Translations under genes and position numbers: made by a program | IMG/VR virus record: IMGVR_UViG_3300042898_006838 | Location: 32,001 to 96,000 of that record | Length of the DNA stretch: 64,000 nucleotides | Source of the DNA: a virus | Strand: one strand, 5' to 3' | Shown here: piece by piece, positions 1 through 64,000 of the stretch | How the letters are laid out: the number at the start of each line of letters is the position of its first letter | Position numbering within the stretch: the stretch's first letter is position 1 | The notes under the pieces: generated by a model | Seen by the model: the letters and a program-made list of their open reading frames with translations, nothing else | The model's database searches: none | What the model was told of the DNA's origin: nothing

Positions 1-1199
1 CGCTGCATACCGAAGCTGGTGGTGTCGCGAGGGAAGATGACGTTACATCGAGGGATGGCTGCGAACCTGGTGTCTGGAAGGCACAGGTACTGGGCCAGCA
101 GCGGCTTGGTCTCCAGACCCTCGTCGACGGTAGCAGCCTTGACTCCGCCGCTGACCGCGTCCAGGCGCACCAACTCGTCACGCAGCGACTGCAGCGTCTT
201 GACCAGTGAGTCAAGATTCTGATCTTCGATGTCGACGGTGGCGTCGGCAAAGGCCTGTTTTACGTCAGCGTCTATCTCACCGTTGCTGGTCTCGGACGTG
301 ATCGTGATCGACACCTGGTCCTCAACGCCGAGACCACCAGCCGACAGCACCTGCTTGATCTGGCTCTGGACCTCATCTGTAAACTTTCCTACCAGCTGAG
401 GAGCCGTAGGAGTCCCGTCCTCGACGAGGCGTGGCTGTGGATTGCAGATTATCTGGTACCGAAACACGGCCAGTGTGTTCTCGATGATCTGCATCAGCGA
501 CGTCTGACCGCTGACGCTGAGGACATCGTTTTTCATCACCGACAGCAGGTTTTCTCGACTCAGTAGCAGGTCAATGTTCTCATCTTTCGGCGACATCCAA
601 CGCGCGTCGAGGAGCAGGTTGGCATTGGCTTTGTTGAAGAAGACGTTTCCGTTCGGCTCCTTCATCGACTCGTTCATGACGTTGACGGCCACGGACTGAT
701 GGCTCTTGTCGCTGTTGGCGGCAAAGACTTGTTCGAGACGCGATGACAGGCTTGCACCTGACACGGGTGCGTCGATGCCCACGGACCCACTGTTGCCGAA
801 GAAGGCGTTGATGCGGGTGGCGGCAATAGGGGCCGGGAATCCGCCGCGGCTGGTGTCGTAGTAGTAGAGCTTCATCTGCTCCCAGTACGTGGAGTAGCCA
901 GCGCAATGGAATGACAGGTTCCTGCTCGACGGCGTCTTGGAGAAGCTGTCACCCACGATCTCGCCCTCGAAGAGCAGCGGCCAGTCGTCTTCGTCGTGGT
1001 TCTCGCGGATATCTAGGTCACTGTAGAAGACATGGACGCGCGCGCGCTTGAACCCCTCGTACTCGATTCCGGGCACAGGTGGGACGGTGAGGCTGGCCTC
1101 GGAGTTCTTGCTGTTGGATCCGCTGACGCTGACGGAGCTGACCTTGCTGACCAAGATACCTTCGATGAAGACGCGGAGCTGGATGTGGTCTGTTCTCAC
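1..1199 (-). CDS. Putative baseplate hub / tail-tip protein (runs off the left edge)
   Basis: Not in the ORF track because it has no stop in the window. Manual translation from a GTG overlapping the upstream stop gives MRTDHIQLRVFIEGILVSKV...WPLLFEGEIVG...; the same frame reads AIPRCNVIFP at the window edge. Position in the tail operon supports the call. Confidence 0.55.
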   Translation of the reverse strand, partial: MRTDHIQLRVFIEGILVSKVSSVSVSGSNSKNSEASLTVPPVPGIEYEGFKRARVHVFYSDLDIRENHDEDDWPLLFEGEIVGDSFSKTPSSRNLSFHCAGYSTYWEQMKLYYYDTSRGGFPAPIAATRINAFFGNSGSVGIDAPVSGASLSSRLEQVFAANSDKSHQSVAVNVMNESMKEPNGNVFFNKANANLLLDARWMSPKDENIDLLLSRENLLSVMKNDVLSVSGQTSLMQIIENTLAVFRYQIICNPQPRLVEDGTPTAPQLVGKFTDEVQSQIKQVLSAGGLGVEDQVSITITSETSNGEIDADVKQAFADATVDIEDQNLDSLVKTLQSLRDELVRLDAVSGGVKAATVDEGLETKPLLAQYLCLPDTRFAAIPRCNVIFPRDTTSFGMQ

Positions 1200-2656
1200 G
1201 AGCGTCGCTCCACGGTCAGGTAGAAGTATGATGGTCGAACAGTACGACGGCCGAACCCGGATGACGGCATCTTGGTGACGGAGAATGACACGTCTTCACC
1301 CGTCGAACGGCCAATCAACTGACCGGGTTCTATGACCAGACCCGAGACCAGCTCGTCTATCACGGACACGGGCTCCAGGCGCATGGCCATGCCCGTGTCC
1401 GTGGACACGACCACGAAACGGCCACGCGGCGTCCGGCCGGCCTCGGTCACGCGACCGCGAACGGGCGACAAGATCTCGCGTCCGGGCAGGCACGACATCA
1501 GGTCCGACCTGGATCCGTTTTGCCCCCAAACCGAGATGAGTCTGCCGTGTGGCACGGGCTGAACCGTCCGCGGACCAAAGTCACCTGGCACCGGGATGTA
1601 TTCAGGCTCCACCTCCGCAGACGCGATGACGGCCGCTGGCACCGCGCTGGCACTGGCTAGCGGGTCGTACGGCACGTACTGGGGAACAAGAGATATGACT
1701 TCCCTGACCACGAACAGGGTGTAGAAGTATTTCGTGCCGTTTTCGACTTCGACGTCGTTGTGCGACCTCGACAACCCCTGGTACACGAGTTCGCCATCCC
1801 CGGGAGTCAGCGGATATCCGGCTGTTGAACGTCTGAGTTCAAAGCGTTCGACCCTTAGCGACGGGTTCGTGGTCCAGTAGAGGCTGACCATGGTGTCGAG
1901 ACCGCTGATAGCGAAGAGTCTAGGCGTCTCTACAATTCCTTCGTCGGTGTTGAACTGCCAGCTGGAGCTGGCTGTGTTGCCACCGTTGTCCGCCACGGCT
2001 ACGGCCACGGTGTAGACCTCGAAGTAGAGCAGAGGCTGAAGGCCGAAGACATCTACATGCACGCCGTCGACGATGGACGTGATCGATCCCGTGTACCCGG
2101 TCTGAAAGACGCCGTTGACCACGGCCGCGCTGACGAAGTCATCGCCGTTGATGAAGACGTTGACGGTGGCCGGATTGATCCCGGAGCCGTTGACGTCCAT
2201 GGCGTCGAAAGAGACGTGCGAGGACACGGGGACGGAGAAGGAGCCGGGGACAGGGAGCTTGTTGACGATCGTCGGCGGCTTTAAGTCGCCGGTGGCAAAG
2301 TTCCACGATGAGCTGGCGCTGTTGGCGATGGCCGCGCTGTCCTGCACGAAGACTGAGACCGAGATCGAAGACAGACTCTGGAAGTCGGCGCTGGGGTTGA
2401 TCTCGACGTGAAAACCATCAACCACCGGCGTGATGGCCGCGAGGAAGCCGAGCTGCGTGACTCCGTTGACCAGGGCCGGGGTGCCGTCGACGTCGACTTC
2501 CAGGGTCGCGATGTTGATCCCAGATCCCTCGTCCATGACATCGAACGAGACGTTGACGGACTCGGGTACGTTGAGAGACGCGGGGGCCGGCGACCTGTTC
2601 ACGATCGTCGGCGCCACGATGTCGCTGTCGAACTCGCCGATGAAGACTTCTGGCAT
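1196..2656 (-). CDS. Virion protein: two Ig-like repeats, an FN3-like domain and a degenerate M23/LytM-like C-terminal domain
   Basis: Repeated PTIVN..P.P....VP....VSFD.MD..GSGIN motif; C-terminal SPVRGRV...GRFVVV...PGQLIGRSTG without the HxH zinc ligands. Confidence 0.6.
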   Translation of the reverse strand: MPEVFIGEFDSDIVAPTIVNRSPAPASLNVPESVNVSFDVMDEGSGINIATLEVDVDGTPALVNGVTQLGFLAAITPVVDGFHVEINPSADFQSLSSISVSVFVQDSAAIANSASSSWNFATGDLKPPTIVNKLPVPGSFSVPVSSHVSFDAMDVNGSGINPATVNVFINGDDFVSAAVVNGVFQTGYTGSITSIVDGVHVDVFGLQPLLYFEVYTVAVAVADNGGNTASSSWQFNTDEGIVETPRLFAISGLDTMVSLYWTTNPSLRVERFELRRSTAGYPLTPGDGELVYQGLSRSHNDVEVENGTKYFYTLFVVREVISLVPQYVPYDPLASASAVPAAVIASAEVEPEYIPVPGDFGPRTVQPVPHGRLISVWGQNGSRSDLMSCLPGREILSPVRGRVTEAGRTPRGRFVVVSTDTGMAMRLEPVSVIDELVSGLVIEPGQLIGRSTGEDVSFSVTKMPSSGFGRRTVRPSYFYLTVERRS

Positions 2657-2671
2657 CAGCGTCTCACTTTG

Positions 2672-4615
2672 TCACAGTCGACCGCGCAGGTATTCACGGA
2701 TCTGGGTGAGAGTCTTAGCGACATTGCTGACGCGCACAACGGCAAGCTGATCGCTCGTACCCAGGGACAGGGACGGGGCGCCAGCTGACAGCGAAGGCAC
2801 TTCGTTACCGCTGCCGCCGATCCAGCGCCCGGTGACGACACTTCCGTTGACGACCAGCAGCGTATCGCCGGCCGATCCGAAGGTGTGACTCACGGCCACG
2901 TGGTTGACGGAGTTGTAACGCAGACGCTCGCCGCTCTCCTGTCGGAATTCGACGGTCGCCGAGGCGGTGTCAAACCGGAACCTGAGGCTTCCGTCTGAAG
3001 CATACGCGAGCTCAACTCCGCCCTGATTCCGCACTCCACCGCTGGAATGGATGAGTTCGGCTCGGCTGCTGTAGACCAGGGCCTCAACGGATGTGAGCCG
3101 TGGGTACACGATTACTTCGACGGTAAAAGCCGAGGACTGGACTGGCAGCGTTCCCGCTGCCACGAGGATGCTGTCGCCATTGCCAACAGCCGTTCGACCC
3201 AGTGTCGAAGACAGGCTCTGAGCTGTGATGACGGCGTGACGCGCGTCTGGACTGGCGTCAAGGATTCTGGCGGCACTGCCTCCGCCGCTGACGTTGGCTT
3301 TGATGCCGCCAAAGCCCTTGGCGTAGAGCGCGGCCACGGACTGAGGGCTCCAGGCCTGGTTGGCGACTATGACCTCGTCCAGGCGACCGGAGAAGCGTGA
3401 GTTAGTCCAGGACGTGGCCTGACCCAGCTGCACACTCCCGGTGCTCACGGCCGCGGCTGAGCCCTGTGTGGGCTTCTGCAGCACCAGCTTGCCATCGATG
3501 TAGCATCGCACGATCTTGTTCACGAAGTCGCGCGTCCAGGCGACATGCGTCCAGACACTGACTTTGAATGTGCCGGCGGACAGGAGGTAGCCGAAGTACG
3601 GCGCGCCATGACCGTTGCCGCCAAACGTGCCGTAGTAGAAGTAGCCGCTGCCGTCGCTGTTGATGACCGTGGCGTACTCGCCGCCGTACCCCTTGCTGAT
3701 CGGGTGCTGGTTGCCCTGCAGCGTCGTCAGACGCATCCACCAGCTCAAGCTCAGCTGACCGGTGATGCGCAGGTTGGCGACGTTTCCGGCGTCGTAATAC
3801 CCGGTACCGGCGCCGCTCAGGAACTCACGGGCCTGACCGACTTGACCTGCGATGCTGACCGGCGCCGCGCCCACCAGTGAGGCGTTGTTTCCTCCGACGA
3901 TATCCACGGCGCTGCTGCCGATGAAGTCTCCGGTATCAAACGTCCAGTAGCTGACTACGCCGGGAGGAAGAGCCTCGGTCACGGACACGGTGTCAACTGC
4001 TCCGTCGTAGAGCAGGATGGTATTGGCGTCTGCTTTCATGGGCAGAGCCAGGTCACGATTGATTGACTGAGTACCGGCGTAGCGAGCGAAGAAGGTGTCG
4101 GCCTTTCTCACCACATCCTGATCTCCGGCCTCCGTTGCCGTTGGGTCGATGATGGTTATTTCAGAGCCGCCTCCGACCTTCACCTTCACGTCTCGATCTC
4201 TGACGTAGAACTGCCTGGGAACACTGTTGACCGTGAACTGGCTTGGAATATCTCCTATGGCCAGGAAAGTCACAGGTGCCACGATCAGGTTTGTGACTAC
4301 GTTCCATGTGAATGTAAACAGCGACGCTCCGTCGCTGAACATGAAGACGACCTCGTTATCAGCTACTTCCAGGCAGTGAAAATTCAAGACCCTGACGCGG
4401 TCGACAGGTACCACACGCTCGCTGAAGTCAGTGCCGTCCGTGCGCAGCCCGCCGATGACGGAGATCGAGCCCGTGCGCTCACGCACGACAAAGACATCAC
4501 CGCGTCCGTCGTCGTTCATCGTCCACACGGCCCATGACTTGTTGGCCGCACGCAGGTGCCTGACCTGCTGCGCGTCTCCGACCACGGACATGGCGACGGG
4601 CGATGTCAGCGTCAC
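2672..4615 (-). CDS. LamG / concanavalin-like domain tail protein (probable receptor binding)
   Basis: YWTFD...WTHVAWT...YIDG...FSGRLDEV LamG signature plus a second partial LamG domain; start reassigned to the GTG at 4615, just after the upstream stop. Confidence 0.75.
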   Translation of the reverse strand: MTLTSPVAMSVVGDAQQVRHLRAANKSWAVWTMNDDGRGDVFVVRERTGSISVIGGLRTDGTDFSERVVPVDRVRVLNFHCLEVADNEVVFMFSDGASLFTFTWNVVTNLIVAPVTFLAIGDIPSQFTVNSVPRQFYVRDRDVKVKVGGGSEITIIDPTATEAGDQDVVRKADTFFARYAGTQSINRDLALPMKADANTILLYDGAVDTVSVTEALPPGVVSYWTFDTGDFIGSSAVDIVGGNNASLVGAAPVSIAGQVGQAREFLSGAGTGYYDAGNVANLRITGQLSLSWWMRLTTLQGNQHPISKGYGGEYATVINSDGSGYFYYGTFGGNGHGAPYFGYLLSAGTFKVSVWTHVAWTRDFVNKIVRCYIDGKLVLQKPTQGSAAAVSTGSVQLGQATSWTNSRFSGRLDEVIVANQAWSPQSVAALYAKGFGGIKANVSGGGSAARILDASPDARHAVITAQSLSSTLGRTAVGNGDSILVAAGTLPVQSSAFTVEVIVYPRLTSVEALVYSSRAELIHSSGGVRNQGGVELAYASDGSLRFRFDTASATVEFRQESGERLRYNSVNHVAVSHTFGSAGDTLLVVNGSVVTGRWIGGSGNEVPSLSAGAPSLSLGTSDQLAVVRVSNVAKTLTQIREYLRGRL

Positions 4616-4616
4616 G

Positions 4617-4907
4617 TCACAGCCCCAGCGGATTGGCGGAGTCGACTGTCGCACCAGGTGCCGGCGCCGGTGAGTGCGTCGACAGCGGAGCCGGTTCGAT
4701 GGCCACCACGATCTCGATGCCCGCGGCCTGGGCCCAGGCGACGACGGCGTTCTGGGCTTCGAAGCTCGACGTCGGCGGACTGAAGACGCAGTCGGCCCAG
4801 GCTTCTGGTTGCGCCTGCTCGTTGACCTGCTGGGCACCGGGCACGAGCGACGACAGAGGCACGTTGACCGTGACTGAGGACTTGTTTTGGACCCTGATCA
4901 CAAACAT
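4617..4907 (-). CDS. Hypothetical small tail protein
   Basis: GGAG RBS; tightly packed in the operon. Confidence 0.6.
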   Translation of the reverse strand: MFVIRVQNKSSVTVNVPLSSLVPGAQQVNEQAQPEAWADCVFSPPTSSFEAQNAVVAWAQAAGIEIVVAIEPAPLSTHSPAPAPGATVDSANPLGL

Positions 4908-4917
4908 CTCTGACTCC

Positions 4918-7900
4918 TCACGTCACAGGCGCGCCACTGCCGACGATGGTCACGCGCCGGACCTGTTGCTGCAAGTTTCGGCGCCGGCGGATGACCCACG
5001 TCAATCCGCTGGCAATGCCGGGAAGAATCTCGTCGTACTTGACCTTGATGACCTTGTTTGGGTCGCTGCCTGTGATCGACACGATTTCAAAAATGCGTCG
5101 ACCGTAGGTGACGTTCGAGATCTCTATGAAGTCGCCAGCCACCGGGCCGTCGACAGCCGTCAGCGCCTCGCCCAGGACCACGATGTCCGTGCAGCCGTCT
5201 CCGTCGTCATCAGCCGGCGTCGTGGCGCTGACCGTCGAGCTCTGCACGGTCACGAACTCCAGGTCGTAGCCGAAGTGTATCGTGCCTTCGATGTGTCCGA
5301 TGGTCACGCGGTTGTTGGTGTCCCAGTCCGTGTAAAACGAGTCGTGAGGGGCCACTGGCGGAGAAGAAGAAGGAGGTGACGACGACTGCGCCCGATTGAT
5401 CTCACGTCCCACATCCCAGGCCGCGGCGGTTATCGGGTGCGGAATTTCGGCCTGCAGAACCAGGATCTGCGTTGTCGACGGCACGTCGATGATCGTCCAG
5501 TAGCTGTCATCCAGCGGCTGGTCGCGCGTCGACACCTCGTCGGCGCTGTCGATGCGCAACTCGTCATTTGGTCCGAAGGAGCACGTGGCCCAGGTGAACG
5601 TGTTGGTCTCGTTGACAAAGGCCTTGCTCGTCTGCACCTCCGTCGCAGACACGAAGCCGGTGATCAGCGCCCAGCCGTTGTTGGCGCTGTTCGCGGCACC
5701 GCCGATGCGGATGTAGTTTCCGATGATCAGTCTCGTGAACAAGGCGCCTGGGTCAATGAAGCGACCGGCGCTGGTGACCTGGGCGTCGTTGACGCCCGTG
5801 TCCGTGTACAGCGGCCCGGTGACGTTGACGATGTTCGTCAAGCCATCGGCATTGCCATCGTCGACTGGCGTGGCACCCGTGCCGCTGGCGCGGATGACCT
5901 GGATCTTGTCGGTCTGTTGGCCATTGAACAAATCGTCGTCGGCGTCATCGAGCCGGTTCTCGATGGGCCTGCCGAGCGGCTTGAAGTTTTCGTCGTAGAG
6001 ATGAATGCCGGCGAAGTACGACGTCGCGTTGTAGATGTTGTCGGGCTCATACGTGCGCCAGCGCCAGTACTGTCGTCGCCGCACACTCTCTGGCAGGTCT
6101 CTGAGGTCGAAGATCACAGAGGCGCCGACAGCTGGTGAGGTGTTGCTGTTAAAGCTGATGCCTGGATTACCCTTGTAGCCGTTGTAGCCCGTGTACCAGG
6201 TCCCCGGGCTTGCGCTGTCCGGGCCGTTGGCGGGAACGGCGTTGGTTCCCTTTGGCGAAGACTTGACCAGCGACCAGTTGACGCCATGGTCATTGGACGA
6301 CCACATGTCGTGTTGCCAAAAGATCTTCATGCGATCTTGGTCCGTGAGATACGTGCCGATCTCGATGAATGAGACAACGGGGACGTTTCTCAACTTCCAA
6401 CGGCGGCCAGCGGCCGCGACGCGCGTTGTCGTGAACACCTTGTCGACTTGGACCTGGGTGGCGCTGAGTCGAGCCAAGATCACGGCCTGACCGTTGTCGT
6501 TGTCAGCCGACGATCCGTTGGCGCCTTCGATGAAGATGCTCTTGCCCACGTCTCCGGCGGAGAACACATATCCGCCGCCGGTGTTGAACAGGTCCGTTCC
6601 CGCGGTCCAGAAGCCGTCGGCATCGAGCTCCAGTTCATCGGCGATGCGAAGAACGGCCGTCGGTTGCATGGCCACGGTTGACGTAAGGTATAGGGCGTTG
6701 GTGCCCAGGTACCCTGGCGCCGAGCCGTATCCGAGTGGGTACTTGAAATAGTCGGCGACGCCACGCGAGAACGGCGGGCGGAAGGTCGGAGATCCGCTGG
6801 CTGAGCTGCTGAATCCTCCCTCCAGTCCGCCGTCGACGGTGTTCATGTTCTTGATTGTCTTCACGGCCTCGTCACATGTGCGCTGCACCGTGGGCTGAAC
6901 GAAGAACTGGTAGAACAGATTCGCGGTCTGCGTGTTGTCCTTGCCTGCGCCGATGTAGGTGATGAACGTGCTGTTCTCATCGGCCAGGAACTCGTCGGTC
7001 TGTGCCACGGCACCGCCGGCCTGCAGGAAGCTGATGTACATGCCGTCGTCGAGCGGCTGGCTCCACTCGTGGACGCGCCGCAGTCCGGCGCCGAGTACGG
7101 CGTTGGCTGTGCGCGAGTTGCTGCCGCCGCGGAAGTTGATGTCGCTCCAGCCATTGCCGGCCAACATGCCCTTGACCCAGGCGCTGCCGTTCCAGCGCCT
7201 GTCGATCCAGACCGCGGAGTGCATGGTCAGCGGCGGTTCAGTTTCAGGTCTGAAGGTGTTCGAGTTCTGGCCACTGACGACACAGCCCATGCCCATGCCC
7301 AGTTCATCGTAGGCCATGCGACGCCACGGCTCCACGGCGGCGGCAGCGCGCGCCCCGTGGCTGTAGATCATGGTCTGTTCGGCGCGCCAGTACTCGGTGC
7401 CGCTCTCGCTGCCTGTCATCCGCAGCCAGTGCAGACTCGGGGTGCCCTCTCCGTAGCTGGCGAACAGACCAATCGCGCCCGTCGTCGGCTCGACGACGAT
7501 GCTGGTGCTGCGTGGCAGATACTGGTAGGTGCCGTCCTTGGGCACCAGGACGATGCTGGGGAAGTTGGTGACGATGCTCGGATTCTGGTGGTAGCGCGTG
7601 AAGTTCGCGGCCGTGGGTGTCGCGGTCCACGCCACGTCCCCGCGTACACGCACCCATCCGTCACCTGTGTCGCTGCCGTTGTACGTGAAGCCGAGCCAGA
7701 CCTCGTTGTGAAAAGGATGCACGCCGCTGCCGGCGACGGCGGGCACGCGCACGACCTTGAGGAAGTTCACCGGCGCACCGGTGCCTACGACGGTCAGCGG
7801 GCTCACGGCCGGGATCGAGGCCTGCGCGAAGCTCACGCACGCGCCGTCACCGGGATTCCAGCGGCAGATGCGCGCTCCCTGGCTGATCCAGTAGACGTTG

Positions 7901-9834
7901 CCGTTCGTGTCCCAGTCGATGTTGTGCTGGCCGCTGTTGAAGCCCGTGGTGCTGTTGTCCACGGTGTAGCCCGTGAGCAGTACGGCCTCATTTGCCGCCA
8001 ATGCGCCCTTCTGGATCGCGACAGGCGCTCCGCCGGCGCCCAGGTAGCTGATGGCCAACACCAGGTTCAAGTTGTCGGTGATGGACGCGATCTCGTAGCT
8101 GCGAGTGTCGCTTCCAAACCTGATCCAGTCGCCGACGGCGAACTGCGTCGTGAACAGTGTTCCGACACCCAGCACGGCCGTGCCGCCGTTGGTGGCCGTG
8201 ACCGTCCCCGTGAGGGCGCTGAGCTGGTGCACGCGCTTCCACGTCACACCGTCGTCGTCGCTGTAGTTCAAGCCGCCGGTCGCCGGCTCGTTGTTCCCGC
8301 CGATGGCCCAGATACGCTGCGTCCCTGGCCCGCCGCTGTACACGCCGCTGAGGTCGTCGCAGAGCGCGACGATGGCTCGTGACGTCAGACCGCTGGCGTC
8401 AGCCGCGTTCTGCTGCTTGCGCCACTGCGCCTCGACGGCAGGGGCTGAGGCGTCTCCGCCCGGAGCCGGGTGCATGCGTGCCAGCACGTACCGGTCATCC
8501 TGGCCGCTGCTGGCACTGAACCAGAGCTTGCGGTTCTGGTCGACGATGATGTCGTCCCAGTTTCCTGCCGGCGCTGCGGCCGTGGCTCCCCAGGTCGCCT
8601 GACTGAGACCAGTGATGCTGCCGTCGTTGAGCACATCCTGGAACGGCTGTGGGCTCATGTGCAGGTGGCGCATGATACCGTAGGGCTTGTTGACGCGGTT
8701 TGGCGTCGTCCACCACCAGTGGCCGTAGCCGTCGTAGACCGTGCGCTGCGGGATCTGGTTCCACTCGGTTTTGTCGTAACAAAGGCGCTCGTCGACGGCG
8801 ACGAAGGACAGGAGGTTATTCTCGCCGTGGATGTAGTTCGTCCAGCTGTCGCCCTTGAAGTACGGCCGTCGGCGCCAGAAGTACTCGGCAACGGGACCCG
8901 TGCGCAGCGACCACGTCAACCCTTCGCCATCCGTGAAACCTTCGCCAATGGTTACAGCGTCGGTGTCGACGTTGCTCGCGTCGACGAAGGCCGTGATCAA
9001 ATAGATACCGCGCCCGTGGACGGCGATGTACTTGCCGACGTCGCCGGGTACGAAGCCGGCGAAAGTAGAGTCGTTGAACCGTGCCGGGGTTCCCGGGTCA
9101 GTGAAGCCTGTGTTCTTCACGGCGCCCTGAATGACGCCGGTGCCGCCGTTCTTGGCGTAGTAGACCTGAAAGCCGCTGTGGTGCAGCCGCTCTTCTGGCG
9201 GGTTGTAGGCGCCTGTGATCTGAATCTGTCCCTGGCTCAGGGGGATGATCAAGGTCTCATTGAACCAGGCCGTGCGCGCATACGGGTGCTTGAAGATGTT
9301 GCCGATGGTGTTGCGCGGGATGTCGACTTCACTCAGCGCCTGGTCGCCCCAGCTCCCGGTCTGTGAGTTTGGAGCGACTCCGAGCATATAGGCGTTCTCT
9401 CCATTGTAACTGACGACCATGCTGCCAATGGCGCACGACGAGTTACCAATGGTGTACGTGCGCCCGTAGGTGCGCGAGAAGTTTCCGTAGCCATCGGCTC
9501 GGTCCGTGAGGACAGCGCCTGCCGTGCCGTCTGGTCCCGAGCCCAGGCCGCCTTCGTAGTTGACTGCCAACTCCCAGCTGCGGGAAAAGGTCTCGGCGTA
9601 GTCCAGGAAGGCGCCGCGATGGCGCAGGTTCGGCACGTAGGGCCTGAGCGGGCTGTGTCGGCGAAAGGCGATGCGAGCCCCGAACCGCGCGTAGTTGGCC
9701 CAACGGCCAGTGCGCACGTAGGCCTCAAAGGGCTGTGTGTTGATGAGCGACGGATGCGTGCGATTGCTCGCGCCTACGACTTCGCCGTCGCCGATCTGGA
9801 GCTGAGAATAGCCGTGGTGAACGCTGCTGCCCAT
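4918..9834 (-). CDS. Large tail fibre / baseplate protein with Asp-box (BNR) motifs and repeated small beta-barrel modules
   Basis: 1638 aa, rich in G/T/N/W; YSDDDGVTW and SSNDHGVNW Asp-boxes; repeated DVGKxIxI-like modules. Confidence 0.7.
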   Translation of the reverse strand: MGSSVHHGYSQLQIGDGEVVGASNRTHPSLINTQPFEAYVRTGRWANYARFGARIAFRRHSPLRPYVPNLRHRGAFLDYAETFSRSWELAVNYEGGLGSGPDGTAGAVLTDRADGYGNFSRTYGRTYTIGNSSCAIGSMVVSYNGENAYMLGVAPNSQTGSWGDQALSEVDIPRNTIGNIFKHPYARTAWFNETLIIPLSQGQIQITGAYNPPEERLHHSGFQVYYAKNGGTGVIQGAVKNTGFTDPGTPARFNDSTFAGFVPGDVGKYIAVHGRGIYLITAFVDASNVDTDAVTIGEGFTDGEGLTWSLRTGPVAEYFWRRRPYFKGDSWTNYIHGENNLLSFVAVDERLCYDKTEWNQIPQRTVYDGYGHWWWTTPNRVNKPYGIMRHLHMSPQPFQDVLNDGSITGLSQATWGATAAAPAGNWDDIIVDQNRKLWFSASSGQDDRYVLARMHPAPGGDASAPAVEAQWRKQQNAADASGLTSRAIVALCDDLSGVYSGGPGTQRIWAIGGNNEPATGGLNYSDDDGVTWKRVHQLSALTGTVTATNGGTAVLGVGTLFTTQFAVGDWIRFGSDTRSYEIASITDNLNLVLAISYLGAGGAPVAIQKGALAANEAVLLTGYTVDNSTTGFNSGQHNIDWDTNGNVYWISQGARICRWNPGDGACVSFAQASIPAVSPLTVVGTGAPVNFLKVVRVPAVAGSGVHPFHNEVWLGFTYNGSDTGDGWVRVRGDVAWTATPTAANFTRYHQNPSIVTNFPSIVLVPKDGTYQYLPRSTSIVVEPTTGAIGLFASYGEGTPSLHWLRMTGSESGTEYWRAEQTMIYSHGARAAAAVEPWRRMAYDELGMGMGCVVSGQNSNTFRPETEPPLTMHSAVWIDRRWNGSAWVKGMLAGNGWSDINFRGGSNSRTANAVLGAGLRRVHEWSQPLDDGMYISFLQAGGAVAQTDEFLADENSTFITYIGAGKDNTQTANLFYQFFVQPTVQRTCDEAVKTIKNMNTVDGGLEGGFSSSASGSPTFRPPFSRGVADYFKYPLGYGSAPGYLGTNALYLTSTVAMQPTAVLRIADELELDADGFWTAGTDLFNTGGGYVFSAGDVGKSIFIEGANGSSADNDNGQAVILARLSATQVQVDKVFTTTRVAAAGRRWKLRNVPVVSFIEIGTYLTDQDRMKIFWQHDMWSSNDHGVNWSLVKSSPKGTNAVPANGPDSASPGTWYTGYNGYKGNPGISFNSNTSPAVGASVIFDLRDLPESVRRRQYWRWRTYEPDNIYNATSYFAGIHLYDENFKPLGRPIENRLDDADDDLFNGQQTDKIQVIRASGTGATPVDDGNADGLTNIVNVTGPLYTDTGVNDAQVTSAGRFIDPGALFTRLIIGNYIRIGGAANSANNGWALITGFVSATEVQTSKAFVNETNTFTWATCSFGPNDELRIDSADEVSTRDQPLDDSYWTIIDVPSTTQILVLQAEIPHPITAAAWDVGREINRAQSSSPPSSSPPVAPHDSFYTDWDTNNRVTIGHIEGTIHFGYDLEFVTVQSSTVSATTPADDDGDGCTDIVVLGEALTAVDGPVAGDFIEISNVTYGRRIFEIVSITGSDPNKVIKVKYDEILPGIASGLTWVIRRRRNLQQQVRRVTIVGSGAPVT

Positions 9835-9837
9835 GGA

Positions 9838-10353
9838 TCACGTCCTCTGAATGGCGAGACGGTAAGAGACTTCGAGTGTGGCCGACACGACCTGGACGAT
9901 GGGCGTGCTCAACAGCGTCGCCGCGCAGATGCCGCTGGGTCCGGACTTGAGGTTCGTGAAACCGTCCTGCGACGCGTTCCGGGTCAATCCGATCATACGT
10001 ATCGTCCGCTGAACCGGCGGTACGGCAAAGACGACCTGGTACGTCCAGATGCGATTGGGGCCGTCGATAGACGGGACGACGCCTATGAGCGAGACGCCAG
10101 GCATCGTCGTGCGCATGGAGCTGCGCTTGGGGTGCATGGCCTCCGTGGTCTCGTGGAGAAACACGCACATGTTCGCATGTGCAAGGTCGTTGGCCGCAAA
10201 GAGCAACCGATAGTACTCGGTGATCATGTTGTGCTGATGGACGTGCTGCAGGATGTTGCCATCGGCATCGCGCAGCACGGCATCGATCGTGCCTTCGACA
10301 TTTGGCAGCCCCGGCTGGCCAGTGAGCAGTTCCGCCAACGGCTTGCGTGTCAT
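9838..10353 (-). CDS. Hypothetical tail / baseplate protein
   Basis: ATGA-coupled to the upstream gene; beta-strand-rich 171 aa. Confidence 0.6.
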   Translation of the reverse strand: MTRKPLAELLTGQPGLPNVEGTIDAVLRDADGNILQHVHQHNMITEYYRLLFAANDLAHANMCVFLHETTEAMHPKRSSMRTTMPGVSLIGVVPSIDGPNRIWTYQVVFAVPPVQRTIRMIGLTRNASQDGFTNLKSGPSGICAATLLSTPIVQVVSATLEVSYRLAIQRT

Positions 10354-11822
10354 GACCCGGCTCCGATGTTGACAGTGTTGCGTGCGACGAAACTGGCCGG
10401 GGCGACGCTGTCTGCGCCCGTCACACTCCAGACGAGAGCGCCGTTGTTAGCGTCGGCGCCGGGGGCCGTCAACGCGACGACGCGCACGCTCGTGGCACTG
10501 ATTATCTCCACGATCGTCCACGAGCCGTTGTTGGCGGCTGTCGCCGCGCCACTGACCGTGATCTGCCGATCCAGGTGCTGACGGCTCATCTGCACGAGGC
10601 CCGTGAACACAACATGCCCGCCGACGGCCGAGGCCATGGCCGCCGCCGTGCCCACGGCCGGGAACCAGGTGCGTGTGAAACCGGCTTCACCGCTGTGGCC
10701 CGTGTAGCCGCTGACCACCGGGCCGTCGGTGGGCACAGCCAGTTTCAGCGGCGCGAAGGTCACGGTGCTGTGCGTGTGCTGCGGGCTCTCGCCGGTGAAC
10801 CCGGCGCGCAAGAAGTCGCCGTTCGTAGCCCCGGCGTCGGCGCTGCGTGCCGTCAGCCTGCGCATGGCCGACGCGCCCTGATCGCCGTAGACGCTCTGGG
10901 TGTAGTAGCGGTCACCTTCGGCGTATGCCGGGTCCAGGAACACCTGAATCTCTGTCGAGTACGGGAGCTCGGCGACCTGGACGGCGGCGCCGGTGTTGAT
11001 CTTGAACAGACGCACGGAGGTGATGAGCGTGCTCGATACTGGCGGCACGATCGCGGCAGCCGGCGTGCCCAGGAACGCGACGGGCGCCGGCGAGTTCGGT
11101 GGCGAGCTGAACGTGATGAAGGGACTCTCTCCGGTGAACCCAGAGACCAGTGGTCCGTCTGTGGGCACAGCGAGCTTGATGGGTGTGAAGGTGACGACGT
11201 CGTGCCTGTGGTTCGGGCTTTCCCCCGTGACGCCGGACTTGATGTTCGACTTCAGGATGCTGGGCTGTGCCAGTGTGCTGGGTACCTCGTCGTCGGCGCC
11301 GCTGACGAGGAAGACCTTGCCGTTCTGAATGTAGACGATCTCGACCTCGTTGGTGAGCTCGTTGAATCCGACGTCGACCTTGTCCCCGGGCACGACTAAA
11401 ACTTCAGCGGTCAGGGGATCGTCTTTTCGAGCGTAGATGTTACCGGGCACGCGGGAGTACACGACCCAGGGCGCGGAGCTGGTCTCGGCGATACGCGGGA
11501 CGCTGGCGTCGTCAGTGAACGTGATCTGGCGCAGGCCGACTTGGAACATATAACTGAAAACTGGGGACAGAGAACCGGTGACGCTGACGTTTACGACCGA
11601 GCCACTGACCATCGTCGACGGCTGGTCGAGCACCAGGCGCAGGCCGCCTGTGACTGGGATAGACAACGCCATCCATCCGGCTAGGGCGCTGACTCCATTC
11701 CAGACCTGAACGGAGTCGACGGCCACGGACGTGATCGTCTCGCCGAGTGCGTCAAAGATCAGTGCCGTGTTAACGGGCACAAGTCTCTCGCCAGATCTTG
11801 GTGTCACGAGTGTGATCGTCAC
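10350..11822 (-). CDS. Virion structural protein with an internal ~38-aa duplication
   Basis: GxTGESP...KLAVPTDGP.VSG.TG occurs twice; Ig-like N terminus. Confidence 0.65.
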   Translation of the reverse strand: MTITLVTPRSGERLVPVNTALIFDALGETITSVAVDSVQVWNGVSALAGWMALSIPVTGGLRLVLDQPSTMVSGSVVNVSVTGSLSPVFSYMFQVGLRQITFTDDASVPRIAETSSAPWVVYSRVPGNIYARKDDPLTAEVLVVPGDKVDVGFNELTNEVEIVYIQNGKVFLVSGADDEVPSTLAQPSILKSNIKSGVTGESPNHRHDVVTFTPIKLAVPTDGPLVSGFTGESPFITFSSPPNSPAPVAFLGTPAAAIVPPVSSTLITSVRLFKINTGAAVQVAELPYSTEIQVFLDPAYAEGDRYYTQSVYGDQGASAMRRLTARSADAGATNGDFLRAGFTGESPQHTHSTVTFAPLKLAVPTDGPVVSGYTGHSGEAGFTRTWFPAVGTAAAMASAVGGHVVFTGLVQMSRQHLDRQITVSGAATAANNGSWTIVEIISATSVRVVALTAPGADANNGALVWSVTGADSVAPASFVARNTVNIGAGS

Positions 11823-14293
11823 GGTGCGACGTCCATCTGCGTGCGCACATGCCGCTCGACAAGTCCCCAGACGGTCATGGCCGTGCGCACGTAGGCGCTG
11901 GAGTCAGATTCGGTGACACCGGCTGACGACAGACGTCTGACTCGTCTGGCGTCTGAGAGCACGGCAGCCGCCGCCGGCGCATGCACCTGGTACGCGACTA
12001 CCCGGCCCGGGGTGTCGGCTCCGGCGTAGAGACGGCCGCGGCTCAGTGTCGTACCAGACTCCAGGGCCACGGCGTTGACTGAACCGGCTCCTGTCAGCCC
12101 GAGTTGAGCCTGGGTGAACTCGACCTTGTCCGCTGTCGAGACGTTCAACAGCGCCACGTGGCCGGCTGTTGCCACTGCCAGAACATCGCCATCCAGAACC
12201 AGGTCCCTGACATCTGAGGCCTGAAGAGCCGGAACCGTGCCGTCGTCGGCGAAGAATTCTGAGGCCTGCAGGGCCAGGAAGCGACGCCAGTCCCAGACCT
12301 CGACGCTGCCGATGCCGGTGTCGTTGTAGGCCACAGCCAGGCGCCGGTCACTGAGTTCGACCCGGAACCCGGCGACGGGGATCGTTCGACTGACAACGGG
12401 GCCGGGAAGCCCGACCTCGTCAACGTCATGAGCCATGGTCACGACGCTCGTGCCCGTCAGCGCCAGGAGCCACTGCCTACTCCAGGCCCTGAAGGACATG
12501 GACGAGTAGGGGCCTGGCGCCAGGGCGTAATCGGCGTCGGGGATGTCACCTGCCTGGTTCATGTCTCGTGAGGTGATGTCTCCAGACCCGTCTTCCAGTC
12601 CCACTGTCGACAGACGACGAGATGTGTCGCTCACGAAGTCGATGGTGATGACCTCGCTGTCGCTGGCGACAGAGAACACGGCGTCGGGACCACCATCTCC
12701 GTCCAGCAGCGGCCTGGCGCTGTTGCCGGCCATGGACCAACCGCTTACGGCCTGCGTACAGCTCATCCACGGCGTGGTCGCCAGTGGCTGCAAGATCAGC
12801 CAGCCCCCTGGATAGGTCACGAACGTGCCGCTGACCGGAAAAGATCCGAGCTCCGTGAACCAGCTGGCGACGTCCGACGTCCGCGACCCGTTGTCGTAGC
12901 GCCAGCCGTCGGCGGCGAAGCCCGTGTGCCCGAGGGCCACGGGGTCGGCAAAGCTCTGGCCCTGGAAGTCGAAGGACAGGGCGTTGACGACGTCATCTGA
13001 CAGCAACTGTCCGCCGGCGACGTCGGCCGCCGCCGCCTCGACGCCGGAGCCAAACTGCACGCTCCAGACCCGGCGCTCACCGGCTCGTGCCGAGAGATCG
13101 GAGGCCCGGACGTCGACATGCACCAGCCGCCTGTCGGCGTAGGCGACGCTGTTCTTCAACACCACGTCAAAGCCGCCGGTGACGGGCGTGAGCGTGGACG
13201 CGGCATACGTTCCGACTCCGACGCCGGCGGTCACGGCTGGAGCGCCGTCGACGAGGACGGTGACGGATGCCAGGGTCACGTCGTGGACGCTGGTGACCGT
13301 GAAGGCCAGGTCGCTGGTCGGCGATGACAGGCGCGGGACGCCGCGGGACCCAGGGGCGGGTGAGATCAGGGACACGATCGGGCCCTCGGCCTGACCGACG
13401 TCGAAGTGGTAACGGGTGACGCCAGGGTTGCCTCGGGCGTCGGCGGCGCGGACCACGACCTCGACACGGGTTCCGACGGCGTAGGCGCTGGGCACGGTCA
13501 TGACCGTCGTGGCTCTGCCGCTGACCACGGACGTCACCGGCAGCCAGCCGCTGACGCCGGCGTCTCGACCGTTGACCACGATCTGCTGACCCTGGACCCA
13601 GATGTCCAGGCCCCAGTCCCTGAAGACGTTGACCGTCGCCGACGGGTTGAGGATCTGGGAGCCGTCGTAGGTCGCCAGGTTCGGACCCTGGACGCTGACG
13701 ATGGTCCTGAAGACTCCGGGGACGACCTCCAGGACCCGGCCCTCACAGCCCCTGAAGCTCAGGCCCGGGTTCAGGGACGGGTTGAACCAGACCTGGTTGG
13801 CGGGTGACCCGGGACCCAGCGGCAGGTTCGGGGCGTACTGCAGGTTCGCGGACACGATCGTGAAATCGACTGTCTCCGTGACCTCGTCGCTGACCACGAC
13901 CGTCAACGACGCCGGGCTGGCCGCGGCTCGCGAAAACGGCGCTGGCACAGTCAGTGTCGGCACGACGACCGGGCACTGACGATCTGCGATCTCGAATGTC
14001 CAGGACTCGTCGAGGGCGCCGGTGACGACCCGCAGGTGGCAGGTATCTCCGGCCGCCAGCGGCTCCACAGGACGTATTACGACGTCAAAACCGCTGCCAC
14101 CGTCAGCAGATATTTCCGTATCCATGGCCTGGCTCTCTGAACCAGAGACCACCAGGCGGCCGTTGAAGTAGACGCTGAGACCGTAGACTGGCGTCGTCGG
14201 GTCGTCGCTGGTCACCGACAGCGTCACGATCTGCCTGGGGCTGACGCCAGAGGCCAGGGGCTGCGGATCTCTCTTGCTCACGGCCAGTGTCAC
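11819..14293 (-). CDS. Ig-like repeat virion protein (baseplate / fibre associated)
   Basis: Several P.P...GV...L.V..DG.....GFDVV Ig-like units; overlaps both neighbours. Confidence 0.65.
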   Translation of the reverse strand: MTLAVSKRDPQPLASGVSPRQIVTLSVTSDDPTTPVYGLSVYFNGRLVVSGSESQAMDTEISADGGSGFDVVIRPVEPLAAGDTCHLRVVTGALDESWTFEIADRQCPVVVPTLTVPAPFSRAAASPASLTVVVSDEVTETVDFTIVSANLQYAPNLPLGPGSPANQVWFNPSLNPGLSFRGCEGRVLEVVPGVFRTIVSVQGPNLATYDGSQILNPSATVNVFRDWGLDIWVQGQQIVVNGRDAGVSGWLPVTSVVSGRATTVMTVPSAYAVGTRVEVVVRAADARGNPGVTRYHFDVGQAEGPIVSLISPAPGSRGVPRLSSPTSDLAFTVTSVHDVTLASVTVLVDGAPAVTAGVGVGTYAASTLTPVTGGFDVVLKNSVAYADRRLVHVDVRASDLSARAGERRVWSVQFGSGVEAAAADVAGGQLLSDDVVNALSFDFQGQSFADPVALGHTGFAADGWRYDNGSRTSDVASWFTELGSFPVSGTFVTYPGGWLILQPLATTPWMSCTQAVSGWSMAGNSARPLLDGDGGPDAVFSVASDSEVITIDFVSDTSRRLSTVGLEDGSGDITSRDMNQAGDIPDADYALAPGPYSSMSFRAWSRQWLLALTGTSVVTMAHDVDEVGLPGPVVSRTIPVAGFRVELSDRRLAVAYNDTGIGSVEVWDWRRFLALQASEFFADDGTVPALQASDVRDLVLDGDVLAVATAGHVALLNVSTADKVEFTQAQLGLTGAGSVNAVALESGTTLSRGRLYAGADTPGRVVAYQVHAPAAAAVLSDARRVRRLSSAGVTESDSSAYVRTAMTVWGLVERHVRTQMDVAP

Positions 14294-15897
14294 AACGGAT
14301 ACCCTTCGGTTACGACCGCAAAGTTCACGCGCGAAGCGCGCGATATATCGGCGTCGCTGATGGCGACGTTGTACCCTTCCTTCAATAGCTTTATGAACGT
14401 GAGTTTTAAGTCAACGTCGGACACTCCAATGTCAAAACTTTCGTCGACGACGATGTCTTTACTCTCTCCTGAACCAATGCCTCGCGCCCTGCTTGTTCTC
14501 AACTGTCCTGAGTTGGGACTGGCTGACGTCGAGATCCAGACTGATATGCTTGCAATGTATCCGCTGTCAGTGGTGTCAATGTATCCCTCAACGAGCACCT
14601 GGATGAGAGATACCTTATTAAGTTTATCGGGAGATGAGAACTTGGCTTTGCCTACGACAGTCGCTTCCTGCGTCTTGACCTTGGCGTCGGCCTGGTCCTG
14701 TGTCTTGGCGACAGCGGGCACCTCACCCGCAGCGCTGGCGGCGGCGGCGTCTGCGTCCTGGCTCTTGGCTTCCGCGGCCGCGATCTTGTCGTCGGCGGCT
14801 TTGACGGCAGCGGCGGCGGCATCGGCTGCAGCCTGATCTCCGGCAGCCAGAGCGGCGGCCTGAGCTCGTGACGCAACTGCTTTTTCTTCCTCGCCTGCAG
14901 CTTTGTCGAAGCTGGCTTCCAGGCTGGCGTCGATGGCGTCGACAGCCTGCTTCTCCAGGCTTGCGGCCTTCTTCTGTGCCGGGAGCTGCTCGTCGGTCTT
15001 GGTCTTCTCGGCCTCGTTGGCCACCTGCCTGGCACCCGGGCTCGGCGCCAGGATGTCCTCGACTTTGACCTTCTCCTGGTTCAGGCGCTTGCTGTTGGCG
15101 ACGAGGTCGCTGACGCTGCGTGGCGTCGACGTCGTGCCGTCAGGGTTTTTACGGTCAACTCCGCCGATGAACGCTCGCTCGGCCACGACCATGGTCAACG
15201 TCACGTTCACGGCCCCGGGGACCTGAGAGTTTCTGGCCGCGGTCATGGACAGCAGCGTCCCCTGCACGATCACGTCCTCGTAGAGGATGAAGGTCTTGGC
15301 CCGGAGTTCGATGCTCTTCGTGCCGCGGTAGTAGTCCTCGTAGTCCTGGAGTAGCTGCGTCGTGAAGTTCATGCCGTCGACGTCACGGCCGTTGAGGACG
15401 ATGCCCTGGAATGTCCAGATACGGGGGCGACGACCGAAGACGAATAGGACCTCGCTGGCGAAGGTCTCGTGCAGCTGGTAGCGCTCCTCGTCGGCCTCGG
15501 CGATGGCTTGCAGGCTGAACTTGTCGAAGGTCAGGTTCGGCACGTACTCGCTGCGGACGCTGCTCTTCCGACTCGGCTCGACCTTGATGATCATCTTCGC
15601 GCCGACCTTGAAGGCTCCGCTGGTGACCAGGTCCGCGGTCGGGATCTCCTGCCTCGTCCGGCTCTTGTTCTTCTCCTCGTTAGCGGTCGTGGCCGCCTCC
15701 TGCAGGCCGGTGACAACGCGTTGACTGTCGTCGCTGAACAGGTCCAGGAAGGAAGGAAGATAGCTGATGGCCACGGTCTGCGTCGGCACCTTCTCGATGA
15801 CCTCGGTAAAGCGCAGTTGGTTCATGACCGACGACAGAGCCAGGCTCACGATCGTGGGCTGGTCAGCTTTTGCCGAGACTTCACTATTCTTCGCCAT
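14290..15897 (-). CDS. Putative baseplate tube-initiator-like protein with an Ala-rich coiled coil
   Basis: Immediately follows the tape measure gene; EERYQLHETF...FGRRPRIWTFQG tube-like fold segment followed by an Ala/Lys-rich helical region. Confidence 0.5.
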   Translation of the reverse strand: MAKNSEVSAKADQPTIVSLALSSVMNQLRFTEVIEKVPTQTVAISYLPSFLDLFSDDSQRVVTGLQEAATTANEEKNKSRTRQEIPTADLVTSGAFKVGAKMIIKVEPSRKSSVRSEYVPNLTFDKFSLQAIAEADEERYQLHETFASEVLFVFGRRPRIWTFQGIVLNGRDVDGMNFTTQLLQDYEDYYRGTKSIELRAKTFILYEDVIVQGTLLSMTAARNSQVPGAVNVTLTMVVAERAFIGGVDRKNPDGTTSTPRSVSDLVANSKRLNQEKVKVEDILAPSPGARQVANEAEKTKTDEQLPAQKKAASLEKQAVDAIDASLEASFDKAAGEEEKAVASRAQAAALAAGDQAAADAAAAAVKAADDKIAAAEAKSQDADAAAASAAGEVPAVAKTQDQADAKVKTQEATVVGKAKFSSPDKLNKVSLIQVLVEGYIDTTDSGYIASISVWISTSASPNSGQLRTSRARGIGSGESKDIVVDESFDIGVSDVDLKLTFIKLLKEGYNVAISDADISRASRVNFAVVTEGYPL

Positions 15898-18800
15898 CAG
15901 CTGAACCAGCCTCTCTGCTTCTCTTGCAGCTTCTGGACGACGTCGGCCAGTGCCAATGAGGACTTGGCGATACTTTCCATTTGCGTGGCCAGTTCGGATG
16001 CCGATTTGGACTCAGACGTCGTCAGCATGCCGCCGTTCTTGCTCATCGTCACACGGCCGCCAATGCCCTCGCCCATGAGTCCAGAGAGCCGAGCCGAGCC
16101 GAGCTCTTCAGCCGTCAGCCCGCCTTCCATCAGCTTCTTGGCCTCGTCCTTGCCGACGAGAGCCTCAAGGCCCTTGCCACTGGAGTCGGCATCGAGAGCC
16201 TTCATGATCGTTTCGCTGACACCCTTGGCCTTCAGAGCCGCGCGCTGCTCCTTGCTCAAGCTGATGTTGCCGAGACCGGCGAGGGTATCGGCTCCGACAT
16301 CGCCTTTGGCCAGGGCTCCGAGGGCCAACATCCCCTTGCCGTCGACGCCGCTGCCGGCGAGGACGCGCTCCAGGTCACTGCCGGCGACCATCGCCCGAGA
16401 AGATATGGCTTTGTCGCCTTCGAACCGGCCAACGGTATCAAGGCTCCCCTTGATCCCCTTCAGGCCAGAAACTCCAAGCTCCTTCCACAGATCCGCGGCT
16501 CCGCCCGTCAACTTCTCGGCCTGAGCGTTGATCTCGCTGGTAGTACCGCTGTCGAGCATGCCCAGGAGCTTCTTCATGTCTTCGCTGCCAGCCGCTGCCG
16601 CTATGTCATCTTTAGTAAGCGTCTTACCGGCGAAGAATAAGTTGTCTTTACCTGTGACACCTTGAGCAGCTAGTACATCGTTTATGTCAGAGACAGCCTT
16701 GTCGTTGGACGCACTGTCTTCAGCTGTTGGTTTAAATTTTCGTCCGGGACTGCCAAGAAGGATGCTGGGGATATTGATCCCGTAGTCCTTGCCGATTTTC
16801 TCCTCCAAAGCCTTGGCTACAGTTGGGCTCTTGGACAGGATACCGTCGTACTGGCCTCTGGTGGCCAGGTTCATGTACTCGCGCATGAGCTGACGCTTAC
16901 GCTCTGGGTCGGTAGCAGCCTTCAACTCCTCCATCTTGGCACTGGCCACGGCGCCAGATCCTCCGGAGCTTCCGATCTCACTATCCTTGAGGATTTTATC
17001 AGCGGCCAGGCGATGCTTCTGCTCGACCTTCTTGCCGTCGTTGTTCTTTATAAATGATCGGTACCTATTACGTTCACGTCGACTTTCGTTCTCATCGGTC
17101 ACGTCTGATTGGTTGCTCATCTTACCGACTTGACCGAGACGGTCGCCTAGCATTGTCTCGTCTTCCGTTTGCCCGAGTCCCTTGCCGCCACCTGAGACAC
17201 GCAAGATATCTGTGGCGTTGACTTTTCCTCCCATGTTCATGTCTTCGAGACCGTAGTAGCTGTTTCTGAGTCCACGCATGACGTTGCTGGCGCTGTTGGA
17301 CCATGAAGCCCCTGTGTAAGCCATGCCCTCAGCTGCTCCGGAGAATGCGCTTTGAACGTCGCGGCCAATCTTCGGCATGATCGCTGCCTGCTCCAGCGTC
17401 CGGCTCGTGATCTGGTTGCCGAGCTCACGCGCCTGGCTCCGCTGCTGGCCGCGGAGCGCCGTTGGCGACTCCTCGATCTGGCGCATGAGGCCTTCGAGCT
17501 GGGCGCCGCTGGCCCCGGTCTGCTGGCCTAGGAGGTTCATGAACAGCGTGCGCTTGTTGACGCCGGACCCTCGGCCCAGGCTCTCGGTCTGGCTCATGAT
17601 CTGCTGGGCCATGGCTGACAGCATAGCCGGCTGGTCCTTGAGCATCTTCGCCTGCAGCTCCTGCGGCCGCGTCGTCATCTCCAACAACATCTCAGGCGTG
17701 GCGTTGGCGCTCGCCCGACCCAGGGCCCCGGTAGTGCTGCGGCCGACGCCGGACATGCTGAAGCCGCCTCCACGCTGGTAGCCGGCGCCCATCATCGCCA
17801 TGGCCGTGCCGCTCTGCATGAAGTTGCCCATGGCGTTGCCCAGCGCGTCCTGGGCGCCTTCTCGTCCGCCGAGAGCCGCGACGTCACGAGCTCGCAAGCG
17901 TCCGCTGCCAATGGCACCCTGGGCGATGTTGGCGCTCATGGCCCCGAGGCCAAAGCCTTCTGCTCCCAGTCCCATGCTCGCCATCTTGTTGGCCTGACGC
18001 ATGCTTGCCGCCGCGCCCTCTCCGCTGGTCAAGCCCCTGATCGACGAGCCGATGACGGCCATGCGCGCGGCCTGGGATGGGTCGATGCCCACGGCCTGCA
18101 TGTCGCTCATGTTCGCCAGCGTCTCGCGGACGGTGGTGCCCATGGTCCGACCCATTTCCTTCACCGTCTTCGTGAGCTCACGCATGCGTCTGGCGACGTC
18201 GGTAGCGTTTCCCGCCCCACGCATCAGGTCCTGCTGCACGGCTCCGCCAAAGATCTCCTGGATGTCGCGCTCACTGAACGTGGCGTCGTTGATGGCCAGC
18301 TTGTTCATCTCCGAGCCAAAACCCACGCGCTGACCACGTGTTGACTGGCCGCCGCCCTGGAAGCGGAACGCGTTCTTGCGGTACTGGTCGCCGAACTGGT
18401 TGATGACACCCGACTGCCTGACGGTCTCGCCGATGGACATGGTCACCGGAGCCAACAGCGCCTGACCGGCGATGCCGCCAACCAGTCCCGCGGCCATGCC
18501 GCCGCGCGCGAGTCCCATCGCTGGGCCCAACACTGAGCTGCCAAAGGCGTCGCCGGCGATTGCCGTCAGTACCGAGGCACCGCCTGCCCCGGCTGCGGTC
18601 ATGGTGTTGCCGAAGCCTGTGGCTGCACGCTCCACACCCGCTTCCATGACCCGGCCGCCGTGCATCTGCCGCATCATCCCCGGAGTGACGCCCATGCCCA
18701 TGCCCACAGCCGCCGAGCGGAACATGCCGGCGTTGGGGTCGAGCTCGGCGCCGTAGCTCGTGCGCCTGACGCCCGTGCCCATGAACGGGCTGACGGCCCC

Positions 18801-19259
18801 AGCCCCGGCCCGGCCGAAGAAGGATCCGAAGCTGTTGGCCGCGCCCAGGCCGGCCATGCCGCCGCCGAAGGCCGCTCCGGCCATGGCCCCAATGGGAACC
18901 TGCGGCATGGCAAAGCCGCCGTACCCGCCGCCGTAGGACGGGGGTGGCTGGAGGTTCATGGGCATGACCGGCGACGCCGCCATCTGCATGCCGCCACCGA
19001 GCCTGGAGATCGAGGAGTTGAGGCTGTTGAGCTGCGTGGCCAGCATGTTCATCTGCACAGACAGGCCGCCGACGGCCTGCTGAGTCTGGCTGGCCAGCAT
19101 GTTCACGGCCATGGTCTGACCGGCGACGTTGCCCTGAACAGACTCCAGGCTCCGAGCGGCACGAGACAGGTCAGCCGAGCCCAGATTCACTGAGCTCGGC
19201 GCCTGTCGATCCTGATTCAGAAGGCCTGAAAGTCCGATTGCTGGGTCAGCGGCTGGCAC
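15897..19259 (-). CDS. Tail tape measure protein
   Basis: 1120 aa, helical, rich in G/A/M; directly downstream of the frameshifting chaperone pair. Confidence 0.8.
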   Translation of the reverse strand: MPAADPAIGLSGLLNQDRQAPSSVNLGSADLSRAARSLESVQGNVAGQTMAVNMLASQTQQAVGGLSVQMNMLATQLNSLNSSISRLGGGMQMAASPVMPMNLQPPPSYGGGYGGFAMPQVPIGAMAGAAFGGGMAGLGAANSFGSFFGRAGAGAVSPFMGTGVRRTSYGAELDPNAGMFRSAAVGMGMGVTPGMMRQMHGGRVMEAGVERAATGFGNTMTAAGAGGASVLTAIAGDAFGSSVLGPAMGLARGGMAAGLVGGIAGQALLAPVTMSIGETVRQSGVINQFGDQYRKNAFRFQGGGQSTRGQRVGFGSEMNKLAINDATFSERDIQEIFGGAVQQDLMRGAGNATDVARRMRELTKTVKEMGRTMGTTVRETLANMSDMQAVGIDPSQAARMAVIGSSIRGLTSGEGAAASMRQANKMASMGLGAEGFGLGAMSANIAQGAIGSGRLRARDVAALGGREGAQDALGNAMGNFMQSGTAMAMMGAGYQRGGGFSMSGVGRSTTGALGRASANATPEMLLEMTTRPQELQAKMLKDQPAMLSAMAQQIMSQTESLGRGSGVNKRTLFMNLLGQQTGASGAQLEGLMRQIEESPTALRGQQRSQARELGNQITSRTLEQAAIMPKIGRDVQSAFSGAAEGMAYTGASWSNSASNVMRGLRNSYYGLEDMNMGGKVNATDILRVSGGGKGLGQTEDETMLGDRLGQVGKMSNQSDVTDENESRRERNRYRSFIKNNDGKKVEQKHRLAADKILKDSEIGSSGGSGAVASAKMEELKAATDPERKRQLMREYMNLATRGQYDGILSKSPTVAKALEEKIGKDYGINIPSILLGSPGRKFKPTAEDSASNDKAVSDINDVLAAQGVTGKDNLFFAGKTLTKDDIAAAAGSEDMKKLLGMLDSGTTSEINAQAEKLTGGAADLWKELGVSGLKGIKGSLDTVGRFEGDKAISSRAMVAGSDLERVLAGSGVDGKGMLALGALAKGDVGADTLAGLGNISLSKEQRAALKAKGVSETIMKALDADSSGKGLEALVGKDEAKKLMEGGLTAEELGSARLSGLMGEGIGGRVTMSKNGGMLTTSESKSASELATQMESIAKSSLALADVVQKLQEKQRGWFS

Positions 19260-19590
19260 GTTTATCTCCCAGGTAGACTCTCCGGACTCTATACGACTTC
19301 GCGCCCTCTGACTTCAGGATCTGCTTCATCTCCTCTTTGGTCTTCTCCTCGGCCTTCCCATCGCCGGGAAACATCAGTTCCCGCAGCTTTTGCAGCTGCT
19401 TGACAACTGTCTCCGAGTTCTCGTGCCTCATGCACGCCACGGCCATGACGGCTACTTTCTGAAACTCGACCGCCATCCGCCGGTAGAAGACGCGGGACAT
19501 GCGCGCCTCGTGCAGAGGGCCCTGAACCCGTACGCCGTCGTAGTACAGGTTCGCCTCCGCCCAGCCGGAAGGAGTCGTATTCAGTTTCCC
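19246..19590 (-). CDS. Tail assembly chaperone, -1 frameshift extension (gpT-like)
   Basis: The -1 frame is open from GGG AAA CTG at 19590 into MSRVFYRR... and ends at 19246. Confidence 0.75.
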   Translation of the reverse strand, partial: GKLNTTPSGWAEANLYYDGVRVQGPLHEARMSRVFYRRMAVEFQKVAVMAVACMRHENSETVVKQLQKLRELMFPGDGKAEEKTKEEMKQILKSEGAKSYRVRRVYLGDKRASR

Positions 19591-20189
19591 AGGACGTCGC
19601 CCGCCTTCTCGTCGTTGGCGACGGCGTCGACGGTGGTCTGCAACACCTGGTAGAACTCGATCAGACGCTGGACGATGGCTACAGGCAGGGCGCCCAGTGC
19701 CGCGTAGCGACGGCTCCTGACCTCGGACATCGACTCGGCCGCCAACTTCGGGTCAGTGCGCACGAGCTCGTGGTAGTCCTCGGGCATGGTTACGCCGCCG
19801 AAGTCCATGCCATTCATCGTCGTCAGAGAGTGCGTGAGCAGCAGCAGGTTCAGTTCGTTGCTGACACGCAGGTTGTTGGGGTCCTCGTCGCGCATGAACT
19901 TGTCCAGCTGCTTCTGGCTGTCCAGTGCCTGCGCCTCGTTGAGGCTGCGCATGCGGATACTCATGCCTGCCGAGATCCTGATCTCGTCGGTGACGTAGAA
20001 GAACGGAGCCGTGGTCAGCGCGGTCATGATCTCCAGTTCCTTGCCCGTGAGCAGCTTGGACATGACCTCACGCGCCTTGCGAGTCGATCTCTTCAGCCAG
20101 ATCTGCTGCGCCTGTCGAAGCTGTCCGTCGCTGAGCTTCTCCAGATCCTCTGTCGTCACGGCCCTTGGTGTCGTCGCTTCTTCCGCCAT
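19581..20189 (-). CDS. Tail assembly chaperone (gpG-like)
   Basis: AGGAGG RBS; ends CTG GGA AAC TGA; upstream of the tape measure gene. Confidence 0.8.
   Translation of the reverse strand: MAEEATTPRAVTTEDLEKLSDGQLRQAQQIWLKRSTRKAREVMSKLLTGKELEIMTALTTAPFFYVTDEIRISAGMSIRMRSLNEAQALDSQKQLDKFMRDEDPNNLRVSNELNLLLLTHSLTTMNGMDFGGVTMPEDYHELVRTDPKLAAESMSEVRSRRYAALGALPVAIVQRLIEFYQVLQTTVDAVANDEKAGDVLGN
19584..19590 (-). other. Programmed -1 ribosomal frameshift heptamer G GGA AAC
   Basis: X XXY YYZ pattern immediately before the stop; the -1 frame joins the downstream ORF. Confidence 0.8.
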
Positions 20190-20203
20190 CTTGCACCTCC
20201 TGT

Positions 20204-20231
20204 AAAAAAAACCGAGGCACGAGCCCTCGGT
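20204..20231 (-). terminator. Intrinsic terminator ending island 1
   Basis: Minus strand ACCGAGG-gctcgtg-CCTCGG followed by a T8 tract. Confidence 0.75.
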
Positions 20232-20255
20232 CCACCGTCTCCGGTGGCCACGTCT

Positions 20256-20561
20256 TCAGAACCCGTTGGGAATGGTCATGAGCCGGAAGCGCGTGCGCTC
20301 GTAGGCGACGCTTTCGTCAGCTTTGACCACGAGACGGTGCTCGGGCTTCGACGTCGCCTGCTCGTAGCGGTACCGGCGGACGCAGCTCCCGGCTCGGTAC
20401 TCGAAGACGTCGACGAAGCTGACTTCATTGACCACAAGCTTTTCATCGGATCGGCAGGTGGCCTGGGCGATGTAGCCGTCGACGGCACTGTTGTTGGTGA
20501 CGACGTCAAAGACGTCAGGGGACACAAGTACGCCGTTGACGTAGATGAGGTAGTTGTTCAC
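20256..20561 (-). CDS. Hypothetical protein
   Basis: GTG start overlaps the upstream TGA; MNNYLIYVNG... Confidence 0.55.
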   Translation of the reverse strand: MNNYLIYVNGVLVSPDVFDVVTNNSAVDGYIAQATCRSDEKLVVNEVSFVDVFEYRAGSCVRRYRYEQATSKPEHRLVVKADESVAYERTRFRLMTIPNGF

Positions 20562-20953
20562 GAAAAACTCCGCTGTTCGATGTACATGTTTCCGTCGCTT
20601 CCGAACGTGATCTTGGCCTTGGGATTGACCTCCGTGGCCGGCCAGAACTTCTCCCAATCCAGAGCCAGCTTGTAGACCACAACATCTCGACCATGGCTGC
20701 TCTTGCGCCTGGTCTTCTCGTAGCCGTGCTTCTCCAACACACCCCAGGTCTCCAGGCTCCTGAGTACGCCGCCAAACCACCGCTGGTCGCCAGCCACGTC
20801 CAGGCAGTCGCGGAGGTCGTCGACGCTGACATGCTGGTAGCGCATGGCGATGACGACGGCGGCAGCTCGCACCCCGTGCTTGCTGTCAGGCCTGGACCTG
20901 ACAACTGAGTCGATGATCTCTAGGAACTGTTCCGGGAATTTTTTATCTTGCAT
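20558..20953 (-). CDS. Hypothetical protein, possible winged-helix DNA-binding protein
   Basis: AAGGAG RBS; SVDDLR...FGGVLRSLETWGVLEK...VVVYKL has a wHTH-like pattern. Confidence 0.5.
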   Translation of the reverse strand: MQDKKFPEQFLEIIDSVVRSRPDSKHGVRAAAVVIAMRYQHVSVDDLRDCLDVAGDQRWFGGVLRSLETWGVLEKHGYEKTRRKSSHGRDVVVYKLALDWEKFWPATEVNPKAKITFGSDGNMYIEQRSFS

Positions 20954-21144
20954 AACTTATCGTTCTCCTTCTCCTGCGCCTTGGAGCGCTCGAAGGCCAC
21001 GATCACGTGGCCTGTGCATGAACCGCAGGCCTCCGTGTGCTGCCCGTGCAGCTGAAGGCAGGCAGTGTGGGTTATGTGACTCAAGGCCTTGCGTGGGCAC
21101 ACGACCATGCCCTGCCAGTACCTGATCTCGTCCGCGTCACTCAC
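20920..21144 (-). CDS. Small Cys-containing hypothetical protein
   Basis: GTGA coupling; C..C..CGSC. Confidence 0.5.
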   Translation of the reverse strand: MSDADEIRYWQGMVVCPRKALSHITHTACLQLHGQHTEACGSCTGHVIVAFERSKAQEKENDKLCKIKNSRNSS

Positions 21145-21431
21145 GGACTTTTTACTGGAGCCGGGCCGGCGGCGGCGACGATGGCGGCCGTCGACAGTGA
21201 CGACGGGATGTTGGGCATCCGCGCTACGCGGTCAATCTGTTCGTCAGCCAGGCCCATAGCCTTGAGACGGTCTCGCTCTTCCTTTGCCTCCAGGAGCGCG
21301 TACACGGCCATTCCCGCCGACTCCTGGAGCTGATGCTGAACCTTCTGCAGTTCCGTCAGCGCCTGCTCGTATGTCTTGATCCAGTTCACGAGCCGGTGAA
21401 GGCTCAGGGCTTTTTTCTCTTCCTCGTTCAC
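21141..21431 (-). CDS. Hypothetical coiled-coil protein
   Basis: GGAG 5 nt before a GTG; heptad-like LTELQKVQHQLQE. Confidence 0.55.
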   Translation of the reverse strand: MNEEEKKALSLHRLVNWIKTYEQALTELQKVQHQLQESAGMAVYALLEAKEERDRLKAMGLADEQIDRVARMPNIPSSLSTAAIVAAAGPAPVKSP

Positions 21432-21819
21432 ATTCACTCCACCACGCCTCAAGGGCGACTTTTGCTTGGTTGACGATTTCTTTCGCCTGATTTTTGACCC
21501 TGAGCTCATCAACACTCCGACATCCGCCAAGAGACAGTGACGCCGTCACCAACTGCTGCCTTCGGTCTCCACCGGACGTCGTTGCCAGCGCCAGGGCCCT
21601 GGCCACGGCCTCGGTGTCGATGACGCGAATGACTCTGTCCATGACCGTCAGCATCTGTTCTAGACTCGTGACCACGGGATCACCGGCCAGATGCTCGCTG
21701 ACGTAGTCCAGTACGGCTTTGACGTCTCGACAGTAGACCGTCGATACGCCGTCGACCTTGATCTCGAACCCTGGGATCAAGGGCGTGAGCAAGAATCGTC
21801 CCGCCGCATCGAGCTTCAC
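21244..21819 (-). CDS. Hypothetical protein (3' end overlaps the next gene)
   Basis: GTGA coupling to the upstream gene; protein-like for about 125 aa. Confidence 0.55.
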   Translation of the reverse strand: MKLDAAGRFLLTPLIPGFEIKVDGVSTVYCRDVKAVLDYVSEHLAGDPVVTSLEQMLTVMDRVIRVIDTEAVARALALATTSGGDRRQQLVTASLSLGGCRSVDELRVKNQAKEIVNQAKVALEAWWSECERGREKSPEPSPARELDQDIRAGADGTAEGSASAPGVGGNGRVRAPGGKGRARPSQGYGPG

Positions 21820-22214
21820 GACGGCAGGACCTTGATGCCCGTCTTCGAGAACTTTACCCTGGCCTTGTCGCCGGGCTTCTTGCCCATGATGCCAAGTGGC
21901 AGCCCCACTCGTCCGTTGACGCCGACGATGTAGACGCGGGTCTCGCCTTCATCTGGTGGCGTCACCGGGCCACCGACGTGCCCTTGCCGCTTCTGGGCTG
22001 CGAGATCCAGCAGTGACTTGTCGATGTCTCGGTAGCCGTGCTCTTTCAACACAGCCACGATGCGGCTGGCGCGGATCGCGTCCAGTCGTTCACCGATCTC
22101 GGCCTTGACGGCATCAAAGCCCTCGCCCTGAATCCTCAGCGCCAACTGTCGGTTGTCCAGGTAGACTGCTCTGGATTTCTTGCGAGACCTTGACTCTGTC
22201 ATCAGTGACCCCAT
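21816..22214 (-). CDS. Putative AbrB/MazE/SpoVT-family DNA-binding protein
   Basis: C-terminal VGVNGRVGLPLGIMGKKPGDKARVKF matches the swapped-hairpin pattern. Confidence 0.6.
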   Translation of the reverse strand: MGSLMTESRSRKKSRAVYLDNRQLALRIQGEGFDAVKAEIGERLDAIRASRIVAVLKEHGYRDIDKSLLDLAAQKRQGHVGGPVTPPDEGETRVYIVGVNGRVGLPLGIMGKKPGDKARVKFSKTGIKVLPS

Positions 22215-22244
22215 TTGACTTAATCACTTGTGTCATAGCACAGT

Positions 22245-22664
22245 TCAGACATCAACATCAGAGTTGACGTCAAGGGTCCCGGCCTGAGAGAAGACACGGC
22301 GAGAGCTGTCGCTGGCTCGAAACGCGAGCTTTACCTTCTCCGGCGCTTCGTAGTTGGTTTGTGTCTGAGGGTTCCACCGCTGGCCGCTGGGAGTGACGTG
22401 AGGTTTGAAGGTTCCGATCTTGCCCATACGCACGCGTCCGCCAGCGAGTACGATGTACGAAATCTGATCGGCGATACCGAAGACGATGTCCTTCACGGCC
22501 TGGCGACTGAGCTCGGCACCCAGCACGGGCACGAACACGGTCTTGTTGAGATGGTCGTAGAACTCGTCCTGACGAACGACTCGATCGCGAATGCTGTCCC
22601 TGATCTTCTTGGCCAGGGTCGACTTGGAGATGGCTCGCTTGTCTACCGTCATCTCGTCTGTCAT
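22245..22664 (-). CDS. HU/IHF-family histone-like DNA-binding protein
   Basis: GGRVRMGKIGTF...WNPQT...APEKVKLAFRAS matches the HU arm signature. Confidence 0.85.
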   Translation of the reverse strand: MTDEMTVDKRAISKSTLAKKIRDSIRDRVVRQDEFYDHLNKTVFVPVLGAELSRQAVKDIVFGIADQISYIVLAGGRVRMGKIGTFKPHVTPSGQRWNPQTQTNYEAPEKVKLAFRASDSSRRVFSQAGTLDVNSDVDV

Positions 22665-22665
22665 T

Positions 22666-22696
22666 CCGTTATACCTCGCAAGACTCTGGTTTTCAC
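22666..22696 (-). promoter_or_regulatory. Island promoter-like motif, copy 1 (GTGAAA-N17-TATAACGG)
   Basis: Matches the copies at 29737, 39304 and 59957; upstream of the HU gene. Confidence 0.6.
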
Positions 22697-22738
22697 GGCC
22701 TCAGAGCGCGTAGAATCACTACGACCAAGGAGCAGACT

Positions 22739-23446
22739 ATGAACCCGTTGCTGAAGACACTGCGAACCAAGACGGCGGGGGTCTGGGCTCTTCCGGCCGA
22801 GCGCCGATTCCCCATCGACACAGTTGACCTCGTCAAGACCGCGGCTGTCGCCTTCGAGGGCCAGCTGGAGAACATGGATCCGGCCCAGCGCCTGGTCTGT
22901 GCGCGTCGCGTCTGTGATCGTGCCGCTGAGCTGGGTGTACACGTCGAATCGTCCCTCGCCTACAAGTACGCCAGCGCCAATCTCAGCCCCTTCTTCGCTC
23001 AGTTCCTGGCTCTACGCAAGGAGGCCAGCTGCCACCTTGCTGACCGTGAGTTGGACATGCTGGCCGCCACGGCGGAGAAGCTGTCCTCGATCAAGGACGT
23101 TAACGCTCGCGTCGTCGGCCTCGACAAGGTGGCTGTGGCCCTTGAGAACTTTGACCGCGGTCACGGCCTTGAGGGGCACTGGGACAACTTCTTCCCAGAC
23201 CCGGCGTACAGCGTCTACGGACAGACCTTGGACCGCGGCGAGCGGATGGTCTTGGCCGTGAAGGTTGCCGGCCACGAGATCGACGGACAGATGCTGGAGT
23301 CGGCGGACTGGGAGGGGCTGAGAGGTCGCCTCGATGACTCAGTCATCGACGGCCTGCGTGATGCCGGCGCTGACCAACTCGCGGTCTTCGACAGCCTCCC
23401 GGCTCCGCACAAGGACATCATCGTCCAGGCCCTGGTGTCGGCATGA
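22739..23446 (+). CDS. Hypothetical head-cluster protein with KxA motifs
   Basis: AAGGAG RBS; TKTAG, VKTAA, RKEAS, VKVAG. Confidence 0.7.
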   Translation: MNPLLKTLRTKTAGVWALPAERRFPIDTVDLVKTAAVAFEGQLENMDPAQRLVCARRVCDRAAELGVHVESSLAYKYASANLSPFFAQFLALRKEASCHLADRELDMLAATAEKLSSIKDVNARVVGLDKVAVALENFDRGHGLEGHWDNFFPDPAYSVYGQTLDRGERMVLAVKVAGHEIDGQMLESADWEGLRGRLDDSVIDGLRDAGADQLAVFDSLPAPHKDIIVQALVSA

Positions 23447-24735
23447 GCGTGGTCAACGACGGTCACAAGGACAGCGGCGGCGGGTCAATGGCTGACGCCG
23501 TCTTCGAGGGAATGTGGAAGGGGGCCAGCCGGCCGTCACGAGCCGTCGTTGGCCCGCTTGCGGAGTGGGATGGCCAGGACCCGATCGTGACCAAAACTGC
23601 TCGTGTGCTCAGCGAGAACAGGAGCTTTGAGTCCACAGCCGGCCCCGGTGCCGCCCGCAATGCCAACAGCGGACCAGATCCGTCTGAGAGCTACAGCGCC
23701 ACGGTCGGAGCCACGGCTTCGGAGGCCAAGACTCCGCCGCCAGCGGACCAGAAGAAGCCTGTCGACAGCGGTCCGGCGAAGGGGGTCAAAGGCCCGGCTG
23801 CCTCTGGTCAGATTCAAGACGGCGGCCAGGGGCAGCGAAGCGATGTCTCGTCCAACGTCAAGTCGCGGCTGCAGTCGATGCTTCGCGTCAAGGAGACGGC
23901 ACCAATCCCCCGTGATCTCGTGCCCGCCGGGGCCATGGACAGCGACTACGAAAAGGTCGGATCAGCCCTGCCCGTGGAATGGCTTGAGCAGGCCGGAGAC
24001 GACGTCAGTGAACTGGCTGTCAACGAGCGATTGGCATATGCCGCTGTCCCAGGCGACGGTGGATGGCTGCGTGACGTCGCCGCCGATATCCTGGTCAAGG
24101 AGGCAAGCTCCGACGGCGAGTACCTGGTTCGCGATGACGTCCACCCGCTGAAGATCGTGGCCGTCCTCGACGACCTACTGGGCAGTGAGTGGCGGGAGTG
24201 GGAGCCGGAAACGATCAAGGCCTCACTGGCCAAGGAGGCGGGGACGGAGCCAGGCGACGGGGTTATGGACAAGATCATGGCCGTGAAGCTGGCGCTCTTC
24301 CGCCCCGAACTCTTCTACGGCCGGTGGCAAGCCTTCGAGAAGATGGCTGTGGCTTTCAACGACCGGCGCCCGGAGATGACGGACACCGAGCGGCTGAGTG
24401 CCGATGAGATGGCCAACGCCGTCGCCATCGCCCAGAAGCTGGCTGGCGAGGGGGACTTCACACCCGAGGTCGCCGCCTACGTCGCCACGCACCTCTTCGA
24501 CGAGGGCCTGGTCGTGGCGCCTCCGCAGCTGCTGTTTGCCGACGCCAAACTTGCAACCCTGGTCCGCGACCAGGGCCTGCGCCGCAAGGTCGTCCTGGCC
24601 TACGAGTCGGCGTTGAAGAACATGCCGTCGGACGAGAGCGAGGATCCAATTGAGATTCAGGCTCGCCGCATGGTGCGCACACACCTCTACGTCATGGACC
24701 GATTCGATCAGGGTCGAGAGCAGCTTGGATCATGA
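23443..24735 (+). CDS. Hypothetical head-cluster protein
   Basis: ATGA coupling; disordered N terminus, helical C-terminal domain after VKEAS. Confidence 0.7.
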   Translation: MSVVNDGHKDSGGGSMADAVFEGMWKGASRPSRAVVGPLAEWDGQDPIVTKTARVLSENRSFESTAGPGAARNANSGPDPSESYSATVGATASEAKTPPPADQKKPVDSGPAKGVKGPAASGQIQDGGQGQRSDVSSNVKSRLQSMLRVKETAPIPRDLVPAGAMDSDYEKVGSALPVEWLEQAGDDVSELAVNERLAYAAVPGDGGWLRDVAADILVKEASSDGEYLVRDDVHPLKIVAVLDDLLGSEWREWEPETIKASLAKEAGTEPGDGVMDKIMAVKLALFRPELFYGRWQAFEKMAVAFNDRRPEMTDTERLSADEMANAVAIAQKLAGEGDFTPEVAAYVATHLFDEGLVVAPPQLLFADAKLATLVRDQGLRRKVVLAYESALKNMPSDESEDPIEIQARRMVRTHLYVMDRFDQGREQLGS

Positions 24736-24995
24736 ACAGGTACCCGGCGCGGCAAGAACAGTGTGACCGAGAAGGCTGCCGTCCCGCGAGGCTGAGACCG
24801 GGAGCGACGGTGCGCGTGCAAGGAGTTGTCAACGGAGTCATCGGCCCGTTGGTCGAGGGACGCGTGTTGATCTCCAAGGCCAGCGATCTGGCCCCGGAAG
24901 TTGATGCGGTACTTGTGGCAACAAGAGAGTACGGTCGGCGTTGGTTTCACACCCGAGGCCACCCATTCCGAGTCGTTGAGGAGATCTGCGCATGA
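24732..24995 (+). CDS. Small hypothetical protein
   Basis: ATGA overlaps at both ends. Confidence 0.5.
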   Translation: MNRYPARQEQCDREGCRPARLRPGATVRVQGVVNGVIGPLVEGRVLISKASDLAPEVDAVLVATREYGRRWFHTRGHPFRVVEEICA

Positions 24996-27178
24996 CCAGC
25001 GAGAACGTGGCGCTTGAACGCCATACTTACGACGACCCGTTCCTGGACATGGCCTCGACGAAGCTGCCGAAGAGCTTCAAGAAGCTCATGGAGCTCTGCC
25101 AGATCTTCGCGCTCACGCACCCGCAGATCAGCCCCATCATCCAGCGCCTGGCCGAGTATCCGATCACCAGCCTCGTCTACAAAGGCGACCGTGAGAGTGA
25201 GCGTGTCCACAAGGACATCTTCGAGGTCAAGCTCCGGATCATGGAGAAGATGATCGAGTGGGGCCTGGACTACCACGCCTACGGAAACTGCTTCATCAGC
25301 ATCAGCTTCCCGTTCCTGCGCATGTACCGATGCCAGACCTGCAAGACCATCTACCAGAGCCGTGAGGTCAACTACCAGTACATCGGCGGCCGATTCCAGG
25401 GTCGATGCCGAAGCTGCGGCGGAGACCGAGAGTTCGATGCCATGGACCAGTACGTCAAGGACGCCAGCGGCATCAACCTCTTCCGCTTCGAGCCGCAGCT
25501 GATGACGCCGAAGTTCAACCGTGTCACCGGCCGCTACTTCTACTACTACGACATGCCTCCGGACCTGGTACGCAGCGTCGAGATCGGTGACAAGGACATC
25601 ATCGACAGCACGCCCGTCGAGTACCTGCGGTGCGTGAAGCTCAAGCGCAAGATGAAGCTCAAGCGCGTCTTCCACTTCAAGCGCCCGACACTCAGCGGCC
25701 GCGACATGCAGTGGGGTTTTCCGCTGGTGCTGCCAGCGCTGAAGGATGCCTACCTCAACCAGATCTACAAGAAGGCCGACGAGGCTATTGCCCTCGAACA
25801 CAGCGTGCCCCTGCGCGTGATCTTCCCGCAGCCGCAGACCAAAGACCCAATGCAGATGCTGGCGCTGGGCAACTTCAAGAACTTCATGGCCAAGAACATC
25901 AGGTACTGGCGCCAGGACAAGAACGCGATCATCACCGCGCCCATGCCCATCGGCAGCATGAACATCGGCGGCGACGCCCAGGCCTACAGCACCATCCAGG
26001 CGCGGGTGAAGGTCGTCGACGAGATCATCGGCGCGTGCATGGTCACCCGTGGCTTCGTGCTCGGCGGTGAGAACTGGTCAAGCGCCAGCATCAGCCAGCG
26101 GGTCATGGAGAACAGCTTCATGAACTACCTGCGTCGCATGGACGCCTGTCTGCAGTGGGTTCGTGACGAGGTTGGCGCGTACATGGGCCTGCCGCCGTGC
26201 GCCGTGTCGATGAAGCCATTCAAGAAGGTCGACGACGTGCAGATGCTGCAGCTGATAGTCGGCCTGGCCCAGCAGAAGCGTGTCAGCTGGCAGGAGACGC
26301 TTGGGCGACTGGACCTGGATAGCCGGGACGAGCTCGACGTCATCGAGAAGGAGGCCGTGCGCTACACCGAGCTCATGGTCCAGGAACTCATCGGCCAGAA
26401 CGAGGCCAGCTCCAAGGCTCTCGTGGCCCAGACCGTGGCCCAGGACCAGGCGGCTGGCGTTCAGGAGGTCCTGCAGGCCCAGGCCATGCGAGGTCAGGCC
26501 GTTGGTGCCGATGCCGCTGGGCAGATGAGCAAGGCCCAGTTCGAGGCTCAGCAGGCGGAGGTGGCAGCCAACACGCCGCCAGACCCGGCGTCGGCGGCAG
26601 CATCGGCTGAGGCCGAGAAGGACCAGGCCGTGGCCGAGAACTTCCGCGTCCGCAGTCAGCAGATGAGCGGGCAGCAGCCGGAGCAGCCGCAGGAGCAGAT
26701 GGTGGACGTGAACATGCAGCGTCAGATCCAGATGTGGGCCGGCGAGCTGCTGTCGATGTCCGGCGACGAGAAGCGTAAGCAGCTGCAGTACATGCACGAG
26801 CAGAACCCGGAGATCGCCCAGGCCGTGGTGGAGGTGGCCAGGGAGATGGAGCAGAGCGGTGGCGGTCAGCAGACCGCCGGTCCCGGTCCAGCTATCAGCA
26901 GGAGCCAGGACGCCAAGTCCATGACCGACGCCATCATGTCCCAGGTCAAGAGCCCAGATGAACTCGCTCAGCGCCTGTCCATGATCGATGCCCGGCAACA
27001 GTCAGCCGTGCTCCAGGAGATCCAACGCCGAAACCCTCAGCTCTTCATCAAGGTCATGCAGTTGATGAACGCCGAACGAGCCAAGGGGATGGAGTCCGGA
27101 GCCGGCCGTGGTAACGTGCCAGACAGCAAACCGCTTCCAGAACAGAAACCGCCGCAGCGCGAGGAGTCACCGGTATGA
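24992..27178 (+). CDS. Portal protein (putative) with a CxxC..CxxC insertion and a Gln-rich C-terminal extension
   Basis: DYHAYGNCFI, VFHFKRP, WGFPLV..AL are portal-like motifs; size and context fit. Confidence 0.75.
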   Translation: MTSENVALERHTYDDPFLDMASTKLPKSFKKLMELCQIFALTHPQISPIIQRLAEYPITSLVYKGDRESERVHKDIFEVKLRIMEKMIEWGLDYHAYGNCFISISFPFLRMYRCQTCKTIYQSREVNYQYIGGRFQGRCRSCGGDREFDAMDQYVKDASGINLFRFEPQLMTPKFNRVTGRYFYYYDMPPDLVRSVEIGDKDIIDSTPVEYLRCVKLKRKMKLKRVFHFKRPTLSGRDMQWGFPLVLPALKDAYLNQIYKKADEAIALEHSVPLRVIFPQPQTKDPMQMLALGNFKNFMAKNIRYWRQDKNAIITAPMPIGSMNIGGDAQAYSTIQARVKVVDEIIGACMVTRGFVLGGENWSSASISQRVMENSFMNYLRRMDACLQWVRDEVGAYMGLPPCAVSMKPFKKVDDVQMLQLIVGLAQQKRVSWQETLGRLDLDSRDELDVIEKEAVRYTELMVQELIGQNEASSKALVAQTVAQDQAAGVQEVLQAQAMRGQAVGADAAGQMSKAQFEAQQAEVAANTPPDPASAAASAEAEKDQAVAENFRVRSQQMSGQQPEQPQEQMVDVNMQRQIQMWAGELLSMSGDEKRKQLQYMHEQNPEIAQAVVEVAREMEQSGGGQQTAGPGPAISRSQDAKSMTDAIMSQVKSPDELAQRLSMIDARQQSAVLQEIQRRNPQLFIKVMQLMNAERAKGMESGAGRGNVPDSKPLPEQKPPQREESPV

Positions 27179-28506
27179 GCCAGGAAATTGACGACATGTT
27201 TTCGTCGGATCTCAAGGATCTGGCCAACCCGAGCCGCGTGAAGCTTGCTGAGGCCGAGAAGACAGCGCTCGTCGGCCCGCTGCTGGAACTCGGAAACCTC
27301 GGCATTCCCAGCGGCATCGGCTACGCCGTCGGCGCCAACAAGACGCCGGTAAGCAAGGACGAGGCCCGTCGTCAGCTCGACAGCGGATACAGCGTTGGCA
27401 AAGGTCTCCTCGTACCCGGCTACACCGGCTACCGCGCCGGCAAGAACAGCGCGGCCCGCGAGATGCTGCGCGCGGCCGAGAGCAAGAAGAAGAAGGGCAA
27501 GAAGGAAGCGGCTCTGAGCCCGGAGATGGCCTTCAACGCCGGCCGCGTGAAGGGCGCTCAGGACCCGAGCCGACCAGGCGCCGAGATGCCCGAGAACCTC
27601 AAAGCCGTCGAGCGCATGCGCCCGAACAAGCAGTCGCCGCTGACGGACAAGATCGAAGCCGCGAAGAAGCAGGCGAGCTGGCAGCAGCCTGCTGGACGTC
27701 GTGACACCTTGGGACGAGGAAGCCGAACCGGCGACCTCGGCAAAACCATCGGCAAGCTGATGAAGACGACGAGGAGCAAGGAGGCTTCGGCCGACGATCT
27801 CTTTGCCGCCGAGCTCTGCCAGGCCGTGGGCCTGGACGTGCCTGAGGCCTACGTCGACTTCCAGCGCCCGCAGGTCAAGATCGCGGGCAGTGCCAGCGAT
27901 GCCATCGACAACCACTTCCGCGGCTGGATGGAGAAGAAGGCCGGCGAGGATGTGGTCAAGGTCGCCAGCGATGACGAGGACAAGGACGAAGAGTCCGAGT
28001 GCTCCATGGACCACAGCAAGCTCAAGACCGGCACCAAGTGCAAGAAGTGCGGCGAGATGTGCAAGGAATCCTCGGTCAAGGAGGCCTTGAGCAGAGGGTT
28101 TATTGAAGCCATGCTCAAAGGCAAGAAAATCGTCGGCAAGGGAGGACGAACAGCTTCCCAGCGCCTGATGCGTGCCTCCGACAGAGGTCAAAGCGCCTTC
28201 AGCCGCAGAGTCGGCGCCGACGCCCCCAAGCGAATGACGAATTCAGCCCTTGAGCTGCAAAGTCAGGCTGACGGACAGCTCAACAACATCGGACGCGACA
28301 TCGCCGCCGGCACGTCGAAGACCTCCAGCGTCAAGACGGCGATGTGTGGCGCCGAACACAAGAAGCTCAAGCCCGGCGCCAAGTGCGAGAAGTGCGGCGA
28401 GATGGCGAAAACCGCCGGCATCATCGAGCACGACGAGAACCTGGACCTGCTGGCCAAGATCAGGGCCCGGGCCGCGCAGGGCCTGGGGCTGAACGGCGAT
28501 GGCTGA
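27175..28506 (+). CDS. KxA-punctuated putative internal-head polyprotein with two zinc-knuckle repeats
   Basis: EKTA, KKEAA, KKQAS, SKEAS, VKIAG, EKKAG, VKVAS, VKEA, VKTA, AKTAG; C-x3-H-x8-C-x2-C twice. Confidence 0.7.
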   Translation: MSQEIDDMFSSDLKDLANPSRVKLAEAEKTALVGPLLELGNLGIPSGIGYAVGANKTPVSKDEARRQLDSGYSVGKGLLVPGYTGYRAGKNSAAREMLRAAESKKKKGKKEAALSPEMAFNAGRVKGAQDPSRPGAEMPENLKAVERMRPNKQSPLTDKIEAAKKQASWQQPAGRRDTLGRGSRTGDLGKTIGKLMKTTRSKEASADDLFAAELCQAVGLDVPEAYVDFQRPQVKIAGSASDAIDNHFRGWMEKKAGEDVVKVASDDEDKDEESECSMDHSKLKTGTKCKKCGEMCKESSVKEALSRGFIEAMLKGKKIVGKGGRTASQRLMRASDRGQSAFSRRVGADAPKRMTNSALELQSQADGQLNNIGRDIAAGTSKTSSVKTAMCGAEHKKLKPGAKCEKCGEMAKTAGIIEHDENLDLLAKIRARAAQGLGLNGDG

Positions 28507-28711
28507 CACCTTCCACGTCCGCGTCTTCTGCCTCACGCACCCCAGCGACAGGCAGGACTTCGAGGAGATCAGGCAGGACGTGGAGGTCGACGGCGGTCGC
28601 CGGTTTCGTGTGCTCAAGGAGACCAGCTCCTGGACCCGCGACGGCGACCTGATGATGGCCCTGGAGTACGTGGAGCTCGACGACAAGGCCGTAGCCGAAG
28701 AACGCTACTGA
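28499..28711 (+). CDS. Small hypothetical protein
   Basis: Overlaps the upstream stop; typical codon usage. Confidence 0.65.
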   Translation: MADTFHVRVFCLTHPSDRQDFEEIRQDVEVDGGRRFRVLKETSSWTRDGDLMMALEYVELDDKAVAEERY

Positions 28712-28719
28712 CCTCGGCT

Positions 28720-28754
28720 AAAAAAAACGGGGACCCGGTGGTCGGGTCCCCGTT
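28720..28754 (-). terminator. Intrinsic terminator ending island 2
   Basis: AACGGGGACCCG-accac-CGGGTCCCCG followed by T8 on the minus strand. Confidence 0.85.
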
Positions 28755-28758
28755 GTCG

Positions 28759-28806
28759 TCAGCGCCCGCGGATGCCGGCGATGGCTTCGTCTTGTTGGCT
28801 GTTCAC
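28759..28806 (-). CDS. Possible 15-aa micro-ORF (MNSQQDEAIAGIRGR)
   Basis: AAGGAG 7 nt before a GTG; ends just before the terminator. Confidence 0.35.
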   Translation of the reverse strand: MNSQQDEAIAGIRGR

Positions 28807-28843
28807 GGTCACTCTCCTTCCCCTGTAAATCAAATGCCTCCGG

Positions 28844-28875
28844 CCTCCCCCACCCAGTGGCCCGGGTGGGGGAGG
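28844..28875. other. Perfect 12-bp GC hairpin
   Basis: CCTCCCCCACCC-agtggccc-GGGTGGGGGAGG. Confidence 0.7.
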
Positions 28876-28888
28876 AGAGTCGTCGTCT

Positions 28889-29653
28889 TCAGCTCAGAGG
28901 CGGCGTCGCGCGCTTGGCCTGCTCGGACATGGCCTTGGCAATGGCCTCTGACATCATGCTGATCTGCTCCTCGCGGCTGTACTGGCCCTTGAGATCCTCA
29001 AGGGTTCCGACCACGCGGTCGACCATGAGGAGCTTGCTGCTGCCGCTGTCGTAGCCGCGCTTGCGCAGGTCGGCGAGGTCGCCGCGGGCGTGGAGCTCAC
29101 GCGACAGGTTCGCCTTCGCCTCCTTGCGCATGTCCTTCTCTGCTCGTCCGGCCAGGAACACGACCACAGCCTCGTAAGCCGCCAGGTACGCGCCAGCCGC
29201 CGTGGCCAACGCGTCCTTCTTGCCGCTGCCGACGATGTCCTCGGCGTCAGCGGTGGCCATGGCCGCGGTGATGAGCCCGGCCTCGCGCTGGGCCACGACC
29301 GACATCATCGCCGACCAGACGTCGTCAGGCAGCCCCTCGGGACCGGCGCGGCGCTTGCCGTCGACGATCTTGGCCTTGAAGTCGGCCGTCGCCCGGGCCA
29401 GCATCTCAGCGCCGTTCAGGTGGCGGTCGGCAAAGCTCAGGACCTCCTGCCGCATCTCCATCAGCTCCCCGGCGCGAGGGTGGCGGCCGACGAAGGTTTC
29501 GGGCTTGCTGGCCCGGACCTTGTCGACGGCGTCGACGCGGTACGACGGCATGGCGCCGTCGACGGCGCGGTCGAAACGGCGCTTGGCCTTGGACTTGGAA
29601 TCGGTACCGATGATTTTGGCGCCGACGTGCTTGATCTTCTTGAACATACCCAT
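28889..29653 (-). CDS. Hypothetical protein (island 2)
   Basis: AAGGAG RBS before MGMFKKIK; helical 254 aa. Confidence 0.75.
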   Translation of the reverse strand: MGMFKKIKHVGAKIIGTDSKSKAKRRFDRAVDGAMPSYRVDAVDKVRASKPETFVGRHPRAGELMEMRQEVLSFADRHLNGAEMLARATADFKAKIVDGKRRAGPEGLPDDVWSAMMSVVAQREAGLITAAMATADAEDIVGSGKKDALATAAGAYLAAYEAVVVFLAGRAEKDMRKEAKANLSRELHARGDLADLRKRGYDSGSSKLLMVDRVVGTLEDLKGQYSREEQISMMSEAIAKAMSEQAKRATPPLS

Positions 29654-29736
29654 GACTGACTCCTTGACAGGCCCTGGGGTGTTAACCCTGGGCGGTGGAT
29701 GAGAGTGAGAACAGACCACCTGTTTCTCTCTCACCT

Positions 29737-29768
29737 CTGTTATGCCCGTGTCCTGACGCGATTTTCAC
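29737..29768 (-). promoter_or_regulatory. Island promoter-like motif, copy 2 (GTGAAAATCGC-N7-CACGGGCATAACAG)
   Basis: Nearly identical to the copy at 59957-59988. Confidence 0.7.
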
Positions 29769-29785
29769 GATAGGATGAGGTCGAC

Positions 29786-32700
29786 ATGTACCAGCACGCC
29801 GAACGCACCTTCTCCGACGTCAAGCGAAACCTGGAGACCTACGTCCGGGGTCTGTTCCCCATCGAGGGCAAGAAGCGGACGCTGGTGCTCCGTGACCTGG
29901 AGATCAGGGACAACGCCGACCCAGGTGACTACGCCAGTCAGCGTCAGGCGCGCATGGCCGGCGAGAGCTGGAGCATCCCAGTCATCGCCGTCATGGAGCT
30001 GTTGGAAGGTGGCAAGGTCATCGACCGGGCGAAGATGAAGATCATCGACCTGCCGCGGCTGACCAACCGCGGTAGCTACATCGTCAACGGCACGGAGTTC
30101 ATGTTCCCGACGCAGAAGCGCCTGCGATCAGGACCCTACGTGCGCCTGGGCGAGAACGAGGAGCTGCGCACGTTCTTCAACGTCGCCAAGGGCCGCAGCT
30201 TCCACCTGGGTCTTCACCCGACCAAGGGCCACTTCCAGTTCCAGATCGAGAGTAGCAAAAACATCCCCCTGTACCCGCTGCTGCAGGTCCTGGGCGTCAG
30301 CGACGACGATATGGTCAGGGCCTGGGGCCGAGAGGTCTGGAAGGCCAACGTCGTCACCGACCCTGGTCAGCGAACCAAGGCGCTGCAGACCATCTACGAG
30401 AAGATGTCGTACGCACGAGATGATGTACCGGCTCCCACCGTCGAGCAGCTGCCTGATGCCATCAAGGCCATATTCTCAGCCACGGTTATCGACGGCGAGA
30501 ACACCGAGCTGACCATCGGTGAGCGTCACGACACAGTCAGTGGCCGGGCGGTGATGTTGGCGGCGGCGAAGATGTTGGGCGTGGCCCGAGGCGAGCGCGA
30601 GGAAGATAACCGCGACAGCCTCATCCACAACGACATCGTGGATCTTGGCGACTTCATCGTCGAACGCTTCCGAGACCCGCAGTTCCGAGGCCGCATCGTC
30701 AGGGCCGTGAAGTTCAACGTCGACCGTCGCGACAAGGTCAGCCAGATCATCAGCCGCGACAGCTTTCAGCGCCCGGTCGACAGCATGCTCACTGAGAGCC
30801 AACTGGCTCAGACCCCGAACCAGAACAATCCGCTGGGTATGATCAGCGACTACACACAGCTCACGGTCCGGGGCGAGGGTGGCATCCAGAACGACAACGC
30901 CCTGACACGCAGTGTCCGGGCCCTGGATCCCAGCCACCTGGGATTCATCGACCCCAGCCACACGCCCGAGGGCCAGGGCGTGGGCACGACCCTGCACCTG
31001 ACGACGAACACGGAGAAGCGTGGTCGCGACCTCGTGGCCCGTGTCATCGACGTCAAGACCGGCAAGGCCGTGGACCTCACTCCGGTACAGATCTTCAAGG
31101 CCACAGTCGCCTTCCCCGAGTCCTGGGACGGGAAGAAGCTCACGGGCCCGAAGGTCAAGGTCAGCCGACGCGGCGAGATCTCGAACGTGCCGGTGTCCGA
31201 GGCCCAGTACGTGTTCTCGAAGCCAGAGCACCTGATCGACGTCAACAGCGCCAGCATCCCCTTCCTCAGCCACAACAACGGCACGCGCGTGATGACGGCC
31301 AGCAAAATGGGCGCCCAGGCCAAGCCGCTGGAGACGCCGGAAGCGCCGTTGGTGCAGGTGGACAGCGGCGAGGGCACGACCGTCGAGGCCGTGGTCGGAG
31401 CCGCATTCTCACCGAAGTCTCCGGTCACCGGTATCGTGGAGAAGGTAGAGGAAGACGCGGTCATCATCTCCGGTCAGCGCGTGTCCATTCCCCGCCACTT
31501 CCCGTTGAACAGCAACAACTTCCTGCACGCACAGCCGACGGTGAAGGTCGGTGACAAGGTCTCCAAGGGCCAGGTCATCGCCGACACCAACTACACGGAC
31601 AAGGGCGTCATGGCCCTGGGGAAGAATCTGCTCGTGGCTTACACGCCCTACAAGGGCATGAACGTCGAAGACGGTGTGGTCATCAGCGAGACCGGCGCCA
31701 AGAAGATGACCAGCGAGCACATGTACCAGCAGCCGTACATGTTTGACGTCGACACGGTCATGGACCTGAAGAAGTTCCAGGCCTACTTCCCGGCCAAGAT
31801 CAAGAGTGCAGATGCCGAGAAACTCGACAGTCAGGGCGTGATCAAGAAGGGCCAGGTCGTCGGCCCCGGGTCCATCCTCGTCGCGGCCATGCGCAGGCAC
31901 GCGCCGACCACTGAGAGCCAGCGCCTGGCCGCTGTCAGCCGCATCCTGGCCAAAGAGTTCCGTGACGACAGCCTACGCTGGGAGAAGGACGTCACGGGCG
32001 TGGTTCAGGACGTGGCCAAGAGACCACGTGAGATCGTGGTCTTCGTGCGCACCAGCGAGGCCGCCCGTATCGGTGACAAGATCGCCGGTCGCTACGGCAA
32101 CAAGGGCATCATCGTGCACATCGTCGGCGACGCGGAGATGCCGCGTGACGCCAAGGGTCGGGTCCTGGACATGATGCTGAACCCAAACGGCGTCGTCAGC
32201 CGCATGAACATGGGTCAGATCATGGAGACGACGGCGAGTCGTATCAGCGAGAAGACGGGGAAGACGTTCGTGACCCGGGGCTTCGGCGAGGACAGCGCCA
32301 AGCGCATCGCCGCCGAACTCAAGGCCAACGGCCTCAAGGACCACGAGACCATCAGCGACCCCGTTGACGGCGCGGATATCCCCGGTGTGCTCGTCGGACG
32401 ACAGTACATCTATAAGCTCGAACACCAGGCGACGAAGAAGGTCGGGGCCCGGGGCATGGGCGCCGAGTACCCCTACGGCTACGAGGGGCAGGCTCCACGC
32501 GGAGCCCAGGGAGGACAGGCTATCGGCAGCATGGAGACCTACGCGCTCCTGGCCCATGGCGCGTTGTCCAATCTCCACGAGATGTACGGCGTGAAGAGCA
32601 GCTACGACTACGAGACCTGGAGAGCGCTGGAAAGCGGGGCTCCGCTGCCGCCTTCTAAGCCCAGCCACGCCTCGCAGAAGTTCCTGGCCATGCTCAAGGG

Positions 32701-35700
32701 TATGGGCGTCAACGTCGAGCAGCGCGGCAACGACATGGTGATGATGCCGTTCCTTGACCGGCACGTGAAAGAGATCAGCAACGGTGAAATCAGCAGCTTC
32801 CAGGTCCTGCGAGGCAAGGACTTGCGCGAGGAAAAGAACGGCCTATTCGACACGAAGAAGACGGGTGGCGTGCAAGGCGAGCAGTGGACGCACATCAAGC
32901 TTCCGGTGCCCATGCCGAACCCGACGTTCGCCAACGCCATCTTGAGCCTGCTGCACATGAGCCAGGAGGACTACGACGAGGTCCTGGCCGGCAAGAAGAA
33001 GATCGGCGGTCTCACGGGAGGCGAGGCCATCAAAGCCGAGTTGGCGAAGATCGACGTAGCCAAGCGCATCGCCGAAGTAGACCAGGAAATAAAGGGCAAG
33101 ACCGGTTCGTCACTGAACGCTCTGCACAAGGAGCTTCGGTTCCTGCGCGGGCTCAGGGAGACGGGGATCAAGCCCAGTGAGTACGTGATCTCGCTGCTCC
33201 CGGTCCTGCCGCCGAAGTTCCGTCCCGTGTACACGCTGCCCGACGGAAACCTTCGGATCAGCGACGTTAACTTCCACTACCAGAGCCTGCTGCAGCTCAA
33301 CGACCAGATGGGGAAGCTCAAAGGCCGCCAGTTCGATGACCAGCGCAAGGCCTTGGCATCCGAGATCTACAAGGCCGTCGGCGGCGTCACGGGCATGGGC
33401 GACGGTGTCGTCGAGCGGTCTCCGTCTCCCAAGGGCCTGGCGATGCAGATTGCCGGCGTCGGCAGTCCCAAGGGTGGATTCTTCCACTCCAGCCTGATGA
33501 AGAAGAGACAGGACGTGAGCGCCAGAAGCGTTATCGTCAGCAACCCGAGCCTGGGCCTGGACGAGGTCGGCGTTCCCGAGGCCGTGGCCTGGGACAGCTT
33601 CCGACCGTTCCTGATCAAGGAGCTGCGGAACATGGGTATGACCCCGCTTCAAGCCAAAGCAGCCGCCGACGCTCGTGGCGACGTGGCTAAGCGGGCCCTG
33701 GAAAACGTGATGAAGGATCGTCACGTCATTCTCAACCGCGCGCCGACCCTGCACAAGTTCAGCGTCATGGCCTTCAAGCCTCGACTGGTCCCTGGCTACG
33801 CGATTCAGATCCCGCCCCTGGTCGTCGGCGGCTTCAACGCCGACTTCGACGGCGACACCATGGCCATGCACGTGCCGGTCAGCGCCGAAGCCAACGCCGA
33901 GGCCGCGAAGATGTTGCCCAGTGCCAACCTCTACAAGCCCGGTAGCGGGAAGATGCAGCACAAGATCGAGCACGAGTACGTCCTGGGTCTGTTCAAGATC
34001 TCGCGTCCGGGAACCGTGTCGACGAAGAGGTACACGTCGACGGCCCAGGTGCTCAGCGACCTGCGCGCTAAGTCAGTGGCCCCTGATGCCGTAATCAGCG
34101 TCAGTGGCATCGGCAGCACCACACCCGGCCGCGTGCTCATCAACGACGTGTTCCCGGCTCGTCACCGAGACTACGGCCTGATCTTCAGCGACAAGGTCAT
34201 CCAGGCCAAGTTGACGGAGATCGACAAAGGCAGCGGTCGCGACGTTTTCGTGAAGTGCCTGCAGGCTCTGGCTGACATCGGCCGACGCTATGCCTACAGC
34301 ACGGGCAGCAGCTTCCTGCTCAGCGACTTGCAGACCATGGGCAAGGAGCGCAACGCCGCCTATCGCACGGCCGACGCCGCGGCCGACCGCGTTCGCAGTG
34401 GCCCGGGTAGCGACGATGACAAGAAGAAGAAGATCATCGACATCTACATGCGCGTTGGCGCCAAGCTGCAGTCGGAGATGAGGCTGGGCAACAACAGCAG
34501 CGGCCAGAGCAACAACATCAACGACATGATGACCGCCGGCGCGCGAGGCAACCCAGATCAGATCCGGCAGCTGGTTGGCAGCGTGGGTGTGATGCTCGAT
34601 CACAACAACAAGCCTATGCCAGAGCCAGTCCGCGGCACGTACACTGACGGCCTGACTACGAGCGAGTTCTTTGCCCACATGTACGGCAACCGTAAGGGCA
34701 TGATCGATAAGAGCCAGAGCGTGAAGGACCCAGGTGCGCTGACCAAGCAGGTCGTGGTCAGCGCCGCCGGCTACCGCGTCTCCAGCCTCGACTGTGGGAC
34801 GATGTCTGGCGTCTCTGAGTCCTGCGACGGGGTCAACGCCCTGGACCGCTGTTCGGCTGAGAACGTGCCTGGTCTGGTCAAGCGCAATGACTTCGTGACG
34901 TCCAAGGTCCTGGCCGCTTTCCGTGCCCGTGGCGTCAAGACCATCAAGATCAGGAGTCCGTTGACCTGCATAGCCGCCAGTGGCGTCTGTGTCCGATGTT
35001 ACGGTCTGGACGAAGAAGGTCAGGCGCCGGCTATCGGCGCCCACGTCGGAATCAAGGACACCCAGGGCCTCACAGAACCCAGCACGCAGTTGGCGATGAA
35101 GACATTTCACACTGGCGGTGTGGCCACGGGCAAGGCCAGTCTGACCACGGGCTTTGACCGCGTGAAGAAGCTGTTCACGATGCCGGATACCGTTCGCGAC
35201 AAGGCCACGATGGCCGAGGTCAGCGGGCGCGTGGAGTCCGTGGCCCCAAATCCGTTTGGCGGCACGATCGTGGTCGTAGCCGGAACCAAGCACCGCCTGG
35301 CCACGGGCCGCAAGGCCAGCGTCGTCGTCGGCGACCAGGTGACCAGGGGTCAGAAGATCAGCGACGGTGACATCCAGCCCCAGGACATGCTGCGTCTCAA
35401 CGGTTTGCGGGCAATGCAGCTTCAGCTCCGTGACGACATCGGCAGCGTCTACGCACAGGGCGGTGAGCGCCTGCACGCCAAGACCATCGAGGTGCCGGTG
35501 CGCATGCTCACGGAGAGCGTGAGAATCAACGACGCCGGAGACCACCCGAGCCTGGTGCCCGGCGACTACAGCACCTACGGCCGCGTCGACGACTGGAACC
35601 GTGGCCACCCTGGCAAGAAGCCTGTGAAGTACCTTCACATCCTGCCCGGCAGTGAGTACCTTCCGCATCGCAGCGACGACTGGGCCCAGCGCATGGCCCA

Positions 35701-35845
35701 CAACCGCGTCCAGCAGGTGCTGCAGGAAGCGCCGGCAATGGCAGCCAAGGCTCCGCTGTCCGGTGGCAGTCCCTTCGCCTCCCTGGCTTTCGGCAAACGG
35801 GTCGCGCAAGATCCATGGCGTTCAGGAGGATTGACCAGTGGCTGA
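29786..35845 (+). CDS. rpoBC: Fused DNA-directed RNA polymerase beta-beta' (single 2019-aa chain)
   Basis: beta motifs: GSYIVNG, SQLAQ..NQNNPL, GMNVEDG, GDKIAGRYGNKG, SRMNMGQ, GSMETYAL. beta' motifs: VLPP..RP, LNRAPTLH, NADFDGD (33836-33856), RSPLTC..VC..CYG, EPSTQLAMKTFH. Confidence 0.97.
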   Translation: MYQHAERTFSDVKRNLETYVRGLFPIEGKKRTLVLRDLEIRDNADPGDYASQRQARMAGESWSIPVIAVMELLEGGKVIDRAKMKIIDLPRLTNRGSYIVNGTEFMFPTQKRLRSGPYVRLGENEELRTFFNVAKGRSFHLGLHPTKGHFQFQIESSKNIPLYPLLQVLGVSDDDMVRAWGREVWKANVVTDPGQRTKALQTIYEKMSYARDDVPAPTVEQLPDAIKAIFSATVIDGENTELTIGERHDTVSGRAVMLAAAKMLGVARGEREEDNRDSLIHNDIVDLGDFIVERFRDPQFRGRIVRAVKFNVDRRDKVSQIISRDSFQRPVDSMLTESQLAQTPNQNNPLGMISDYTQLTVRGEGGIQNDNALTRSVRALDPSHLGFIDPSHTPEGQGVGTTLHLTTNTEKRGRDLVARVIDVKTGKAVDLTPVQIFKATVAFPESWDGKKLTGPKVKVSRRGEISNVPVSEAQYVFSKPEHLIDVNSASIPFLSHNNGTRVMTASKMGAQAKPLETPEAPLVQVDSGEGTTVEAVVGAAFSPKSPVTGIVEKVEEDAVIISGQRVSIPRHFPLNSNNFLHAQPTVKVGDKVSKGQVIADTNYTDKGVMALGKNLLVAYTPYKGMNVEDGVVISETGAKKMTSEHMYQQPYMFDVDTVMDLKKFQAYFPAKIKSADAEKLDSQGVIKKGQVVGPGSILVAAMRRHAPTTESQRLAAVSRILAKEFRDDSLRWEKDVTGVVQDVAKRPREIVVFVRTSEAARIGDKIAGRYGNKGIIVHIVGDAEMPRDAKGRVLDMMLNPNGVVSRMNMGQIMETTASRISEKTGKTFVTRGFGEDSAKRIAAELKANGLKDHETISDPVDGADIPGVLVGRQYIYKLEHQATKKVGARGMGAEYPYGYEGQAPRGAQGGQAIGSMETYALLAHGALSNLHEMYGVKSSYDYETWRALESGAPLPPSKPSHASQKFLAMLKGMGVNVEQRGNDMVMMPFLDRHVKEISNGEISSFQVLRGKDLREEKNGLFDTKKTGGVQGEQWTHIKLPVPMPNPTFANAILSLLHMSQEDYDEVLAGKKKIGGLTGGEAIKAELAKIDVAKRIAEVDQEIKGKTGSSLNALHKELRFLRGLRETGIKPSEYVISLLPVLPPKFRPVYTLPDGNLRISDVNFHYQSLLQLNDQMGKLKGRQFDDQRKALASEIYKAVGGVTGMGDGVVERSPSPKGLAMQIAGVGSPKGGFFHSSLMKKRQDVSARSVIVSNPSLGLDEVGVPEAVAWDSFRPFLIKELRNMGMTPLQAKAAADARGDVAKRALENVMKDRHVILNRAPTLHKFSVMAFKPRLVPGYAIQIPPLVVGGFNADFDGDTMAMHVPVSAEANAEAAKMLPSANLYKPGSGKMQHKIEHEYVLGLFKISRPGTVSTKRYTSTAQVLSDLRAKSVAPDAVISVSGIGSTTPGRVLINDVFPARHRDYGLIFSDKVIQAKLTEIDKGSGRDVFVKCLQALADIGRRYAYSTGSSFLLSDLQTMGKERNAAYRTADAAADRVRSGPGSDDDKKKKIIDIYMRVGAKLQSEMRLGNNSSGQSNNINDMMTAGARGNPDQIRQLVGSVGVMLDHNNKPMPEPVRGTYTDGLTTSEFFAHMYGNRKGMIDKSQSVKDPGALTKQVVVSAAGYRVSSLDCGTMSGVSESCDGVNALDRCSAENVPGLVKRNDFVTSKVLAAFRARGVKTIKIRSPLTCIAASGVCVRCYGLDEEGQAPAIGAHVGIKDTQGLTEPSTQLAMKTFHTGGVATGKASLTTGFDRVKKLFTMPDTVRDKATMAEVSGRVESVAPNPFGGTIVVVAGTKHRLATGRKASVVVGDQVTRGQKISDGDIQPQDMLRLNGLRAMQLQLRDDIGSVYAQGGERLHAKTIEVPVRMLTESVRINDAGDHPSLVPGDYSTYGRVDDWNRGHPGKKPVKYLHILPGSEYLPHRSDDWAQRMAHNRVQQVLQEAPAMAAKAPLSGGSPFASLAFGKRVAQDPWRSGGLTSG

Positions 35846-36233
35846 CTTCACACCAACTCGCATCAAAGACCAGGACATCAACGGCGTGTACACGCCAAGC
35901 GGGCCTGCGCAGACCATGCGGAAACGCATGCTAGGTGACGACGGGGCGTCGGTGACGGGGAAGAGCGAATGGGTGCGCATGACACCGAGCTCGAAGAGCT
36001 TCTTCCTCTACAACGTCAGCCGCACGGGCGCCGTCGGAGCCGCCGTCGTGCAGATCCACGGCGCCATGGAGCTCGCTGACGTTCCTGAGAATACGGCCTT
36101 CCAGCTCCTGGCCACTCTCAACGCCGCCGCCCCACACGCCAACGTCACCTCGCCATGGAGCTACATGCGCGCCGAGGTCACCGTCGCCGGCGCCTCGGCT
36201 GTGCAGGTGGGCATGGACACAGAGAACCCATGA
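35838..36233 (+). CDS. Hypothetical beta-rich virion protein
   Basis: AGGAGG RBS, GTG start; coupled to both neighbours. Confidence 0.65.
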   Translation: MADFTPTRIKDQDINGVYTPSGPAQTMRKRMLGDDGASVTGKSEWVRMTPSSKSFFLYNVSRTGAVGAAVVQIHGAMELADVPENTAFQLLATLNAAAPHANVTSPWSYMRAEVTVAGASAVQVGMDTENP

Positions 36234-36715
36234 ACAACCATGGCGTCAGAGACGGCATGGTCAAGGTGGCCATGCGAGCCGACGTCGAGGAGCAGGTGCT
36301 CACGGCGCTGACCACTCTCTTGCCCCGCGGTGTCGACCCGGGTCACGACGACGAACTCGACGACCTGCTCCCGGACGTCGGAGATCTTGAGGCCCTGGTC
36401 ATGGCCGTGGAGGAGAGTTTCGACGTCGACTTCACCGACGCCGAGGCCTTTGATCTCTTCGCCTTCGGCACCGTCGGTGACCTGATCGAGGCCGTGACCA
36501 AGCACCTGATGTCGAAGACCGCCGGCTATGACCGCGCCTACTACATCCAGAACCGTGAGCGTCTGAAGACCAAGAGCCGCACGTACCGCATGCGCAATCT
36601 CCACAGCGTCAGACGCAAGGCAAAGGCCTATCGACGCAAGGTCAAACGGCGTATGATCAGGCCGCGGAAACGCGTGGGCAGCGCCGGAAGCGGATATCAC
36701 TTTATCGCGAGGTAG
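36230..36715 (+). CDS. Acyl-carrier-protein-like domain lacking the phosphopantetheine Ser, fused to an Arg/Lys-rich tail
   Basis: DLLPDVGDLEALVMAVEESFDVDFTDAEA....TVGDLIEAV aligns with the ACP pattern DLGADSLD..ELVMALEEEFD.EI.DE.A....TV. Confidence 0.75.
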   Translation: MNNHGVRDGMVKVAMRADVEEQVLTALTTLLPRGVDPGHDDELDDLLPDVGDLEALVMAVEESFDVDFTDAEAFDLFAFGTVGDLIEAVTKHLMSKTAGYDRAYYIQNRERLKTKSRTYRMRNLHSVRRKAKAYRRKVKRRMIRPRKRVGSAGSGYHFIAR

Positions 36716-36718
36716 AAC

Positions 36719-37123
36719 GTGGACAAGTTGGCATTCGAAATCGGCGTCGCTGACGGCATCGAGAAGACGGCGATCTCAAATGACGTGGCCATGAGGGCCT
36801 TGGCTCGTCGTATTGATCAAGCTCGTCTTGCCGGAGGCAACGCTGATTTCATGACAAAAGGCCGAAAAGCGGTGCGGATGATAAATCGGACCCGCTCCTG
36901 GAAGGAAGGCAAGAACCAACGCGTGTATCTGCACAAGCGTACCGGAGCCGGCATGGAACAGCTCATGCGTCGCGCTCAGGAAGTCAAGAAGTCGCCTGTC
37001 GCCGACAAGGTCGTTGGCAGCAGCAAGAAGAAGAACATCGCCATGGGCCTGGGAGCCGCAGCCGGCGTCGGGGCCATGGGAGCCGGGGCCTACGGCCTCA
37101 ACCGCGCGCTGAAGGACGACTGA
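36719..37123 (+). CDS. Basic protein with an AFEIG..EKTA leader and a C-terminal Gly/Ala hydrophobic helix
   Basis: MDKLAFEIGVADGIEKTA...MGLGAAAGVGAMGAGAYGL. Confidence 0.7.
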   Translation: MDKLAFEIGVADGIEKTAISNDVAMRALARRIDQARLAGGNADFMTKGRKAVRMINRTRSWKEGKNQRVYLHKRTGAGMEQLMRRAQEVKKSPVADKVVGSSKKKNIAMGLGAAAGVGAMGAGAYGLNRALKDD

Positions 37124-37193
37124 CATAAACAAGGCATCATTCGACCGAGATGAGACGAATAGCCGTGGACGCCGCCTGACCAGCTCCAAAGCA

Positions 37194-38852
37194 ATGTGGA
37201 CCGACGAGGACGGGCGTGTGCACACCACGCCCAGCAACCTCGTGGCCAATCGCGTGAACATCAAGCCCGGCGTGCCATACAGCTTCGCCGACCGCCCGTT
37301 CATGACCCAGGTCTTCGACGACCCGTTCCCAGCCATCGGCTTGATGACGGCTCGGCAGATCAGCAAGTCCACGTTCCTGGCCGCTGATGCACTGGCAAGC
37401 TGTGAGGCCCTGTCGCCGTACACGGTCATGGTCCTGACTCCGAGCCAGGATCAGACGCGGAAGTTCAGCTACGACCGCCTGGGGCCCACGATTGCCAGTT
37501 CCCCGGCCGTGCGCTCGATGATGAGTGCCGAGAGCCTGGACAACGTCTTCGAGAAGAGCTTTGTCAACGGCAGCAAGATCTACCTCAGCTACGCCAAGGA
37601 GAACGCCGACCGCGTCCGCGGTATCAGCGCCGACCAGATCGACTACGACGAGATTCAGGACATGCACCTGAAGGCCGTCGAGGCCGTGACCAGGGAGTCT
37701 TTGTTCACCAGCCGCTACAAGCGCCGGCGCTACGGCGGCACGCCCAAGAGCTTCAGCAACGGCATCGAGCAGCGGGTCTGGAGGCAGAGCGACAGGCGCG
37801 AGTGGATGGTGCGCTGCCGTCACCACGCACCCATCTACCACCAGAAGCTGACGAAGAGGAACGTGGGCGTCAGCGGCCCGATCTGTGACCGCTGCGGCAA
37901 GAGCCTGTTCACGCTCGACGGCCTCTGGGTCTCGACGTCGTCGCTGACGCCAGACGGCAAGGTGCCGAGGATCCACGGCTACCACATCCCGCAGATCATC
38001 TTCCCGACCACTGACGTCGAGGTTGCCCCCGGCATCCGCGGATTCCTGGACTGGGGCTCGTTCAAGGACGAGATCGAGGACCCGAACACCGATGAGGCGA
38101 CAAAGCTCAACGAAAAGTGGGGTGAAAGCGCGGACAGCGAAGAGCGACCGGTGAAGGAGGACGAGCTCCGCGGCGCCTGCGTCGACGAGAGATCCATGCC
38201 ACAGGTCTGGCAGGAGTGGATGAAGGGCGAGTACTTGTTCGCGGGCCTGGACTGGGGAACGGGTCTGCAGTCGGCTACGGTCCTGACTATCGGCCAATTC
38301 GACCCCCGGGACCCGAAGATATTCCGCTACGTCTACGCCAAGCGCTACTTCGGGCGCGACGCCGACCCCAAGATCTGCGTTCCCGACATCCTGCGCAAGC
38401 TCCAGGACTTCCGAGTCTTCCGGGCCCACGCCGACTTCGGCAGCGGCCTGGGTCTGAACAGCCAGATCGAGGAGGCACGTGGCGAAGAGTTCCTGACCAC
38501 GAACTACTGGAGCAGCAGCATCGGCGGCAAGCGAGTGATCTACGACCCGGATCTCAGGCGCTACGTCCTGAACCGGAGCCTGCACATCACCCGCTTCTTC
38601 CAGGGACTGAAGAAGCGGAGCCTGCGCGTGGCCTTTGGCTGGCCAGACTTCCGCGTCTTCGCCGAGGACATCCTCCACGTCTTCCGCGAGGAGCGGAAGA
38701 ACGGCGACCCCTACTACGACCACAAGCCCGAGGAGCCGGACGACGCCATGCACGCCATGATCTACACCTGGCTCATCGCCAGCTTCCACCGCTACCGCAA
38801 CGAGGGCGTGGAGGTGGCGCGGACCACGCACGACCCGCAGTCCGGAGGCTAA
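37194..38852 (+). CDS. terL: Terminase large subunit
   Basis: ARQISKST Walker A, RGISAD..DYDE Walker B, GTPK motif, AGLDWG and PDDAMHA nuclease motifs. Confidence 0.9.
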   Translation: MWTDEDGRVHTTPSNLVANRVNIKPGVPYSFADRPFMTQVFDDPFPAIGLMTARQISKSTFLAADALASCEALSPYTVMVLTPSQDQTRKFSYDRLGPTIASSPAVRSMMSAESLDNVFEKSFVNGSKIYLSYAKENADRVRGISADQIDYDEIQDMHLKAVEAVTRESLFTSRYKRRRYGGTPKSFSNGIEQRVWRQSDRREWMVRCRHHAPIYHQKLTKRNVGVSGPICDRCGKSLFTLDGLWVSTSSLTPDGKVPRIHGYHIPQIIFPTTDVEVAPGIRGFLDWGSFKDEIEDPNTDEATKLNEKWGESADSEERPVKEDELRGACVDERSMPQVWQEWMKGEYLFAGLDWGTGLQSATVLTIGQFDPRDPKIFRYVYAKRYFGRDADPKICVPDILRKLQDFRVFRAHADFGSGLGLNSQIEEARGEEFLTTNYWSSSIGGKRVIYDPDLRRYVLNRSLHITRFFQGLKKRSLRVAFGWPDFRVFAEDILHVFREERKNGDPYYDHKPEEPDDAMHAMIYTWLIASFHRYRNEGVEVARTTHDPQSGG

Positions 38853-38880
38853 AAAAAACTCGACCCCTTTCGGGGCCGAG
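38851..38880 (-). terminator. Intrinsic terminator ending island 3
   Basis: CTCGGCCCC-GAAA-GGGGTCGAG followed by T8; the A-tract overlaps the terminase stop codon. Confidence 0.85.
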
Positions 38881-38892
38881 CTTTCTCGTCGT

Positions 38893-39201
38893 CTAGTTCA
38901 TGATCCAGCGCTGACCGTCAGCGCGGTTTTTTCCGCGTGAGAAAATGCCATCGACGTCGTCGATGCCCTGACCAGCTTCGTCGTCGATGAGGTCGAGGGA
39001 GAGGCGTTCAAGCGCCAGCTCTTCTGCACGGGTCCCGAAGAACCCTGCCCCTCTGGTTGCCCGGCAAGCCTTGCGTTTGCGGCCAGTGAGCCGGTCGACG
39101 TCTTCGTCGGCCAACTTCTCCGACCATGCGCACCTGCTGCAGAGGGCTCCCTTTTTGGGCGCCGATATGAGGCTGGTACAGCCTCTGCAGTTCACAGTCA
39201 T
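38893..39201 (-). CDS. Small zinc-finger (CxxC..CxxC) hypothetical protein
   Basis: CRGC...CSRC; lies between the motif and the terminator. Confidence 0.65.
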   Translation of the reverse strand: MTVNCRGCTSLISAPKKGALCSRCAWSEKLADEDVDRLTGRKRKACRATRGAGFFGTRAEELALERLSLDLIDDEAGQGIDDVDGIFSRGKNRADGQRWIMN

Positions 39202-39287
39202 GTCGCCTGTCTTGTCTCCGCTGACTTCAACTTGCTGACCACTTCCGTTTGCGGATTACCGGGTGTGGACGACGTCGACGAGATCAT
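39198..39287 (-). CDS. Possible 29-aa micro-ORF coupled to the zinc-finger gene
   Basis: GGAG RBS; ATG...ACA TGA overlaps the next ATG. Confidence 0.4.
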   Translation of the reverse strand: MISSTSSTPGNPQTEVVSKLKSAETRQAT

Positions 39288-39303
39288 TCTCTCTCCGTCA
39301 GTC

Positions 39304-39314
39304 CTGTTATGCCC
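39304..39314 (-). promoter_or_regulatory. Island promoter-like motif, copy 3 (GGGCATAACAG; upstream box degenerate)
   Basis: 11-nt identity to the downstream half of copies 2 and 4. Confidence 0.6.
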
Positions 39315-40796
39315 TCAGCCGCCACCGTATTCCGGGACCGCGGACATGAACTGCTTGTTCAGATCGCTCTTCTCCCGACGACGCTCGTCGATCCATTGGT
39401 CAGGGCTCATCGGCGGCTTGGTCCTGAAGACCTTGTTGACCAGGGACTTGTTGTGAGCGGTCATGTAGCGCCGGACCTCTACGTTCCTCTCGTCCTCGGG
39501 AAGGTGGGCGTGACTGCGGAATCTGGCACTGCGGCCCACGGCCTGGTTGCCGCGTTCCGGGTTCCAGTGCTCTTCGGTCAGCTGCACCATCCGCACGCCC
39601 TTGAGATCCAGGCCCTCGCCGCCGGCGGGACTGAGGCCGAGAACACGCAGGCGTCCGGCGTTGAAGTCAGCCACCATCTGCCGGCGCTGAGCGTCGTTGA
39701 GGCTGCCGGTGAAGGCCGCGGACGGGATCTTTCGCCTGTTGAGCTCGTCGATCAGCGGCTGGACTCCGCTCTCGATGAAGTTGCTGTAGATCACGGTCTT
39801 GAAGGCCTTGTTGCCCGCAGACTGGCTGACGATGTCGTCGAGCATGGCCTTGAACTTCGGAGACTCCATGGCCTTGGTGGTGTAGAGGCTGGGGTTGTTG
39901 CTGATCTGGCGAGCCGCGGCCATGAAGCTGTTCATGTTCTTCAGGTCCTTCTTGCTCGGCGGCAGGTTGTTCTTGAGCTTGTAGGCCAGGACCGGATTCT
40001 TCGAGCTCAGAGCCTTCATCATCTGCTCTTGGCCCGGTGACATGGGCACGGTCACCACCGACTCACTGACCGTCGGAAGCTCTCGCTGGTAGGCCTCGTT
40101 TCCCGAGAAGCGGTGGACGACTGGCGACAGCTTGGCGCCAAGCCCGGCCTTGTTCTTCAGGCTCTCTTCGACTCCAGGCTTAACGCCACTGAGCCGTCCC
40201 CAGAGACTGACTGGTATCTGCTTCTCGTCGATGTGCTGGCGCTTGAAGTCCTCGATGCTCTCGAACACGGGCTTGCCGGCAGCCAGGTTCACCAGCGGCA
40301 CGATCTCCTCGGGCCGGTTGTTTATCATGCTGCCGGTGAGGCCGAGCATGAACTTCACCTTGCCGCGCACTTTGTCGAAGGCTTCGCGGGGCCCGGGGTT
40401 GCGTAGACGGTGGAACTCGTCGGCGATGATCGTCGTAGGCCGAGCCCGAGCAACCCAGCCCTCGGGATCGCGGCGAAACTCGTCGTAGCTGATGACCGTG
40501 TACGCGCCATGTCGCAGCGGGCTCACGTGATCTCGCAGCTGGCCCTGGAAGTTCTCACGCAATGCCGCCGGCGTCACGACCAGGACGTTGCCGCCCTTGG
40601 CCTCGGCGACGGCGATGGAGCCCAGGGTCTTGCCGCTACCCAGTCCCCAGTTCAGGACCATGCCCGATGACGTCGCCGAACGCGCCACGGCATCGGCCTG
40701 GTGCGGCTGCAGCTTGACGCTCGGGTTCAGGGCCGCGGTCTTGGTCAGCGCCGCCCGTGCTCGTGACGTGAACTCAGCAGCTGTCTTCGACGTCAT
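39315..40796 (-). CDS. SNF2-family (SF2) helicase/ATPase with a KTA-KTA N-terminal leader
   Basis: GLGSGKT, ADEFH, LTGS, GGEGLDL, WNP...QAVGRSAR. Confidence 0.9.
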   Translation of the reverse strand: MTSKTAAEFTSRARAALTKTAALNPSVKLQPHQADAVARSATSSGMVLNWGLGSGKTLGSIAVAEAKGGNVLVVTPAALRENFQGQLRDHVSPLRHGAYTVISYDEFRRDPEGWVARARPTTIIADEFHRLRNPGPREAFDKVRGKVKFMLGLTGSMINNRPEEIVPLVNLAAGKPVFESIEDFKRQHIDEKQIPVSLWGRLSGVKPGVEESLKNKAGLGAKLSPVVHRFSGNEAYQRELPTVSESVVTVPMSPGQEQMMKALSSKNPVLAYKLKNNLPPSKKDLKNMNSFMAAARQISNNPSLYTTKAMESPKFKAMLDDIVSQSAGNKAFKTVIYSNFIESGVQPLIDELNRRKIPSAAFTGSLNDAQRRQMVADFNAGRLRVLGLSPAGGEGLDLKGVRMVQLTEEHWNPERGNQAVGRSARFRSHAHLPEDERNVEVRRYMTAHNKSLVNKVFRTKPPMSPDQWIDERRREKSDLNKQFMSAVPEYGGG

Positions 40797-40808
40797 GACC
40801 AGACTCCG

Positions 40809-41147
40809 TCATCCAAAGGCTTGTGCGACCGGGGCGACGGTCGACATGACCTTGCCTAGTCTCTGCTTCAACGGACTGCCGCTGGCTACCCCGCCCTTGG
40901 CCAGAGCTCTGCCACCAGTGCCCATGAGGCTTGATACGCCGCCGGCCACGGCTCCGGAGAAGCCTCCGACGCTGCCGCTTTGAGCCGCTGCCACCGCCGG
41001 CGCGATGTGACGGTTGATGAGCGGTTGAGCGCGCGTCAACACGTTCTTGGCCCCGGAGATCATGGGGGCGAATGACATCGCCTCCTTGTCCTCCATCGCC
41101 ACCTTCATCATCCCGGCCCGGGCCCCGGCTTCAAACGCGCTATTCAT
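40809..41147 (-). CDS. Small basic Gly-rich protein with an AFEAG..KVA leader
   Basis: AAGGAG RBS; MNSAFEAGARAGMMKVA-MEDKEA-. Confidence 0.7.
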   Translation of the reverse strand: MNSAFEAGARAGMMKVAMEDKEAMSFAPMISGAKNVLTRAQPLINRHIAPAVAAAQSGSVGGFSGAVAGGVSSLMGTGGRALAKGGVASGSPLKQRLGKVMSTVAPVAQAFG

Positions 41148-42000
41148 TTCCGCTCTCCTTGACAGACACGCTGTCGACTTCGGTTCCGGTTCCAGAGGTG
41201 TCCTCAGCGTACTGCCTGTGCAGGTCGGCGAGCGTGGGCACTGGGTTGTCTGGGTACTCCAGCATCGGCTTCAGGCTCATGTCCGTTCCCGCTCCCTTGC
41301 CGCGTGCCTTGGCGATGGCGCTGAGTTGTTTCTGAGCCGTCCCCGTCTTCAGGACCATGGACGCGAAGCTCAGGGCCTGGCGCTGGCTGTCGACGTCCGG
41401 ACGCGAACTCAGGTTCTTGAACCGGAAGTAGCTGTCGACGCTGATACTGCGGACCATGTCCTCGACCGGGAGCTGGGTCTCGTCTGGGATGATACCCTCC
41501 GCCCATGCCGCGTAAGCCGGCCTCTGCGTCAATGGCACGGCCGACGGCGGCGGGTCAGGCTTCCTCTTGCCGCCGCGTCGGAAGTAGTTTGTGAAGTCCA
41601 CGGCCGTAAGCGTGGTCGTGTCCCAGAACCCGTCCCTGAACATCTCCACGCCACGACGCGTGACCTCGCGTCCAAACTTCAGGCCCAGGATCGTGGACAC
41701 GGCGTCTGGGTCCACGCGATCCAGGAGCAGATGCTCGGCACAGGATCTGACGGCAGCCGTCTCCACGATCCAGAACATGTGCAGCGTCGAAGAGCTGTCT
41801 CCGTCGAAGAACGACAGACCCAGTGACTCACGAAGATCGGCCGTGAACAAACGACCACGGAACCCGTCCCGAATCGCATCCACGTCTGCGGCTTCAGGCG
41901 GGACGTACTCCAGGTCGCTGAGGTTTGAGATCACGTCGTCCGTGTTCTCTCCGCTCAGCACCAGGTACGTCAGGTACCGGTGGTACGGGTATCGGCTCAC
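41140..42000 (-). CDS. Hypothetical protein (small terminase candidate, unproven)
   Basis: Coherent 286-aa ORF within the operon; function not recognised. Confidence 0.6.
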   Translation of the reverse strand: MSRYPYHRYLTYLVLSGENTDDVISNLSDLEYVPPEAADVDAIRDGFRGRLFTADLRESLGLSFFDGDSSSTLHMFWIVETAAVRSCAEHLLLDRVDPDAVSTILGLKFGREVTRRGVEMFRDGFWDTTTLTAVDFTNYFRRGGKRKPDPPPSAVPLTQRPAYAAWAEGIIPDETQLPVEDMVRSISVDSYFRFKNLSSRPDVDSQRQALSFASMVLKTGTAQKQLSAIAKARGKGAGTDMSLKPMLEYPDNPVPTLADLHRQYAEDTSGTGTEVDSVSVKESGNE

Positions 42001-42002
42001 GT

Positions 42003-44525
42003 CTAAGCCGTCGCCGCCTGCTCTGCTCGATGGTCGAGAGCCGACTTGAGCACTCGCAGACGGTTGACGGTTTTTGACAGTCCCTCAAGAGCCTGGCGGA
42101 CAGGCTCTTCGGGAACGTGAGGCATGCCCAGGCGCACGGCCACGAGCATGGCCGCGACGCGGCTGGCGGTCTCGTCGAAGTCTTCGATGCTGTCCACGAA
42201 GTACTTCAGGTTCTGAGGTGTGATGAACTCCAGGCTCAACACCGCGTCCAACGTCTCCGGGACACTCGACGCCGCCGCGGCCTTGAACAGGGCCTCGCTG
42301 GGGCGGCAGGCGGCCGCGAAGTTGACTGTTGCCTGATCGTATTCTGGATCGGGGATGACGATGACCTCGAAGCCCTGACGCTGCGGCTCGTGAAGCCCGG
42401 CGATCTTGACACCGCGATCCAGGCCCTGACGGCGCTTGGCCTCGTCGAGAGCCCAGGCCGCCCCATCTCCGTCCATGCCCATGGCCACGAGCAGCTCGCG
42501 GGCATCCCACTCGCTCAGGTCCTGCCAGCTCGCGTTCTTGTTCTGTCCACCAAGCATCGACCCCGCCACGGCGCCGGCCGCCATGGGAGCGGCGATCATC
42601 GCCGCGCCAGGTGCGTAGTGCTTGGCCACGCGAGCCGCGCCGCCGAAGCCACCGCCGGCCGCGTTGTAGAGCTTCTTGGCGCCACGGCCGATCTGCCCAG
42701 GGTTCGTGGCCAGGGTCTTCACCTGGTTGAAGCCCGTGCGAGCCAGGCCGCCGAGGAACGCGGACTTCACCGTCCACAGCGCACCGTCGCTGGTGACGTG
42801 CGTCGACGATCGGTCGCTGCTCAGCTTCGTCAGCTGGTCGCTGGCCTCCGCTACCTCCAGCTTCGACGTCAACGGCACCCACTCCACGTCGCCAGGCGCG
42901 TAGTACACCACGCCATCGGACAGGGCCGAGATCTCGTTGTTGACCGTCGTCATCTGCTGGAAGCCCTGGACACCGGCAACGGGCACAAGTGTCACACTCT
43001 GTCCGCTCACCGAGTCACGGACGATGAACAGGGTATGGATGTGCCCGCCGCTGTCCGTCACCAGCCTGACGCCGGAGATGGTCATGGGCGTGGTGGGGAT
43101 GGGTGTGCCGTGGACGTAGCTGACGAACACGCCGTGTTGACCGGTCTTCGGTGGGCGGCTGGGCAGGCGAGGGCTCGTGGATACGCGGGTGCCGAAGAGT
43201 TCGGTGGCCACGGAGTACCTGCCGTCGAGAGCCACAAAGAGCTTCTTGGGCACGACCTGTCCGTCGATGGTCACCATCTGCCGGCAAACGTAGCCGGCGA
43301 CGGTGTCTCCGCGTCGCGTGTAGATCATGTGCGCGCCGTCGCTGGCGACTGGCAGGGCCCCGGATCCGCTATCAGGATCCCATGACGCGCGCTCGACGCC
43401 GTCGCTCTCCACGTACACGTCGCCGCTGCGGAGCTTGCGCATGACCTCTGGGTAGCGGTCGCCGAGGATGGACCTGAGCTCGTCGTCAGTTACGCGCTGC
43501 GACGGCCCGCCGCTGAACTTGATGTTGATGCCGCTTGGCGCCTCGAAGATCTGGACGATGTTCGGCTTGCGCACGGCCACGGACGAGCGTGTCTCCGGCT
43601 GCACGCGCGTGACCATGTCGATGACGGCCAGGTTGTTACCCGTGCCCTTGAGCAGGGCCGGGTTCGTGGCCAGCATCTTTCTGACGCTGGCCAGGTCATT
43701 GGGGTCGAAGGATCCGGTCTTCAACAGCCGAGCGGTGAAGCCGTTGTCGACGTCGTAGCTGCTCTTCTTGTAGAGAACGTCCTTGGTCTTGCCTACGAGA
43801 GCGCCGACAGTCGCGCCTTCGGCGGCTCCGATCAGTGCGCCCTTGCCGACGGCGGCAATGGTCTTGGCTCGGCTGCGACGAGGGTCGGCGGCTCGGGCGC
43901 CGGTCTCCTTCTCGACGGCCTGAGAGACGCGAGTAGGCGTTCGGAAGGCGGCCCCGACGATGGCGCTCTTGCCCGTGTCCGGAAGAGCCCTGAGCCTGGA
44001 CACCAGGCTGCTCTTCAGGCTCGAAGTCTTGGTCCCGTCATAGGGGCCGGCGAAGGGGCTGGCCTGGCCGCTGTACTCCAGGGGCGTGGCATCGCCGGTG
44101 ACGTCGCCGACGTACGGGTTGCCGCCGATGGCGCGGCTGGCGCCACCGCCTTCGGCCTCGCCAACGGCCGGGCTGTGGGTCACGGAGCGCACGGTCTCCG
44201 GGTCCAAGTACCGGTATCGTCCCTTGTGGAAGAACACGTCCAGGGGCGCGAGCTCCGGATCTGCTCCCGGCCGCGGCCGGGAGATGACCACGGGCACCGC
44301 CATCTCGCCCTCCAGGATCACGGAGCCGACAGCCGCTCCCTTGCTGGCGTCGAGGCGTCGAAGATCGATCTCAGCCGTCTCCAGAGGCAGGTACGGGTGC
44401 TGACTCTTAAGGTAGCGAATGATCTCCGACTGCCAGAGCTTGGGGTTGGCTGGGAGCTTGTATCCGGCGACCTTCTCGAAGGACTCGGGCTCAAAGTACA
44501 GTGGCTGTCTGGACATGGTCGTCAC
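42003..44525 (-). CDS. Large head-cluster protein with KxA/KxS-flanked basic inserts
   Basis: GAGG RBS; EKVAG, TKTSS, YKKSS, TKLSS, VKSA, NKNAS, VKIAG, FKAAA. Confidence 0.75.
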   Translation of the reverse strand: MTTMSRQPLYFEPESFEKVAGYKLPANPKLWQSEIIRYLKSQHPYLPLETAEIDLRRLDASKGAAVGSVILEGEMAVPVVISRPRPGADPELAPLDVFFHKGRYRYLDPETVRSVTHSPAVGEAEGGGASRAIGGNPYVGDVTGDATPLEYSGQASPFAGPYDGTKTSSLKSSLVSRLRALPDTGKSAIVGAAFRTPTRVSQAVEKETGARAADPRRSRAKTIAAVGKGALIGAAEGATVGALVGKTKDVLYKKSSYDVDNGFTARLLKTGSFDPNDLASVRKMLATNPALLKGTGNNLAVIDMVTRVQPETRSSVAVRKPNIVQIFEAPSGINIKFSGGPSQRVTDDELRSILGDRYPEVMRKLRSGDVYVESDGVERASWDPDSGSGALPVASDGAHMIYTRRGDTVAGYVCRQMVTIDGQVVPKKLFVALDGRYSVATELFGTRVSTSPRLPSRPPKTGQHGVFVSYVHGTPIPTTPMTISGVRLVTDSGGHIHTLFIVRDSVSGQSVTLVPVAGVQGFQQMTTVNNEISALSDGVVYYAPGDVEWVPLTSKLEVAEASDQLTKLSSDRSSTHVTSDGALWTVKSAFLGGLARTGFNQVKTLATNPGQIGRGAKKLYNAAGGGFGGAARVAKHYAPGAAMIAAPMAAGAVAGSMLGGQNKNASWQDLSEWDARELLVAMGMDGDGAAWALDEAKRRQGLDRGVKIAGLHEPQRQGFEVIVIPDPEYDQATVNFAAACRPSEALFKAAAASSVPETLDAVLSLEFITPQNLKYFVDSIEDFDETASRVAAMLVAVRLGMPHVPEEPVRQALEGLSKTVNRLRVLKSALDHRAEQAATA

Positions 44526-44561
44526 CTCGCAGGCTCATGCTATCTGGAAAAATCGTCGTCA

Positions 44562-45551
44562 TCAGCACTTTGTGATCTTGTCAACAATCTGCTGGACCAA
44601 CTCGATGATGGGGATAATGGGGTCAAGCGACGACCTCAGCTCGTTGAGTGTCGTGGCCACGTCGCTGAGGTTGCTGAAGTCTGGGATGGCGAATGGCAGA
44701 CCCGTCGTGGCCATGTCGTCGATCAGGGCCAGGAACTGCTCGCGCTGCTCGTCACTGGTCGGGCCGCCGGCGCCGCTGAGGTCTGGGAACGGAAGCAGGC
44801 CAAATCCTGTCGGCGGCAATCCGGCCATGAGCTTGGCCATGGTGGCCAGAGGCTTGGGCAGGGGGCGAGCGGCAATATCGGCGATGAGGCTGACGATGGA
44901 CATCAGCGGCACGAGATTGGTCAGCGGCCCGATCTTGGCCTCAAGCTGAGGCAGGCTGTTGTCCTGAGCGCACTGCAAGAGGATGTCGATGTGGGGGAAT
45001 CCGAAGTTTGCCGCCGGCAGATTTCCGAATGAGTCGACGAGGCTGTTGAACTGAGCCATGGCACAGTCACCGAACTGCAGGGCGGCGATGATCGTGTCCT
45101 TGATCGTGAACACGGCGCTGAGCTGAGGGATCAGGCCTCCCAACTTCAACGCCTCGCAGACGACGCCGGCGAGGCTGTTGATGAGGTTTGGGATAAGGCT
45201 GGCGAGATCAGGGATCTCCGGCTGGATGACCACGCCGTCGGCGTCAATTAGCGGATCTGGAGGGAATAGCAGTGTCAGCGGGTTGCCAGGAGCCACGATC
45301 ATGGACAGCGCTGACAGCAACTGCATGGTCTTGATGAGCACGTCCATCAACGCCATGACGAAGCCGATGATATCGAAGACGGGTTTGATGGCACCGAGTA
45401 CGGGCTGAACTCCGGAGAGCAGGCTCTGGAACGGGTCTATGCAGTTGGGGATACCCTGACCCTGACCGGACATGGAAGACAGGTCGAGGCCGCCAGGCAG
45501 CTTGATGCTGACGGAGAGAGCGATACCCGGGATTCTAATGCATGCGCCCAT
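44562..45551 (-). CDS. Hydrophobic helical hypothetical protein downstream of the spike gene
   Basis: 329 aa, rich in I/L/P. Confidence 0.65.
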   Translation of the reverse strand: MGACIRIPGIALSVSIKLPGGLDLSSMSGQGQGIPNCIDPFQSLLSGVQPVLGAIKPVFDIIGFVMALMDVLIKTMQLLSALSMIVAPGNPLTLLFPPDPLIDADGVVIQPEIPDLASLIPNLINSLAGVVCEALKLGGLIPQLSAVFTIKDTIIAALQFGDCAMAQFNSLVDSFGNLPAANFGFPHIDILLQCAQDNSLPQLEAKIGPLTNLVPLMSIVSLIADIAARPLPKPLATMAKLMAGLPPTGFGLLPFPDLSGAGGPTSDEQREQFLALIDDMATTGLPFAIPDFSNLSDVATTLNELRSSLDPIIPIIELVQQIVDKITKC

Positions 45552-45554
45552 GAC

Positions 45555-46364
45555 CTAAATCGGATCCTTCTCGCCGAGAACCGGCTTGCCTTTGATGACC
45601 ACGCTCGGGGCGTCGATGTTAACTCCCGCCAGGCCGATGATGTTGATCACGTCGCCCTCGACAAAGGTTTCTCCTGCGGCATTCACACGCAGCCTCAGCG
45701 GCGGGTGCTCTGGTTTCACGGCACTGTCTCTCGCCACTTCTAGCACCACCGGGTCGTTTCCGGTTGTGCCAATGCGGACGCGGACACGCATGCCAGGGGT
45801 ATCCGGGTCAGCCTTGACCCTGAACTCGGCGTCGTAGATCACATCCTCGCTGCCAACGTCTCTGGTCCAGTTCACGAAGCCGCCGGGACCAATCATCTCC
45901 CAGTTGTTGAAGAGGTGAGCGATGGTGCTGTTGATGGGGCTGTAGACGGTGCGGGCACTGTCGCCGCTGCCGATGAGCACGGTTCCGCCATGGAAGCAGA
46001 TGACTTTGGCCTCGTTGCCCTCCTCATCCAGGGTTCGCATGGCCAGGCTTCCTTCCGTCAGGTCGGCAAGGCGGCCGCCGAGCTCCAGACCAGCGCCCTT
46101 GGTCACCGGAGACTTGAAGCCGATGACCACGGAAAAGCGTCCACGGGCACCAAAACCGGCCCGGTCCGTGGCCAGGACCAGGCACTGGCTACCGACCCTG
46201 GGCACCATGTCAAAGCCACTGCCTCCGCTGCTGATGTAGGGCAGAAGGTAGCTGACGTTGGTGAACCTGGTGCCGCTGCGGCTGCTTTGTGCGTCGAGAA
46301 CTCGGTCCTTCGCCCGGACGCTGAGAACCGAGCACTCATATATTCTTGGCTGTTGACCCGGCAT
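45555..46364 (-). CDS. Baseplate central spike-like protein (gpV/gp5/gp45 type)
   Basis: AAGGAG RBS; OB-fold motif PRVGSQCLV; C-terminal repeating beta strands. Confidence 0.6.
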   Translation of the reverse strand: MPGQQPRIYECSVLSVRAKDRVLDAQSSRSGTRFTNVSYLLPYISSGGSGFDMVPRVGSQCLVLATDRAGFGARGRFSVVIGFKSPVTKGAGLELGGRLADLTEGSLAMRTLDEEGNEAKVICFHGGTVLIGSGDSARTVYSPINSTIAHLFNNWEMIGPGGFVNWTRDVGSEDVIYDAEFRVKADPDTPGMRVRVRIGTTGNDPVVLEVARDSAVKPEHPPLRLRVNAAGETFVEGDVINIIGLAGVNIDAPSVVIKGKPVLGEKDPI

Positions 46365-46409
46365 CTTGCTCCTTGCCCGTCCGCAAAACCAGCTGGTACG
46401 CTGCGCACC

Positions 46410-47342
46410 ATGCCCACCAATGTCTCCGGCTACAACAAGTTCGAGCTCGAATCCTTCGCCAAGCGCGCTGCTGATTCCTACCTCCGTGACGGGCGGGACA
46501 TGGACGACAGTATCACGTCTCTTGCGCGTGAGAACGGCTTCACTGGGCACCACGTGGATCGCGTGGCCCAAGCCGCCAACACCTTCGTCAACGGTGAGCT
46601 GGTCAAGCAGGCTCGGGCAGAGAAGCGAGACCTGAGGGTCACATTCAAGCTGGCCAGTGGCGAGGCTGTGAAAAAGCGCTTGTCCGGTAACGACGTCAGC
46701 GAGACACGGAAGGCCGCATCACTTCAAGACTCTTTCCGTGTCGAGAAGCGCGCCGTGGACAGGGGAGCTGTTCTCGACGGCGTCATCGGCAAGACGGCGC
46801 GCGACCCGATGGCAGCTCTCCCGCGCTCCGTCGACGGCCATGAGCTTGCTGCCACCTACGTGAAGAACGCGCAGGTCGCCAAGTCAGTGGCCGGCAGCGT
46901 CACCAGTGCCACTCTCGCCTGTGCCTGTCAGGACCTGGAGTCGATGAAGGAACAAGCCACCGGAGACATGTGGCGTGCAAAGCAGGCGGCTGAGAACGTG
47001 GAGTACGAGATCCGTGACCAGGTTCACGACCTCCTCCTCGATCATCACACACCAGCCACCCTCCGCTCCGTCATCGCCAACGGCGTAAAAGACGCCAAGC
47101 TCGCGGCCTACGTCGACGGCCTGGTGACAAAGGTCGCCGCCGAGCTGGAGGTTCGCGAAGGCAGGAGCCTTGTCACAGGACTCATGGTCGTCAACGACGA
47201 TCACCCGCTGCTGACCAAGGTCGCCGAGATCAGCTCCAAACTCGATCGCTGCCGGCAGGTCAATACCGGCCTCACGGCCTTCACGGCCGCGGCCGACGCC
47301 GCTCGCCTCGACTTCACACGCGCTGCTCGCGAGGGACGATGA
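46410..47342 (+). CDS. Head-cluster hypothetical protein with many KxA motifs
   Basis: ATG 7 nt after TACGCT with no RBS (possibly leaderless); AKRAA, FKLAS, RKAAS, GKTA, TKVAA. Confidence 0.7.
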   Translation: MPTNVSGYNKFELESFAKRAADSYLRDGRDMDDSITSLARENGFTGHHVDRVAQAANTFVNGELVKQARAEKRDLRVTFKLASGEAVKKRLSGNDVSETRKAASLQDSFRVEKRAVDRGAVLDGVIGKTARDPMAALPRSVDGHELAATYVKNAQVAKSVAGSVTSATLACACQDLESMKEQATGDMWRAKQAAENVEYEIRDQVHDLLLDHHTPATLRSVIANGVKDAKLAAYVDGLVTKVAAELEVREGRSLVTGLMVVNDDHPLLTKVAEISSKLDRCRQVNTGLTAFTAAADAARLDFTRAAREGR

Positions 47343-47938
47343 TGAACAAGAAATCAGGCCTTGGTTCGCTGATCATGCCCGGCATGGCTCTCGTCGACGC
47401 CGCCGAAAAGACCAAACAGTACAAGAAGATGCTGGATGTCCAGCAGGCGCCGCTGCCACCGAAGACCGCCGGAGCGAAGCAGATGCTGCGGTCATACCTG
47501 CACAAGAAAGCAAGCCTGAAGACCGAGGTCACAAAGGCCATGGCCGTCGGCGCCGGCCTCACCGCCGCCGGCGTCGGCATCGGCTTGGCGTCGAACGTCG
47601 TCGGCGACATGTACGTCAAGCTCCAGGCCGCGCGCATGTTCGCTGAGCTCAGCCGAAGGCACAGCGAAGTCCGAGGTAACAAGCGCGCTCGTGAGTACTT
47701 CGACCTGATCGTGGCCTATGCCCCCAGTCTTCTCCGCCATCCAAACGCCATCGGCGACTTCCTGCTGCGTCAGCTGCAGTACCCGATGTCCAGCGTCGAG
47801 TTCATCAAGCAGCTTGCCGATCTTGAGGCGACGGTGACGAAGACTGACCGCGGTTCGCTGGGCATGAACATCGGCGCTCAGGCCTCCGGCATGGCTTCGA
47901 ATGTGGCCGCATCCAGCTTCGTTGGCAAGAGGCGCTGA
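47339..47938 (+). CDS. Head-cluster protein with a Gly/Ala hydrophobic helix
   Basis: PKTAG, HKKAS, then AMAVGAGLTAAGVGIGLA. Confidence 0.7.
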   Translation: MMNKKSGLGSLIMPGMALVDAAEKTKQYKKMLDVQQAPLPPKTAGAKQMLRSYLHKKASLKTEVTKAMAVGAGLTAAGVGIGLASNVVGDMYVKLQAARMFAELSRRHSEVRGNKRAREYFDLIVAYAPSLLRHPNAIGDFLLRQLQYPMSSVEFIKQLADLEATVTKTDRGSLGMNIGAQASGMASNVAASSFVGKRR

Positions 47939-47939
47939 G

Positions 47940-49418
47940 ATGTGGAAAGTCATCGTCAACGAACCTGAGACCAAGTTTGGCCCGAGCTGGACATGGTTGG
48001 ACATGTCCAGCCGTCACTCCCTGCACAAGGTCGCCAGCACCGGCGTATTCGTGCCACCTGAACTGCAGGCAAAGATCGCTGAGATCCAGGGGCAGCTGCC
48101 GGGTGACAAGGTCGCGTTCTACAATCGGGCCCTGGGATCCTACGAGGCCTTCGGTCTGAACAGGAACGGCGACGGATTCGAGGCTGACTGGCTGCGAAGG
48201 AACCACGACACCTTCGTCAAGAACGGCCACTACTTCAAGCACCACCAGAACAAGGACCCGGCCCTGGGGCGAGGCCGTCCCGTCGCAAGCGCCTACAACG
48301 AGAAGACGGCGATGGTGGATCTGATCATCGTCGCCGACAGGGACAAGTGCGAGGAGCAGATCCAGGCCCTTGAACGTGGTCAGCGCGTGCCTACGTCGAT
48401 GGGAGCCAAGGTCGCCTTCGACGTCTGCACCATCTGCGAGAACCGGGCTCCGAACCGCGACTCGTACTGCGAGCACGTGAAGACCGCGGCCCTGGAGCCC
48501 TACGGCATGTCCCGCGTTCTCAGCGATGGCCGTGTCTGTGGCGTGTTGAATCCGAACCCAGGTTTCTTTGACATCAGCGACGTCATCGTCGGAGCCGCGG
48601 CCGAGAGCGAGACGCTGATGAAGGTCGCCGGCTACGGGAAGCTGTCGGGAGCAGACCTGGCCGTACTCACCGGCCTGTCGAAGATCGGCGACGAGAAGGG
48701 CGCAGCGATGTCCAAGCGCCTGCCCGGCGAGATCGACGCCGCCTACCACCCGCTGTCGTCGCGAGCAGAAGACTTCAGCAGCCGTGAGGTCGACATCCCG
48801 GATGCGGACATCGACCGCGTTCGCGAGCGCTCTGGCTTCGAAGGTGTGTTGCGGAACAGTGCGGCCCTGGGCATCGTGCTCAAGCCCAGCGAGTTCGCAA
48901 GAGCCGCGAAACTGAGCTCTTTCTCTGCGCCAACCCTGAAAGAGATTTTGCGCAGTGAATCTGCCCCAAAAAAGATTCTGACGGCGGCACTCGACGACGG
49001 CTCGCTTCAGATCCTGTCTCGCTTCTACGACCAACGCAGCAGCCAGCAGCCGGCCCTCATGAACAGGATCTCAAGCCCTGGTCAAAAAATCGCCTCACGT
49101 CTGGAAGGCGAAAACGCTGATGCCAAGCGCATGTACTGCGCGTACCGCCGATCTCTTCTTGACGTCGACAGCGAAGATACTCGCTGGTCCATGAAGTGTG
49201 CGGGAACGAGCGACCGGTACCGGACAGAAACAAGCCGCGCCTACACGCTTCACGTCTTCACCGAGCCTGAGATCAGGGAGAAAGTCCTTGACCGGATCAC
49301 GAAGGTTGCCGGACAATCACGCGGCACTGGATTCGGTCCCGTCAGCGGATCGATGGCAGATGAACTCGGTGTTGAAGTACTTGAACTTCTTGCGGTACAG
49401 TCTATCCAGACTTTTTGA
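47940..49418 (+). CDS. Prohead maturation protease (putative) with a zinc-binding insertion
   Basis: NRNGDGF, HH, TSMG (candidate catalytic Ser), CTIC..CEH, FFDIS; upstream of the scaffold and capsid genes. Confidence 0.75.
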   Translation: MWKVIVNEPETKFGPSWTWLDMSSRHSLHKVASTGVFVPPELQAKIAEIQGQLPGDKVAFYNRALGSYEAFGLNRNGDGFEADWLRRNHDTFVKNGHYFKHHQNKDPALGRGRPVASAYNEKTAMVDLIIVADRDKCEEQIQALERGQRVPTSMGAKVAFDVCTICENRAPNRDSYCEHVKTAALEPYGMSRVLSDGRVCGVLNPNPGFFDISDVIVGAAAESETLMKVAGYGKLSGADLAVLTGLSKIGDEKGAAMSKRLPGEIDAAYHPLSSRAEDFSSREVDIPDADIDRVRERSGFEGVLRNSAALGIVLKPSEFARAAKLSSFSAPTLKEILRSESAPKKILTAALDDGSLQILSRFYDQRSSQQPALMNRISSPGQKIASRLEGENADAKRMYCAYRRSLLDVDSEDTRWSMKCAGTSDRYRTETSRAYTLHVFTEPEIREKVLDRITKVAGQSRGTGFGPVSGSMADELGVEVLELLAVQSIQTF

Positions 49419-49451
49419 CCGCCGGACTTCGGAAAAAGAATGGGAGCAAAC

Positions 49452-50240
49452 ATGAGCGACATCGCCAACCTCTACAACGAGGTCATGAACCAGGCGGAAG
49501 CCGAGAAGACGGCATCCGACATGAGCGAGGGCCCAGCCTTCGACAAGACTTTCTTCGAGAAGGTTGCCAACGGTGAGGAGGACGCTGTCGAAGCGCTCAA
49601 CTCCTTCATCGACGACGCCCGTTCCGAAGGCTACAGCGATGAACAGATCGAGGAAGCCATCGGCGAGTCGATGAGCGAAGCCGGCATCATCGAGAGCGAA
49701 GACGAAGGCGAAGGCGCTGACGACGGCGAAGACGAGTTCGAGCTCCACAAGGCCGCGGCTTACGCCGAGGGCGCCACGAAGGCCGTCGAAGACGTCCTTG
49801 AGACCGAGATGGCGAAGACCGCCGGCGTCACCGCCGAGGACTTCATGGAGTACGAGGTCGGCATGGCCTACGGCCAGGGCTACGCGGAAACGCGTCGCGC
49901 CGCCGAAGAGATCGTGACCAAGATCGCGGCCGCCAAGATCCCCGGCCAGAAGCTCAAGATGGGCGTCGGCGCCAAGCTCAAGCAGTACTTCCAGGGCGGC
50001 AGCGCCATGGACCGTGCGGCCAAGCGTCTCGCCGGCTCCGGCATCCAGGGCAACGCGAGCCTCAGCGACGGCACCGGCCGCATCCCGATGCAGGTCCGCA
50101 AGGCCATCCTCAGCGAAGAGAAGTCGGCCGTGAAGGGCATCGGCAAACGCCGCAAGGCCGTCGCCGGTGGTCTCGCCCTTGGTGCCGTCGGCGCCGGCGG
50201 CGCTGCTGCTGGTATGGCCGCTCGGAAGAACCGGGACTGA
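49452..50240 (+). CDS. Scaffolding-like protein: acidic N terminus, basic Gly-rich C terminus
   Basis: GGGAG RBS; D/E-rich segments separated by EKTAS, EKVAN, HKAAA, AKTAG, TKIAA. Confidence 0.65.
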   Translation: MSDIANLYNEVMNQAEAEKTASDMSEGPAFDKTFFEKVANGEEDAVEALNSFIDDARSEGYSDEQIEEAIGESMSEAGIIESEDEGEGADDGEDEFELHKAAAYAEGATKAVEDVLETEMAKTAGVTAEDFMEYEVGMAYGQGYAETRRAAEEIVTKIAAAKIPGQKLKMGVGAKLKQYFQGGSAMDRAAKRLAGSGIQGNASLSDGTGRIPMQVRKAILSEEKSAVKGIGKRRKAVAGGLALGAVGAGGAAAGMAARKNRD

Positions 50241-50241
50241 A

Positions 50242-50604
50242 ATGAAGGCCACAGACTTCGCCAAACTTGGTCGTGAGCTCGTCGCAAGCCGTAAGGAATG
50301 TGACGCTCTCAAGGTCAAACTTGCTGGTCTGGAAAAGCGGGCGGCGGCGGAGGTCTTCCTCACGTCGCTCCTGCAGGACCCCACGGCTCCCATGCACCTC
50401 CGTCCTTCGGGCGTGGAGGACTTCCTCTCCAAGAGGGACCAGGTCGAGAAACTTGACCTGGAGACCGCAAAGCTCGCCGCTCAAATGGCAAGCCGCGGAG
50501 GATTCGAGATCGGGGAACCTGAGGACGCAAGCCCCAGGTACTCCTCGTCCAGCAGCAAGGCCGACGACCAATTCGTCGACTGGCTGTCCGGTTTTGGCCA
50601 GTGA
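50242..50604 (+). CDS. Small coiled-coil scaffold-like protein
   Basis: MKATDFAK...EKRAA; between the scaffold and decoration genes. Confidence 0.6.
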   Translation: MKATDFAKLGRELVASRKECDALKVKLAGLEKRAAAEVFLTSLLQDPTAPMHLRPSGVEDFLSKRDQVEKLDLETAKLAAQMASRGGFEIGEPEDASPRYSSSSSKADDQFVDWLSGFGQ

Positions 50605-50628
50605 ACATTTGAGCGGAGGAATACCCCC

Positions 50629-51054
50629 ATGTCGATCGAGATCATCACCCGCCGTGCACCTGAAGATCGCCGCTCTGTGGCGCTCAATCCCGCGGCCCTG
50701 CCGACCATCAAGGCCGGGCAGATTCTGCAGAAGATCGGCGGTTTTGCCGTCCTCGCCGATGGCGCGGCTCCCATCCCCGACCCGATGTGGGCTTTCACCC
50801 AGACCGGCCGTCTGGACACTGACATCAGCAAGTCAGTGACCATCGTCGAAGCTCCGTTCTCTGCCAAGGTCAACAGCGACTGCTACGTCGGATCACCCGC
50901 CGCCGGCAACGCTCTCAAGGTCGGCACCGGCGCCGACAAGGGTAAGCTGGTCGTCGCGACCCTGCCCGCCGACCAGTCAGCTGCACTCGTCGTCGCGTTC
51001 TGCGTCACGGGTCCGGATGCCGACAACAAGATCGAGATCAAAGCCGTCCGCTGA
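50629..51054 (+). CDS. Head decoration / capsid cement protein (putative)
   Basis: GGAGG RBS; 141 aa, beta-rich, directly before the major capsid gene. Confidence 0.6.
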   Translation: MSIEIITRRAPEDRRSVALNPAALPTIKAGQILQKIGGFAVLADGAAPIPDPMWAFTQTGRLDTDISKSVTIVEAPFSAKVNSDCYVGSPAAGNALKVGTGADKGKLVVATLPADQSAALVVAFCVTGPDADNKIEIKAVR

Positions 51055-51096
51055 GCTTGGTCACAATTCCCCGCCCAGGGATCTGAAGGAGAAGTC

Positions 51097-52005
51097 ATGT
51101 CCGAGTTCGGAAGCAACCTGAATCGAATCTTCGTGGAAAACATCCGCGACCCGGCCATGCGAAAGGAGGCAGAAGAGCGCTCTCAGGCCTACCTGAAGCT
51201 GCGTGTCTACGAGGACAGCTTCCTGTCCCGTATCCTTCCGCCGAAGCCCATCAGCCCAAGCCAGTGCGATCGTACTCTCGAATCTCCGACGATGCTCCGC
51301 AAGATCATCGACAAGGAGTACACGGACGTGACCGCGACGGTCATGGATTTCCGTGGCAAGGGCAACTACAAGTTCATCGAGACTGCCCAGTATGCGGTCG
51401 ACTTCCACAAGATCGAGTCGGAAGAGTACCACATCACCGAACAGGAGCTCCGAGCCAAGGAGCAACCGGTCCAGTCCCTGATCAAGCACCACACGGCGCG
51501 CCAGATCCAGGAGGTCATGGACCGGACCTTCATCAACGCCATCGAGGCCATCCTCGCCGCGAACCCGACCCAGGCGATCACCGACAGCAGCGACATCATC
51601 CTGCCGTCGAACATCACCAAGCTGCGCAACGTCCTCGACGGCCGCTCGACCTTCCCTCAGGTCGCTGCCACGCTGCTGATGTCGAGCGCTCAGTTCAACA
51701 ACATGGCTGTCTGGCCTCAGGCCGGCGTCGACAACGGCATGGGCCAGGAGTACTGGGCCGACGGCTACAAGTACGACAAGCTCTACGGTCTGCGCGTCGT
51801 CAAGACGATCAAGTCGAACCTCGTGCCCAACAACAAGGTCTACGCCTTCGTGGCTCCCGAGTTCCTCGGCCACCACCTGACGTTCAACGACGACCGGTTC
51901 CAGATCAAGACCGAGTGGGACGACATCGCCTGGAAGGCGTGGAAGACCCACGGCGCCGCCATCGGCAACAACTTCGGCGTCGCCAGCTTGACCCTCGGCG
52001 TCTGA
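51097..52005 (+). CDS. Major capsid protein (HK97 fold, putative)
   Basis: AAGGAG RBS, strong codon bias, 302 aa; FLSRILPP, IQEVMDRTFI, VPNNKVYAF; followed by a terminator. Confidence 0.8.
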   Translation: MSEFGSNLNRIFVENIRDPAMRKEAEERSQAYLKLRVYEDSFLSRILPPKPISPSQCDRTLESPTMLRKIIDKEYTDVTATVMDFRGKGNYKFIETAQYAVDFHKIESEEYHITEQELRAKEQPVQSLIKHHTARQIQEVMDRTFINAIEAILAANPTQAITDSSDIILPSNITKLRNVLDGRSTFPQVAATLLMSSAQFNNMAVWPQAGVDNGMGQEYWADGYKYDKLYGLRVVKTIKSNLVPNNKVYAFVAPEFLGHHLTFNDDRFQIKTEWDDIAWKAWKTHGAAIGNNFGVASLTLGV

Positions 52006-52035
52006 GCCGCGAGCTGAAAAATGAAAGCACCGGTG

Positions 52036-52076
52036 ACGGGGCGATCCGGGTAAACTGGACCGCCCCGTTCCCTTTT
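52036..52076 (+). terminator. Probable terminator after the capsid gene
   Basis: ACGGGGCG...CGCCCCGT stem followed by TCCCTTTT. Confidence 0.55.
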
Positions 52077-52095
52077 CACAAGCAGGAGTAGAGAC

Positions 52096-52500
52096 ATGCC
52101 TCACTTTCACAACCCAAAGGGACACGTCGACGGCTGGTGGCGCAACCAGGCCCTTGACGGCAACGGCGCGCCTCGCGCCCTCAACCTCGGGCTCGTGAGC
52201 CTGGCTCCCGGGTCAGCGCGCTTTGTCGACGCCAAGACCGTGGACCGCAGCGGCGGCGCCTTCGACAACGCCAAGTCCGCGGGCCTGGTGGCCGGCCCTT
52301 TCGCCACCGAGGCCCAGGCCACGGCTCCTGCCGCCAAGTCGGCGCCGGCACCGAAGCCCGAGCCGACGCAGCCGGCCGCTGAAGACGGTGAACCGTCCCC
52401 GGCCCCGGCGCCGAAGTCGGAAGAATCAGCGCCCGTCGCCGAAGAGACCTCGTCGACGGCGCCGAAGAAGAGCGAAGGCGACAAGAAGCGGAAGGGGTAG
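52096..52500 (+). CDS. Hypothetical protein with a Pro/Ala/Glu/Lys-rich tail
   Basis: AGGAG RBS; typical small gene after a capsid gene. Confidence 0.7.
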   Translation: MPHFHNPKGHVDGWWRNQALDGNGAPRALNLGLVSLAPGSARFVDAKTVDRSGGAFDNAKSAGLVAGPFATEAQATAPAAKSAPAPKPEPTQPAAEDGEPSPAPAPKSEESAPVAEETSSTAPKKSEGDKKRKG

Positions 52501-52503
52501 TCC

Positions 52504-52968
52504 ATGGCTCCGCCAGGCATTCGCAAGACCGAAGATGAGCTCGTGAAGATGGTGCGTACTTTCCTTGGCGACACGCCGGAGGAGAACAAGCTCGTCGTCG
52601 ACAAGGAGCTCAGCGACGACAAGATTCGCCTGGCGTTGAAGCTGGCCCTCGACAGCTACAACAACACGCCGCCGTACGAGAACTCCAGCTACCTGACGTT
52701 TCCTAGCCTGACACTGATCCTGCATGGGGCTGTCATCCAGTGCCTGACCATGGCCGGTATCGTCAGCAGCCGGAACTACCTGAGCTTCAACGACGGCGGC
52801 ATCAGCGAGGTCGTCAGCGACAAGGCCGGTGCCTACCAGGGCTGGATTTCCAGCCTGGTCGGCGCCTACCAATCCGAGCTCTCCAACATCAAGGTCAGCT
52901 TGAACATGGAGCGCAACTTCGGCGTGATCCCAAGCCCGTACGGGAACGTCTTCGACTTCGACAGCTGA
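52504..52968 (+). CDS. Head-tail adaptor (putative)
   Basis: VRTFLGD...LSDDKI...LSFNDGGIS is adaptor-like; context fits. Confidence 0.65.
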   Translation: MAPPGIRKTEDELVKMVRTFLGDTPEENKLVVDKELSDDKIRLALKLALDSYNNTPPYENSSYLTFPSLTLILHGAVIQCLTMAGIVSSRNYLSFNDGGISEVVSDKAGAYQGWISSLVGAYQSELSNIKVSLNMERNFGVIPSPYGNVFDFDS

Positions 52969-52974
52969 GGGGTC

Positions 52975-53772
52975 ATGCGCTTCTACGACACCCGAGTCCT
53001 GGCTATGCCCCGTGAGGGCCTGCATGTGCAGTGGCAGTTGGAGCCCGAGGACACGGACATGTCCAGCGTCGAGGTGGAGTTGCAGCGCAGCGAGAGTCCG
53101 CTCGGGCCCTTCGAGGTCCTGCAGGCCTTCGACCCGGTGTCGGTCTTCGCGTTCACGGACAAGACCGTGCCCTGGCGACCGAAGGGCTGGGAGATCTACT
53201 ACCGCCTGGTGGCCAGGAATAAGACCAGCGGCGACGTCGTGCACGAGGGACGAGCCTTTGGAATGCAGGGACAGCTGCCTCTCGACGCCCTGGAGATCAT
53301 CAGGCAGCACAACATCATGCTCCGTGGCGTCAATGGCCACGGCGCGTACAACGGCACACTCTGCACCGTCTACAAGCGCAGGAACTTCGGAGCTCGCTGC
53401 GTGTTCTGCGTCGACGCCCAGACCGGTCGCGTGACCATCAGCGGCTGCCGGAGCTGCGGCGGCACCGGCTTCTCGGGCACCGGCTACTACGCGCCCGTGG
53501 ACGTGTTCATCGCCCTGCAACCCAACGCCAGGAACCCGCAGATCACGATGCTGGGCAAGCTTGAGGACAACGAGACCAGCGGCTACCTCGTCAACTTCCC
53601 AGTGCTCTACGGCGGAGATCTGATCGTGGAGCCCAGCGAGGTCCACTGGCGGGTTGTTGCCGTGGAGCCTACGCTGCGCCATCGTGTCATCGTCAGACAG
53701 TCACTGCGCCTTCGACAGCTAGACCACAACGACGTAGAGTACGAGACTCTTCGTCACAGCAGCCACAGATGA
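52975..53772 (+). CDS. Neck / head-closure protein (putative) with a CxxC..CxxCxGxG zinc finger
   Basis: RCVFC...GCRSCGGTGF; GDLIVE..WRV stopper-like C terminus. Confidence 0.6.
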   Translation: MRFYDTRVLAMPREGLHVQWQLEPEDTDMSSVEVELQRSESPLGPFEVLQAFDPVSVFAFTDKTVPWRPKGWEIYYRLVARNKTSGDVVHEGRAFGMQGQLPLDALEIIRQHNIMLRGVNGHGAYNGTLCTVYKRRNFGARCVFCVDAQTGRVTISGCRSCGGTGFSGTGYYAPVDVFIALQPNARNPQITMLGKLEDNETSGYLVNFPVLYGGDLIVEPSEVHWRVVAVEPTLRHRVIVRQSLRLRQLDHNDVEYETLRHSSHR

Positions 53773-54098
53773 GGAACGTCATGGAAAAGACCGCCTTTGA
53801 AATCGGATTCGAAGAAGCTTTGAAGATCGCGTCCAGCGGCCAGCCCATGGTCGACTCGTCTCCGGCTCCCTACCTCAACACCAGCGGCGGCGCGAAGGCC
53901 GGTACTCAGGGTCCGCACAACGGCGTCGTGGCCCCGGCTCCGGGATCCAGCTACTACTCTCCGCCGGCAGCAGCCGGTGGCCACTTGAACACAAACTCCT
54001 CGCCATCGACCGGTGAGAAGGGCAAGAGCGAGACGGGGACACTGGCCATGTGCAAGGACGCCGCCCTCGCCATCGCGTCCAGGAACCGGAGCCGCTGA
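53769..54098 (+). CDS. Small disordered protein with an EKTA-FEIG..KIAS leader
   Basis: MEKTAFEIGFEEALKIAS. Confidence 0.65.
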   Translation: MRNVMEKTAFEIGFEEALKIASSGQPMVDSSPAPYLNTSGGAKAGTQGPHNGVVAPAPGSSYYSPPAAAGGHLNTNSSPSTGEKGKSETGTLAMCKDAALAIASRNRSR

Positions 54099-54706
54099 TG
54101 TCAGTGAGAGACGACGTACTCGCCAAGAGTCGAGAACATATGGAAAAGGAGGCGAATGTCTTCGCCAACGCCTTGAACCGTGCGGGATCACTCGTCGGGC
54201 GAGGCGTCGCCTCTGTCGCTGGCAAGGGTGGTCAGCTTCTCTCCAACCCCAGCTCTCGCCTCGGCCAGCTTGCTGACCGAGTCAGCACGTCAGCTGCCGG
54301 GCAGGGGGCTGCCAGCCGCGCGGCTCTGGCGAAGAGAGTCGAAGATCGAGCTCAAACCGCGGCTCAGAGCCGGGTGATGAAGAAGATGACGCCGGCCGAG
54401 CGCGTCAGCGTCCGGCAAGACCAGTCGGCGTCGCGGGCAGCGGCCAAGGCCAAGGCCAACGCGCCGATGCCGCAGTCCGCTGCTCCTGTCGGCGTGTCCC
54501 AGGCACCGGCTCAAGCCCAGGCCGCCGGTGGTCAGGTTGTTCCCATCCGTCCGGGCATGGGCTTGGGCAAGAAGGTCATGATCGGTGGCGGGCTTCTGGC
54601 TGGCGGCTCGATGATTGGCGGTGCCGTCGGCGCCGGCAAGCAGAGCGTTCAGCAGCAGATGGCCAGCGGCCAGATCGTGCCCGGAAACTACGAACAGCAG
54701 GGATGA
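54098..54706 (+). CDS. Basic Ala/Gly-rich protein with an EKEA leader and a C-terminal glycine-zipper-like helix
   Basis: TGATG coupling; IGGGLLAGGSMIGGAVGAG. Confidence 0.7.
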   Translation: MSVRDDVLAKSREHMEKEANVFANALNRAGSLVGRGVASVAGKGGQLLSNPSSRLGQLADRVSTSAAGQGAASRAALAKRVEDRAQTAAQSRVMKKMTPAERVSVRQDQSASRAAAKAKANAPMPQSAAPVGVSQAPAQAQAAGGQVVPIRPGMGLGKKVMIGGGLLAGGSMIGGAVGAGKQSVQQQMASGQIVPGNYEQQG

Positions 54707-55545
54707 CTGGTCGAATCTTCATCCACACGCTCTCACTACCAGAGCGAATTTGGGTGGACTTTTTCCGGGTCTTTTTTAGCCAGAGGTATCTCCTGGTTGA
54801 CGAGGACATGCGCCCCGTCGAGAACCAGTTCTTGATCGAGCAGTCCCTGGAGCCGGGGAACAGACGCTTCGATGTCCTCTTCGAGAGCGACATGGAAAAA
54901 GCGAATCCAAACATCCTGCCCTGCCTCGTCATCGAGGACACGGGTACGGCTCAGACTGGAATCCTTCTCAACGAGCTTAGGACCTGGGCTGTGAAACCAG
55001 CGTCTATGCGTGACCGCACGGACTTGCTGCGCAGCACCTACGTCTTTCACTGCTGCAGTCGTCACCGAGGAGAAAGCCGTCTGCTGGCTTCTATTGTCAG
55101 CGCGGCCGTTACCTCGTTCAGAGACGCGTTGCTTGAAGCTGGTCTGCACAAGATCGATCCATGGTCCATTGGAAAGACCATGGCTCTCAAGGCAGACAAC
55201 GACGAGGTTTACGTCGACACGCCTGTGACGGTGAACTTCAGTTTCCAGGAGCGATGGAAGACCATCGAGAACAGCGACAGCTTCTACGAGCATTACTGCC
55301 TGGCTATCGCCGCCGACCAGCTGGTACGCTACGTGCGCACGGCCATGGCTGTGAGCGATTCCTTCCTGATTCCCTACGTGAAGACGACAATGGACATCGA
55401 GAACATCAACATCAACAACTACGTGATGAGCTCGATGTCTCTGTCAGATCCGACCTCGTCGTCGTTCTTCATTAACAGCCGCGTCGACGTCGTCGATGCT
55501 GACAATGTCACGAAATACCTGAGGACGTCGATGCGCGTGTCTTGA
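54703..55545 (+). CDS. Tail terminator / completion protein (putative) with C-terminal YVRTxM repeats
   Basis: Directly before the sheath gene; LPCLVI and YVFHCCS..ES..LA pattern. Confidence 0.6.
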   Translation: MTGRIFIHTLSLPERIWVDFFRVFFSQRYLLVDEDMRPVENQFLIEQSLEPGNRRFDVLFESDMEKANPNILPCLVIEDTGTAQTGILLNELRTWAVKPASMRDRTDLLRSTYVFHCCSRHRGESRLLASIVSAAVTSFRDALLEAGLHKIDPWSIGKTMALKADNDEVYVDTPVTVNFSFQERWKTIENSDSFYEHYCLAIAADQLVRYVRTAMAVSDSFLIPYVKTTMDIENININNYVMSSMSLSDPTSSSFFINSRVDVVDADNVTKYLRTSMRVS

Positions 55546-55589
55546 GATAGCTCAAGTCCGCGACTAGACTCCCACACGCGAGGTGCGCC

Positions 55590-58500
55590 ATGGCCTATGA
55601 AGAACCAGGGATCAAAGTCATTCAGCAGCTGTCACAGGCTGCTGCAAACATCGCCGCGGCGACGCAGGCTGCGACGCTGGTTGGCGAGCTCTACGAGGTC
55701 TTCAGTGACCGAGTGCTGACCAGGCGCTATGACGCGTTGACCGGCGCCGGAAGCCAGGCTTTCACCTGGCCAGGGAAGAAGACGACGTCTGTCGTCGATC
55801 TCGCTGGCGTCCGCAAGGACACGGCTGAGCCCGACAGCCAGCTCGACGAATACGCCGTATTCCCACTGGCGTTCAAACTCCGTGACCCGATCACGAGCCA
55901 GATCTTTTCCATCGACAAAATCTCCGGTGTCTTCGGCGTAAGCCAGACCGGGTTTTCGCTGGCCGAGAAGGTGGACGCCGCCGGCGCCCGTCTCTCCGGT
56001 GCCGTGGGAACTGGCGCCCAGGCCAACCGCCTTCACTCCCGCCTCGGCGGCGCGGTGAACGCCGGCGTCAGCGTCGGTGACCGCGTGCGCGTGACCAACG
56101 CGCCGACCTTGCCCATCTTCGACATCCGCGGCAAGGTCACGGCCTTCGCCGACGACGACGTCACGTTCCAGGGCGACGGCACCCAGTTCAAGGTCAACGC
56201 CTCGACCGCCGCCGGCTCGGCGACGTTCGTGGCCACGGTCACGGACAAGGCCGTCACGCTCCCGGCCACCGGCGTCATCCGCGTCGACAGCGGCGGCAAG
56301 ACCGAGGATCTGGCCTACGGCAGCGTCTCCGTCGCCGGCCTCGTCCACACCTTCACGCTCGCGGGCGCCACGCTCACGCGCCTGCAGCATGACGCGCAGG
56401 TCGACGTCAAACTCCTGGTCCGCAATACCGTGAACATGGCGTTGACCGACGGCAACATCGTCGCCTCCAGCGGTCACGTCGCGTCGGCTGCCGGCGGACT
56501 GACCGGTCGCCTGAACCAGCGCATCGCAATCTGGCCCGAGAACCTGTGGGTCAACACCGGATCCGTTGCCGGCGGCGGATTCCGAGTCAACACCAGTGAC
56601 CTGACGCTGACGGAAGCCCATGTTGGACGCCTGGCCACGGTGTGGACCGACACTTCCGGCGTAACCTTCGCCACCGGCGCCAGTGTCGGCGGCGTCTCGG
56701 TCCTGGAGTTTGAGGACACGACCAACAGCCCGTTCCTGGCTGCTCACGTCGGACTCGTCATCAAGATCGGCAGCGAATACCGCCGCGTCACCAGTGTCGT
56801 CTCGGCTTCGAAGATCACGTACAGCGGCGCCAAGATCACCAACGCCGCCGGCATCACATTCTTCCTGTACGTGACGCCAGTCGTGTGCACGATCACGGCC
56901 GTCGACGTCGCCGGCGGTGGCAGTGACTTCTTCGTGGACACGGCTGTCTCGGCTGTGGCCGGTGCTCTGCCGGTGGTTATCCACCGACCCGAGTACCGCG
57001 ACGTCACCAGCGTCGTCACCGACTTTGACGTCGTGTACAGCGGCAGCGCCATCGTCCCGGACACGACCTTCGGCCGCTTCACGCCCGTGTCTCTCTTCAC
57101 CGAGAGCATGACGTTTGAGGTCATGCCAGACTTCGAGTTGCTGACCAGCTTCCGCGCCCTGGACATCGCGGCCGTAAACGACACGCTCGCCGTGTCGACG
57201 ATCAGCGAGGTTCAGAGCCTGGGAGCCGTCCACAAGGCCAACCCCTTACTCTGGGCCGCCAACTCCGCCTTGCTGGCTATGGGCACCACCGACGTGCCCG
57301 TGCTCCTGCAGTCCGTCGACCTGTTCAGCGACGCGCTGAGCGGATCAAAGTCCGGGTTCCCCGAGGACCGGCAGGAGGCGCTTGGCTACGGCCTGGCGCT
57401 TGAAATCCTGTCAAGCCAGGATAGCCCGTACTTCCTGGTGCCACTGACCAGGGACGAGAGTGTGCGCTCGGCATTCCGTGGTCACGTCCTGGCACAGAGC
57501 CAGCCGACGGCGAAGCATGAGCGCGTGGTCTACCAGACCTACGACCTCCCGCTCGGAGACGTCGAGAGCGTCGAGGGCCTGATCGCCCCCGGCTTCAACG
57601 GCGGCAACAAGCGCATCACCGACATCGGCGCCGGCTTCATCTCCACCCACGGCCTGATCCCCGGCAACGCCGTCGTGATCCAGAAGCCTGCGGCCTTCGC
57701 CGGCAGCTACGTCATCGCCGCGGGCAGCGACGACGACAACCTGGTCCTCGAAGGCACGCCCTGGCAGCAGGATGGCGCCGGCTCGTTCCTGTCCGCGGCC
57801 AAGGAGTTCTCGGTTGCCAACGCTGACACCACGGTCACAAACGTCGTCGACTCGGCGACCAGCGGCGTGTGGAAGGACGTGCAGCCCGGCGACTACCTGC
57901 TGCTCGGCAGCCAGACGCGTCTGATCACGGCCGTCAGCAACTTCGCCCCGGGCACCAACAACCGCCTGGCCTACAGCGGTTCGGCGCTGACGCCGGCGGC
58001 GGCGTCGCAGAGCGTCTCGATCCTGCGCACCAGCGTCGGAGTCGAGTTCTACGCCAAGCCCATGGACAAGACCGAGCAGGCGGCGGCCATCGCCGCCATC
58101 AGCCAGGGTCTCGGCAGCCGTCGCTACGTCAACTTCTGGCCCGACTCCGTCGAGCAGATCACGGGCACTGACACGCAGGGTAACGAAGTCAAGGAGCTGG
58201 TCCCCAGCTTCTACGCCGCGGCGGCCGAGGCCGGTCGTGACAGCGTTATCCCCAGCGCCCGTAGCTCCACCGGCATGTCGCTGGCCGGTTTCACGGGCCT
58301 CGACCACAGCAACCGCTACTTCTCGACGGCTCAGCTGAACGTCATCGCCGGCGGCGGCTGGTCGATCCTGGAGCAGAAGGTCGTCGGAGGTCCGGTGACG
58401 ATGCGGCACCTGTTGACCACGGACATGTCCACGGTCAAGAGCCAGGAGCTCAGCTTCACGAAGAACGTCGACAACATGGCCAAGGTCAAGCGCGCGAGCA

Positions 58501-58754
58501 CTGAGCCCTTGCTCAACGACGACAGCGGCCGAGTGAACATCACCCAGGACCTGCTGACGTCGCTGGCCTTCCCGTTCCAAGGCATCTACGAGAGCTTCGT
58601 TCGCACCGGTCAGCTGGTGCGCACGAGTGGCAAGCCGGCGTACAAGATCCTGTCCATCCGACAGGACCCGCTGAACGCCGACTGCATCCTCGAAGACGTC
58701 GAGCTCAACGTGCCCCTGCCCGCCAACCGTGTCGTGGTGACGTTCGTCATCTGA
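55590..58754 (+). CDS. Contractile tail sheath protein with large inserted domains
   Basis: N-terminal YEEPGIKV; C-terminal QLNVIAGGG...MRHLLTTD...ELSF...PLPANRVVVTF. Confidence 0.85.
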   Translation: MAYEEPGIKVIQQLSQAAANIAAATQAATLVGELYEVFSDRVLTRRYDALTGAGSQAFTWPGKKTTSVVDLAGVRKDTAEPDSQLDEYAVFPLAFKLRDPITSQIFSIDKISGVFGVSQTGFSLAEKVDAAGARLSGAVGTGAQANRLHSRLGGAVNAGVSVGDRVRVTNAPTLPIFDIRGKVTAFADDDVTFQGDGTQFKVNASTAAGSATFVATVTDKAVTLPATGVIRVDSGGKTEDLAYGSVSVAGLVHTFTLAGATLTRLQHDAQVDVKLLVRNTVNMALTDGNIVASSGHVASAAGGLTGRLNQRIAIWPENLWVNTGSVAGGGFRVNTSDLTLTEAHVGRLATVWTDTSGVTFATGASVGGVSVLEFEDTTNSPFLAAHVGLVIKIGSEYRRVTSVVSASKITYSGAKITNAAGITFFLYVTPVVCTITAVDVAGGGSDFFVDTAVSAVAGALPVVIHRPEYRDVTSVVTDFDVVYSGSAIVPDTTFGRFTPVSLFTESMTFEVMPDFELLTSFRALDIAAVNDTLAVSTISEVQSLGAVHKANPLLWAANSALLAMGTTDVPVLLQSVDLFSDALSGSKSGFPEDRQEALGYGLALEILSSQDSPYFLVPLTRDESVRSAFRGHVLAQSQPTAKHERVVYQTYDLPLGDVESVEGLIAPGFNGGNKRITDIGAGFISTHGLIPGNAVVIQKPAAFAGSYVIAAGSDDDNLVLEGTPWQQDGAGSFLSAAKEFSVANADTTVTNVVDSATSGVWKDVQPGDYLLLGSQTRLITAVSNFAPGTNNRLAYSGSALTPAAASQSVSILRTSVGVEFYAKPMDKTEQAAAIAAISQGLGSRRYVNFWPDSVEQITGTDTQGNEVKELVPSFYAAAAEAGRDSVIPSARSSTGMSLAGFTGLDHSNRYFSTAQLNVIAGGGWSILEQKVVGGPVTMRHLLTTDMSTVKSQELSFTKNVDNMAKVKRASTEPLLNDDSGRVNITQDLLTSLAFPFQGIYESFVRTGQLVRTSGKPAYKILSIRQDPLNADCILEDVELNVPLPANRVVVTFVI

Positions 58755-58772
58755 TCAGAGGAGGAACTGACC

Positions 58773-59444
58773 ATGCCCGTTCAAAAGAAATACGCAGCCA
58801 GCACCCTGAGCAACTGGAATTTCCGTCAGTTCCACCTGAACGTGGATCGAGGCGGAAAGAACCAGGGCCAGTTCATGACCCCGGAGGCGACGCTCATCGC
58901 CGCCGGCCCTGCTCGCCTTGAGGACCTGAGTGGTGCGGCGTTGGAGAAGCTCGTCATCCCCATCGCCATCACCGACAACGTGTCCGTGAACCAGAACAAG
59001 ATGCTGCAGCAGATCTTCGAGATCGGCAGCCGCCGCAGCTACTTCGTCAGCGGCCACACCACCGGCACCGTGGCTCTGGCGCGGCCGATGTTCAACGGCC
59101 CGAGCCTGATGCGCGTCCTCACCGGCGCGACCCAGGACACCGAGGGCTTGGACAACGACGCGGGCATGGACGTCATCAGCGGCGGCGACCCAGCCGGCCG
59201 GCAGTTCAACGACGAGACCGAGGCCACGTTCTACATCAACCTGCAGGCCGAGATCTTCGATCGGCCGACGGGGTTGATGGTGTACATGATCGACCAGCGG
59301 AACGTGCCCTACGGCGCGTTCTACATCGAGGACTGCAACATCAACGCTCACGGCTTCGGCGTCGCCAGCCAGGCCATGACCGTGGTCGAGAACGTGAGCA
59401 TGATGTTCGACCGCGTGGTGCCCGTGGCCGTCACCGCCGGCTAA
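58773..59444 (+). CDS. Tail tube protein
   Basis: GAGGAG RBS; QIFEIGS, YIEDCNI, VENVSM tube motifs; follows the sheath gene. Confidence 0.85.
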   Translation: MPVQKKYAASTLSNWNFRQFHLNVDRGGKNQGQFMTPEATLIAAGPARLEDLSGAALEKLVIPIAITDNVSVNQNKMLQQIFEIGSRRSYFVSGHTTGTVALARPMFNGPSLMRVLTGATQDTEGLDNDAGMDVISGGDPAGRQFNDETEATFYINLQAEIFDRPTGLMVYMIDQRNVPYGAFYIEDCNINAHGFGVASQAMTVVENVSMMFDRVVPVAVTAG

Positions 59445-59500
59445 AAAAAACCGCTGTCGGTTTTTTCGCAGACAAAGCCGCCGTGACTGGCGGCTTTGTC
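59443..59500. terminator. Convergent terminator region with two hairpins
   Basis: A8-CCG-ctgt-CGG-T6 and GACAAAGCCGCC-gtgact-GGCGGCTTTGTC. Confidence 0.75.
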
Positions 59501-59503
59501 GTG

Positions 59504-59941
59504 TCAGTACCAGCCGGAGCGGTTGCTGGCGCGCCGGGCCGCGCGAGCCTCGGCCTCTTCGTCCTCGCGGCGAGCGCTGTCCAGATCATCCGCCATCCGC
59601 TGCCTGTGCTTGGGCAGCTGCCAGCACTCCTTGCAGACGACCAGAGCTTTGTCGCCCTGGGCGGCGTAGAAGTCGTACCACTCCCATTCCCAAGTCTCGC
59701 TGCGCGGCTTGGTCGTGGAGCAATCTCGACAGACTACCTTCTCCTCACCCTCCGACCGCCGGTGCTGTTCAGCACACGAGGCGCACATGGCGCACCCGTC
59801 TCCGTCGAGCTCGCTGCGGCAGAAGCTGTCTACTTCGATCCGCGCGATCACCAGCGGTTCGTGGCCGCAGGTGCCAACGGTCCCACGAGCGACGAGGGCT
59901 TCGATGTCCTTCTTATAAGTCTTCGTGACGAACCAGTTCAT
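59504..59941 (-). CDS. Cys-rich (multiple CxxC) hypothetical protein (island 4)
   Basis: GGAGGTG RBS; CGH, CASC, CRDC, CKEC. Confidence 0.75.
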   Translation of the reverse strand: MNWFVTKTYKKDIEALVARGTVGTCGHEPLVIARIEVDSFCRSELDGDGCAMCASCAEQHRRSEGEEKVVCRDCSTTKPRSETWEWEWYDFYAAQGDKALVVCKECWQLPKHRQRMADDLDSARREDEEAEARAARRASNRSGWY

Positions 59942-59956
59942 ATCTCACCTCCACGA

Positions 59957-59988
59957 CTGTTATGCCCGTGGAGGCGAGCGATCTTCAC
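59957..59988 (-). promoter_or_regulatory. Island promoter-like motif, copy 4 (GTGAAGATCGC-N7-CACGGGCATAACAG)
   Basis: Nearly identical to copy 2. Confidence 0.7.
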
Positions 59989-60449
59989 CAGCTGCCGCTG
60001 GCCTGGTGCCACTGCCGCATCTTGGCCATGACCATGGCCGTGGTCGAGGCCTGGCTCGTGGTCTTGACCAGCTTCTGGTCGTAGAAGATGGCGGTCATGG
60101 AGAAGAGCTTGAGAGCCGGCGGCAGGCCCGGGTTCTCAATCTCCCACTGCCTGGGGTCGAAGTAGTCCAGGAACCGCATACCCGCGCTCTCGGTGAAGAC
60201 GTCGATGAGCGCGTGCTGGAACACGATCTTGGCCCGGTCGTAGTTGATCCCGGGCCTAACCTGGACCTTGACGATCAGCGTCTGCTCGCTGGGCTTGAAC
60301 TCACTCTGGCCCTTGGTGACCTCGACCATGTACGGCTCACCGGCCTCGACGCCGGCGCGCGCCGAGACCAGGGCCGTGGGACGAACGCCGCCGCGGAGTG
60401 CTTGTCGCTTCTGTTCTTTGTCCATGACCAAAGCTGACACAGAAGACAA
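59985..60449 (-). CDS. Hypothetical protein
   Basis: Coherent ORF; the true start may be the ATG at 60426. Confidence 0.65.
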   Translation of the reverse strand: MSSVSALVMDKEQKRQALRGGVRPTALVSARAGVEAGEPYMVEVTKGQSEFKPSEQTLIVKVQVRPGINYDRAKIVFQHALIDVFTESAGMRFLDYFDPRQWEIENPGLPPALKLFSMTAIFYDQKLVKTTSQASTTAMVMAKMRQWHQASGSW

Positions 60450-60451
60450 CG

Positions 60452-60940
60452 TCAGCCAACTGCTTTCATCATCTCGTCAAGCACCGAGTACTCGTGACCA
60501 CATGCCGGGCAGGTCAGGCTGTGACGGTCGGCGCATTCCCGACACAACACGTCCTGGCAGCAGCTCTGCTCCACGTAGTCGTCGGTCAGGTCCCCGCAGT
60601 TGCTCAGCGTGCACTGACAGTGCGTGACCTCGATGTCGTCCCAGGTCAAGCCCACGATCTCCATGATCAGGTCGTCAGCTCCCTTGTGACACCTGATCTC
60701 GTCGTAGAGCCACTGCATGTGGTCGTCGAAGGACTCGTAGGCCCAGGCCTGCTTGTCGCTGCAGTCCTCTGGGGCATCGCTGAAGTCGCTGAAGTCCCAG
60801 CCATCGAACTCGGAGTAGTAGAGGTAGCACTCGCGGTAGGCGACATCGGCCTGCGTCAGGGCCTCAGTCAGCGTCTTGACCTTGTCGTAGACCTTCAGGC
60901 CCTTGATCCTGACCCTCTTCTCCAGCGAACTCTGAAACAT
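60452..60940 (-). CDS. Acidic protein with a C-terminal Cys-rich zinc finger
   Basis: GAGG RBS; CQC..CC..CREC..CPAC. Confidence 0.65.
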   Translation of the reverse strand: MFQSSLEKRVRIKGLKVYDKVKTLTEALTQADVAYRECYLYYSEFDGWDFSDFSDAPEDCSDKQAWAYESFDDHMQWLYDEIRCHKGADDLIMEIVGLTWDDIEVTHCQCTLSNCGDLTDDYVEQSCCQDVLCRECADRHSLTCPACGHEYSVLDEMMKAVG

Positions 60941-61442
60941 GTCCCTCACGCCCATCAGCCACCGCCTTTGCCATGTCCAGGGCCACGCTGTCGACATCGT
61001 CGTCGCACGTGATCCAGAGTTGAACGCCGAAGACCTTGACGTGTTTCCAGGCCACGTGCCCACCTTCTTCGTCGACGACCACGAACAGGTCACCGACGAC
61101 CAGGTAGTCGTCCGGCGGACCGCCGCTGACTTCATCCGCCACGTCGATACTGTCGTCGTAAGCGGCGCTGGCGATGGCGGACGAGATCTCGTTGCTCGCC
61201 TGCTCGTAGGCCAGGATACCGAGCCCGTCGCTGATCGACGGCGAGGTTGGGAAGTGGCCTTTGACGTAGACCTGTTCAGCTAGCCTCAGCAGTTCGCTGT
61301 CTTCTAGCTGGCTGCCGAGGTCGTAGCCGCTGAGCCAGTCGCCGACGTGGTCGCTGATGTCTCGCTCCCGGTAGCTGCCACTGGCGGCGACGTTGGAAAA
61401 GAAATCGTTTCCGCAGTCTTTGATTATTTCATTGAGTGTCAT
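60864..61442 (-). CDS. Acidic hypothetical protein
   Basis: GGAGG RBS; D/E-rich. Confidence 0.65.
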   Translation of the reverse strand: MTLNEIIKDCGNDFFSNVAASGSYRERDISDHVGDWLSGYDLGSQLEDSELLRLAEQVYVKGHFPTSPSISDGLGILAYEQASNEISSAIASAAYDDSIDVADEVSGGPPDDYLVVGDLFVVVDEEGGHVAWKHVKVFGVQLWITCDDDVDSVALDMAKAVADGREGHVSEFAGEEGQDQGPEGLRQGQDAD

Positions 61443-61665
61443 TCACAGCCTCCTCCATCTCCTCAAGAACACTTGCTTCGTCAGGCGACTGCCATTCGCC
61501 GTCGGGGTCAATGAACCAGCGACAGCTTTCGCAGGAGCTGCCGGCCCAGGACTCAAGGTCCTGCAGCAGCACCGACTCGCTGTCACCGTCGCCACCGGCG
61601 CAGTCGGGACAGAAAAAGGCCCCGTCACAGACGAGGCCAATCACTTCCCAGATCTTGCGGCCCAC
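61429..61665 (-). CDS. Small zinc-finger hypothetical protein
   Basis: CPDC...CESC; tightly packed. Confidence 0.55.
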   Translation of the reverse strand: MGRKIWEVIGLVCDGAFFCPDCAGGDGDSESVLLQDLESWAGSSCESCRWFIDPDGEWQSPDEASVLEEMEEAVNDTQ

Positions 61666-61668
61666 GGC

Positions 61669-62013
61669 CTAGGTCTTGACCCTGGACTCCGGCGGCAGGA
61701 TTGCTCGCCGAGCCAGGTCCTGTGGCAGGTCACGGACGATGACGTCCAAGACCTTGTCCGGGTCCATGTCCGCGCTGATGCCGGCACGAGCCATGGTCCC
61801 GCGGTCGACGTGGCCGCCGTGGGTCAGCAGGTGGGCGATACGGGCCCTGAGCGCCGACGTCTCCAGGGCCTCGGCGGTGGCCAGCAGCGTCTCCTCCCAA
61901 CGCCTCTGCTCCCTGTCGCTGGCGCAGATGCCGACGAATGCCGGGTGACGACTCCGCAGGTAGTCGCTGCCGGGGATGCGGTCTGTCTCTTTCGTTCCTG
62001 GCTTGATGCTCAT
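61669..62013 (-). CDS. Hypothetical protein
   Basis: AGGAG RBS; ATGA coupling. Confidence 0.65.
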   Translation of the reverse strand: MSIKPGTKETDRIPGSDYLRSRHPAFVGICASDREQRRWEETLLATAEALETSALRARIAHLLTHGGHVDRGTMARAGISADMDPDKVLDVIVRDLPQDLARRAILPPESRVKT

Positions 62014-63350
62014 GACTTGCTCCTGTCGCTGGCCGTGCGGACTCGCCCGGCCACCTGACGTTGTGGTTTCTCTGGCTTCACTGGCTTCGGCCCGGGCTTC
62101 ACGGCCGTCCGCTTCCTGGGCTTGAAGACGTCGAACTCTGTCTCGATCTCCTGCGAACGCGCCGGCTCCAGGGCCTTGTTCACGTCCTCGTGCTTGGCGA
62201 GCTTCTTCACTTCAGCGAGGTTCAGGCTCGTGAACTCGCTGAGCTTGTGACCCTCGACGACGCCGGTGTCGATGAGGCCTTTGATGATGCTCAGCGTCTT
62301 GTTCTTGTCGTAGCGCGTCATCTCGTGGGCGTTGAAACCGACCCCGGTCTCCTCGTCCAGGAGCACGACGCCGTGTTCCTGCGTGAAGGCACGCAGGGCC
62401 TTCTTCACACCCGCCACCCGCTCCTGGTTCACGATCAACCAGGCCGCAGCCTCCCTGGCGCTGACCATGTCCGTGGGCGTGGTCATTGACGGCTCCAGCA
62501 CCTTGTTGCCGGCGCTGCAGCTGGCCAGATATCGGCAGTACTGGCACTTCCCGAAACCAGGCTCTGGCTGGATCTTGTCTTCGGTGATCATGGACTTGAA
62601 ACGCGCCCGCATCTGCAGACGTGACCAGGCCAAGGCGATTTGCTCGCGGCTGAAGTCCACGATATCCGTGACCCCGTACTGGAAGTAGTAGATGCCGGCA
62701 CGGAAGCGTGTGAACTGCGGGTACTTGTGCATGGCCAGGGTCAGGTAGCCACACAGCTGCTCATCGGTCGACAGCTCGCTGTCGCTGAACATGGCCGGTC
62801 TGTTCTTGAAGTCGATGATCGTCAGCAGACCGTCACCGCTGTCCTCGGCGTAGTCGACGACGCCGCGCCATCCGTCTTCCGGACATGTGTCGAAGGGCAC
62901 GACGTTTCCCGCGGCGTCGATGGCCAGCTTCAGCTCGTTGCCAATCATCCGGTCGCGGATGAAGGCATTTCGCTCCTCGACCGTGATGTCGCTTGTGATA
63001 CGGAATCGGCGATAGAACGTGGCCATGCGCTCGTCGACGATGTCGACAGCCGAGATCATGTCACCGGCATCCTTCATCACCTCCTGGCTCACGGACAGCG
63101 AGCTCAGGTGACCGGAGACCTTGGCCTCGGCTGCCAGGGCCTGGGACGGAAGACCCAGGCCAGAGATAGCCCGCAGCTGCAGATCGGCTCCCGTGTGCAG
63201 TAGCGTGCCGAGACGTGTCCTGTCGATCTCCAGCAGCCTCTCCGGACGCGGCTCCGGTGGCAGCTTCAACACCTTCTCCTTGTACAGGGCCAGGGAGCAG
63301 GAACTGGCTCGGCTATAGGACCATGGTCCCTTGAGAACTGTCTTCGTCAT
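62010..63350 (-). CDS. PD-(D/E)XK (RecB/AddB/Cas4-like) nuclease
   Basis: WSYSR..C, GTLLH, E.KL, GVVD, IIDFK, QL..Y, CQYCRYLASC; GGAGG RBS and ATGA coupling to the helicase. Confidence 0.85.
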   Translation of the reverse strand: MTKTVLKGPWSYSRASSCSLALYKEKVLKLPPEPRPERLLEIDRTRLGTLLHTGADLQLRAISGLGLPSQALAAEAKVSGHLSSLSVSQEVMKDAGDMISAVDIVDERMATFYRRFRITSDITVEERNAFIRDRMIGNELKLAIDAAGNVVPFDTCPEDGWRGVVDYAEDSGDGLLTIIDFKNRPAMFSDSELSTDEQLCGYLTLAMHKYPQFTRFRAGIYYFQYGVTDIVDFSREQIALAWSRLQMRARFKSMITEDKIQPEPGFGKCQYCRYLASCSAGNKVLEPSMTTPTDMVSAREAAAWLIVNQERVAGVKKALRAFTQEHGVVLLDEETGVGFNAHEMTRYDKNKTLSIIKGLIDTGVVEGHKLSEFTSLNLAEVKKLAKHEDVNKALEPARSQEIETEFDVFKPRKRTAVKPGPKPVKPEKPQRQVAGRVRTASDRSKS

Positions 63351-64000
63351 TTGATTGCCTCCTGAAACCAAGCGGGTAACTGCTTCTTGTTGGCGGATAG
63401 GAACCTGTTGAAACGACTGTCGAGAATGTAGGTACGGCAGCTGTCTTCGGCGCTGCGCATACCTCGTCCGTAGGTCTGAACCAGGGTCAGGCATGCACGC
63501 CAGTCGCTGAACCTGGGATCAATCTCCGAACGCGCCTTCACGCGCTTGCTCGGGTACTGGTAGGGCAGACGGATGATGATCTGGAAGCGGCACAGGTCGT
63601 CCTTGAAGTCGTAGCCCTCGGTGAGCCCGACTCCGACCAGCACCGCGTCCTTTGCATCGCCTCCGGACAGGAACTTGTTCACCACCGACACCCTGTCGTC
63701 CTTGCCGTGCCAGACGAACCTCTTCTTCTCCAGCACCGCCGACAAGGCCTCAGACATCTGGTAGCTAGTGCAGTGCACCACGCCCCTGACGCCCCTGTTC
63801 TCGTCGACGATCTCTGAGATGGCTTTCGACAAGGCCTCGAAGTTCCCCTCGTAGCCCTTGAAGCCCATGTCCCCGACGTACCTGCGGATCAAGGGCCTCC
63901 TGTCAGCCGGGAACGTGCTGGGTACCGACAGGTGCCTGGTGTTCTCGGTGCTGAGGTTGACGCTGCGGCTGAAGGCCTTGTCTCCGTCCAGGAACGTGGC
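63347..64000 (-). CDS. dinG: DinG/XPD-family helicase, C-terminal part (5' end outside the window)
   Basis: VHCTSY, EGYDF...RFQII..LPY, QTYGRGMRS.ED....ILDSRF; frame is open to the window edge. Confidence 0.88.
   Translation of the reverse strand, partial: ATFLDGDKAFSRSVNLSTENTRHLSVPSTFPADRRPLIRRYVGDMGFKGYEGNFEALSKAISEIVDENRGVRGVVHCTSYQMSEALSAVLEKKRFVWHGKDDRVSVVNKFLSGGDAKDAVLVGVGLTEGYDFKDDLCRFQIIIRLPYQYPSKRVKARSEIDPRFSDWRACLTLVQTYGRGMRSAEDSCRTYILDSRFNRFLSANKKQLPAWFQEAIK

Follow-up and report, generated by a model that had tools for sequence, protein, structure and literature searches.

A predicted bipartite promoter class in a phage with a single-chain RNA polymerase and its probable reading by a phage-encoded sigma factor

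Which transcription machinery reads the signals that head the small non-structural genes of a phage encoding its own RNA polymerase (RNAP)? The question is raised by a stretch of 64,000 nucleotides (the window; positions 32,001-96,000 of a phage genome of 155,932 bp), in which a first-pass annotation had noted a shared motif in front of four gene islands. The strings quoted for the four sites are indeed present on the minus strand at their coordinates, and they belong to a bipartite promoter-type signal that occurs 12 times genome-wide, 11 times on the minus and once on the plus strand, with four of the 12 inside the window (Table 1).

The octamer GGCATAAC is present in ten copies on the minus strand and one on the plus strand of the whole genome, where Markov models of order 1-4 predict 0.5-1.5 and 0.3-0.55, respectively. 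Motif discovery on upstream regions, the check that the first-pass annotation had recommended, gives the same answer: Shine-Dalgarno (SD) words aside, GGCATAAC is the top enriched 8-mer in the 60 nt upstream of genes, in an unbiased search. A position-weight scan assigns the 12 sites 16-32 bits and the next match 12.2 bits, a value inside the shuffle range. By our own crude gene calls, which are 93% coding, gaps hold 10 of the 12 sites and all 12 point toward the next gene; of the remaining two, one overlaps the closing codons of a possible 79-aa ORF and the other lies under an ORF that is presumed to be a false call. An equal frequency within genes and in both orientations, which had been named as evidence against a promoter, is not seen. 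Five sites (genome positions 54675, which is P22675; 61746, which is P29746; 135090; 131189; and 138110) open strand blocks in short gaps that call for a promoter.

The units that follow are short, 10 of the 12 being closed by an intergenic hairpin-T terminator within 4.3 kb, and their products are an HU-like protein, a ParB-like nuclease, a dCTP deaminase-like protein, a DnaQ-like exonuclease, a retron-type RT operon, a DUF3846 protein and small unknown ORFs. Within the window, the best-scoring site P29746 (32.2 bits) heads a 254-aa gene (28889-29653) with a leader of ~80 nt. P59966 (28.0 bits), whose predicted start is the first G of the SD GGAGG, heads a 145-aa gene (59504-59941; phrog_8344), and a homolog search with the product of this gene matched only the query itself. 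The core of P39313 (26.5 bits) lies 1 nt past the stop of an SNF2 helicase gene (39315-40796) and heads a 29-aa ORF (39198-39287) that is ATGA-coupled to a 102-aa gene (38893-39201); this site had been recorded as a core alone, and an upstream box, GGAATA, is in fact present. The weakest site, P22675 (16.0 bits), heads the gene of an HU-like DNA-binding protein (22245-22664), with a conserved ATG 3-4 nt past the core, at 3 nt in the phage itself. Since the modal predicted start would destroy this ATG, initiation here must be atypical or the message leaderless. As a correction to the first-pass annotation, the unit headed by this site is ~2.5 kb long and is closed by a terminator ahead of the large virion genes.

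Table 1. Predicted promoters, terminators and transcription proteins of the phage (window positions except where genome positions are given)
Feature	Position	Strand	Description
P29746	29732..29766	minus	box GAAAAT 29761-29766; core GGGCATAAC 29739-29747; predicted start G 29732
P59966	59952..59986	minus	box GAAGAT 59981-59986; core GGGCATAAC 59959-59967; predicted start G 59952
P39313	39299..39333	minus	box GGAATA 39328-39333; core GGGCATAAC 39306-39314; predicted start G 39299
P22675	22661..22695	minus	box TGAAAA 22690-22695; variant core AGGTATAAC 22668-22676
Intrinsic terminator	20201..20233	minus	GC-rich hairpin and T8, intergenic; closes HU-like unit
Intrinsic terminator	28718..28754	minus	bidirectional hairpin, convergent gap; closes P29746 unit
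Intrinsic terminator	38848..38883	minus	closes P39313 unit
Intrinsic terminator	59469..59494	minus	closes P59966 single-gene unit
Single-chain beta-beta' RNA polymerase, 2019 aa	29786..35845	plus	Rpb2_6 1e-53, Rpb1_2 3e-31 and others
Diverged sigma-70-family protein, 229 aa	genome 29633-30322		1.7 kb left of window

The consensus of the sites reads G-R-A-A-W-W, 13 nt, GGGCATAAC, 5 nt, Y-G; that is, a GAAAAT-like upstream box stands 13 nt 5' of the core and a Y-G step 6-7 nt 3' of it. Taken by itself the upstream box reaches significance, its six columns at -20 to -15 from the first G holding 4.9 bits against a null maximum of 3.2 bits in 2 x 2000 draws. GTGAAA, given earlier as the upstream box, occurs at two sites and is not its general form, and CACGG, also counted as part of the motif, is not general among the sites. 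In the 12 sites of the phage together with 12 sites in relatives, the predicted -1 is Y in 20 of 24 and the predicted +1 is G in 19 of 24; with Y-G taken as -1/+1, the start is placed 7 nt past the final C of the core, and transcription would begin there.

The hexamer CATAAC ends in C in all 12 own and all 12 relatives' sites and begins with C in 23 of the 24, and it thus departs from the sigma-70 -10 element (TATAAT, with near-invariant A-11 and T-7), just as the G-R-A-A-W-W box departs from the sigma-70 -35 element (TTGACA, spacer of 17±1 nt). The final C remarked upon in the first-pass annotation is accordingly real; its oddness is a product of the sigma-70 register, since the sigma-28 register puts GGGCATAA at -15 to -8 and the invariant C at -7, immediately 3' of the 8-nt -10 element. 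Sigma-28 promoters, (-36)TCTAAAG(-30) and (-15)GCCGATAA(-8) (PMC12784957), are like the phage motif in having two boxes at equal spacing, and G-15 and the identical ATAA at -11 to -8 are common to both -10 elements (5 of 8 positions). The A-rich box of the phage falls at -34 to -29, over the TAAA of sigma-28 promoters and in agreement with a FliA-type -35 element (TAAA ~15 nt before the -10 element), and positions -32 and -31 are each A in 21 of 24 sites; the Y-G at the predicted -1/+1 is a further likeness. The two differ at -14 to -12 (GGC in the phage, CCG in sigma-28 promoters) and at -34 (G versus T), in the extra C at -7, and in the core enzyme, which is here likely the single-chain RNAP of the phage. 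Three further readings of the motif were rejected: a sigma-54 promoter (TGGCAC-N5-TTGC) by eye, TTGC being absent downstream; an ECF-sigma promoter (GGAAC ... CGTC) for mismatch; and a T7-like single-subunit promoter since the phage has no polymerase of this kind and the motif falls short of the length required.

Two orthologous sites, P29746 and P22675, were compared and are kept in nine distinct related metagenomic loci, whose RNAPs are 59-74% and whose HU-like proteins are 56-74% identical to those of the phage. The ortholog of P29746 is kept in L001, L002/3, L004, L005, L018, L019 and L020, and orthologs of P22675 with the full GGCATAAC occur in L001, L002/3, L019, L020, L021 and L022; in the gaps concerned the core and the A-rich box are kept and the remainder has diverged. 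Exonuclease and ParB-like protein queries found no relatives in IMG/VR. In a more distant 64-kb fragment, G002 (RNAP 45% identical), GGCATAAC is not above control, no enriched upstream motif or clear substitute appears and no sigma gene is present in the fragment, a result to be taken as uninformative and not as negative. The motif is, as a prediction from sequence, a real two-part promoter. All tests made in silico fit the sigma-like spacing and the phage-specific promoter originally suggested: the signal consists of two boxes, follows strand and gene orientation, sits between genes, is bounded by terminators and is conserved in relatives.

A phage or alternative sigma factor had been named among possible readers of the motif, and a suitable candidate is encoded besides the 2019-aa beta-beta' RNAP: a 229-aa protein that matches the sigma factor Gp10 of Salmonella phage Arash (E 1.8e-13, 27% identity), its gene adjoining an M23-peptidase protein gene as in Arash gp8-gp10. 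A profile built from 26 homologs matches the solved sigma 8x6g_H over residues 5-224, the full length (7.4e-7), and regions 2-3 of SigA/RpoD at about 1e-5. The best solved-structure matches of this profile are group-3-sized sigmas (8x6g_H and 1l0o_C), Pfam Sigma70_r3 is present in most of the homologs, and homology extends to sigma regions 2, 3 and 4. The protein falls below every curated family cut-off, scoring 18-19 bits at best and with single-sequence Pfam matches that are sub-threshold, and a six-frame search of the phage genome with Pfam Sigma70_r2, r4 and r4_2 did not find it; these misses are false negatives of a sigma that is too diverged, and the Arash gp10 query alone retrieved it. 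On TIGR02479 (FliA_WhiG) it scores 18.7 bits against a cut-off of 189.6, and the best models of its Arash ortholog are FliA/WhiG (45 bits on NF005809, cut-off 326). Judged by these matches, the 229-aa protein is a group-3-like member of the sigma-70 family outside the FliA/WhiG family. Homologs also occur on metagenome contigs of up to 169 kb, as with P0030 (169 kb), P0049 (109 kb) and P0014 (76 kb). The first-pass annotation makes no mention of this protein.

The RNAP gene belongs to a plus-strand operon with the large terminase gene (37194-38852; TerL phrog_675, 4e-44), and both the sigma and the RNAP genes are set among genes for the virion and for packaging. The RNAP region had no megablast match in GenBank phages; at the protein level the RNAP is 29.9% identical to that of Vibrio phages D181/D148/D69 and 31.4% to that of Arash. 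Arash and D181 thus share with the phage studied a homologous RNAP together with a sigma (3.7e-23 for the D181 homolog), and the Arash sigma gene likewise adjoins a cell-wall hydrolase gene. Both also carry a comparable motif before non-structural genes with an A-rich upstream box. In Arash GGTATAAG shows a 30:1 strand bias against 2.1 expected, with 30-40 copies compared with 12 in the phage studied, a CAATAA upstream box and a conserved TG at the matching downstream distance; in D181 the exact pattern GGYATAAS is not enriched, and a de novo search then gave GTTATAAG with a 17:1 strand bias. Arash differs in that beta and beta' are separate genes (gp206 and gp216) rather than one chain. The 9-nt cores differ from that of the phage studied at two (Arash) or three (D181) positions, so that shared recognition is plausible rather than demonstrated. 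Since Arash and D181 have different hosts and carry sister motifs, recognition of the motif is probably phage-encoded. Virions of Arash contain RNAP beta, beta' and the sigma Gp10, all abundant by mass spectrometry; the same paper, a virion proteomics study, does not report promoters (PMC10585845).

On balance we favour the reading that the motif defines a class of two-box promoters confined to this phage lineage, of which the phage sigma is the most likely reader, probably together with the single-chain RNAP, both probably delivered by the virion. The group-3-type 229-aa factor would be the most likely reader of the 12 promoters and would probably pair with the phage RNAP; by analogy with Arash both would be packed in the virion and injected, and the 12 promoters would fire first, without need of a host sigma. 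Coliphage N4 is alike in injecting from its virion an RNAP that recognises early promoters of the phage's own, and its structural genes fall to another polymerase. The N4 enzyme differs from that of the phage studied in being a single-subunit T7-like polymerase that acts on hairpin promoters with no sigma involved. That the promoters are early, and that the fused RNAP reads them, we infer from gene content and from the virion proteomics of Arash (PMC10585845).

The same promoter and the same phage sigma could also serve if the sigma redirected the host core and the single-chain RNAP served another gene class, an arrangement that we consider unlikely. Phage sigmas that take over the host core are a textbook case (SPO1 gp28, T4 gp55), the phage protein is a recognisable member of the sigma-70 family, and its pairing with the phage RNAP is something that we infer. 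Against host-core use, homologs of sigma and RNAP co-occur in all three complete genomes checked (the phage studied, Arash and D181), the richness of Arash virions in both proteins is sensible for a pre-assembled holoenzyme, and the core is similar across hosts of very different GC content and phylogeny.

It is improbable that the single-chain RNAP reads the motif unaided or with the help of a factor other than a sigma, the sigma homolog being kept for other promoters. The model for this would be the virion RNAPs of jumbo phages, whose early promoters hold, ahead of early operons, a conserved motif of roughly 10 nt with its centre near -10 (PMC7598289) and so resemble the invariant 9-nt core, which itself lies upstream of non-structural units. 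The RNAPs of phiKZ and AR9 consist of four or five polypeptides without a sigma-70 homolog and use AT-rich single-box motifs; the phage studied has instead an unsplit one-chain RNAP, a sigma homolog and a bipartite promoter that is half G+C. The upstream box at sigma-region-4 distance and the sigma-28-like geometry suit a two-domain sigma, and each of the three complete genomes has a sigma homolog.

Reading by host RNAP with a host alternative sigma of SigB/SigF or FliA/WhiG type, the motif being a borrowed host regulon signal, has little probability. In its favour, the core resembles both GCCGATAA and the GGGTAT of SigB/SigF-type promoters, GTTTAA-N15(±2)-GGGTAT (PMC9847131): the phage -10 is GGG(C/T)AT, the HU-like site has AGGTAT, and the 13-nt spacer is within the reported range. 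What speaks against a host sigma is that the phage has its own group-3-like factor, that its -35 box is A-rich and GAAAAT-like and not GTTT, that the invariant AAC after GGGCAT is outside the SigB consensus, and that near-identical cores occur in Salmonella and Vibrio phages, whose hosts have GCCGATAA, and not GGTATAAG or GTTATAAG, as FliA consensus. Least of all is it to be expected that the motif is no promoter and works at the RNA level, as a site of processing or as a translation signal at fixed distance before start codons: an ATG does stand 15-20 nt past the core with an SD in between at 8 of the 12 sites, and five cores lie within 1-9 nt behind an upstream stop codon, but four of the five block-head sites (54675, 61746, 135090 and 131189) are in divergent gaps without an upstream same-strand transcript to process, the box 13 nt upstream and the Y-G downstream suit recognition of DNA, and leaders of 48 to 85 nt at two sites show that the distance from core to ATG is not fixed.

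A phage-private promoter class read by the phage sigma with the phage RNAP would be of a kind already known, since phage sigmas and phage RNAPs that read private promoters have been described; the lineage, which is little studied, unites a cellular-type RNAP (fused into one chain in the phage studied) with a group-3-like sigma of its own, and the literature searched yielded no promoter consensus for it. The motif provides a cis-element that can be tested, its +1 predicted to the single base, and pairs it with a candidate trans-factor, and Arash on Salmonella is a cultured system with about 30 copies of a sister motif that is open to direct testing. Should the two-protein enzyme and its compact promoter prove to function as a pair, the result would be a minimal orthogonal transcription system of bacterial type, and it would show how recognition between sigma and promoter drifts (GCCGATAA to GGTATAAG to GGGCATAAC) with the geometry fixed.

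A wider reading is offered tentatively, as a possibility that stops somewhat short of probable: phages with such an RNAP and a Gp10-like sigma may share one host-independent promoter grammar, consisting of an A-rich box at about -33, G-K-Y-ATAA-S at -15 to -7 and a start at Y-G, read by a virion-injected holoenzyme. The grammar might span Arash, D181 and uncultured high-GC phages with single-chain RNAPs, with structural genes on a second class of TAnnnT type. Were this so, these phages would carry a portable, self-contained bacterial-type transcription system that needs neither host sigma nor host core from the first minute of infection on.

The 12 units together make up only ~25 kb of the 156-kb genome, and other promoter classes must therefore exist. 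The search for a second enriched upstream motif in the phage genome returned AAGAAATC, AATCAA and GAAGGGA as candidates and nothing coherent, and matches to E. coli-type sigma-70 promoters are rarer in the genome than in shuffles (15 versus 22-47). At one of the 12 sites, genome position 108006, a strong terminator hairpin lies between the core and the SD.

The genome of this phage (IMG/VR record of 155,932 bp, 96% complete, G+C ~62%) carries 10 minus-strand copies and one plus-strand copy of GGCATAAC, against 0.3-1.5 expected per strand under Markov models of order 1-4, and the same word is the most enriched 8-mer, Shine-Dalgarno (SD) words aside, in the 60 nt upstream of the starts of our own gene calls (crude and self-trained; 181 genes, 93% coding). 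A weight matrix over -21 to +8 yields 12 sites of 16-32 bits; the next match (12.2 bits) lies inside the shuffle range, so that the class is sharply bounded at 12. The first-pass annotation, made from the window alone, which spans genome positions 32001-96000, had quoted four minus-strand strings as a motif shared by four gene islands; all four are present where it placed them, and they are the full set of the 12-site class within the window. Each of the 12 sites faces the next gene and 10 are intergenic by our calls; of the other two, one is beneath a plus-strand gene call that is taken as false and one overlaps the final codons of a possible 79-aa ORF. Five sites stand at strand-block heads, in gaps down to 74 nt that must hold a promoter. 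On this sequence evidence, the motif is a real, lineage-conserved and phage-private signal, a predicted bipartite promoter.

Positions of the predicted promoters and of associated features
Feature	Coordinates	Strand	Remarks
Promoters at strand-block heads	genome 138110, 135090, 61746, 54675	-	weight matrix
Other minus-strand promoters	genome 144066, 128097, 121587, 117095, 108006, 91966, 71313	-	weight matrix
Plus-strand promoter, strand-block head	genome 131189	+	weight matrix
Site 108006 and hairpin	L009:11951-12006 (genome 107951-108006)	-	promoter, then terminator hairpin, ahead of the SD/ATG of the operon
Operon behind site 108006			488 aa - 124 aa - reverse transcriptase (RVT_1) - 498 aa - VWA-like
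Diverged sigma-70-family protein, 229 aa	genome 29633-30322 (L017:1279-1968)	-	Arash gp10 query, E 1.8e-13
Single-chain RNA polymerase, 2019 aa	window 29786-35845	+	all beta domains, then all beta' domains
Large terminase	window 37194-38852	+	same operon as RNA polymerase gene
Candidate -10 element TAGAAT	window 22711-22716	+	head of structural operon
Candidate -10 element TAGGAT	window 29771-29776	+	head of structural operon
Conserved leader in relatives	L001:9870-9945, L018:3775-3857, L019:2642-2725, L020:3512-3599

The upstream box, G-R-A-A-W-W, is found 13 nt 5' of GGGCATAAC; its six columns carry 4.9 bits, where the highest value in 2 x 2000 null draws was 3.2. The ATG follows the core by 15-20 nt at 8 of the 12 sites, past an intervening SD; at two sites the leader extends to ~50 and ~85 nt, and at two the ATG is only 3-6 nt from the core. 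An intergenic GC-hairpin with a T-run ends 10 of the 12 units within 0.5-4.3 kb, giving a layout of promoter, few genes and terminator. The unit products are non-structural: an HU-like protein, ParB-like and dCTP-deaminase-like proteins, a DnaQ-like exonuclease with a DUF445 protein, a DUF3846 protein, an operon with reverse transcriptase and VWA-like protein, and small unknown ORFs. At site 108006 a strong terminator hairpin lies 25-55 nt 3' of the core, ahead of the SD/ATG of the reverse transcriptase operon, and looks like either an attenuator or the terminator of the upstream operon placed past the next promoter. Directly behind the window promoter with box GGAATA (core 39306-39314) is a 29-codon ORF (39198-39287, minus strand) whose stop overlaps the ATG of a 102-aa gene (ATGA); the two may be translationally coupled.

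Nine distinct related metagenomic loci were compared, reached through the RNA polymerase (L001, L002/3, L004, L005; 59-74% identity) or through HU-like protein homologs (L018-L022; 56-74%). Between the polymerase gene and the divergently oriented gene beside it, the gap invariably retains an A-run, ~13 nt and GGCATAACA, the remainder being unalignable, and the HU-like gene of six loci keeps GAAAACCAG, 11-12 nt and GGCATAAC; the copy before the HU-like gene of L018 is degenerate. Both boxes leave a phylogenetic footprint. The ~85 nt leader of the polymerase-divergent promoter, before a 250-270-aa gene, includes in four relatives a conserved stretch of GCGCACAGAA-AACC, a CCCTGG/CCAGGG-type hairpin and then GAAAATCGATGC; the corresponding leader in the window (29654-29731) has diverged.

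The open complex of P. aeruginosa fliC has the elements (-36)TCTAAAG(-30) and (-15)GCCGATAA(-8) (PMC12784957). Set in this sigma-28 register, phage GGGCATAA occupies -15 to -8 with ATAA at -11 to -8 as in fliC, the odd final C of the core becomes -7, and the upstream box falls at -34 to -29, over TAAA. The register predicts a +1 seven nt 3' of the C; of 24 sites (12 own and 12 in relatives), 20 have a pyrimidine at the predicted -1 and 19 have G at the predicted +1, and Y-R occurs at the predicted start of 9 of the 12 own sites versus ~3 expected. In the HU-like gene the conserved ATG follows the core by 3-4 nt, so that the modal predicted +1 would remove it. The phage -10 is also similar to GGGTAT of SigB-type promoters, and the spacer matches as well (PMC9847131). 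The phage promoter is predicted to work like a group-3 sigma promoter. It is placed in neither the sigma-28 nor the SigB promoter family, since -14 to -12 and the -35 differ and since the phage sigma falls far below the family cut-offs.

Six-frame Pfam searches of the genome for sigma regions 2 and 4 gave no match. A query with gp10 of the cultured Salmonella phage Arash identified a diverged sigma-70-family protein, encoded outside the window and hence invisible to the first-pass annotation, directly downstream of a gene for an M23 peptidase of >470 aa (cell-wall hydrolase-like), an order that matches gp8 (hydrolase)-gp10 of Arash. Searched singly, the 229-aa ORF gives sigma matches that are all sub-threshold; it has 47 further homologs, most with Sigma70_r3 and named sigma by JGI. 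Over its full length, a profile of 26 homologs matches sigma factors of solved structure (8x6g_H, 7.4e-7; 1l0o_C, 1.6e-5; many SigA/RpoD, ~1e-5), and the best models for the Arash ortholog are FliA/WhiG. By these profile matches the phage encodes a diverged, group-3-like sigma. In the relative L018 (1-3725, minus strand) the single-chain polymerase product has 2930 aa with LAGLIDADG and Hom_end matches, which points to an intein or to an inserted homing endonuclease within the polymerase; the polymerase match of Vibrio phage D181 is also broken by a homing endonuclease.

The same unbiased upstream k-mer test was run on two cultured distant relatives, Arash (OQ632216.1, L027-L034; 53% G+C) and D181 (OZ196140.1, L037-L046; 45% G+C; sigma homolog at 3.7e-23). 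The top word of Arash, GGTATAAG, has 30 minus-strand copies and one plus-strand copy versus 2.1 expected, mostly 25-35 nt ahead of minus-strand non-structural genes, with a CAATAA-like box at -19 to -14 and a conserved T-G 6-7 nt 3' of the motif. That of D181, GTTATAAG, is present in 17 minus-strand copies and a single plus-strand one, and a TCAATAA/TTAAACA-like box was seen by eye, unscored, upstream of the sites listed. In none of the three phages is -7 a T. A single predicted promoter grammar, G-K-Y-ATAA-S, spans three hosts and three G+C contents, the strongest argument for phage-encoded recognition.

These results support the earlier suggestion of a phage-specific promoter, which gains in precision from the sigma, from the sigma-28-like register and from sister motifs in cultured phages. 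The phage sigma and phage RNA polymerase would be the candidate pair that reads it. In Arash virions, RNA polymerase beta is the protein most abundant by spectra, and beta', a helicase and the sigma factor Gp10 are also present (PMC10585845); by analogy, and from the location of the sigma and polymerase genes among virion and packaging genes and the non-structural nature of the units, delivery in the virion and early timing may be proposed. The Arash paper makes no mention of promoters (PMC10585845), and no published promoter consensus for the lineage was found in the literature searched.

The 12 units span only ~25 kb, and other promoters must therefore exist. Candidates of TAGRRT / TAnnnT type lie back-to-back with minus-strand promoters at both plus-strand structural operon heads, and relatives keep TAGCGT, TAGGCT, TACGCT, TAGGAT or TAGTAT only 5-13 nt 5' of the polymerase start codon, which suggests that the polymerase message is near-leaderless and that there is a second promoter class, possibly of host type. 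These elements mirror CTAAAAT(A)TAG of Arash and D181, found mostly on the structural (plus) strand and sometimes abutting GGTATAAG or GTTATAAG in divergent gaps. CTAGACT at window 55564 is similar to the TAGRRT-type candidates. Two copies of a further word, GTTCGTGACCAA(G/C), lie in the 395-nt gap 5' of the ParB-like gene (L010:14850-15244, genome 130850-131244) and a third in the gap at genome ~143262-143340; the word may be an operator or parS-like site. Two strand-biased 8-mers, AGGCCCTG (36 vs 16) and GGGCATGG (27 vs 11), are five- to six-fold over order-2 expectation genome-wide, an excess that may come from codon or peptide repeats.

Follow-up and report, generated by a model that had tools for sequence, protein, structure and literature searches.

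The analysed window, a stretch of 64,000 nucleotides (positions 32,001 to 96,000 of IMG/VR record IMGVR_UViG_3300042898_006838), corresponds to the structural half in the genome of an uncultured, myovirus-type phage (155.9 kb, 63% G+C). It encodes a predicted prohead protease, a putative scaffold, an HK97-fold major capsid protein, a SNF2-type helicase, a fused beta-beta' RNA polymerase and a series of other head proteins, in many of which the motif K-x-A recurs (Table 1; products are named by the first coordinate of their gene). All K-x-A examples listed in a preliminary description of this DNA were found at the genes named there. Motif counts were compared with per-protein shuffles as expectation in a head cluster set (29 proteins, 10,165 aa) and a tail set (14 proteins, 8,227 aa), and motifs were also counted in the remaining 38,000 aa or so encoded by the 156-kb genome. 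Conservation was followed in six to eight metagenomic phages with proteases 37-70% identical, which are homologues, so that recurrence of the motif among them is not statistically independent, and two AF2 models were available, both only moderately confident (mean pLDDT 67.7 and 56.8).

Table 1. Genes and K-x-A sites of the window.
Feature	Coordinates	Strand	Sites (coordinates)	Basis or remark
235-aa site-dense protein	22739..23446	+	6 K.A	K.A 6 vs 1.3 expected, p<0.001
430-aa protein	23443..24735	+	K219-E-A-S (24097-24108)	K.A 8 vs 2.9 expected, p 0.003
443-aa fast-evolving modular protein	27175..28506	+	12 K.A; last K412-T-A-G (28408-28419)	K.A[AGS] 7 vs 1.8 expected, p 0.001
Fused beta-beta' RNA polymerase, 2019 aa	29786..35845	+		presumed virion cargo
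161-aa protein	36230..36715	+		phrog_5934 acyl carrier protein, E 2.8e-4
134-aa small protein	36719..37123	+	leader ending K16-T-A (36764-36775)	regex match; HMM iE 6.5e-9 (training member)
SNF2-type helicase	39315..40796	-	K19-T-A-A22 (40731-40742)	phrog_62 match from residue 19
112-aa small protein	40809..41147	-	leader ending K15-V-A (41094-41105)	regex and HMM (training member)
840-aa head protein	42003..44525	-	K18 (44463-44474); K663 (42528-42539); K707 (42396-42407); K748 (42273-42284)	K.A[AGS] 5 vs 1.3 expected, p 0.009
310-aa site-dense protein	46410..47342	+		K.A 12 vs 2.9 expected, p<0.001
199-aa protein, Gly-zipper segment	47339..47938	+	K56-K-A/S59 (47504-47515)	
Predicted prohead protease, 492 aa	47940..49418	+		fold match, invariant residues, phrog_18299
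Protease site, N-terminal propeptide (candidate)	48027..48038	+	K30-V-A32/S33	
Protease site, C-terminal edge of protease domain (candidate autocleavage site)	48621..48632	+	K228-V-A230/G231	
Protease site, linker	48696..48707	+	K253-G-A255	kept in 5/6 relatives; pLDDT<50
Protease site	49086..49097	+	K383-I-A385/S386	low-pLDDT loop 382-387
Protease site	49194..49205	+	K419-C-A421/G422	low-pLDDT loop 418-425
Protease site	49302..49313	+	K455-V-A457/G458	low-pLDDT tail 449-492
Putative scaffold, 266 aa	49440..50240	+	K23, K41, K104, K126, K161	between protease and capsid genes
120-aa protein	50242..50604	+	K26, K32, K77	orthologues in all relatives
HK97-fold major capsid protein	51097..52005	+	K23-E-A25/E26 (51163-51174)	phrog_2522; NF042927 from residue 77
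109-aa small protein	53769..54098	+	leader ending K19-I-A/S (53823-53834)	regex and HMM

K.A occurs 99 times in the head cluster, as compared to 65.2±7.5 in shuffles (z 4.5), and K.A[AGS] 51 times, with 18.2±4.0 expected (z 8.1), while the narrower class K[TVIE]A[GS], which was picked post hoc after inspection of the data, reaches 21 versus 2.3±1.5 (z 12) and is found only three times in the remaining genome. An unbiased scan of the head cluster places KTA first among tripeptides (17 vs 2.96, p 1.8e-8) and KVA and KEA among the first 12, and the leading tetrapeptides are EKTA and KTAG; K.A itself ranks 4th among 1,508 gapped pairs. Enrichment in single proteins is seen at p<0.01 for the products of 22739, 23443, 27175, 42003, 46410, 47940 and 50242, and at p<0.05 for those of 49440 and 53769. 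Of the 30 head proteins, 16 have K.A within their first 35 residues, where shuffles give 6.1±2.1; outside the head cluster, 18 of the 145 proteins of the genome do so. The comparison of head with other genes called for in the preliminary description therefore confines the K-x-A excess to the head cluster; its K-x-S variant is not enriched (about 42 seen, about 43 expected), and the abrupt change of composition that it reported at the sites was not recovered (absolute charge difference 2.02 vs 1.83 at all positions, p 0.22). The signal acts at the protein level, because the excess is in frame (54/21, as opposed to 2-9/0-2 in the five other frames) and the synonymous codons at the sites vary.

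Ala and Lys are abundant in the head proteins, low complexity is seen in several of them and three of the small ones are N-terminal paralogues, which would fit an excess without a function of its own that follows from composition, helical repeats or paralogy. This explanation is already disfavoured and has very little probability left, as shuffling inside 15-residue blocks gives the same z for K.A[AGS] (7.7), and neither the reversed motif [AGS]A.K nor the Arg control R.A[AGS] is enriched in the head cluster (z about 0). The 14 tail proteins show no excess either (K.A[AGS] 12 vs 7.4 expected, K[TVIE]A[GS] 0 vs 1.1), nor do the Ala/Lys-rich tail proteins, and the sites of the tail protein 14290-15897, which had been suspected of being fortuitous, are at chance level (6 vs 5.3). 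In addition, the sites are conserved above the other Lys (0.59 vs 0.43, p 6e-4) and Ala residues (0.59 vs 0.41, p 2e-4) of the same proteins despite variable flanks, many positions being retained in relatives, and the same code is found in the cultured Salmonella phage Arash at 53% G+C.

In six relatives with proteases 37-67% identical, the motif is borne by orthologues of the same proteins and is absent from terminase, capsid body and tail genes as well as from the orthologues of 44562, 45555, 50629, 52504 and 52975. A subsite logo of 506 sites from seven phages favours Met (3.7x) and Leu (2.1x) at P5, Glu (2.6x) at P4, Thr or Val at P2 and Ser (2.6x) at P1', with Pro depleted from P5 to P2'. 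Many head-cluster sites fall in segments of low AlphaFold confidence; several K-x-A lie in better-modelled or conserved parts (K62 and K748 of the 42003 product, protein 22739, protease K57 and K157), and these may be structural rather than cut.

On fold comparison of its model, the 47940 product is a serine prohead protease of the T4 gp21/herpesvirus assemblin kind. It is modelled as a disordered N-terminal leader (1-32), a protease domain (about 33-230), a linker and a C-terminal helical domain (270-448). In VIA-align, it matches T4 gp21 (5jbl_A) with Z 9.2 and an rmsd of 3.1 over 130 residues, and residues 49-231 match herpesvirus proteases with Z 6-8.8; the top 34 rows of the fold search are all of the gp21 or assemblin kind. 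All 24 homologues retain H102, S153 and H179, and S153 lies in PTSMG, which holds the TSMG stretch pointed out earlier. The product matches phrog_18299 'head maturation protease' (E 6.5e-4) and nothing among Pfam or NCBIfam profiles, and its family of 2,668 cluster representatives (E<=1e-10) is without a Pfam model.

The protease bears six conserved K-x-A sites of its own, all in or at the edge of segments with pLDDT<50, while the non-conserved K122, K157 and K181 lie inside the confidently folded domain. K30 and A32, within the low-confidence segment 1-35, are invariant in the 24 homologues, with identities down to 38%, and the site is kept in 6/6 relatives. The same holds for K228, V229 and A230 (invariant, 6/6), which are followed by a hypervariable, low-pLDDT linker (232-269). 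All of the 111 closer homologues have K-x-A where the protease domain ends, and it follows the FFDIS strand in 105 of 111 diverse cluster representatives (background window rate 0.29; mode +19 residues; consensus [LM]-x-K-[VIT]-A-S), as it also does in gp19 of Bacillus phage G and in a Myrnavirus protease. K228-V-A230 is modelled within the last beta-strand of the domain, and its invariance could therefore be structural. Of the remaining sites, K253 (K248 in the numbering of alignment A1) is nearly invariant, K383 is in register in 3/6 relatives and mostly retained in A1, K419 and A421 are invariant in the 24 homologues and kept in 6/6 relatives (flank identity 0.22), and K455 is kept in 4/6 (flank identity 0.19).

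The putative scaffold has an acidic N-terminal half, a basic Gly-zipper C-terminus and four K.A[AGS] (1.1 expected); AEKTAS and FEKVA are each kept in 5/6 relatives and TKIAA in 6/6, and K161 (6/6), I162 and A163 are invariant in alignment A5. The 50242 product has three K.A[AGS] (0.4 expected, p 0.001), with K26 kept in 5/5. In the 46410 product, probably a scaffold or core component, K18 is kept in 4/6; this protein is fused to the 47339 product in relatives L003 and L006, where the K56 site of the latter (kept in 5/6, flank identity 0.19) persists at the matching place. The 22739 product keeps sites 33, 76, 94, 130 and 175 in two to three of three relatives and its N-terminal TKTAG in none of them, and K219 of the 23443 product lies in a hypervariable stretch, with K-[ET]-A-[SG] present in the orthologues of 3/3 relatives though the flanks are unalignable. 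In the 27175 product, K412, A414 and G415 are invariant in homologues and precede a conserved C-terminal 30 aa. The capsid protein has one N-terminal site, kept in 6/6 relatives, the helicase site lies just ahead of the helicase homology (kept in 3/3), and in the 42003 product K18 (5/6), K663 and K707 are at the borders of segments modelled with low confidence (1-19, 566-669 and 700-729); better-modelled parts hold K62 and K748 (6/6).

At least ten otherwise unrelated small proteins share a 17-residue N-terminal leader of the form AF[ED]xG...K-x-A, which is newly described here and resembles the capsid-targeting sequence of T4. The Ala is the last residue of its conserved block, beyond which the sequences diverge. 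A leader HMM matches at N-termini only; apart from the sequences used to train it, the matches are two new ORFs that lie outside the window (iE 1.8e-4 and 0.022) and the L004 orthologue of 36230 (1.3e-4), which has a full leader. The 36230 product itself consists of a degenerate leader ending K12-V-A, a weakly ACP-like domain, K96-T-A-G and an Arg/Lys-rich tail, with both sites kept in L008, and the 53769 product has a second site, K96, both of its sites being kept in 3/3.

The position of this leader is that of a targeting peptide, and some conserved sites lie in modelled helices or strands (42003 K748, protease K228), hence K-x-A might be a docking signal that is bound and left uncut, for instance part of an amphipathic helix by which core and cargo proteins are anchored on the scaffold, portal or inner wall of the capsid. 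This is considered unlikely, since most conserved sites are in low-confidence, presumably flexible loops without a recurring structural element, the preferences over P5-P2', with Pro excluded, are protease-like, and the motif marks module boundaries and, in about 95% of the tested members of a family of thousands, stands exactly where the protease domain ends.

K.A is also the top gapped pair in the head proteins of Arash (55 vs 29.3), with K-x-A at the same places in the protease, capsid protein and scaffold-like gp223; gp222 has TKQAA at the position of the K30 site and the MCP has VKEAG at residue 27. Recognition by a host protease would be compatible with the fact that the tie between the 47940 product and cleavage is one that we infer. 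It is nevertheless improbable, as the motif does not extend beyond proteins whose genes surround that of the protease, and accompanies the protease family in phages of Proteobacteria, Firmicutes (phage G) and Actinobacteria (Myrnavirus).

The best reading, with a probability of roughly three in four, is that K-x-A is the substrate signal of the 47940 protease, which would trim head proteins in the prohead. The K-x-A specificity proposed in the preliminary description is favoured because the motif is head-specific, conserved in position and predicted to lie in flexible segments, and because the enzyme has the gp21/assemblin fold and six such sites of its own. Herpesvirus assemblin reads (V/L/I)-x-A/S and cuts before S. 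The proteases of T4, phiKZ and SPN3US read a P3-x-P1 motif, (L/I)-x-E in T4 and (A/S/G)-x-E in the other two, with autocleaved C-termini and removed N-terminal propeptides (PMC5694885, PMC10052503). The extended signal would be [M/L/F]-[E/V/T]-K-[T/V/I]-A followed by S/G/A, most likely cut after the Ala (P3 Lys, P1 Ala, small P1'). The sequence alone does not fix the scissile bond, and Lys and Ala are equally conserved, so a cut after Lys (P1 Lys) or one residue further downstream can be envisaged. This, too, is rather unlikely, given that the leader's conserved block ends at the Ala, that the next residue is biased to Ser/Gly/Ala, as P1' would be, and that the characterised enzymes of this fold read P3-x-P1.

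With cutting after Ala by the 47940 protease, self-cleavage in the assembled prohead would take off the 32-residue N-terminal peptide, and cutting at K228-V-A230 would free a protease domain of roughly 200 residues, the C-terminal domain being fragmented. The products of 22739, 46410, 49440 and 50242 and much of that of 27175 would be broken down to small pieces leaving the shell. Among the proteins staying in the head, the capsid protein would lose its leader at A25, the SNF2 helicase at about A21 and the 840-aa product of 42003 at A20, and the small proteins would be cut at the end of the 17-residue leader; packaging of the leader-bearing proteins, like the cutting and the choice of bond, is what we infer.

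The preliminary description had further proposed that head cargo is built as modular polyproteins. This stands in part, as modules of the 27175 homologues are lost, gained or replaced with boundaries at K-x-A, the 46410 and 47339 products can be fused, and the 36230 product combines leader, ACP-like domain and basic tail. It does not extend to the largest presumed cargo, the RNA polymerase, which is depleted in K.A (4 vs 11.4±3.1 expected, P 0.008, a post hoc observation), with A.K, R.A, K.G and K.S near expectation; its sole good match, GDKIAGRYGNKG, lies in what we take to be a conserved bacterial RpoB motif. The depletion is absent from the Arash RNA polymerase. RNA polymerase subunits are the most abundant matches in Arash virion mass spectrometry, and the helicase gp217 is also abundant there; these data are given as coverage percentages, and the preparation includes many non-structural proteins as well (PMC10585845). 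As in T4 and phiKZ, a scaffold/core of several proteins that undergoes degradation, together with N-terminal leaders that can be removed, is a better description than polyprotein cargo. If true, K-x-A recognition would be new for this well-known type of enzyme.

The recurrence of Lys-x-Ala (K-x-A or K.A, x being any residue) in the head proteins of this phage is read here, with a probability of roughly three in four, as the motif recognized by a gp21/assemblin-fold protease of the phage itself, the putative prohead protease encoded by gene 47940 (47940-49418, 492 aa; genes are named by their start coordinates). The window is part of one contig of 155,932 bp (62.8% G+C). Its head-gene cluster runs from protease through putative scaffold (49440-50240) and small proteins to the HK97-fold capsid protein, a gene order shared by all relatives, and family-model searches of the head-cluster proteins gave no match for most of the remaining head proteins. 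The nearest cultured phages, Salmonella phage Arash (OQ632216) and Vibrio phages D69, D181, and D148, are distant, with 22-25% identity in the capsid protein and 35-36% in the protease over about half its length. Midway, the plus-strand head operon is interrupted by a minus-strand 281-aa gene (28889-29734) without any K-x-A followed by Ala, Gly or Ser (K.A[AGS]); the upstream loci of relatives gave no blastp match to its product, and one metagenomic relative (L008) has a 291-aa gene at the same position and on the same strand. The plus-strand ORF 45915-47342 is genuine only from 46410, as the 165 codons at its 5' end lie antisense to gene 45555-46364 of the minus strand (start 46364), and its start is misplaced in automatic ORF lists.

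Coordinates of the features discussed (window positions, except for the second leader cluster)
Feature	Coordinates	Strand	Remarks
Tail and baseplate genes	3-20189	minus	
Head-gene cluster	22739-54706		
Single-chain beta-beta' RNA polymerase, 2019 aa	29786-35845		inside the head cluster
Terminase	37194-38852		PF05876 matched in orthologues
SNF2-type helicase	39315-40796	minus	
HK97-fold capsid protein	51097-52005		
Long sheath gene	55590-58754		with a tube gene; both come after the head cluster
Glycine-zipper-like segments	36719-37123, 40809-41147, 47339-47938, 49440-50240 (C-terminus), 54098-54706, 42003-44525 (residues ~620-660)		
Second leader cluster	~144000-153500 of the full contig (G000:C1), outside the window	minus	leader starts 144991, 145921, 146903, 149627, 152931, 153419; degenerate copy 151613

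The preliminary description had proposed that K-x-A, and sometimes K-x-S, punctuates module boundaries of the head proteins. All of the K-x-A examples that it named were located in the sequence, and the enrichment over shuffled sequences is strong: K.A[AGS] occurs 51 times in 29 head-cluster proteins, where per-protein shuffles give 18.2 ± 4.0 (z 8.1). The excess stays at z 7.7 when residues are shuffled within 15-residue blocks, so local composition is not its explanation. A narrower class picked after the data had been seen, K[TVIE]A[GS], was observed 21 times in the same proteins (2.3 expected), and the remaining genome holds only three more in ~38,000 residues. By the same shuffle test there is no excess in the tail proteins, nor for the reversed motif or its Arg version. 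In an assumption-free scan, KTA ranks first among head-cluster tripeptides (p 1.8e-8), with KVA and KEA within the top twelve, and K.A is fourth among 1,508 gapped pairs, the top gapped pairs of the head cluster including none of the x-x-E type. A motif acting at the DNA level was rejected by a frame control: the signal is confined to the coding frame and synonymous codons vary at the sites, so K-x-A is a feature of the proteins. Within the first 35 residues, K.A is found in 16 of 30 head proteins (6.1 ± 2.1 expected) and in 12% of proteins encoded elsewhere in the genome. Two elements of the original proposal fell away, namely K-x-S as part of the code, for which the head-cluster shuffle counts give no excess, and abrupt composition or charge flips at the sites, where the change in charge is no larger than elsewhere (p 0.22).

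Conservation was assessed starting from 137 metagenomic homologues of the protease, by comparing the DNA surrounding six of them (37-67% identical) as well as the upstream loci of four further phages. The same orthologous proteins carry K-x-A in the relatives, the same others are without it, and, in alignments, many sites are held in register amid variable flanks. K30, K228, and K419 of the protease, K161 of the scaffold and K23 of the capsid protein are kept in all six relatives; K23 and K41 of the scaffold, K18 of the 840-aa head protein (42003-44525) and K56 of the 47339 product, where flank identity is 0.19, are kept in five of six, and K19 of the helicase in three of three. Overall, Lys is more conserved within K.A than elsewhere in the same proteins (0.59 vs 0.43, p 6e-4), as is Ala (0.59 vs 0.41, p 2e-4). 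The upstream head proteins behave similarly, but two sites of the 27175 product are not kept. The N-terminal TKTAG of the 22739 protein was rejected as a site, as it is not retained in relatives. In the genome of Arash (53% G+C), K.A is the top gapped pair among head proteins, and sites occur at matching positions in the protease, capsid and scaffold-like proteins.

As modelled with AlphaFold2 (AF2; mean pLDDT 67.7), the 47940 product comprises a folded domain (residues 36-231) and a helical domain (270-448). With VIA-align, residues 49-231 of the model superpose on T4 gp21 (5jbl_A) with a Z of 9.2 and an rmsd of 3.1 over 130 residues, followed by the herpesvirus proteases of VZV (1vzv, Z 8.8) and PRV (4v07, Z 8.7), and all of the top 34 rows are gp21 or assemblins; Foldseek alone returned no match at E<=0.001 (best E 1.4e-2). 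As modelled, the product thus has the fold of T4 gp21 and the herpesvirus assemblins. H102, S153, and H179, spaced by 51 and 26 residues, are invariant in 24 homologues with identity down to 38%, and are taken by analogy as candidate catalytic residues; the HCMV protease has H63, S132, and H157. Also invariant are C163, C166, and C177, which with H179 make up an inserted Cys/His cluster of the protease domain (residues 163-179, window 48426-48476) that may bind zinc; H179 is therefore doubly assigned, as a member of this cluster and as the candidate third catalytic residue.

Curated models miss this protease, with no Pfam match at E<=0.01 (S21, S77, S78, and S80) and no NCBIfam match; a PDB sequence search with its profile gave chance matches only, and a scan of viral contigs with the protease as lone query gave none. 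Among PHROGs it matches phrog_18299, annotated as head maturation protease (E 6.5e-4), and phrog_2774 (E 5.8e-13). At E<=1e-3 the family nevertheless comprises 3,739 cluster representatives, and at the stricter E<=1e-10 still 2,668. Downstream of a conserved FFDIS strand, K-x-A is present in all 111 closer homologues and in 105 of the 111 diverse representatives; in the latter its position peaks sharply at +19 residues and the consensus is [LM]-x-K-[VIT]-A-S, against a chance baseline of ~29% of same-size windows. Phage G gp19 and the protease of a Myrna-like mycobacteriophage also have K-x-A after FFDIS. Related enzymes free themselves from C-terminal extensions at the corresponding position (PMC5694885). 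Some homologues (P0100, P0127, and P0128) are 850-900 aa long and contain intein/LAGLIDADG domains, or align to the profile as two stretches set apart, which suggests that inteins interrupt the protease gene in some lineages; an intein is also found in the terminase of one relative (L002:1-1398; PF14890, PF14528).

All six conserved sites of the protease lie in or border segments with pLDDT<50 (residues 1-35, 232-269, 382-387, 418-425, and 449-492), and the non-conserved K122, K157, and K181 lie within the confident fold; K122-T-A was rejected as a site, being inside the fold and not conserved. In the 840-aa protein, K18, K663, and K707 border low-confidence stretches, and K62 and K748, which are inside better-modelled parts, may not be cut. 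A logo of 506 sites in seven phages gives, from P5 to P2', Met/Leu/Phe, Glu/Val/Thr, Lys, Thr/Val/Ile, Ala, and Ser/Gly/Ala, with Pro excluded and Ser enriched 2.6-fold after Ala, the kind of pattern that an extended substrate groove would be expected to leave. Ala, not Glu, is conserved at the presumed P1. The logo fits the P3-x-P1 grammar of T4, phiKZ, and SPN3US, the last of which likewise favors a P4 Val and a P1' Ser (PMC10052503).

A further element is an N-terminal peptide of 17 residues, of identical type in the 36719, 40809, and 53769 products, whose sequences are unrelated beyond it. It has the form [A/S]-F-[E/D/Q]-x-G, a few residues, and [I/M/L]-x-K-[T/V/I/L]-A, and across the whole genome both its profile HMM and its regular expression match N-termini only. 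Leader genes number 3-4 in the window and 6-7 in a second cluster, with more in relatives; two matches in the second cluster fall outside the training set of the profile (iE 1.8e-4 and 0.022), and the small genes there, distant from the head genes, probably encode further capsid-loaded proteins. A degenerate leader heads the 36230 product, whose L004 orthologue is among the relatives bearing the leader, and the HMM has no match in the Arash locus. The conserved block of the leader ends at Ala, and it is mainly because it stops there, as in the capsid-targeting sequence (CTS) of T4, that the cut is placed after Ala. The shared K-x-A-ending leader resembles the T4 CTS, and would be removed in the virion. 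Many leader-bearing proteins have Gly/Ala-rich hydrophobic segments at their ends, and such glycine-zipper-like segments are seen in many head-cluster proteins, often near the C-terminus and adjoining basic residues; these proteins could act on membranes during ejection or self-associate in the core.

The preliminary description had gone further, in suggesting that head cargo is built as modular polyproteins, and for this the support is partial. Homologues of the 27175 product differ by entire modules whose ends coincide with K-x-A, and its last site, K412-T-A-G, is invariant ahead of a conserved C-terminal peptide. The orthologues of 46410 and 47339 occur as a single 512-532-aa protein in the two remotest relatives (L003:8406-10004 and L006:8411-9949), and the K56 site of 47339 is retained around the junction region of these fused proteins. 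The 36230-36715 product is three-part, with a weak ACP-like domain (phrog_5934, E 2.8e-4) that has a conserved K-x-A on either side and, after it, an Arg/Lys-rich tail resembling a DNA-condensing peptide. Against a general polyprotein scheme, the site-dense proteins (22739, 46410, the scaffold, and 50242) look more like degraded scaffold or core than cargo, and the RNA polymerase is poor in K.A, with 4 against 11.4 ± 3.1 expected (P 0.008, post hoc), while A.K, R.A, K.G, and K.S are normal. Its L008 orthologue has 5 against 11.6 expected, and the depletion is absent in the Arash RNA polymerase (gp206). The RNA polymerase and the helicase are not polyproteins; the scarcity of K.A in the former may reflect a packaged enzyme avoiding the protease motif. 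K765-I-A-G of the polymerase, which we take to lie within a conserved RpoB stretch, was rejected as a site, given also the overall depletion. RNA polymerase subunits and a DNA helicase are among the most abundant proteins in Arash virions by mass spectrometry (PMC10585845), which makes it plausible that this lineage packages these enzymes.

Taken at its preferred reading, in which K-x-A is the motif of the phage's own protease, the system is close to T4, which has in common with it the protease fold, a motif of the P3-x-P1 type, site-dense scaffold and core proteins, a capsid protein with an N-terminal propeptide, and small proteins sharing a short N-terminal leader that ends in the protease motif. 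In contrast to the (L/I)-x-E of T4 gp21, P1 is Ala rather than Glu and P3 is Lys rather than Leu/Ile; the 47940 protease has no detectable sequence similarity to gp21 and no Pfam S77 match, and adds a 260-residue C-terminal domain and the Cys/His cluster, and the 17-residue leader is unrelated in sequence to the CTS. With phages of the phiKZ/SPN3US type it would share the cutting of multiple head proteins, C-terminal autocleavage of the protease and multi-site propeptides, all predicted here from sequence, as well as a packaged virion RNA polymerase (presumed here) and the P4 and P1' (Ser) preferences, but the motif is another one, the polymerase is one fused beta-beta' chain and the genome is smaller (156 kb). 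Herpesvirus assemblins (MEROPS S21) have release and maturation sites of the form (V/L/I)-x-A↓S. Likenesses to them are the fold match, an Ala at the presumed P1 with Ser favored at the presumed P1', a further domain after the protease domain in the same chain with a conserved junction site, and a similar candidate His-Ser-His spacing; in contrast, P3 is Lys instead of hydrophobic, the hydrophobic preference (Met/Leu/Phe) is shifted to P5, a separate gene encodes the scaffold, the virus infects bacteria and the sequences are not similar. Arash shares the K-x-A excess and its positions, but has split RNA polymerase subunits, a lower G+C content and no leader match at its locus, and K-x-A is not mentioned in the Arash paper (PMC10585845).

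We infer cleavage, the scissile bond and packaging from these patterns: the protease would use K-x-A to process itself, to clear scaffold and core, and to remove leaders. A wider joint reading, for which the odds seem even, is that a large uncurated protease family (2,600 or more clusters defined at 50% identity, in phages of Proteobacteria, Firmicutes, and Actinobacteria) shares a herpesvirus-like cut after Ala, set by Lys at P3 and a hydrophobic P5, and that this lineage has adapted the code for cargo loading: the 17-residue K-x-A leader would direct small glycine-zipper proteins, ten or more of them, into the capsid, N-terminal peptides ending in K-x-A would be trimmed off the helicase and other enzymes, and the RNA polymerase packaged alongside would have been cleared of K-x-A so as to survive. 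Mechanistically the system is of a known kind, and the specificity, the family and the leader are undescribed in the literature searched; no account of a Lys-x-Ala prohead-protease specificity was found there, most subscription journals being outside its coverage, so that absence is unproven. To our knowledge, capsid-maturation proteases have been detailed for only a few phages (T4, phiKZ/SPN3US, and HK97) and for herpesviruses.

For a family with thousands of members that curated libraries do not recognize, the sequences allow a specificity to be read. If the reading is true, mature protein ends, scaffold and core components, and packaged cargo would become predictable from the genomes of a wide group, which includes the cultured phages Arash, Vibrio D69, phage G, and Myrna-like mycobacteriophages. 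The specificity also matters to host immunity, because CBASS sensors are triggered when a prohead protease cleaves an exposed loop (PMC12991175). The leader would be a second case, with other chemistry, of the cleavable capsid-targeting strategy of T4, and could serve to load foreign proteins into capsids, and the motif would connect these phage enzymes with the Ala↓Ser preference of the herpesvirus assemblins.

What the first reader, a model, noticed from the sequence alone, without database searches (positions are those of the whole stretch)
29786..35845. Compact single-chain beta-beta' RNA polymerase inside the virion morphogenesis cluster
Seen: every core bacterial beta and beta' motif occurs in order in one 2019-aa ORF, with an intact NADFDGD, bridge helix (GNRKGMIDKS) and trigger loop (EPSTQLAMKTFH). 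The beta C terminus (QKFLAMLKGMGVNVEQ) joins the beta' start through only a few residues near 32720. It is roughly 700 aa shorter than E. coli beta plus beta'. No alpha, omega or sigma gene is visible in the window. Established: rpoBC fusions occur in Helicobacter and Wolbachia, whereas phiKZ-like phage RNAPs are split and highly diverged. Inference: a streamlined, still clearly bacterial-like phage RNAP; whether it borrows host alpha or sigma is open.
Basis: partly seen in the sequence, partly recalled or inferred. Interest (0 to 1): 0.85.

Follow-up and report, generated by a model that had tools for sequence, protein, structure and literature searches.

The report
Single-chain phage RNA polymerase with own sigma
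An uncultured 156-kb tailed phage encodes the two large subunits of a bacterial-type RNA polymerase as one 2019-residue protein between its portal and terminase genes. It also encodes its own sigma factor, and hundreds of related phages share this compact two-protein set, which has not been studied biochemically.

Summary
Window 29786-35845 (+) is one uninterrupted 2019-aa ORF with bacterial beta domains followed by beta' domains, and all catalytic motifs are intact. It is not an assembly artefact: more than 100 independent metagenomic proteins (35-75% identity) and at least 80 IMG/VR contigs carry the same fused gene.

The fused gene lies downstream of the portal gene in 65 of 80 relatives and upstream of the large terminase in 47 of 80. 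In a tree, the phage clade sits on a long branch apart from 19 sampled bacterial lineages. Its sister group contains the cultured Salmonella phage Arash and Vibrio phage D69. These keep the beta::beta' junction fused but split beta' further downstream.

The size deficit against E. coli is mostly the absence of E. coli-specific insertions. Real losses are the beta' zinc-binding domain and the terminal tails.

New here: the genome encodes a sigma70-family factor 1.7 kb outside the window, and 9 of 10 large relatives have one too. No alpha or omega gene was found. A stereotyped promoter-like motif (GAAAtt-N13-GGGCATAAC) recurs 11 times upstream of genes.

Best reading: a host-independent holoenzyme of fused core plus phage sigma, probably carried in the virion, as Arash proteomics suggests. 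I class it as a new variant of a known kind, interest about 0.62. The first-stage scan also noted the zinc-domain deletion on this same DNA.

The parts
29786..35845 (+). Fused beta-beta' RNA polymerase ORF, 2019 aa (P0001)
   Evidence: 100% self-match with no internal stops
29786..32722 (+). beta module (residues 1-979): protrusion, lobe, fork, SBHM/flap, beta double-psi beta-barrel, C-terminal clamp piece
   Evidence: Pfam Rpb2_3/_6/_7. The AF2 model of residues 1-620 (pLDDT 89.7) superposes on bacterial beta with TMq 0.76-0.81
30785..30892 (+). Rifampicin-pocket cluster I equivalent (residues 334-369), with substitutions at the D516, H526, R529, S531 and L533 equivalents
   Evidence: MAFFT alignment to Salmonella RpoB; the link to rifampicin resistance is inference from known E. 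coli mutations
32063..32125 (+). beta double-psi beta-barrel active-site lysine motif GDK..GRYGNKG (residues 760-780)
   Evidence: invariant across 18 family members
32723..32755 (+). beta::beta' junction (residues 980-990), a short structured connector
   Evidence: Conserved in the family (P988 invariant). AF2 pLDDT 89-96 across the junction, modelled as a beta-hairpin. DNA is clean
32879..32884 (+). Site where the beta' zinc-binding domain (E. coli beta' 69-100, four Cys) is missing
   Evidence: 32-residue gap in all family rows against Salmonella, Bacillus and Pelotomaculum
33257..33412 (+). beta' clamp helices (residues 1158-1209), the predicted docking site of the phage sigma
   Evidence: Alignment to beta' 260-309; predicted interface
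33836..33856 (+). Catalytic NADFDGD (residues 1351-1357)
   Evidence: also the commonest intein insertion point in relatives
34655..34771 (+). Bridge helix (residues 1624-1662)
35036..35176 (+). Trigger loop without SI3 (residues 1751 to about 1797)
24992..27178 (+). Portal protein gene, conserved upstream neighbour
   Evidence: blastp to Arash gp204 (7.7e-68) and D69 gp259 (1.5e-80); upstream on the same strand in 65 of 80 related loci
37194..38852 (+). Large terminase subunit gene, conserved downstream neighbour
   Evidence: phrog_675 4.3e-44 and PF05876; downstream in 47 of 80 related loci
39315..40796 (-). SNF2-family helicase, homologue of Arash gp217 (encoded next to Arash beta'C and detected in virions)
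29739..29746 (-). Promoter-like motif GGCATAAC (core of GAAAtt-N13-GGGCATAAC) in the 51-bp gap next to the RNAP start, facing the divergent gene 28889-29734
   Evidence: conserved at the syntenic place in relative L004
39306..39313 (-). Second copy of the promoter-like motif
59959..59966 (-). Third copy of the promoter-like motif, upstream of gene 59504-59941

Best explanation
The ORF encodes a catalytically competent, bacterial-type RNA polymerase core in which beta and beta' are one polypeptide. The covalent link, a short structured connector, probably replaces the assembly role that the alpha dimer plays in bacteria. The core pairs with a phage-encoded 229-aa sigma70-family factor (regions 2-4), whose gene lies in the neighbouring structural block just outside the window. 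This gives a two-polypeptide holoenzyme that reads phage-specific bipartite promoters, for which GAAAtt-N16-CATAAC is a candidate. It would transcribe phage genes without the host core enzyme, and probably without sensitivity to rifampicin. Both genes sit in late/structural modules, and their homologues are abundant in purified Arash virions. The enzyme is therefore probably packaged in the capsid and delivered with the DNA to start early transcription. Shown: the gene, its motifs, its fold, its conservation, its synteny, and the presence of the sigma gene. Inferred: sigma-core pairing, independence from alpha, promoter assignment, rifampicin insensitivity and virion delivery.
For: Intact ORF and motifs. 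High-confidence bacterial-type folds for residues 1-620 and 846-1400, running through the junction. More than 100 full-length fused homologues at 35-75% identity, and at least 80 IMG/VR contigs with a contiguous roughly 6-kb match. Inteins sit in 31 of 120 relatives, at the catalytic DFDGD|T and trigger-loop FH|T sites among others, as expected for an essential active enzyme. The phage clade is separated from 19 bacterial lineages by a branch of about 1.5 substitutions per site with support 100. No cellular genome holds a copy above 32% identity. Sigma: P0122 is homologous to Arash gp10 (4.8e-14). A profile of 60 homologues matches SigA/RpoS/RpoD regions 2-4 at about 1e-21 over positions 5-229. 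57 of 60 members hit Sigma70_r3. The sigma profile is found in 9 of 10 large related genomes, including Arash and D69. Complex prediction of sigma with residues 986-1450 scored 0.64 against a best control of 0.00. That mark was reached by 58 of 80 solved complexes and 2 of 110 mismatched pairs. The runs agree in at least 31% of contacts and the partner pLDDT is at least 69. The interface is core 1158-1209 (clamp helices) with sigma 42-57. Sigma with the clamp helices is a textbook pair, so this pass shows likeness to solved holoenzymes, not that these copies bind. No alpha or omega gene in the genome. Only one RNAP copy in the genome. Promoter-like motif: 3 copies in the window against 0.38 expected, reached by 0 of 100 shuffles. 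There are 11 copies in the genome, 9 of them in gaps between called genes and 7 followed within about 30 nt by a GGAG- or GAGAG-like ribosome-binding site and a start codon. The motif is conserved in the 74%-identical relative. Portal-RNAP-TerL synteny is conserved. In Arash virion mass spectrometry, gp206 (beta-beta'N) had the most spectra (3516), with gp216 at 1210, sigma gp10 at 467 and helicase gp217 at 1148 (PMC10585845).
Against: There is no experimental data for this phage. Virion association rests on one proteome of a 30%-identical relative in which 116 proteins were detected, including reductases and ligases, so carry-over of abundant cytoplasmic proteins is possible. The complex prediction cannot tell binding to the phage core from binding to the host core. 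The promoter-like motif has only 11 copies and could be read by the host holoenzyme. Loss of the beta' zinc-binding domain removes a surface that contacts sigma and DNA in bacterial holoenzymes, so initiation may differ from the bacterial scheme. Use of host alpha cannot be excluded by sequence. One of 10 large relatives (91% complete) lacked a sigma hit.
Confidence: 0.6

Rival explanations
1. The enzyme is a non-virion polymerase. The fused RNAP and sigma are made during infection and transcribe middle or late genes inside the cell. Early genes are read by host RNAP, and the Arash virion signal is contamination.
For: The Arash particle proteome lists 116 proteins, including clearly cytoplasmic enzymes. 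Only one RNAP set is present in the genome, whereas phiKZ-like phages that inject an RNAP also carry a second, non-virion set (PMC7598289).
Against: The RNAP gene lies between portal and terminase in nearly all relatives, and sigma lies among large structural genes next to an M23 peptidase protein. An enzyme needed to switch on middle genes would be expected in an early operon. Arash gp206 has more spectra than the major capsid protein.
Confidence: 0.25
2. The two proteins are uncoupled. The phage sigma redirects the host core enzyme, as T4 gp55 or SPO1 gp28 do. The fused RNAP then initiates with another, unrecognised phage factor or without any factor, as in phiKZ/AR9, where a non-sigma subunit recognises promoters.
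For: RNAP-less jumbo phages commonly encode sigma factors thought to act on host core (PMC13282480). The beta' zinc-binding domain, part of the bacterial sigma/promoter interface, is deleted.
Against: Sigma co-occurs with this RNAP in 9 of 10 relatives and in both cultured sister phages. The clamp helices are retained and predicted to take sigma region 2.2 in the canonical way (with the caveat of likeness to solved complexes). The flap-tip region is retained.
Confidence: 0.12
3. The fusion is an artefact, or the stretch is cellular DNA: a mis-assembled or frameshift-masked pair of genes, or a bacterial rpoBC operon on a mis-binned contig.
Against: The same junction is conserved with invariant residues in more than 100 independent assemblies. 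Portal, terminase and tail genes flank it. It is 27-32% identical to any cellular enzyme and lies outside all sampled bacteria.
Confidence: 0.01

Closest known systems
Salmonella phage Arash gp206 + gp216, and Vibrio phages D69/D148/D181 (cultured, RNAP not studied biochemically)
   Same: Same clade: sister group with support 100. About 30% identity over 89% of the length. Same fused beta::beta' junction, same portal-small gene-RNAP order, same sigma (gp10) and SNF2 helicase (gp217) partners.
   Different: Their beta' is split after the catalytic domain into beta-beta'N (about 1525 aa) and beta'C (about 606 aa), with several genes in between. Here the whole of beta' is in one chain. The Arash paper annotates gp206 simply as 'beta subunit' and does not note the fusion.
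mReC, multisubunit-RNAP-encoding Caudovirales (Weinheimer & Aylward 2020, PMC7481178)
   Same: Uncultured tailed phages from many environments with beta/beta' still recognisable by cellular-family HMMs, branching apart from Bacteria.
   Different: Every mReC entry in parts 9-12 of that paper's Supplementary Data 2, the parts I read, has beta and beta' as two separate ORFs (about 1000+900 aa or about 1360+1005 aa), and some contigs carry two sets. No fused entry appears among the non-mReC rows seen either. The paper mentions no sigma. I could not obtain mReC sequences, so the phylogenetic relation is untested.
Natural bacterial rpoBC fusions (Helicobacter, Wolbachia; also a Paceibacterota MAG seen here)
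   Same: Beta C-terminus joined to beta' N-terminus in one chain. This works because the two ends lie together in the clamp (established knowledge).
   Different: Those fusions nest inside their own bacterial lineages: Wolbachia with Proteobacteria, Paceibacterota with Parcubacteria. They are 2281-2839 aa and work with alpha, omega and host sigma. Helicobacter itself was not sampled here.
phiKZ / AR9 jumbo-phage multisubunit RNAPs
   Same: Phage-encoded two-barrel RNAPs lacking alpha and omega. One set is virion-delivered. Reported as rifampicin-resistant (established knowledge; PMC7598289).
   Different: There beta and beta' are each split into two or three polypeptides and are very divergent, and promoter recognition uses a non-sigma70 subunit (gp68, gp226). 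Here the arrangement is the opposite (fully fused), there is clear sequence homology to bacterial subunits, and a bona fide sigma70-family factor is present.
crAss-like phage virion RNAP (phi14:2 gp66) and YonO
   Same: Single-chain two-barrel RNAPs of phages; the crAss-like enzyme is virion-packaged (bioRxiv 10.1101/2020.03.07.982082).
   Different: Those share only the catalytic barrels with cellular enzymes, and no homology is detectable with beta/beta' HMMs. This protein has the full bacterial domain set.

Membership tests
Bacterial-type (beta/beta') two-barrel RNA polymerase core | beta double-psi beta-barrel with the conserved lysines (GDK..GR[HY]GNKG) | tested here: met
   Residues 760-780, invariant in the family; PF00562 1.1e-53
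Bacterial-type (beta/beta') two-barrel RNA polymerase core | beta' NADFDGD Mg-binding loop, bridge helix and trigger loop | tested here: met
   1351-1357, 1624-1662 and 1751 to about 1797; PF00623 3.4e-31 and PF04998 2.8e-21
Bacterial-type (beta/beta') two-barrel RNA polymerase core | Bacterial fold of the beta lobe/protrusion and the beta' clamp | tested here: met
   AF2 models with pLDDT 88.7 and 89.7; Foldseek E 4e-43 and 3e-31 to bacterial chains C and D, TMq 0.62-0.81
Bacterial-type (beta/beta') two-barrel RNA polymerase core | beta' N-terminal zinc-binding domain (four Cys) | tested here: not met
   32-residue deletion, no Cys, in all family members; the second Zn site is retained
Bacterial-type (beta/beta') two-barrel RNA polymerase core | Accompanied by alpha and omega subunits | tested here: not met
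   PF01000 and PF01193 give no hit. PF01192 gives only E 0.016, on the strand opposite to a called gene. Use of host alpha is not testable here
mReC clade (Weinheimer & Aylward 2020) | Tailed-phage contig with beta and beta' detectable by cellular-family HMMs | tested here: met
   Portal, TerL and tail fibre present; Pfam Rpb1/Rpb2 domains over cut-off. The COG0085/COG0086 HMMs themselves were not run
mReC clade (Weinheimer & Aylward 2020) | Groups with the mReC sequences in an RNAP tree | not tested
   mReC sequences could not be fetched. Short beta- or beta'-only candidates turned out to be fragments, beta-beta'N forms or bacterial proteins
mReC clade (Weinheimer & Aylward 2020) | beta and beta' as separate ORFs (as in every mReC entry read) | tested here: not met
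   Single ORF here; all mReC rows read list two ORFs
Lineage-internal bacterial rpoBC fusion (Wolbachia/Helicobacter type) | Nests within a bacterial phylum | tested here: not met
   The phage clade is one side of a 100-supported branch apart from all 19 bacteria, including Wolbachia and a fused Paceibacterota gene
phiKZ/AR9-type phage multisubunit RNAP | beta and beta' each split into several polypeptides, with no sigma70-family factor | tested here: not met
   One polypeptide; own sigma70-family gene. Only weak PHROG hits (1e-24 or weaker) to the 'RNA polymerase beta subunit' PHROGs (phrog_3295 and others), which I take to be the phiKZ-type families
Sigma70 family (for the partner P0122) | Regions 2, 3 and 4 in order | tested here: met
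   Profile of 60 homologues against PDB sigma factors, E about 1e-21 over positions 5-229 of 233. Sigma70_r3 in 57 of 60 members, r4 in 16, r2 in 5. P0122 alone is below Pfam cut-offs

The most novel reading that the evidence does not exclude
This is a minimal, self-assembling bacterial-type holoenzyme made of only two polypeptides: a single-chain beta-beta' without the zinc-binding domain, alpha or omega, plus a 229-aa sigma. It is packaged in the capsid and injected to run a host-independent, rifampicin-insensitive transcription programme. The fusion is ancestral to a deep-branching clade of hundreds of 150-200-kb phages.
Probability: 0.4. Interest if true: 0.8.

Novelty: new variant of a known kind. 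Interest (0 to 1): 0.62.

Why it matters
Phage-encoded multisubunit-type RNAPs are known in two forms. One is fragmented and very divergent, without sigma (phiKZ/AR9). The other is single-chain and barely recognisable (crAss, YonO). This clade is a third solution: the full bacterial domain set in one chain, paired with a true sigma70-family factor and no alpha or omega.

If the two proteins suffice for promoter-specific transcription, they would be the smallest bacterial-type holoenzyme known. That would be a natural test of what alpha, omega and the beta' zinc domain are needed for. It would also be a compact system for structural work and orthogonal expression.

The clade is abundant, with at least 519 IMG/VR stretches. 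It has cultured members (Arash and the Vibrio D69 group), so the predictions are directly testable. The long separate branch also bears on the debate about ancient versus acquired phage RNAPs.

Tried and rejected

(2) I tried to link the gene to the published mReC set. One protein (P0089) has a longest contig whose length nearly equals that of a listed mReC contig, which suggested a match. The paper lists two separate ORFs on that contig, so there is no match.

(3) Searches for split beta-only or beta'-only relatives gave no usable sequences. The beta-only candidates were gene-call fragments, beta-beta'N forms or intein-bearing forms. The roughly 900-aa beta' candidates were bacterial fragments. 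P0283 is a bacterial RpoB.

(4) Direct Pfam Sigma70_r2 and r4 scans of the genome found nothing. The sigma was found only through Arash gp10 and a family profile.

(5) Nucleotide search of cultured phages found no close relative.

(6) PHROG and Pfam left most neighbouring genes unnamed.

(7) The weak omega hit (E 0.016, wrong strand) was rejected.

(8) The 'moraphage' paper was checked and is irrelevant, because those phages lack an RNAP.

(9) MAFFT misaligned the C-terminal half of the trigger loop against E. coli SI3. I read it by eye from the translation instead.


Full report
OBSERVATION. Window 29786-35845 (+) is one open frame of 2019 codons. The ATG follows a GAGG ribosome-binding site. 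Pfam places RNA_pol_Rpb2 domains 3, 6 and 7 at residues 344-939. RNA_pol_Rpb1 domains 1, 2, 4 and 5 follow at 1113-1799, with E-values down to 1e-53. An alignment with Salmonella RpoB+RpoC and five family members shows the key motifs in place:
- the beta active-site lysine motif at 760-780;
- NADFDGD at 1351-1357;
- the second zinc site;
- the bridge helix at 1624-1662;
- a trigger loop from 1751 that lacks the SI3 insertion.
Homology to the beta' N terminus begins about ten residues later. The DNA there has no stop codon or homopolymer run.

NOT AN ARTEFACT, AND NOT ALONE. The window is bases 32001-96000 of a 155,932-bp IMG/VR virus record estimated to be 96% complete. That record holds a single RNAP copy.
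- A search of 5.8 billion proteins returned more than 100 full-length relatives of 2000-2110 aa. They show 35-75% identity and 99-100% coverage, on contigs up to 199 kb.
- A scan of IMG/VR found at least 519 stretches encoding relatives. The best 80 all give a contiguous match of about 6 kb over residues 1 to about 2010.
- The junction region is conserved across 18 diverse members, with invariant residues P988, G1000, G1019 and the TGG at 1026-1028.
- An AlphaFold2 model of residues 846-1400 (pLDDT 88.7, pTM 0.84) runs through the junction at pLDDT 89-96, where it is modelled as a beta-hairpin. The model superposes on bacterial beta' N-terminal halves.
- A model of residues 1-620 (pLDDT 89.7) superposes on bacterial beta with TMq 0.76-0.81. 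The lobe and protrusion, which Pfam missed, are therefore present.
- 31 of the 120 listed relatives are longer because of insertions of 340-530 aa that carry intein and homing-endonuclease Pfam families. Most sit exactly after the last Asp of NADFDGD (about residue 1357) or inside the trigger-loop FH|TGG (about 1775). Selfish elements target such sites in essential, active genes.

WHAT 'COMPACT' MEANS. The protein is 730 aa shorter than the enterobacterial beta plus beta'. The large gaps are beta 240-358 (SI1), beta 934-1037 (SI2), beta 1136-1206 and beta' 944-1186 (SI3 and part of the jaw). By established knowledge these are lineage-specific insertions. Against compact bacterial enzymes in my sample it lacks about 360-430 residues (Pelotomaculum 2315 aa, Bacillus 2382 aa). 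The largest gaps are:
- a short beta N-terminal piece;
- part of the beta lobe;
- the beta C-terminal tail at the junction;
- the beta' zinc-binding domain, a 32-residue gap with all four cysteines gone in every family member;
- a 31-residue segment of the beta' N-terminal region (Bacillus beta' 137-167);
- the beta' C-terminal tail.
The first-stage scan noted the zinc-domain deletion independently on this DNA (e1-5837636). I confirm it.

WHERE IT BELONGS. No nucleotide-level relative exists among cultured phages. At protein level the nearest cultured phages are Vibrio phages D69, D148 and D181 and Salmonella phage Arash, at about 30% identity. In these phages one ORF of about 1525 aa covers beta plus the N-terminal part of beta' through the catalytic domain. 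A second ORF of about 606 aa covers the rest of beta'. Metagenomic loci L168-L171 show the same beta-beta'N architecture, some with inteins.

In 185,579 bacterial and archaeal species genomes the best matches are ordinary rpoB-rpoC operons at 27-32% identity. No prophage copy was found.

A FastTree analysis used 43 sequences and 1998 columns.
- All 24 phage sequences fall on one side of a branch with support 100. That branch is about 1.5 substitutions per site away from 19 bacterial lineages. These include CPR bacteria and two natural bacterial fusions (Wolbachia and a Paceibacterota MAG).
- The fully fused proteins form one group (support 98). The Arash/D69/L169 group is its sister (support 100).
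- The beta::beta' fusion is therefore shared by the whole clade. The extra split in beta' distinguishes the sister group.
This tree has no outgroup beyond Bacteria and uses FastTree only, so the depth of the branch should not be over-read.

RELATION TO THE PUBLISHED mReC. Weinheimer & Aylward (2020, PMC7481178) described 97 metagenomic Caudovirales contigs with cellular-like beta and beta' that branch apart from cells. In the parts of their Supplementary Data 2 that I read, every mReC row lists two different ORFs. The sizes are about 1000+900 aa or about 1360+1005 aa, and some contigs carry both sets. The non-mReC list I saw also has no single-ORF row. The text speaks of fusion only for crAssphage. 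Their pipeline apparently needed two proteins per contig. I could not retrieve mReC sequences, so the question stays open. The fused clade could lie inside mReC, beside it, or apart from it.

Reviews of jumbo-phage RNAPs do not describe a fused bacterial-type phage RNAP with its own sigma (PMC7598289, PMC7824862, PMC13282480). Two targeted literature searches found none either. The held library is incomplete, so this is absence of evidence only.

PARTNERS. Direct Pfam scans of the genome for Sigma70_r2 and r4, for the alpha N-terminal domains and for omega were negative. The single omega hit (E 0.016) lies on the wrong strand.

Arash gp10 is annotated as a sigma factor. It has a homologue at genome 29633-30322 (-), which is 1.7-2.4 kb left of window base 1 (P0122, 229 aa; blastp 4.8e-14).
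- Alone, P0122 reaches only Sigma70_r3 at E 0.0018.
- It has 960 relatives in a 1.84-billion-protein library.
- A profile of 60 of these matches SigA, RpoS and RpoD over regions 2-4 at E about 1e-21, covering positions 5-229 of 233.
- 57 of the 60 members hit Sigma70_r3, 16 hit r4 and 5 hit r2.
- The same profile finds a gene in 9 of 10 large related genomes, including Arash and D69.
- As in Arash, the sigma gene sits in a block of large structural genes, next to a cell-wall hydrolase. Here that is a 957-aa protein with an M23 peptidase domain.

A complex prediction of the sigma with residues 986-1450 of the core scored 0.64, against 0.00 for the best of three controls. That mark was reached by 58 of 80 solved complexes and 2 of 110 mismatched pairs. 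The runs agree in at least 31% of contacts, and the partner pLDDT is at least 69. The interface joins core residues 1158-1209, which align with the bacterial clamp helices, to sigma residues 42-57. This is the textbook sigma-2 to clamp-helix contact. The pass therefore shows that the likeness to solved holoenzymes is preserved. It does not show that these two proteins bind, or that the sigma prefers the phage core over the host core.

An SNF2-family helicase at 39315-40796 (-) is the homologue of Arash gp217 (2.9e-79). In Arash, gp217 is encoded next to beta'C.

GENOMIC SETTING. The upstream 728-aa ORF (24992-27178) is the portal, matching Arash gp204 at 7.7e-68 and D69 gp259 at 1.5e-80. The ORF at 37194-38852 is the large terminase. 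Among the 80 related loci, a portal homologue lies upstream on the same strand in 65, at a median distance of 2.1 kb. A terminase homologue lies downstream in 47, at a median of 6.8 kb. Only 54 loci have at least 6 kb of upstream flank and 64 have at least 6 kb downstream. The placement is thus a conserved trait of the clade, not a peculiarity of this contig.

A CANDIDATE PROMOTER. K-mer enrichment in gene-upstream regions singled out GGGCATAAC. The core GGCATAAC occurs 11 times in the genome. Nine copies lie in gaps between my called genes and two fall inside called ORFs. Seven are followed within about 30 nt by a GGAG- or GAGAG-like ribosome-binding site and an ATG or GTG. Ten of the 11 are on the minus strand. 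An A-rich GAAAtt-like element lies 13 nt upstream, which is 16 nt from CATAAC and so sigma70-like spacing. Three copies lie in the window against 0.38 expected, and 0 of 100 shuffles reach three. One copy sits in the 51-bp gap beside the RNAP start, facing the divergent gene. The 74%-identical relative L004 has the motif at the same place. Which polymerase reads this motif is not known.

MECHANISM PROPOSED. I read the system as a two-polypeptide holoenzyme. The covalent link between beta and beta' guarantees 1:1 stoichiometry. By analogy with alpha-less phage RNAPs and with functional bacterial and engineered fusions (established knowledge), it probably makes the alpha platform dispensable. 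The phage sigma supplies promoter recognition.

The rifampicin pocket carries substitutions at the equivalents of D516 (N), H526 (D), R529 (Q), S531 (T) and L533 (R). Several of these positions give resistance when mutated in E. coli (established knowledge; inference for this enzyme). I therefore predict rifampicin-insensitive phage transcription.

Virion delivery is the least secure step. It rests on the late/structural position of both genes. It also rests on the Arash virion proteome. There gp206 gave the most spectra of any protein (3516), followed among these partners by gp216 (1210), gp217 (1148) and gp10 (467). However, 116 proteins were detected in that preparation (PMC10585845).

I put about 0.6 on the composite reading, about 0.25 on a non-virion role, and about 0.12 on an uncoupled sigma. 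An artefact is essentially excluded.

VERDICT. It is a new architectural variant of phage-encoded multisubunit-type RNAP. It is widespread, has cultured relatives and has not been studied biochemically. It is not categorically new. Phage RNAPs of cellular type, virion RNAPs and rpoBC fusions are all known. Public annotations already call these proteins beta/beta'. Interest 0.62.

Noticed in passing
genome 29633-30322 (-), i.e. 1.7-2.4 kb left of window base 1; L006:13634-14323:-: A 229-aa sigma70-family factor (P0122), homologous to Arash gp10. It lies next to a 957-aa M23-peptidase protein that overlaps the left window edge (3..1199, -). The gene is conserved in 9 of 10 large relatives.
   Followed up: yes
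relatives P0004-P0121; equivalent to window about 33854-33859 and about 35108-35113: 31 of 120 homologues carry 340-530-aa intein or homing-endonuclease insertions. Recurrent sites are after the last Asp of NADFDGD and inside the trigger-loop FH|TGG. Rarer sites are near residues 396-417, 604 and 945.
   Followed up: partly
window 29739-29746, 39306-39313, 59959-59966 (all -), plus 8 more in the genome: A stereotyped bipartite promoter-like motif, GAAAtt-N13-GGGCATAAC, lies just upstream of ribosome-binding sites. It is enriched about 8-fold over chance and conserved in relative L004 at 9959 (-) and 3466 (-).
   Followed up: partly
L152:172-7017 (+), Candidatus Paceibacterota MAG contig DATJQA010000074.1: A 2281-aa fused rpoBC ORF that groups with Parcubacteria, not with the phage clade. 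This is an apparently independent beta-beta' fusion in a CPR bacterium.
   Followed up: partly
window 42003-44525 (-): An 840-aa protein of no known family. Homologues occur within 10 kb of the RNAP gene in 61 of 80 related loci, so it is a conserved core gene of the clade with unknown role.
   Followed up: no
window 39315-40796 (-): An SNF2-family helicase homologous to Arash gp217. In Arash that gene lies next to the beta'C gene and its product gave 1148 spectra in virions. It may be a RapA-like transcription partner.
   Followed up: partly
G003:C1:50783-51481 (record behind L057), and L177:7326-8000: The sigma homologue of one 205-kb relative has one in-frame TGA. In L177 the RNAP match starts about 675 nt upstream of the first start codon in the same frame. 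Both hint at stop-codon recoding or sequencing errors in some relatives.
   Followed up: no
window 30785-30892 (+): The rifampicin-binding pocket equivalents are substituted (D516N, H526D, R529Q, S531T, L533R) and vary across the family, which predicts insensitivity to rifamycins.
   Followed up: partly
window 1-64000: No tRNA genes in the window. GC is uniformly 60-67%. Most large neighbouring ORFs have no PHROG or Pfam family, so this is a very poorly charted phage lineage.
   Followed up: partly
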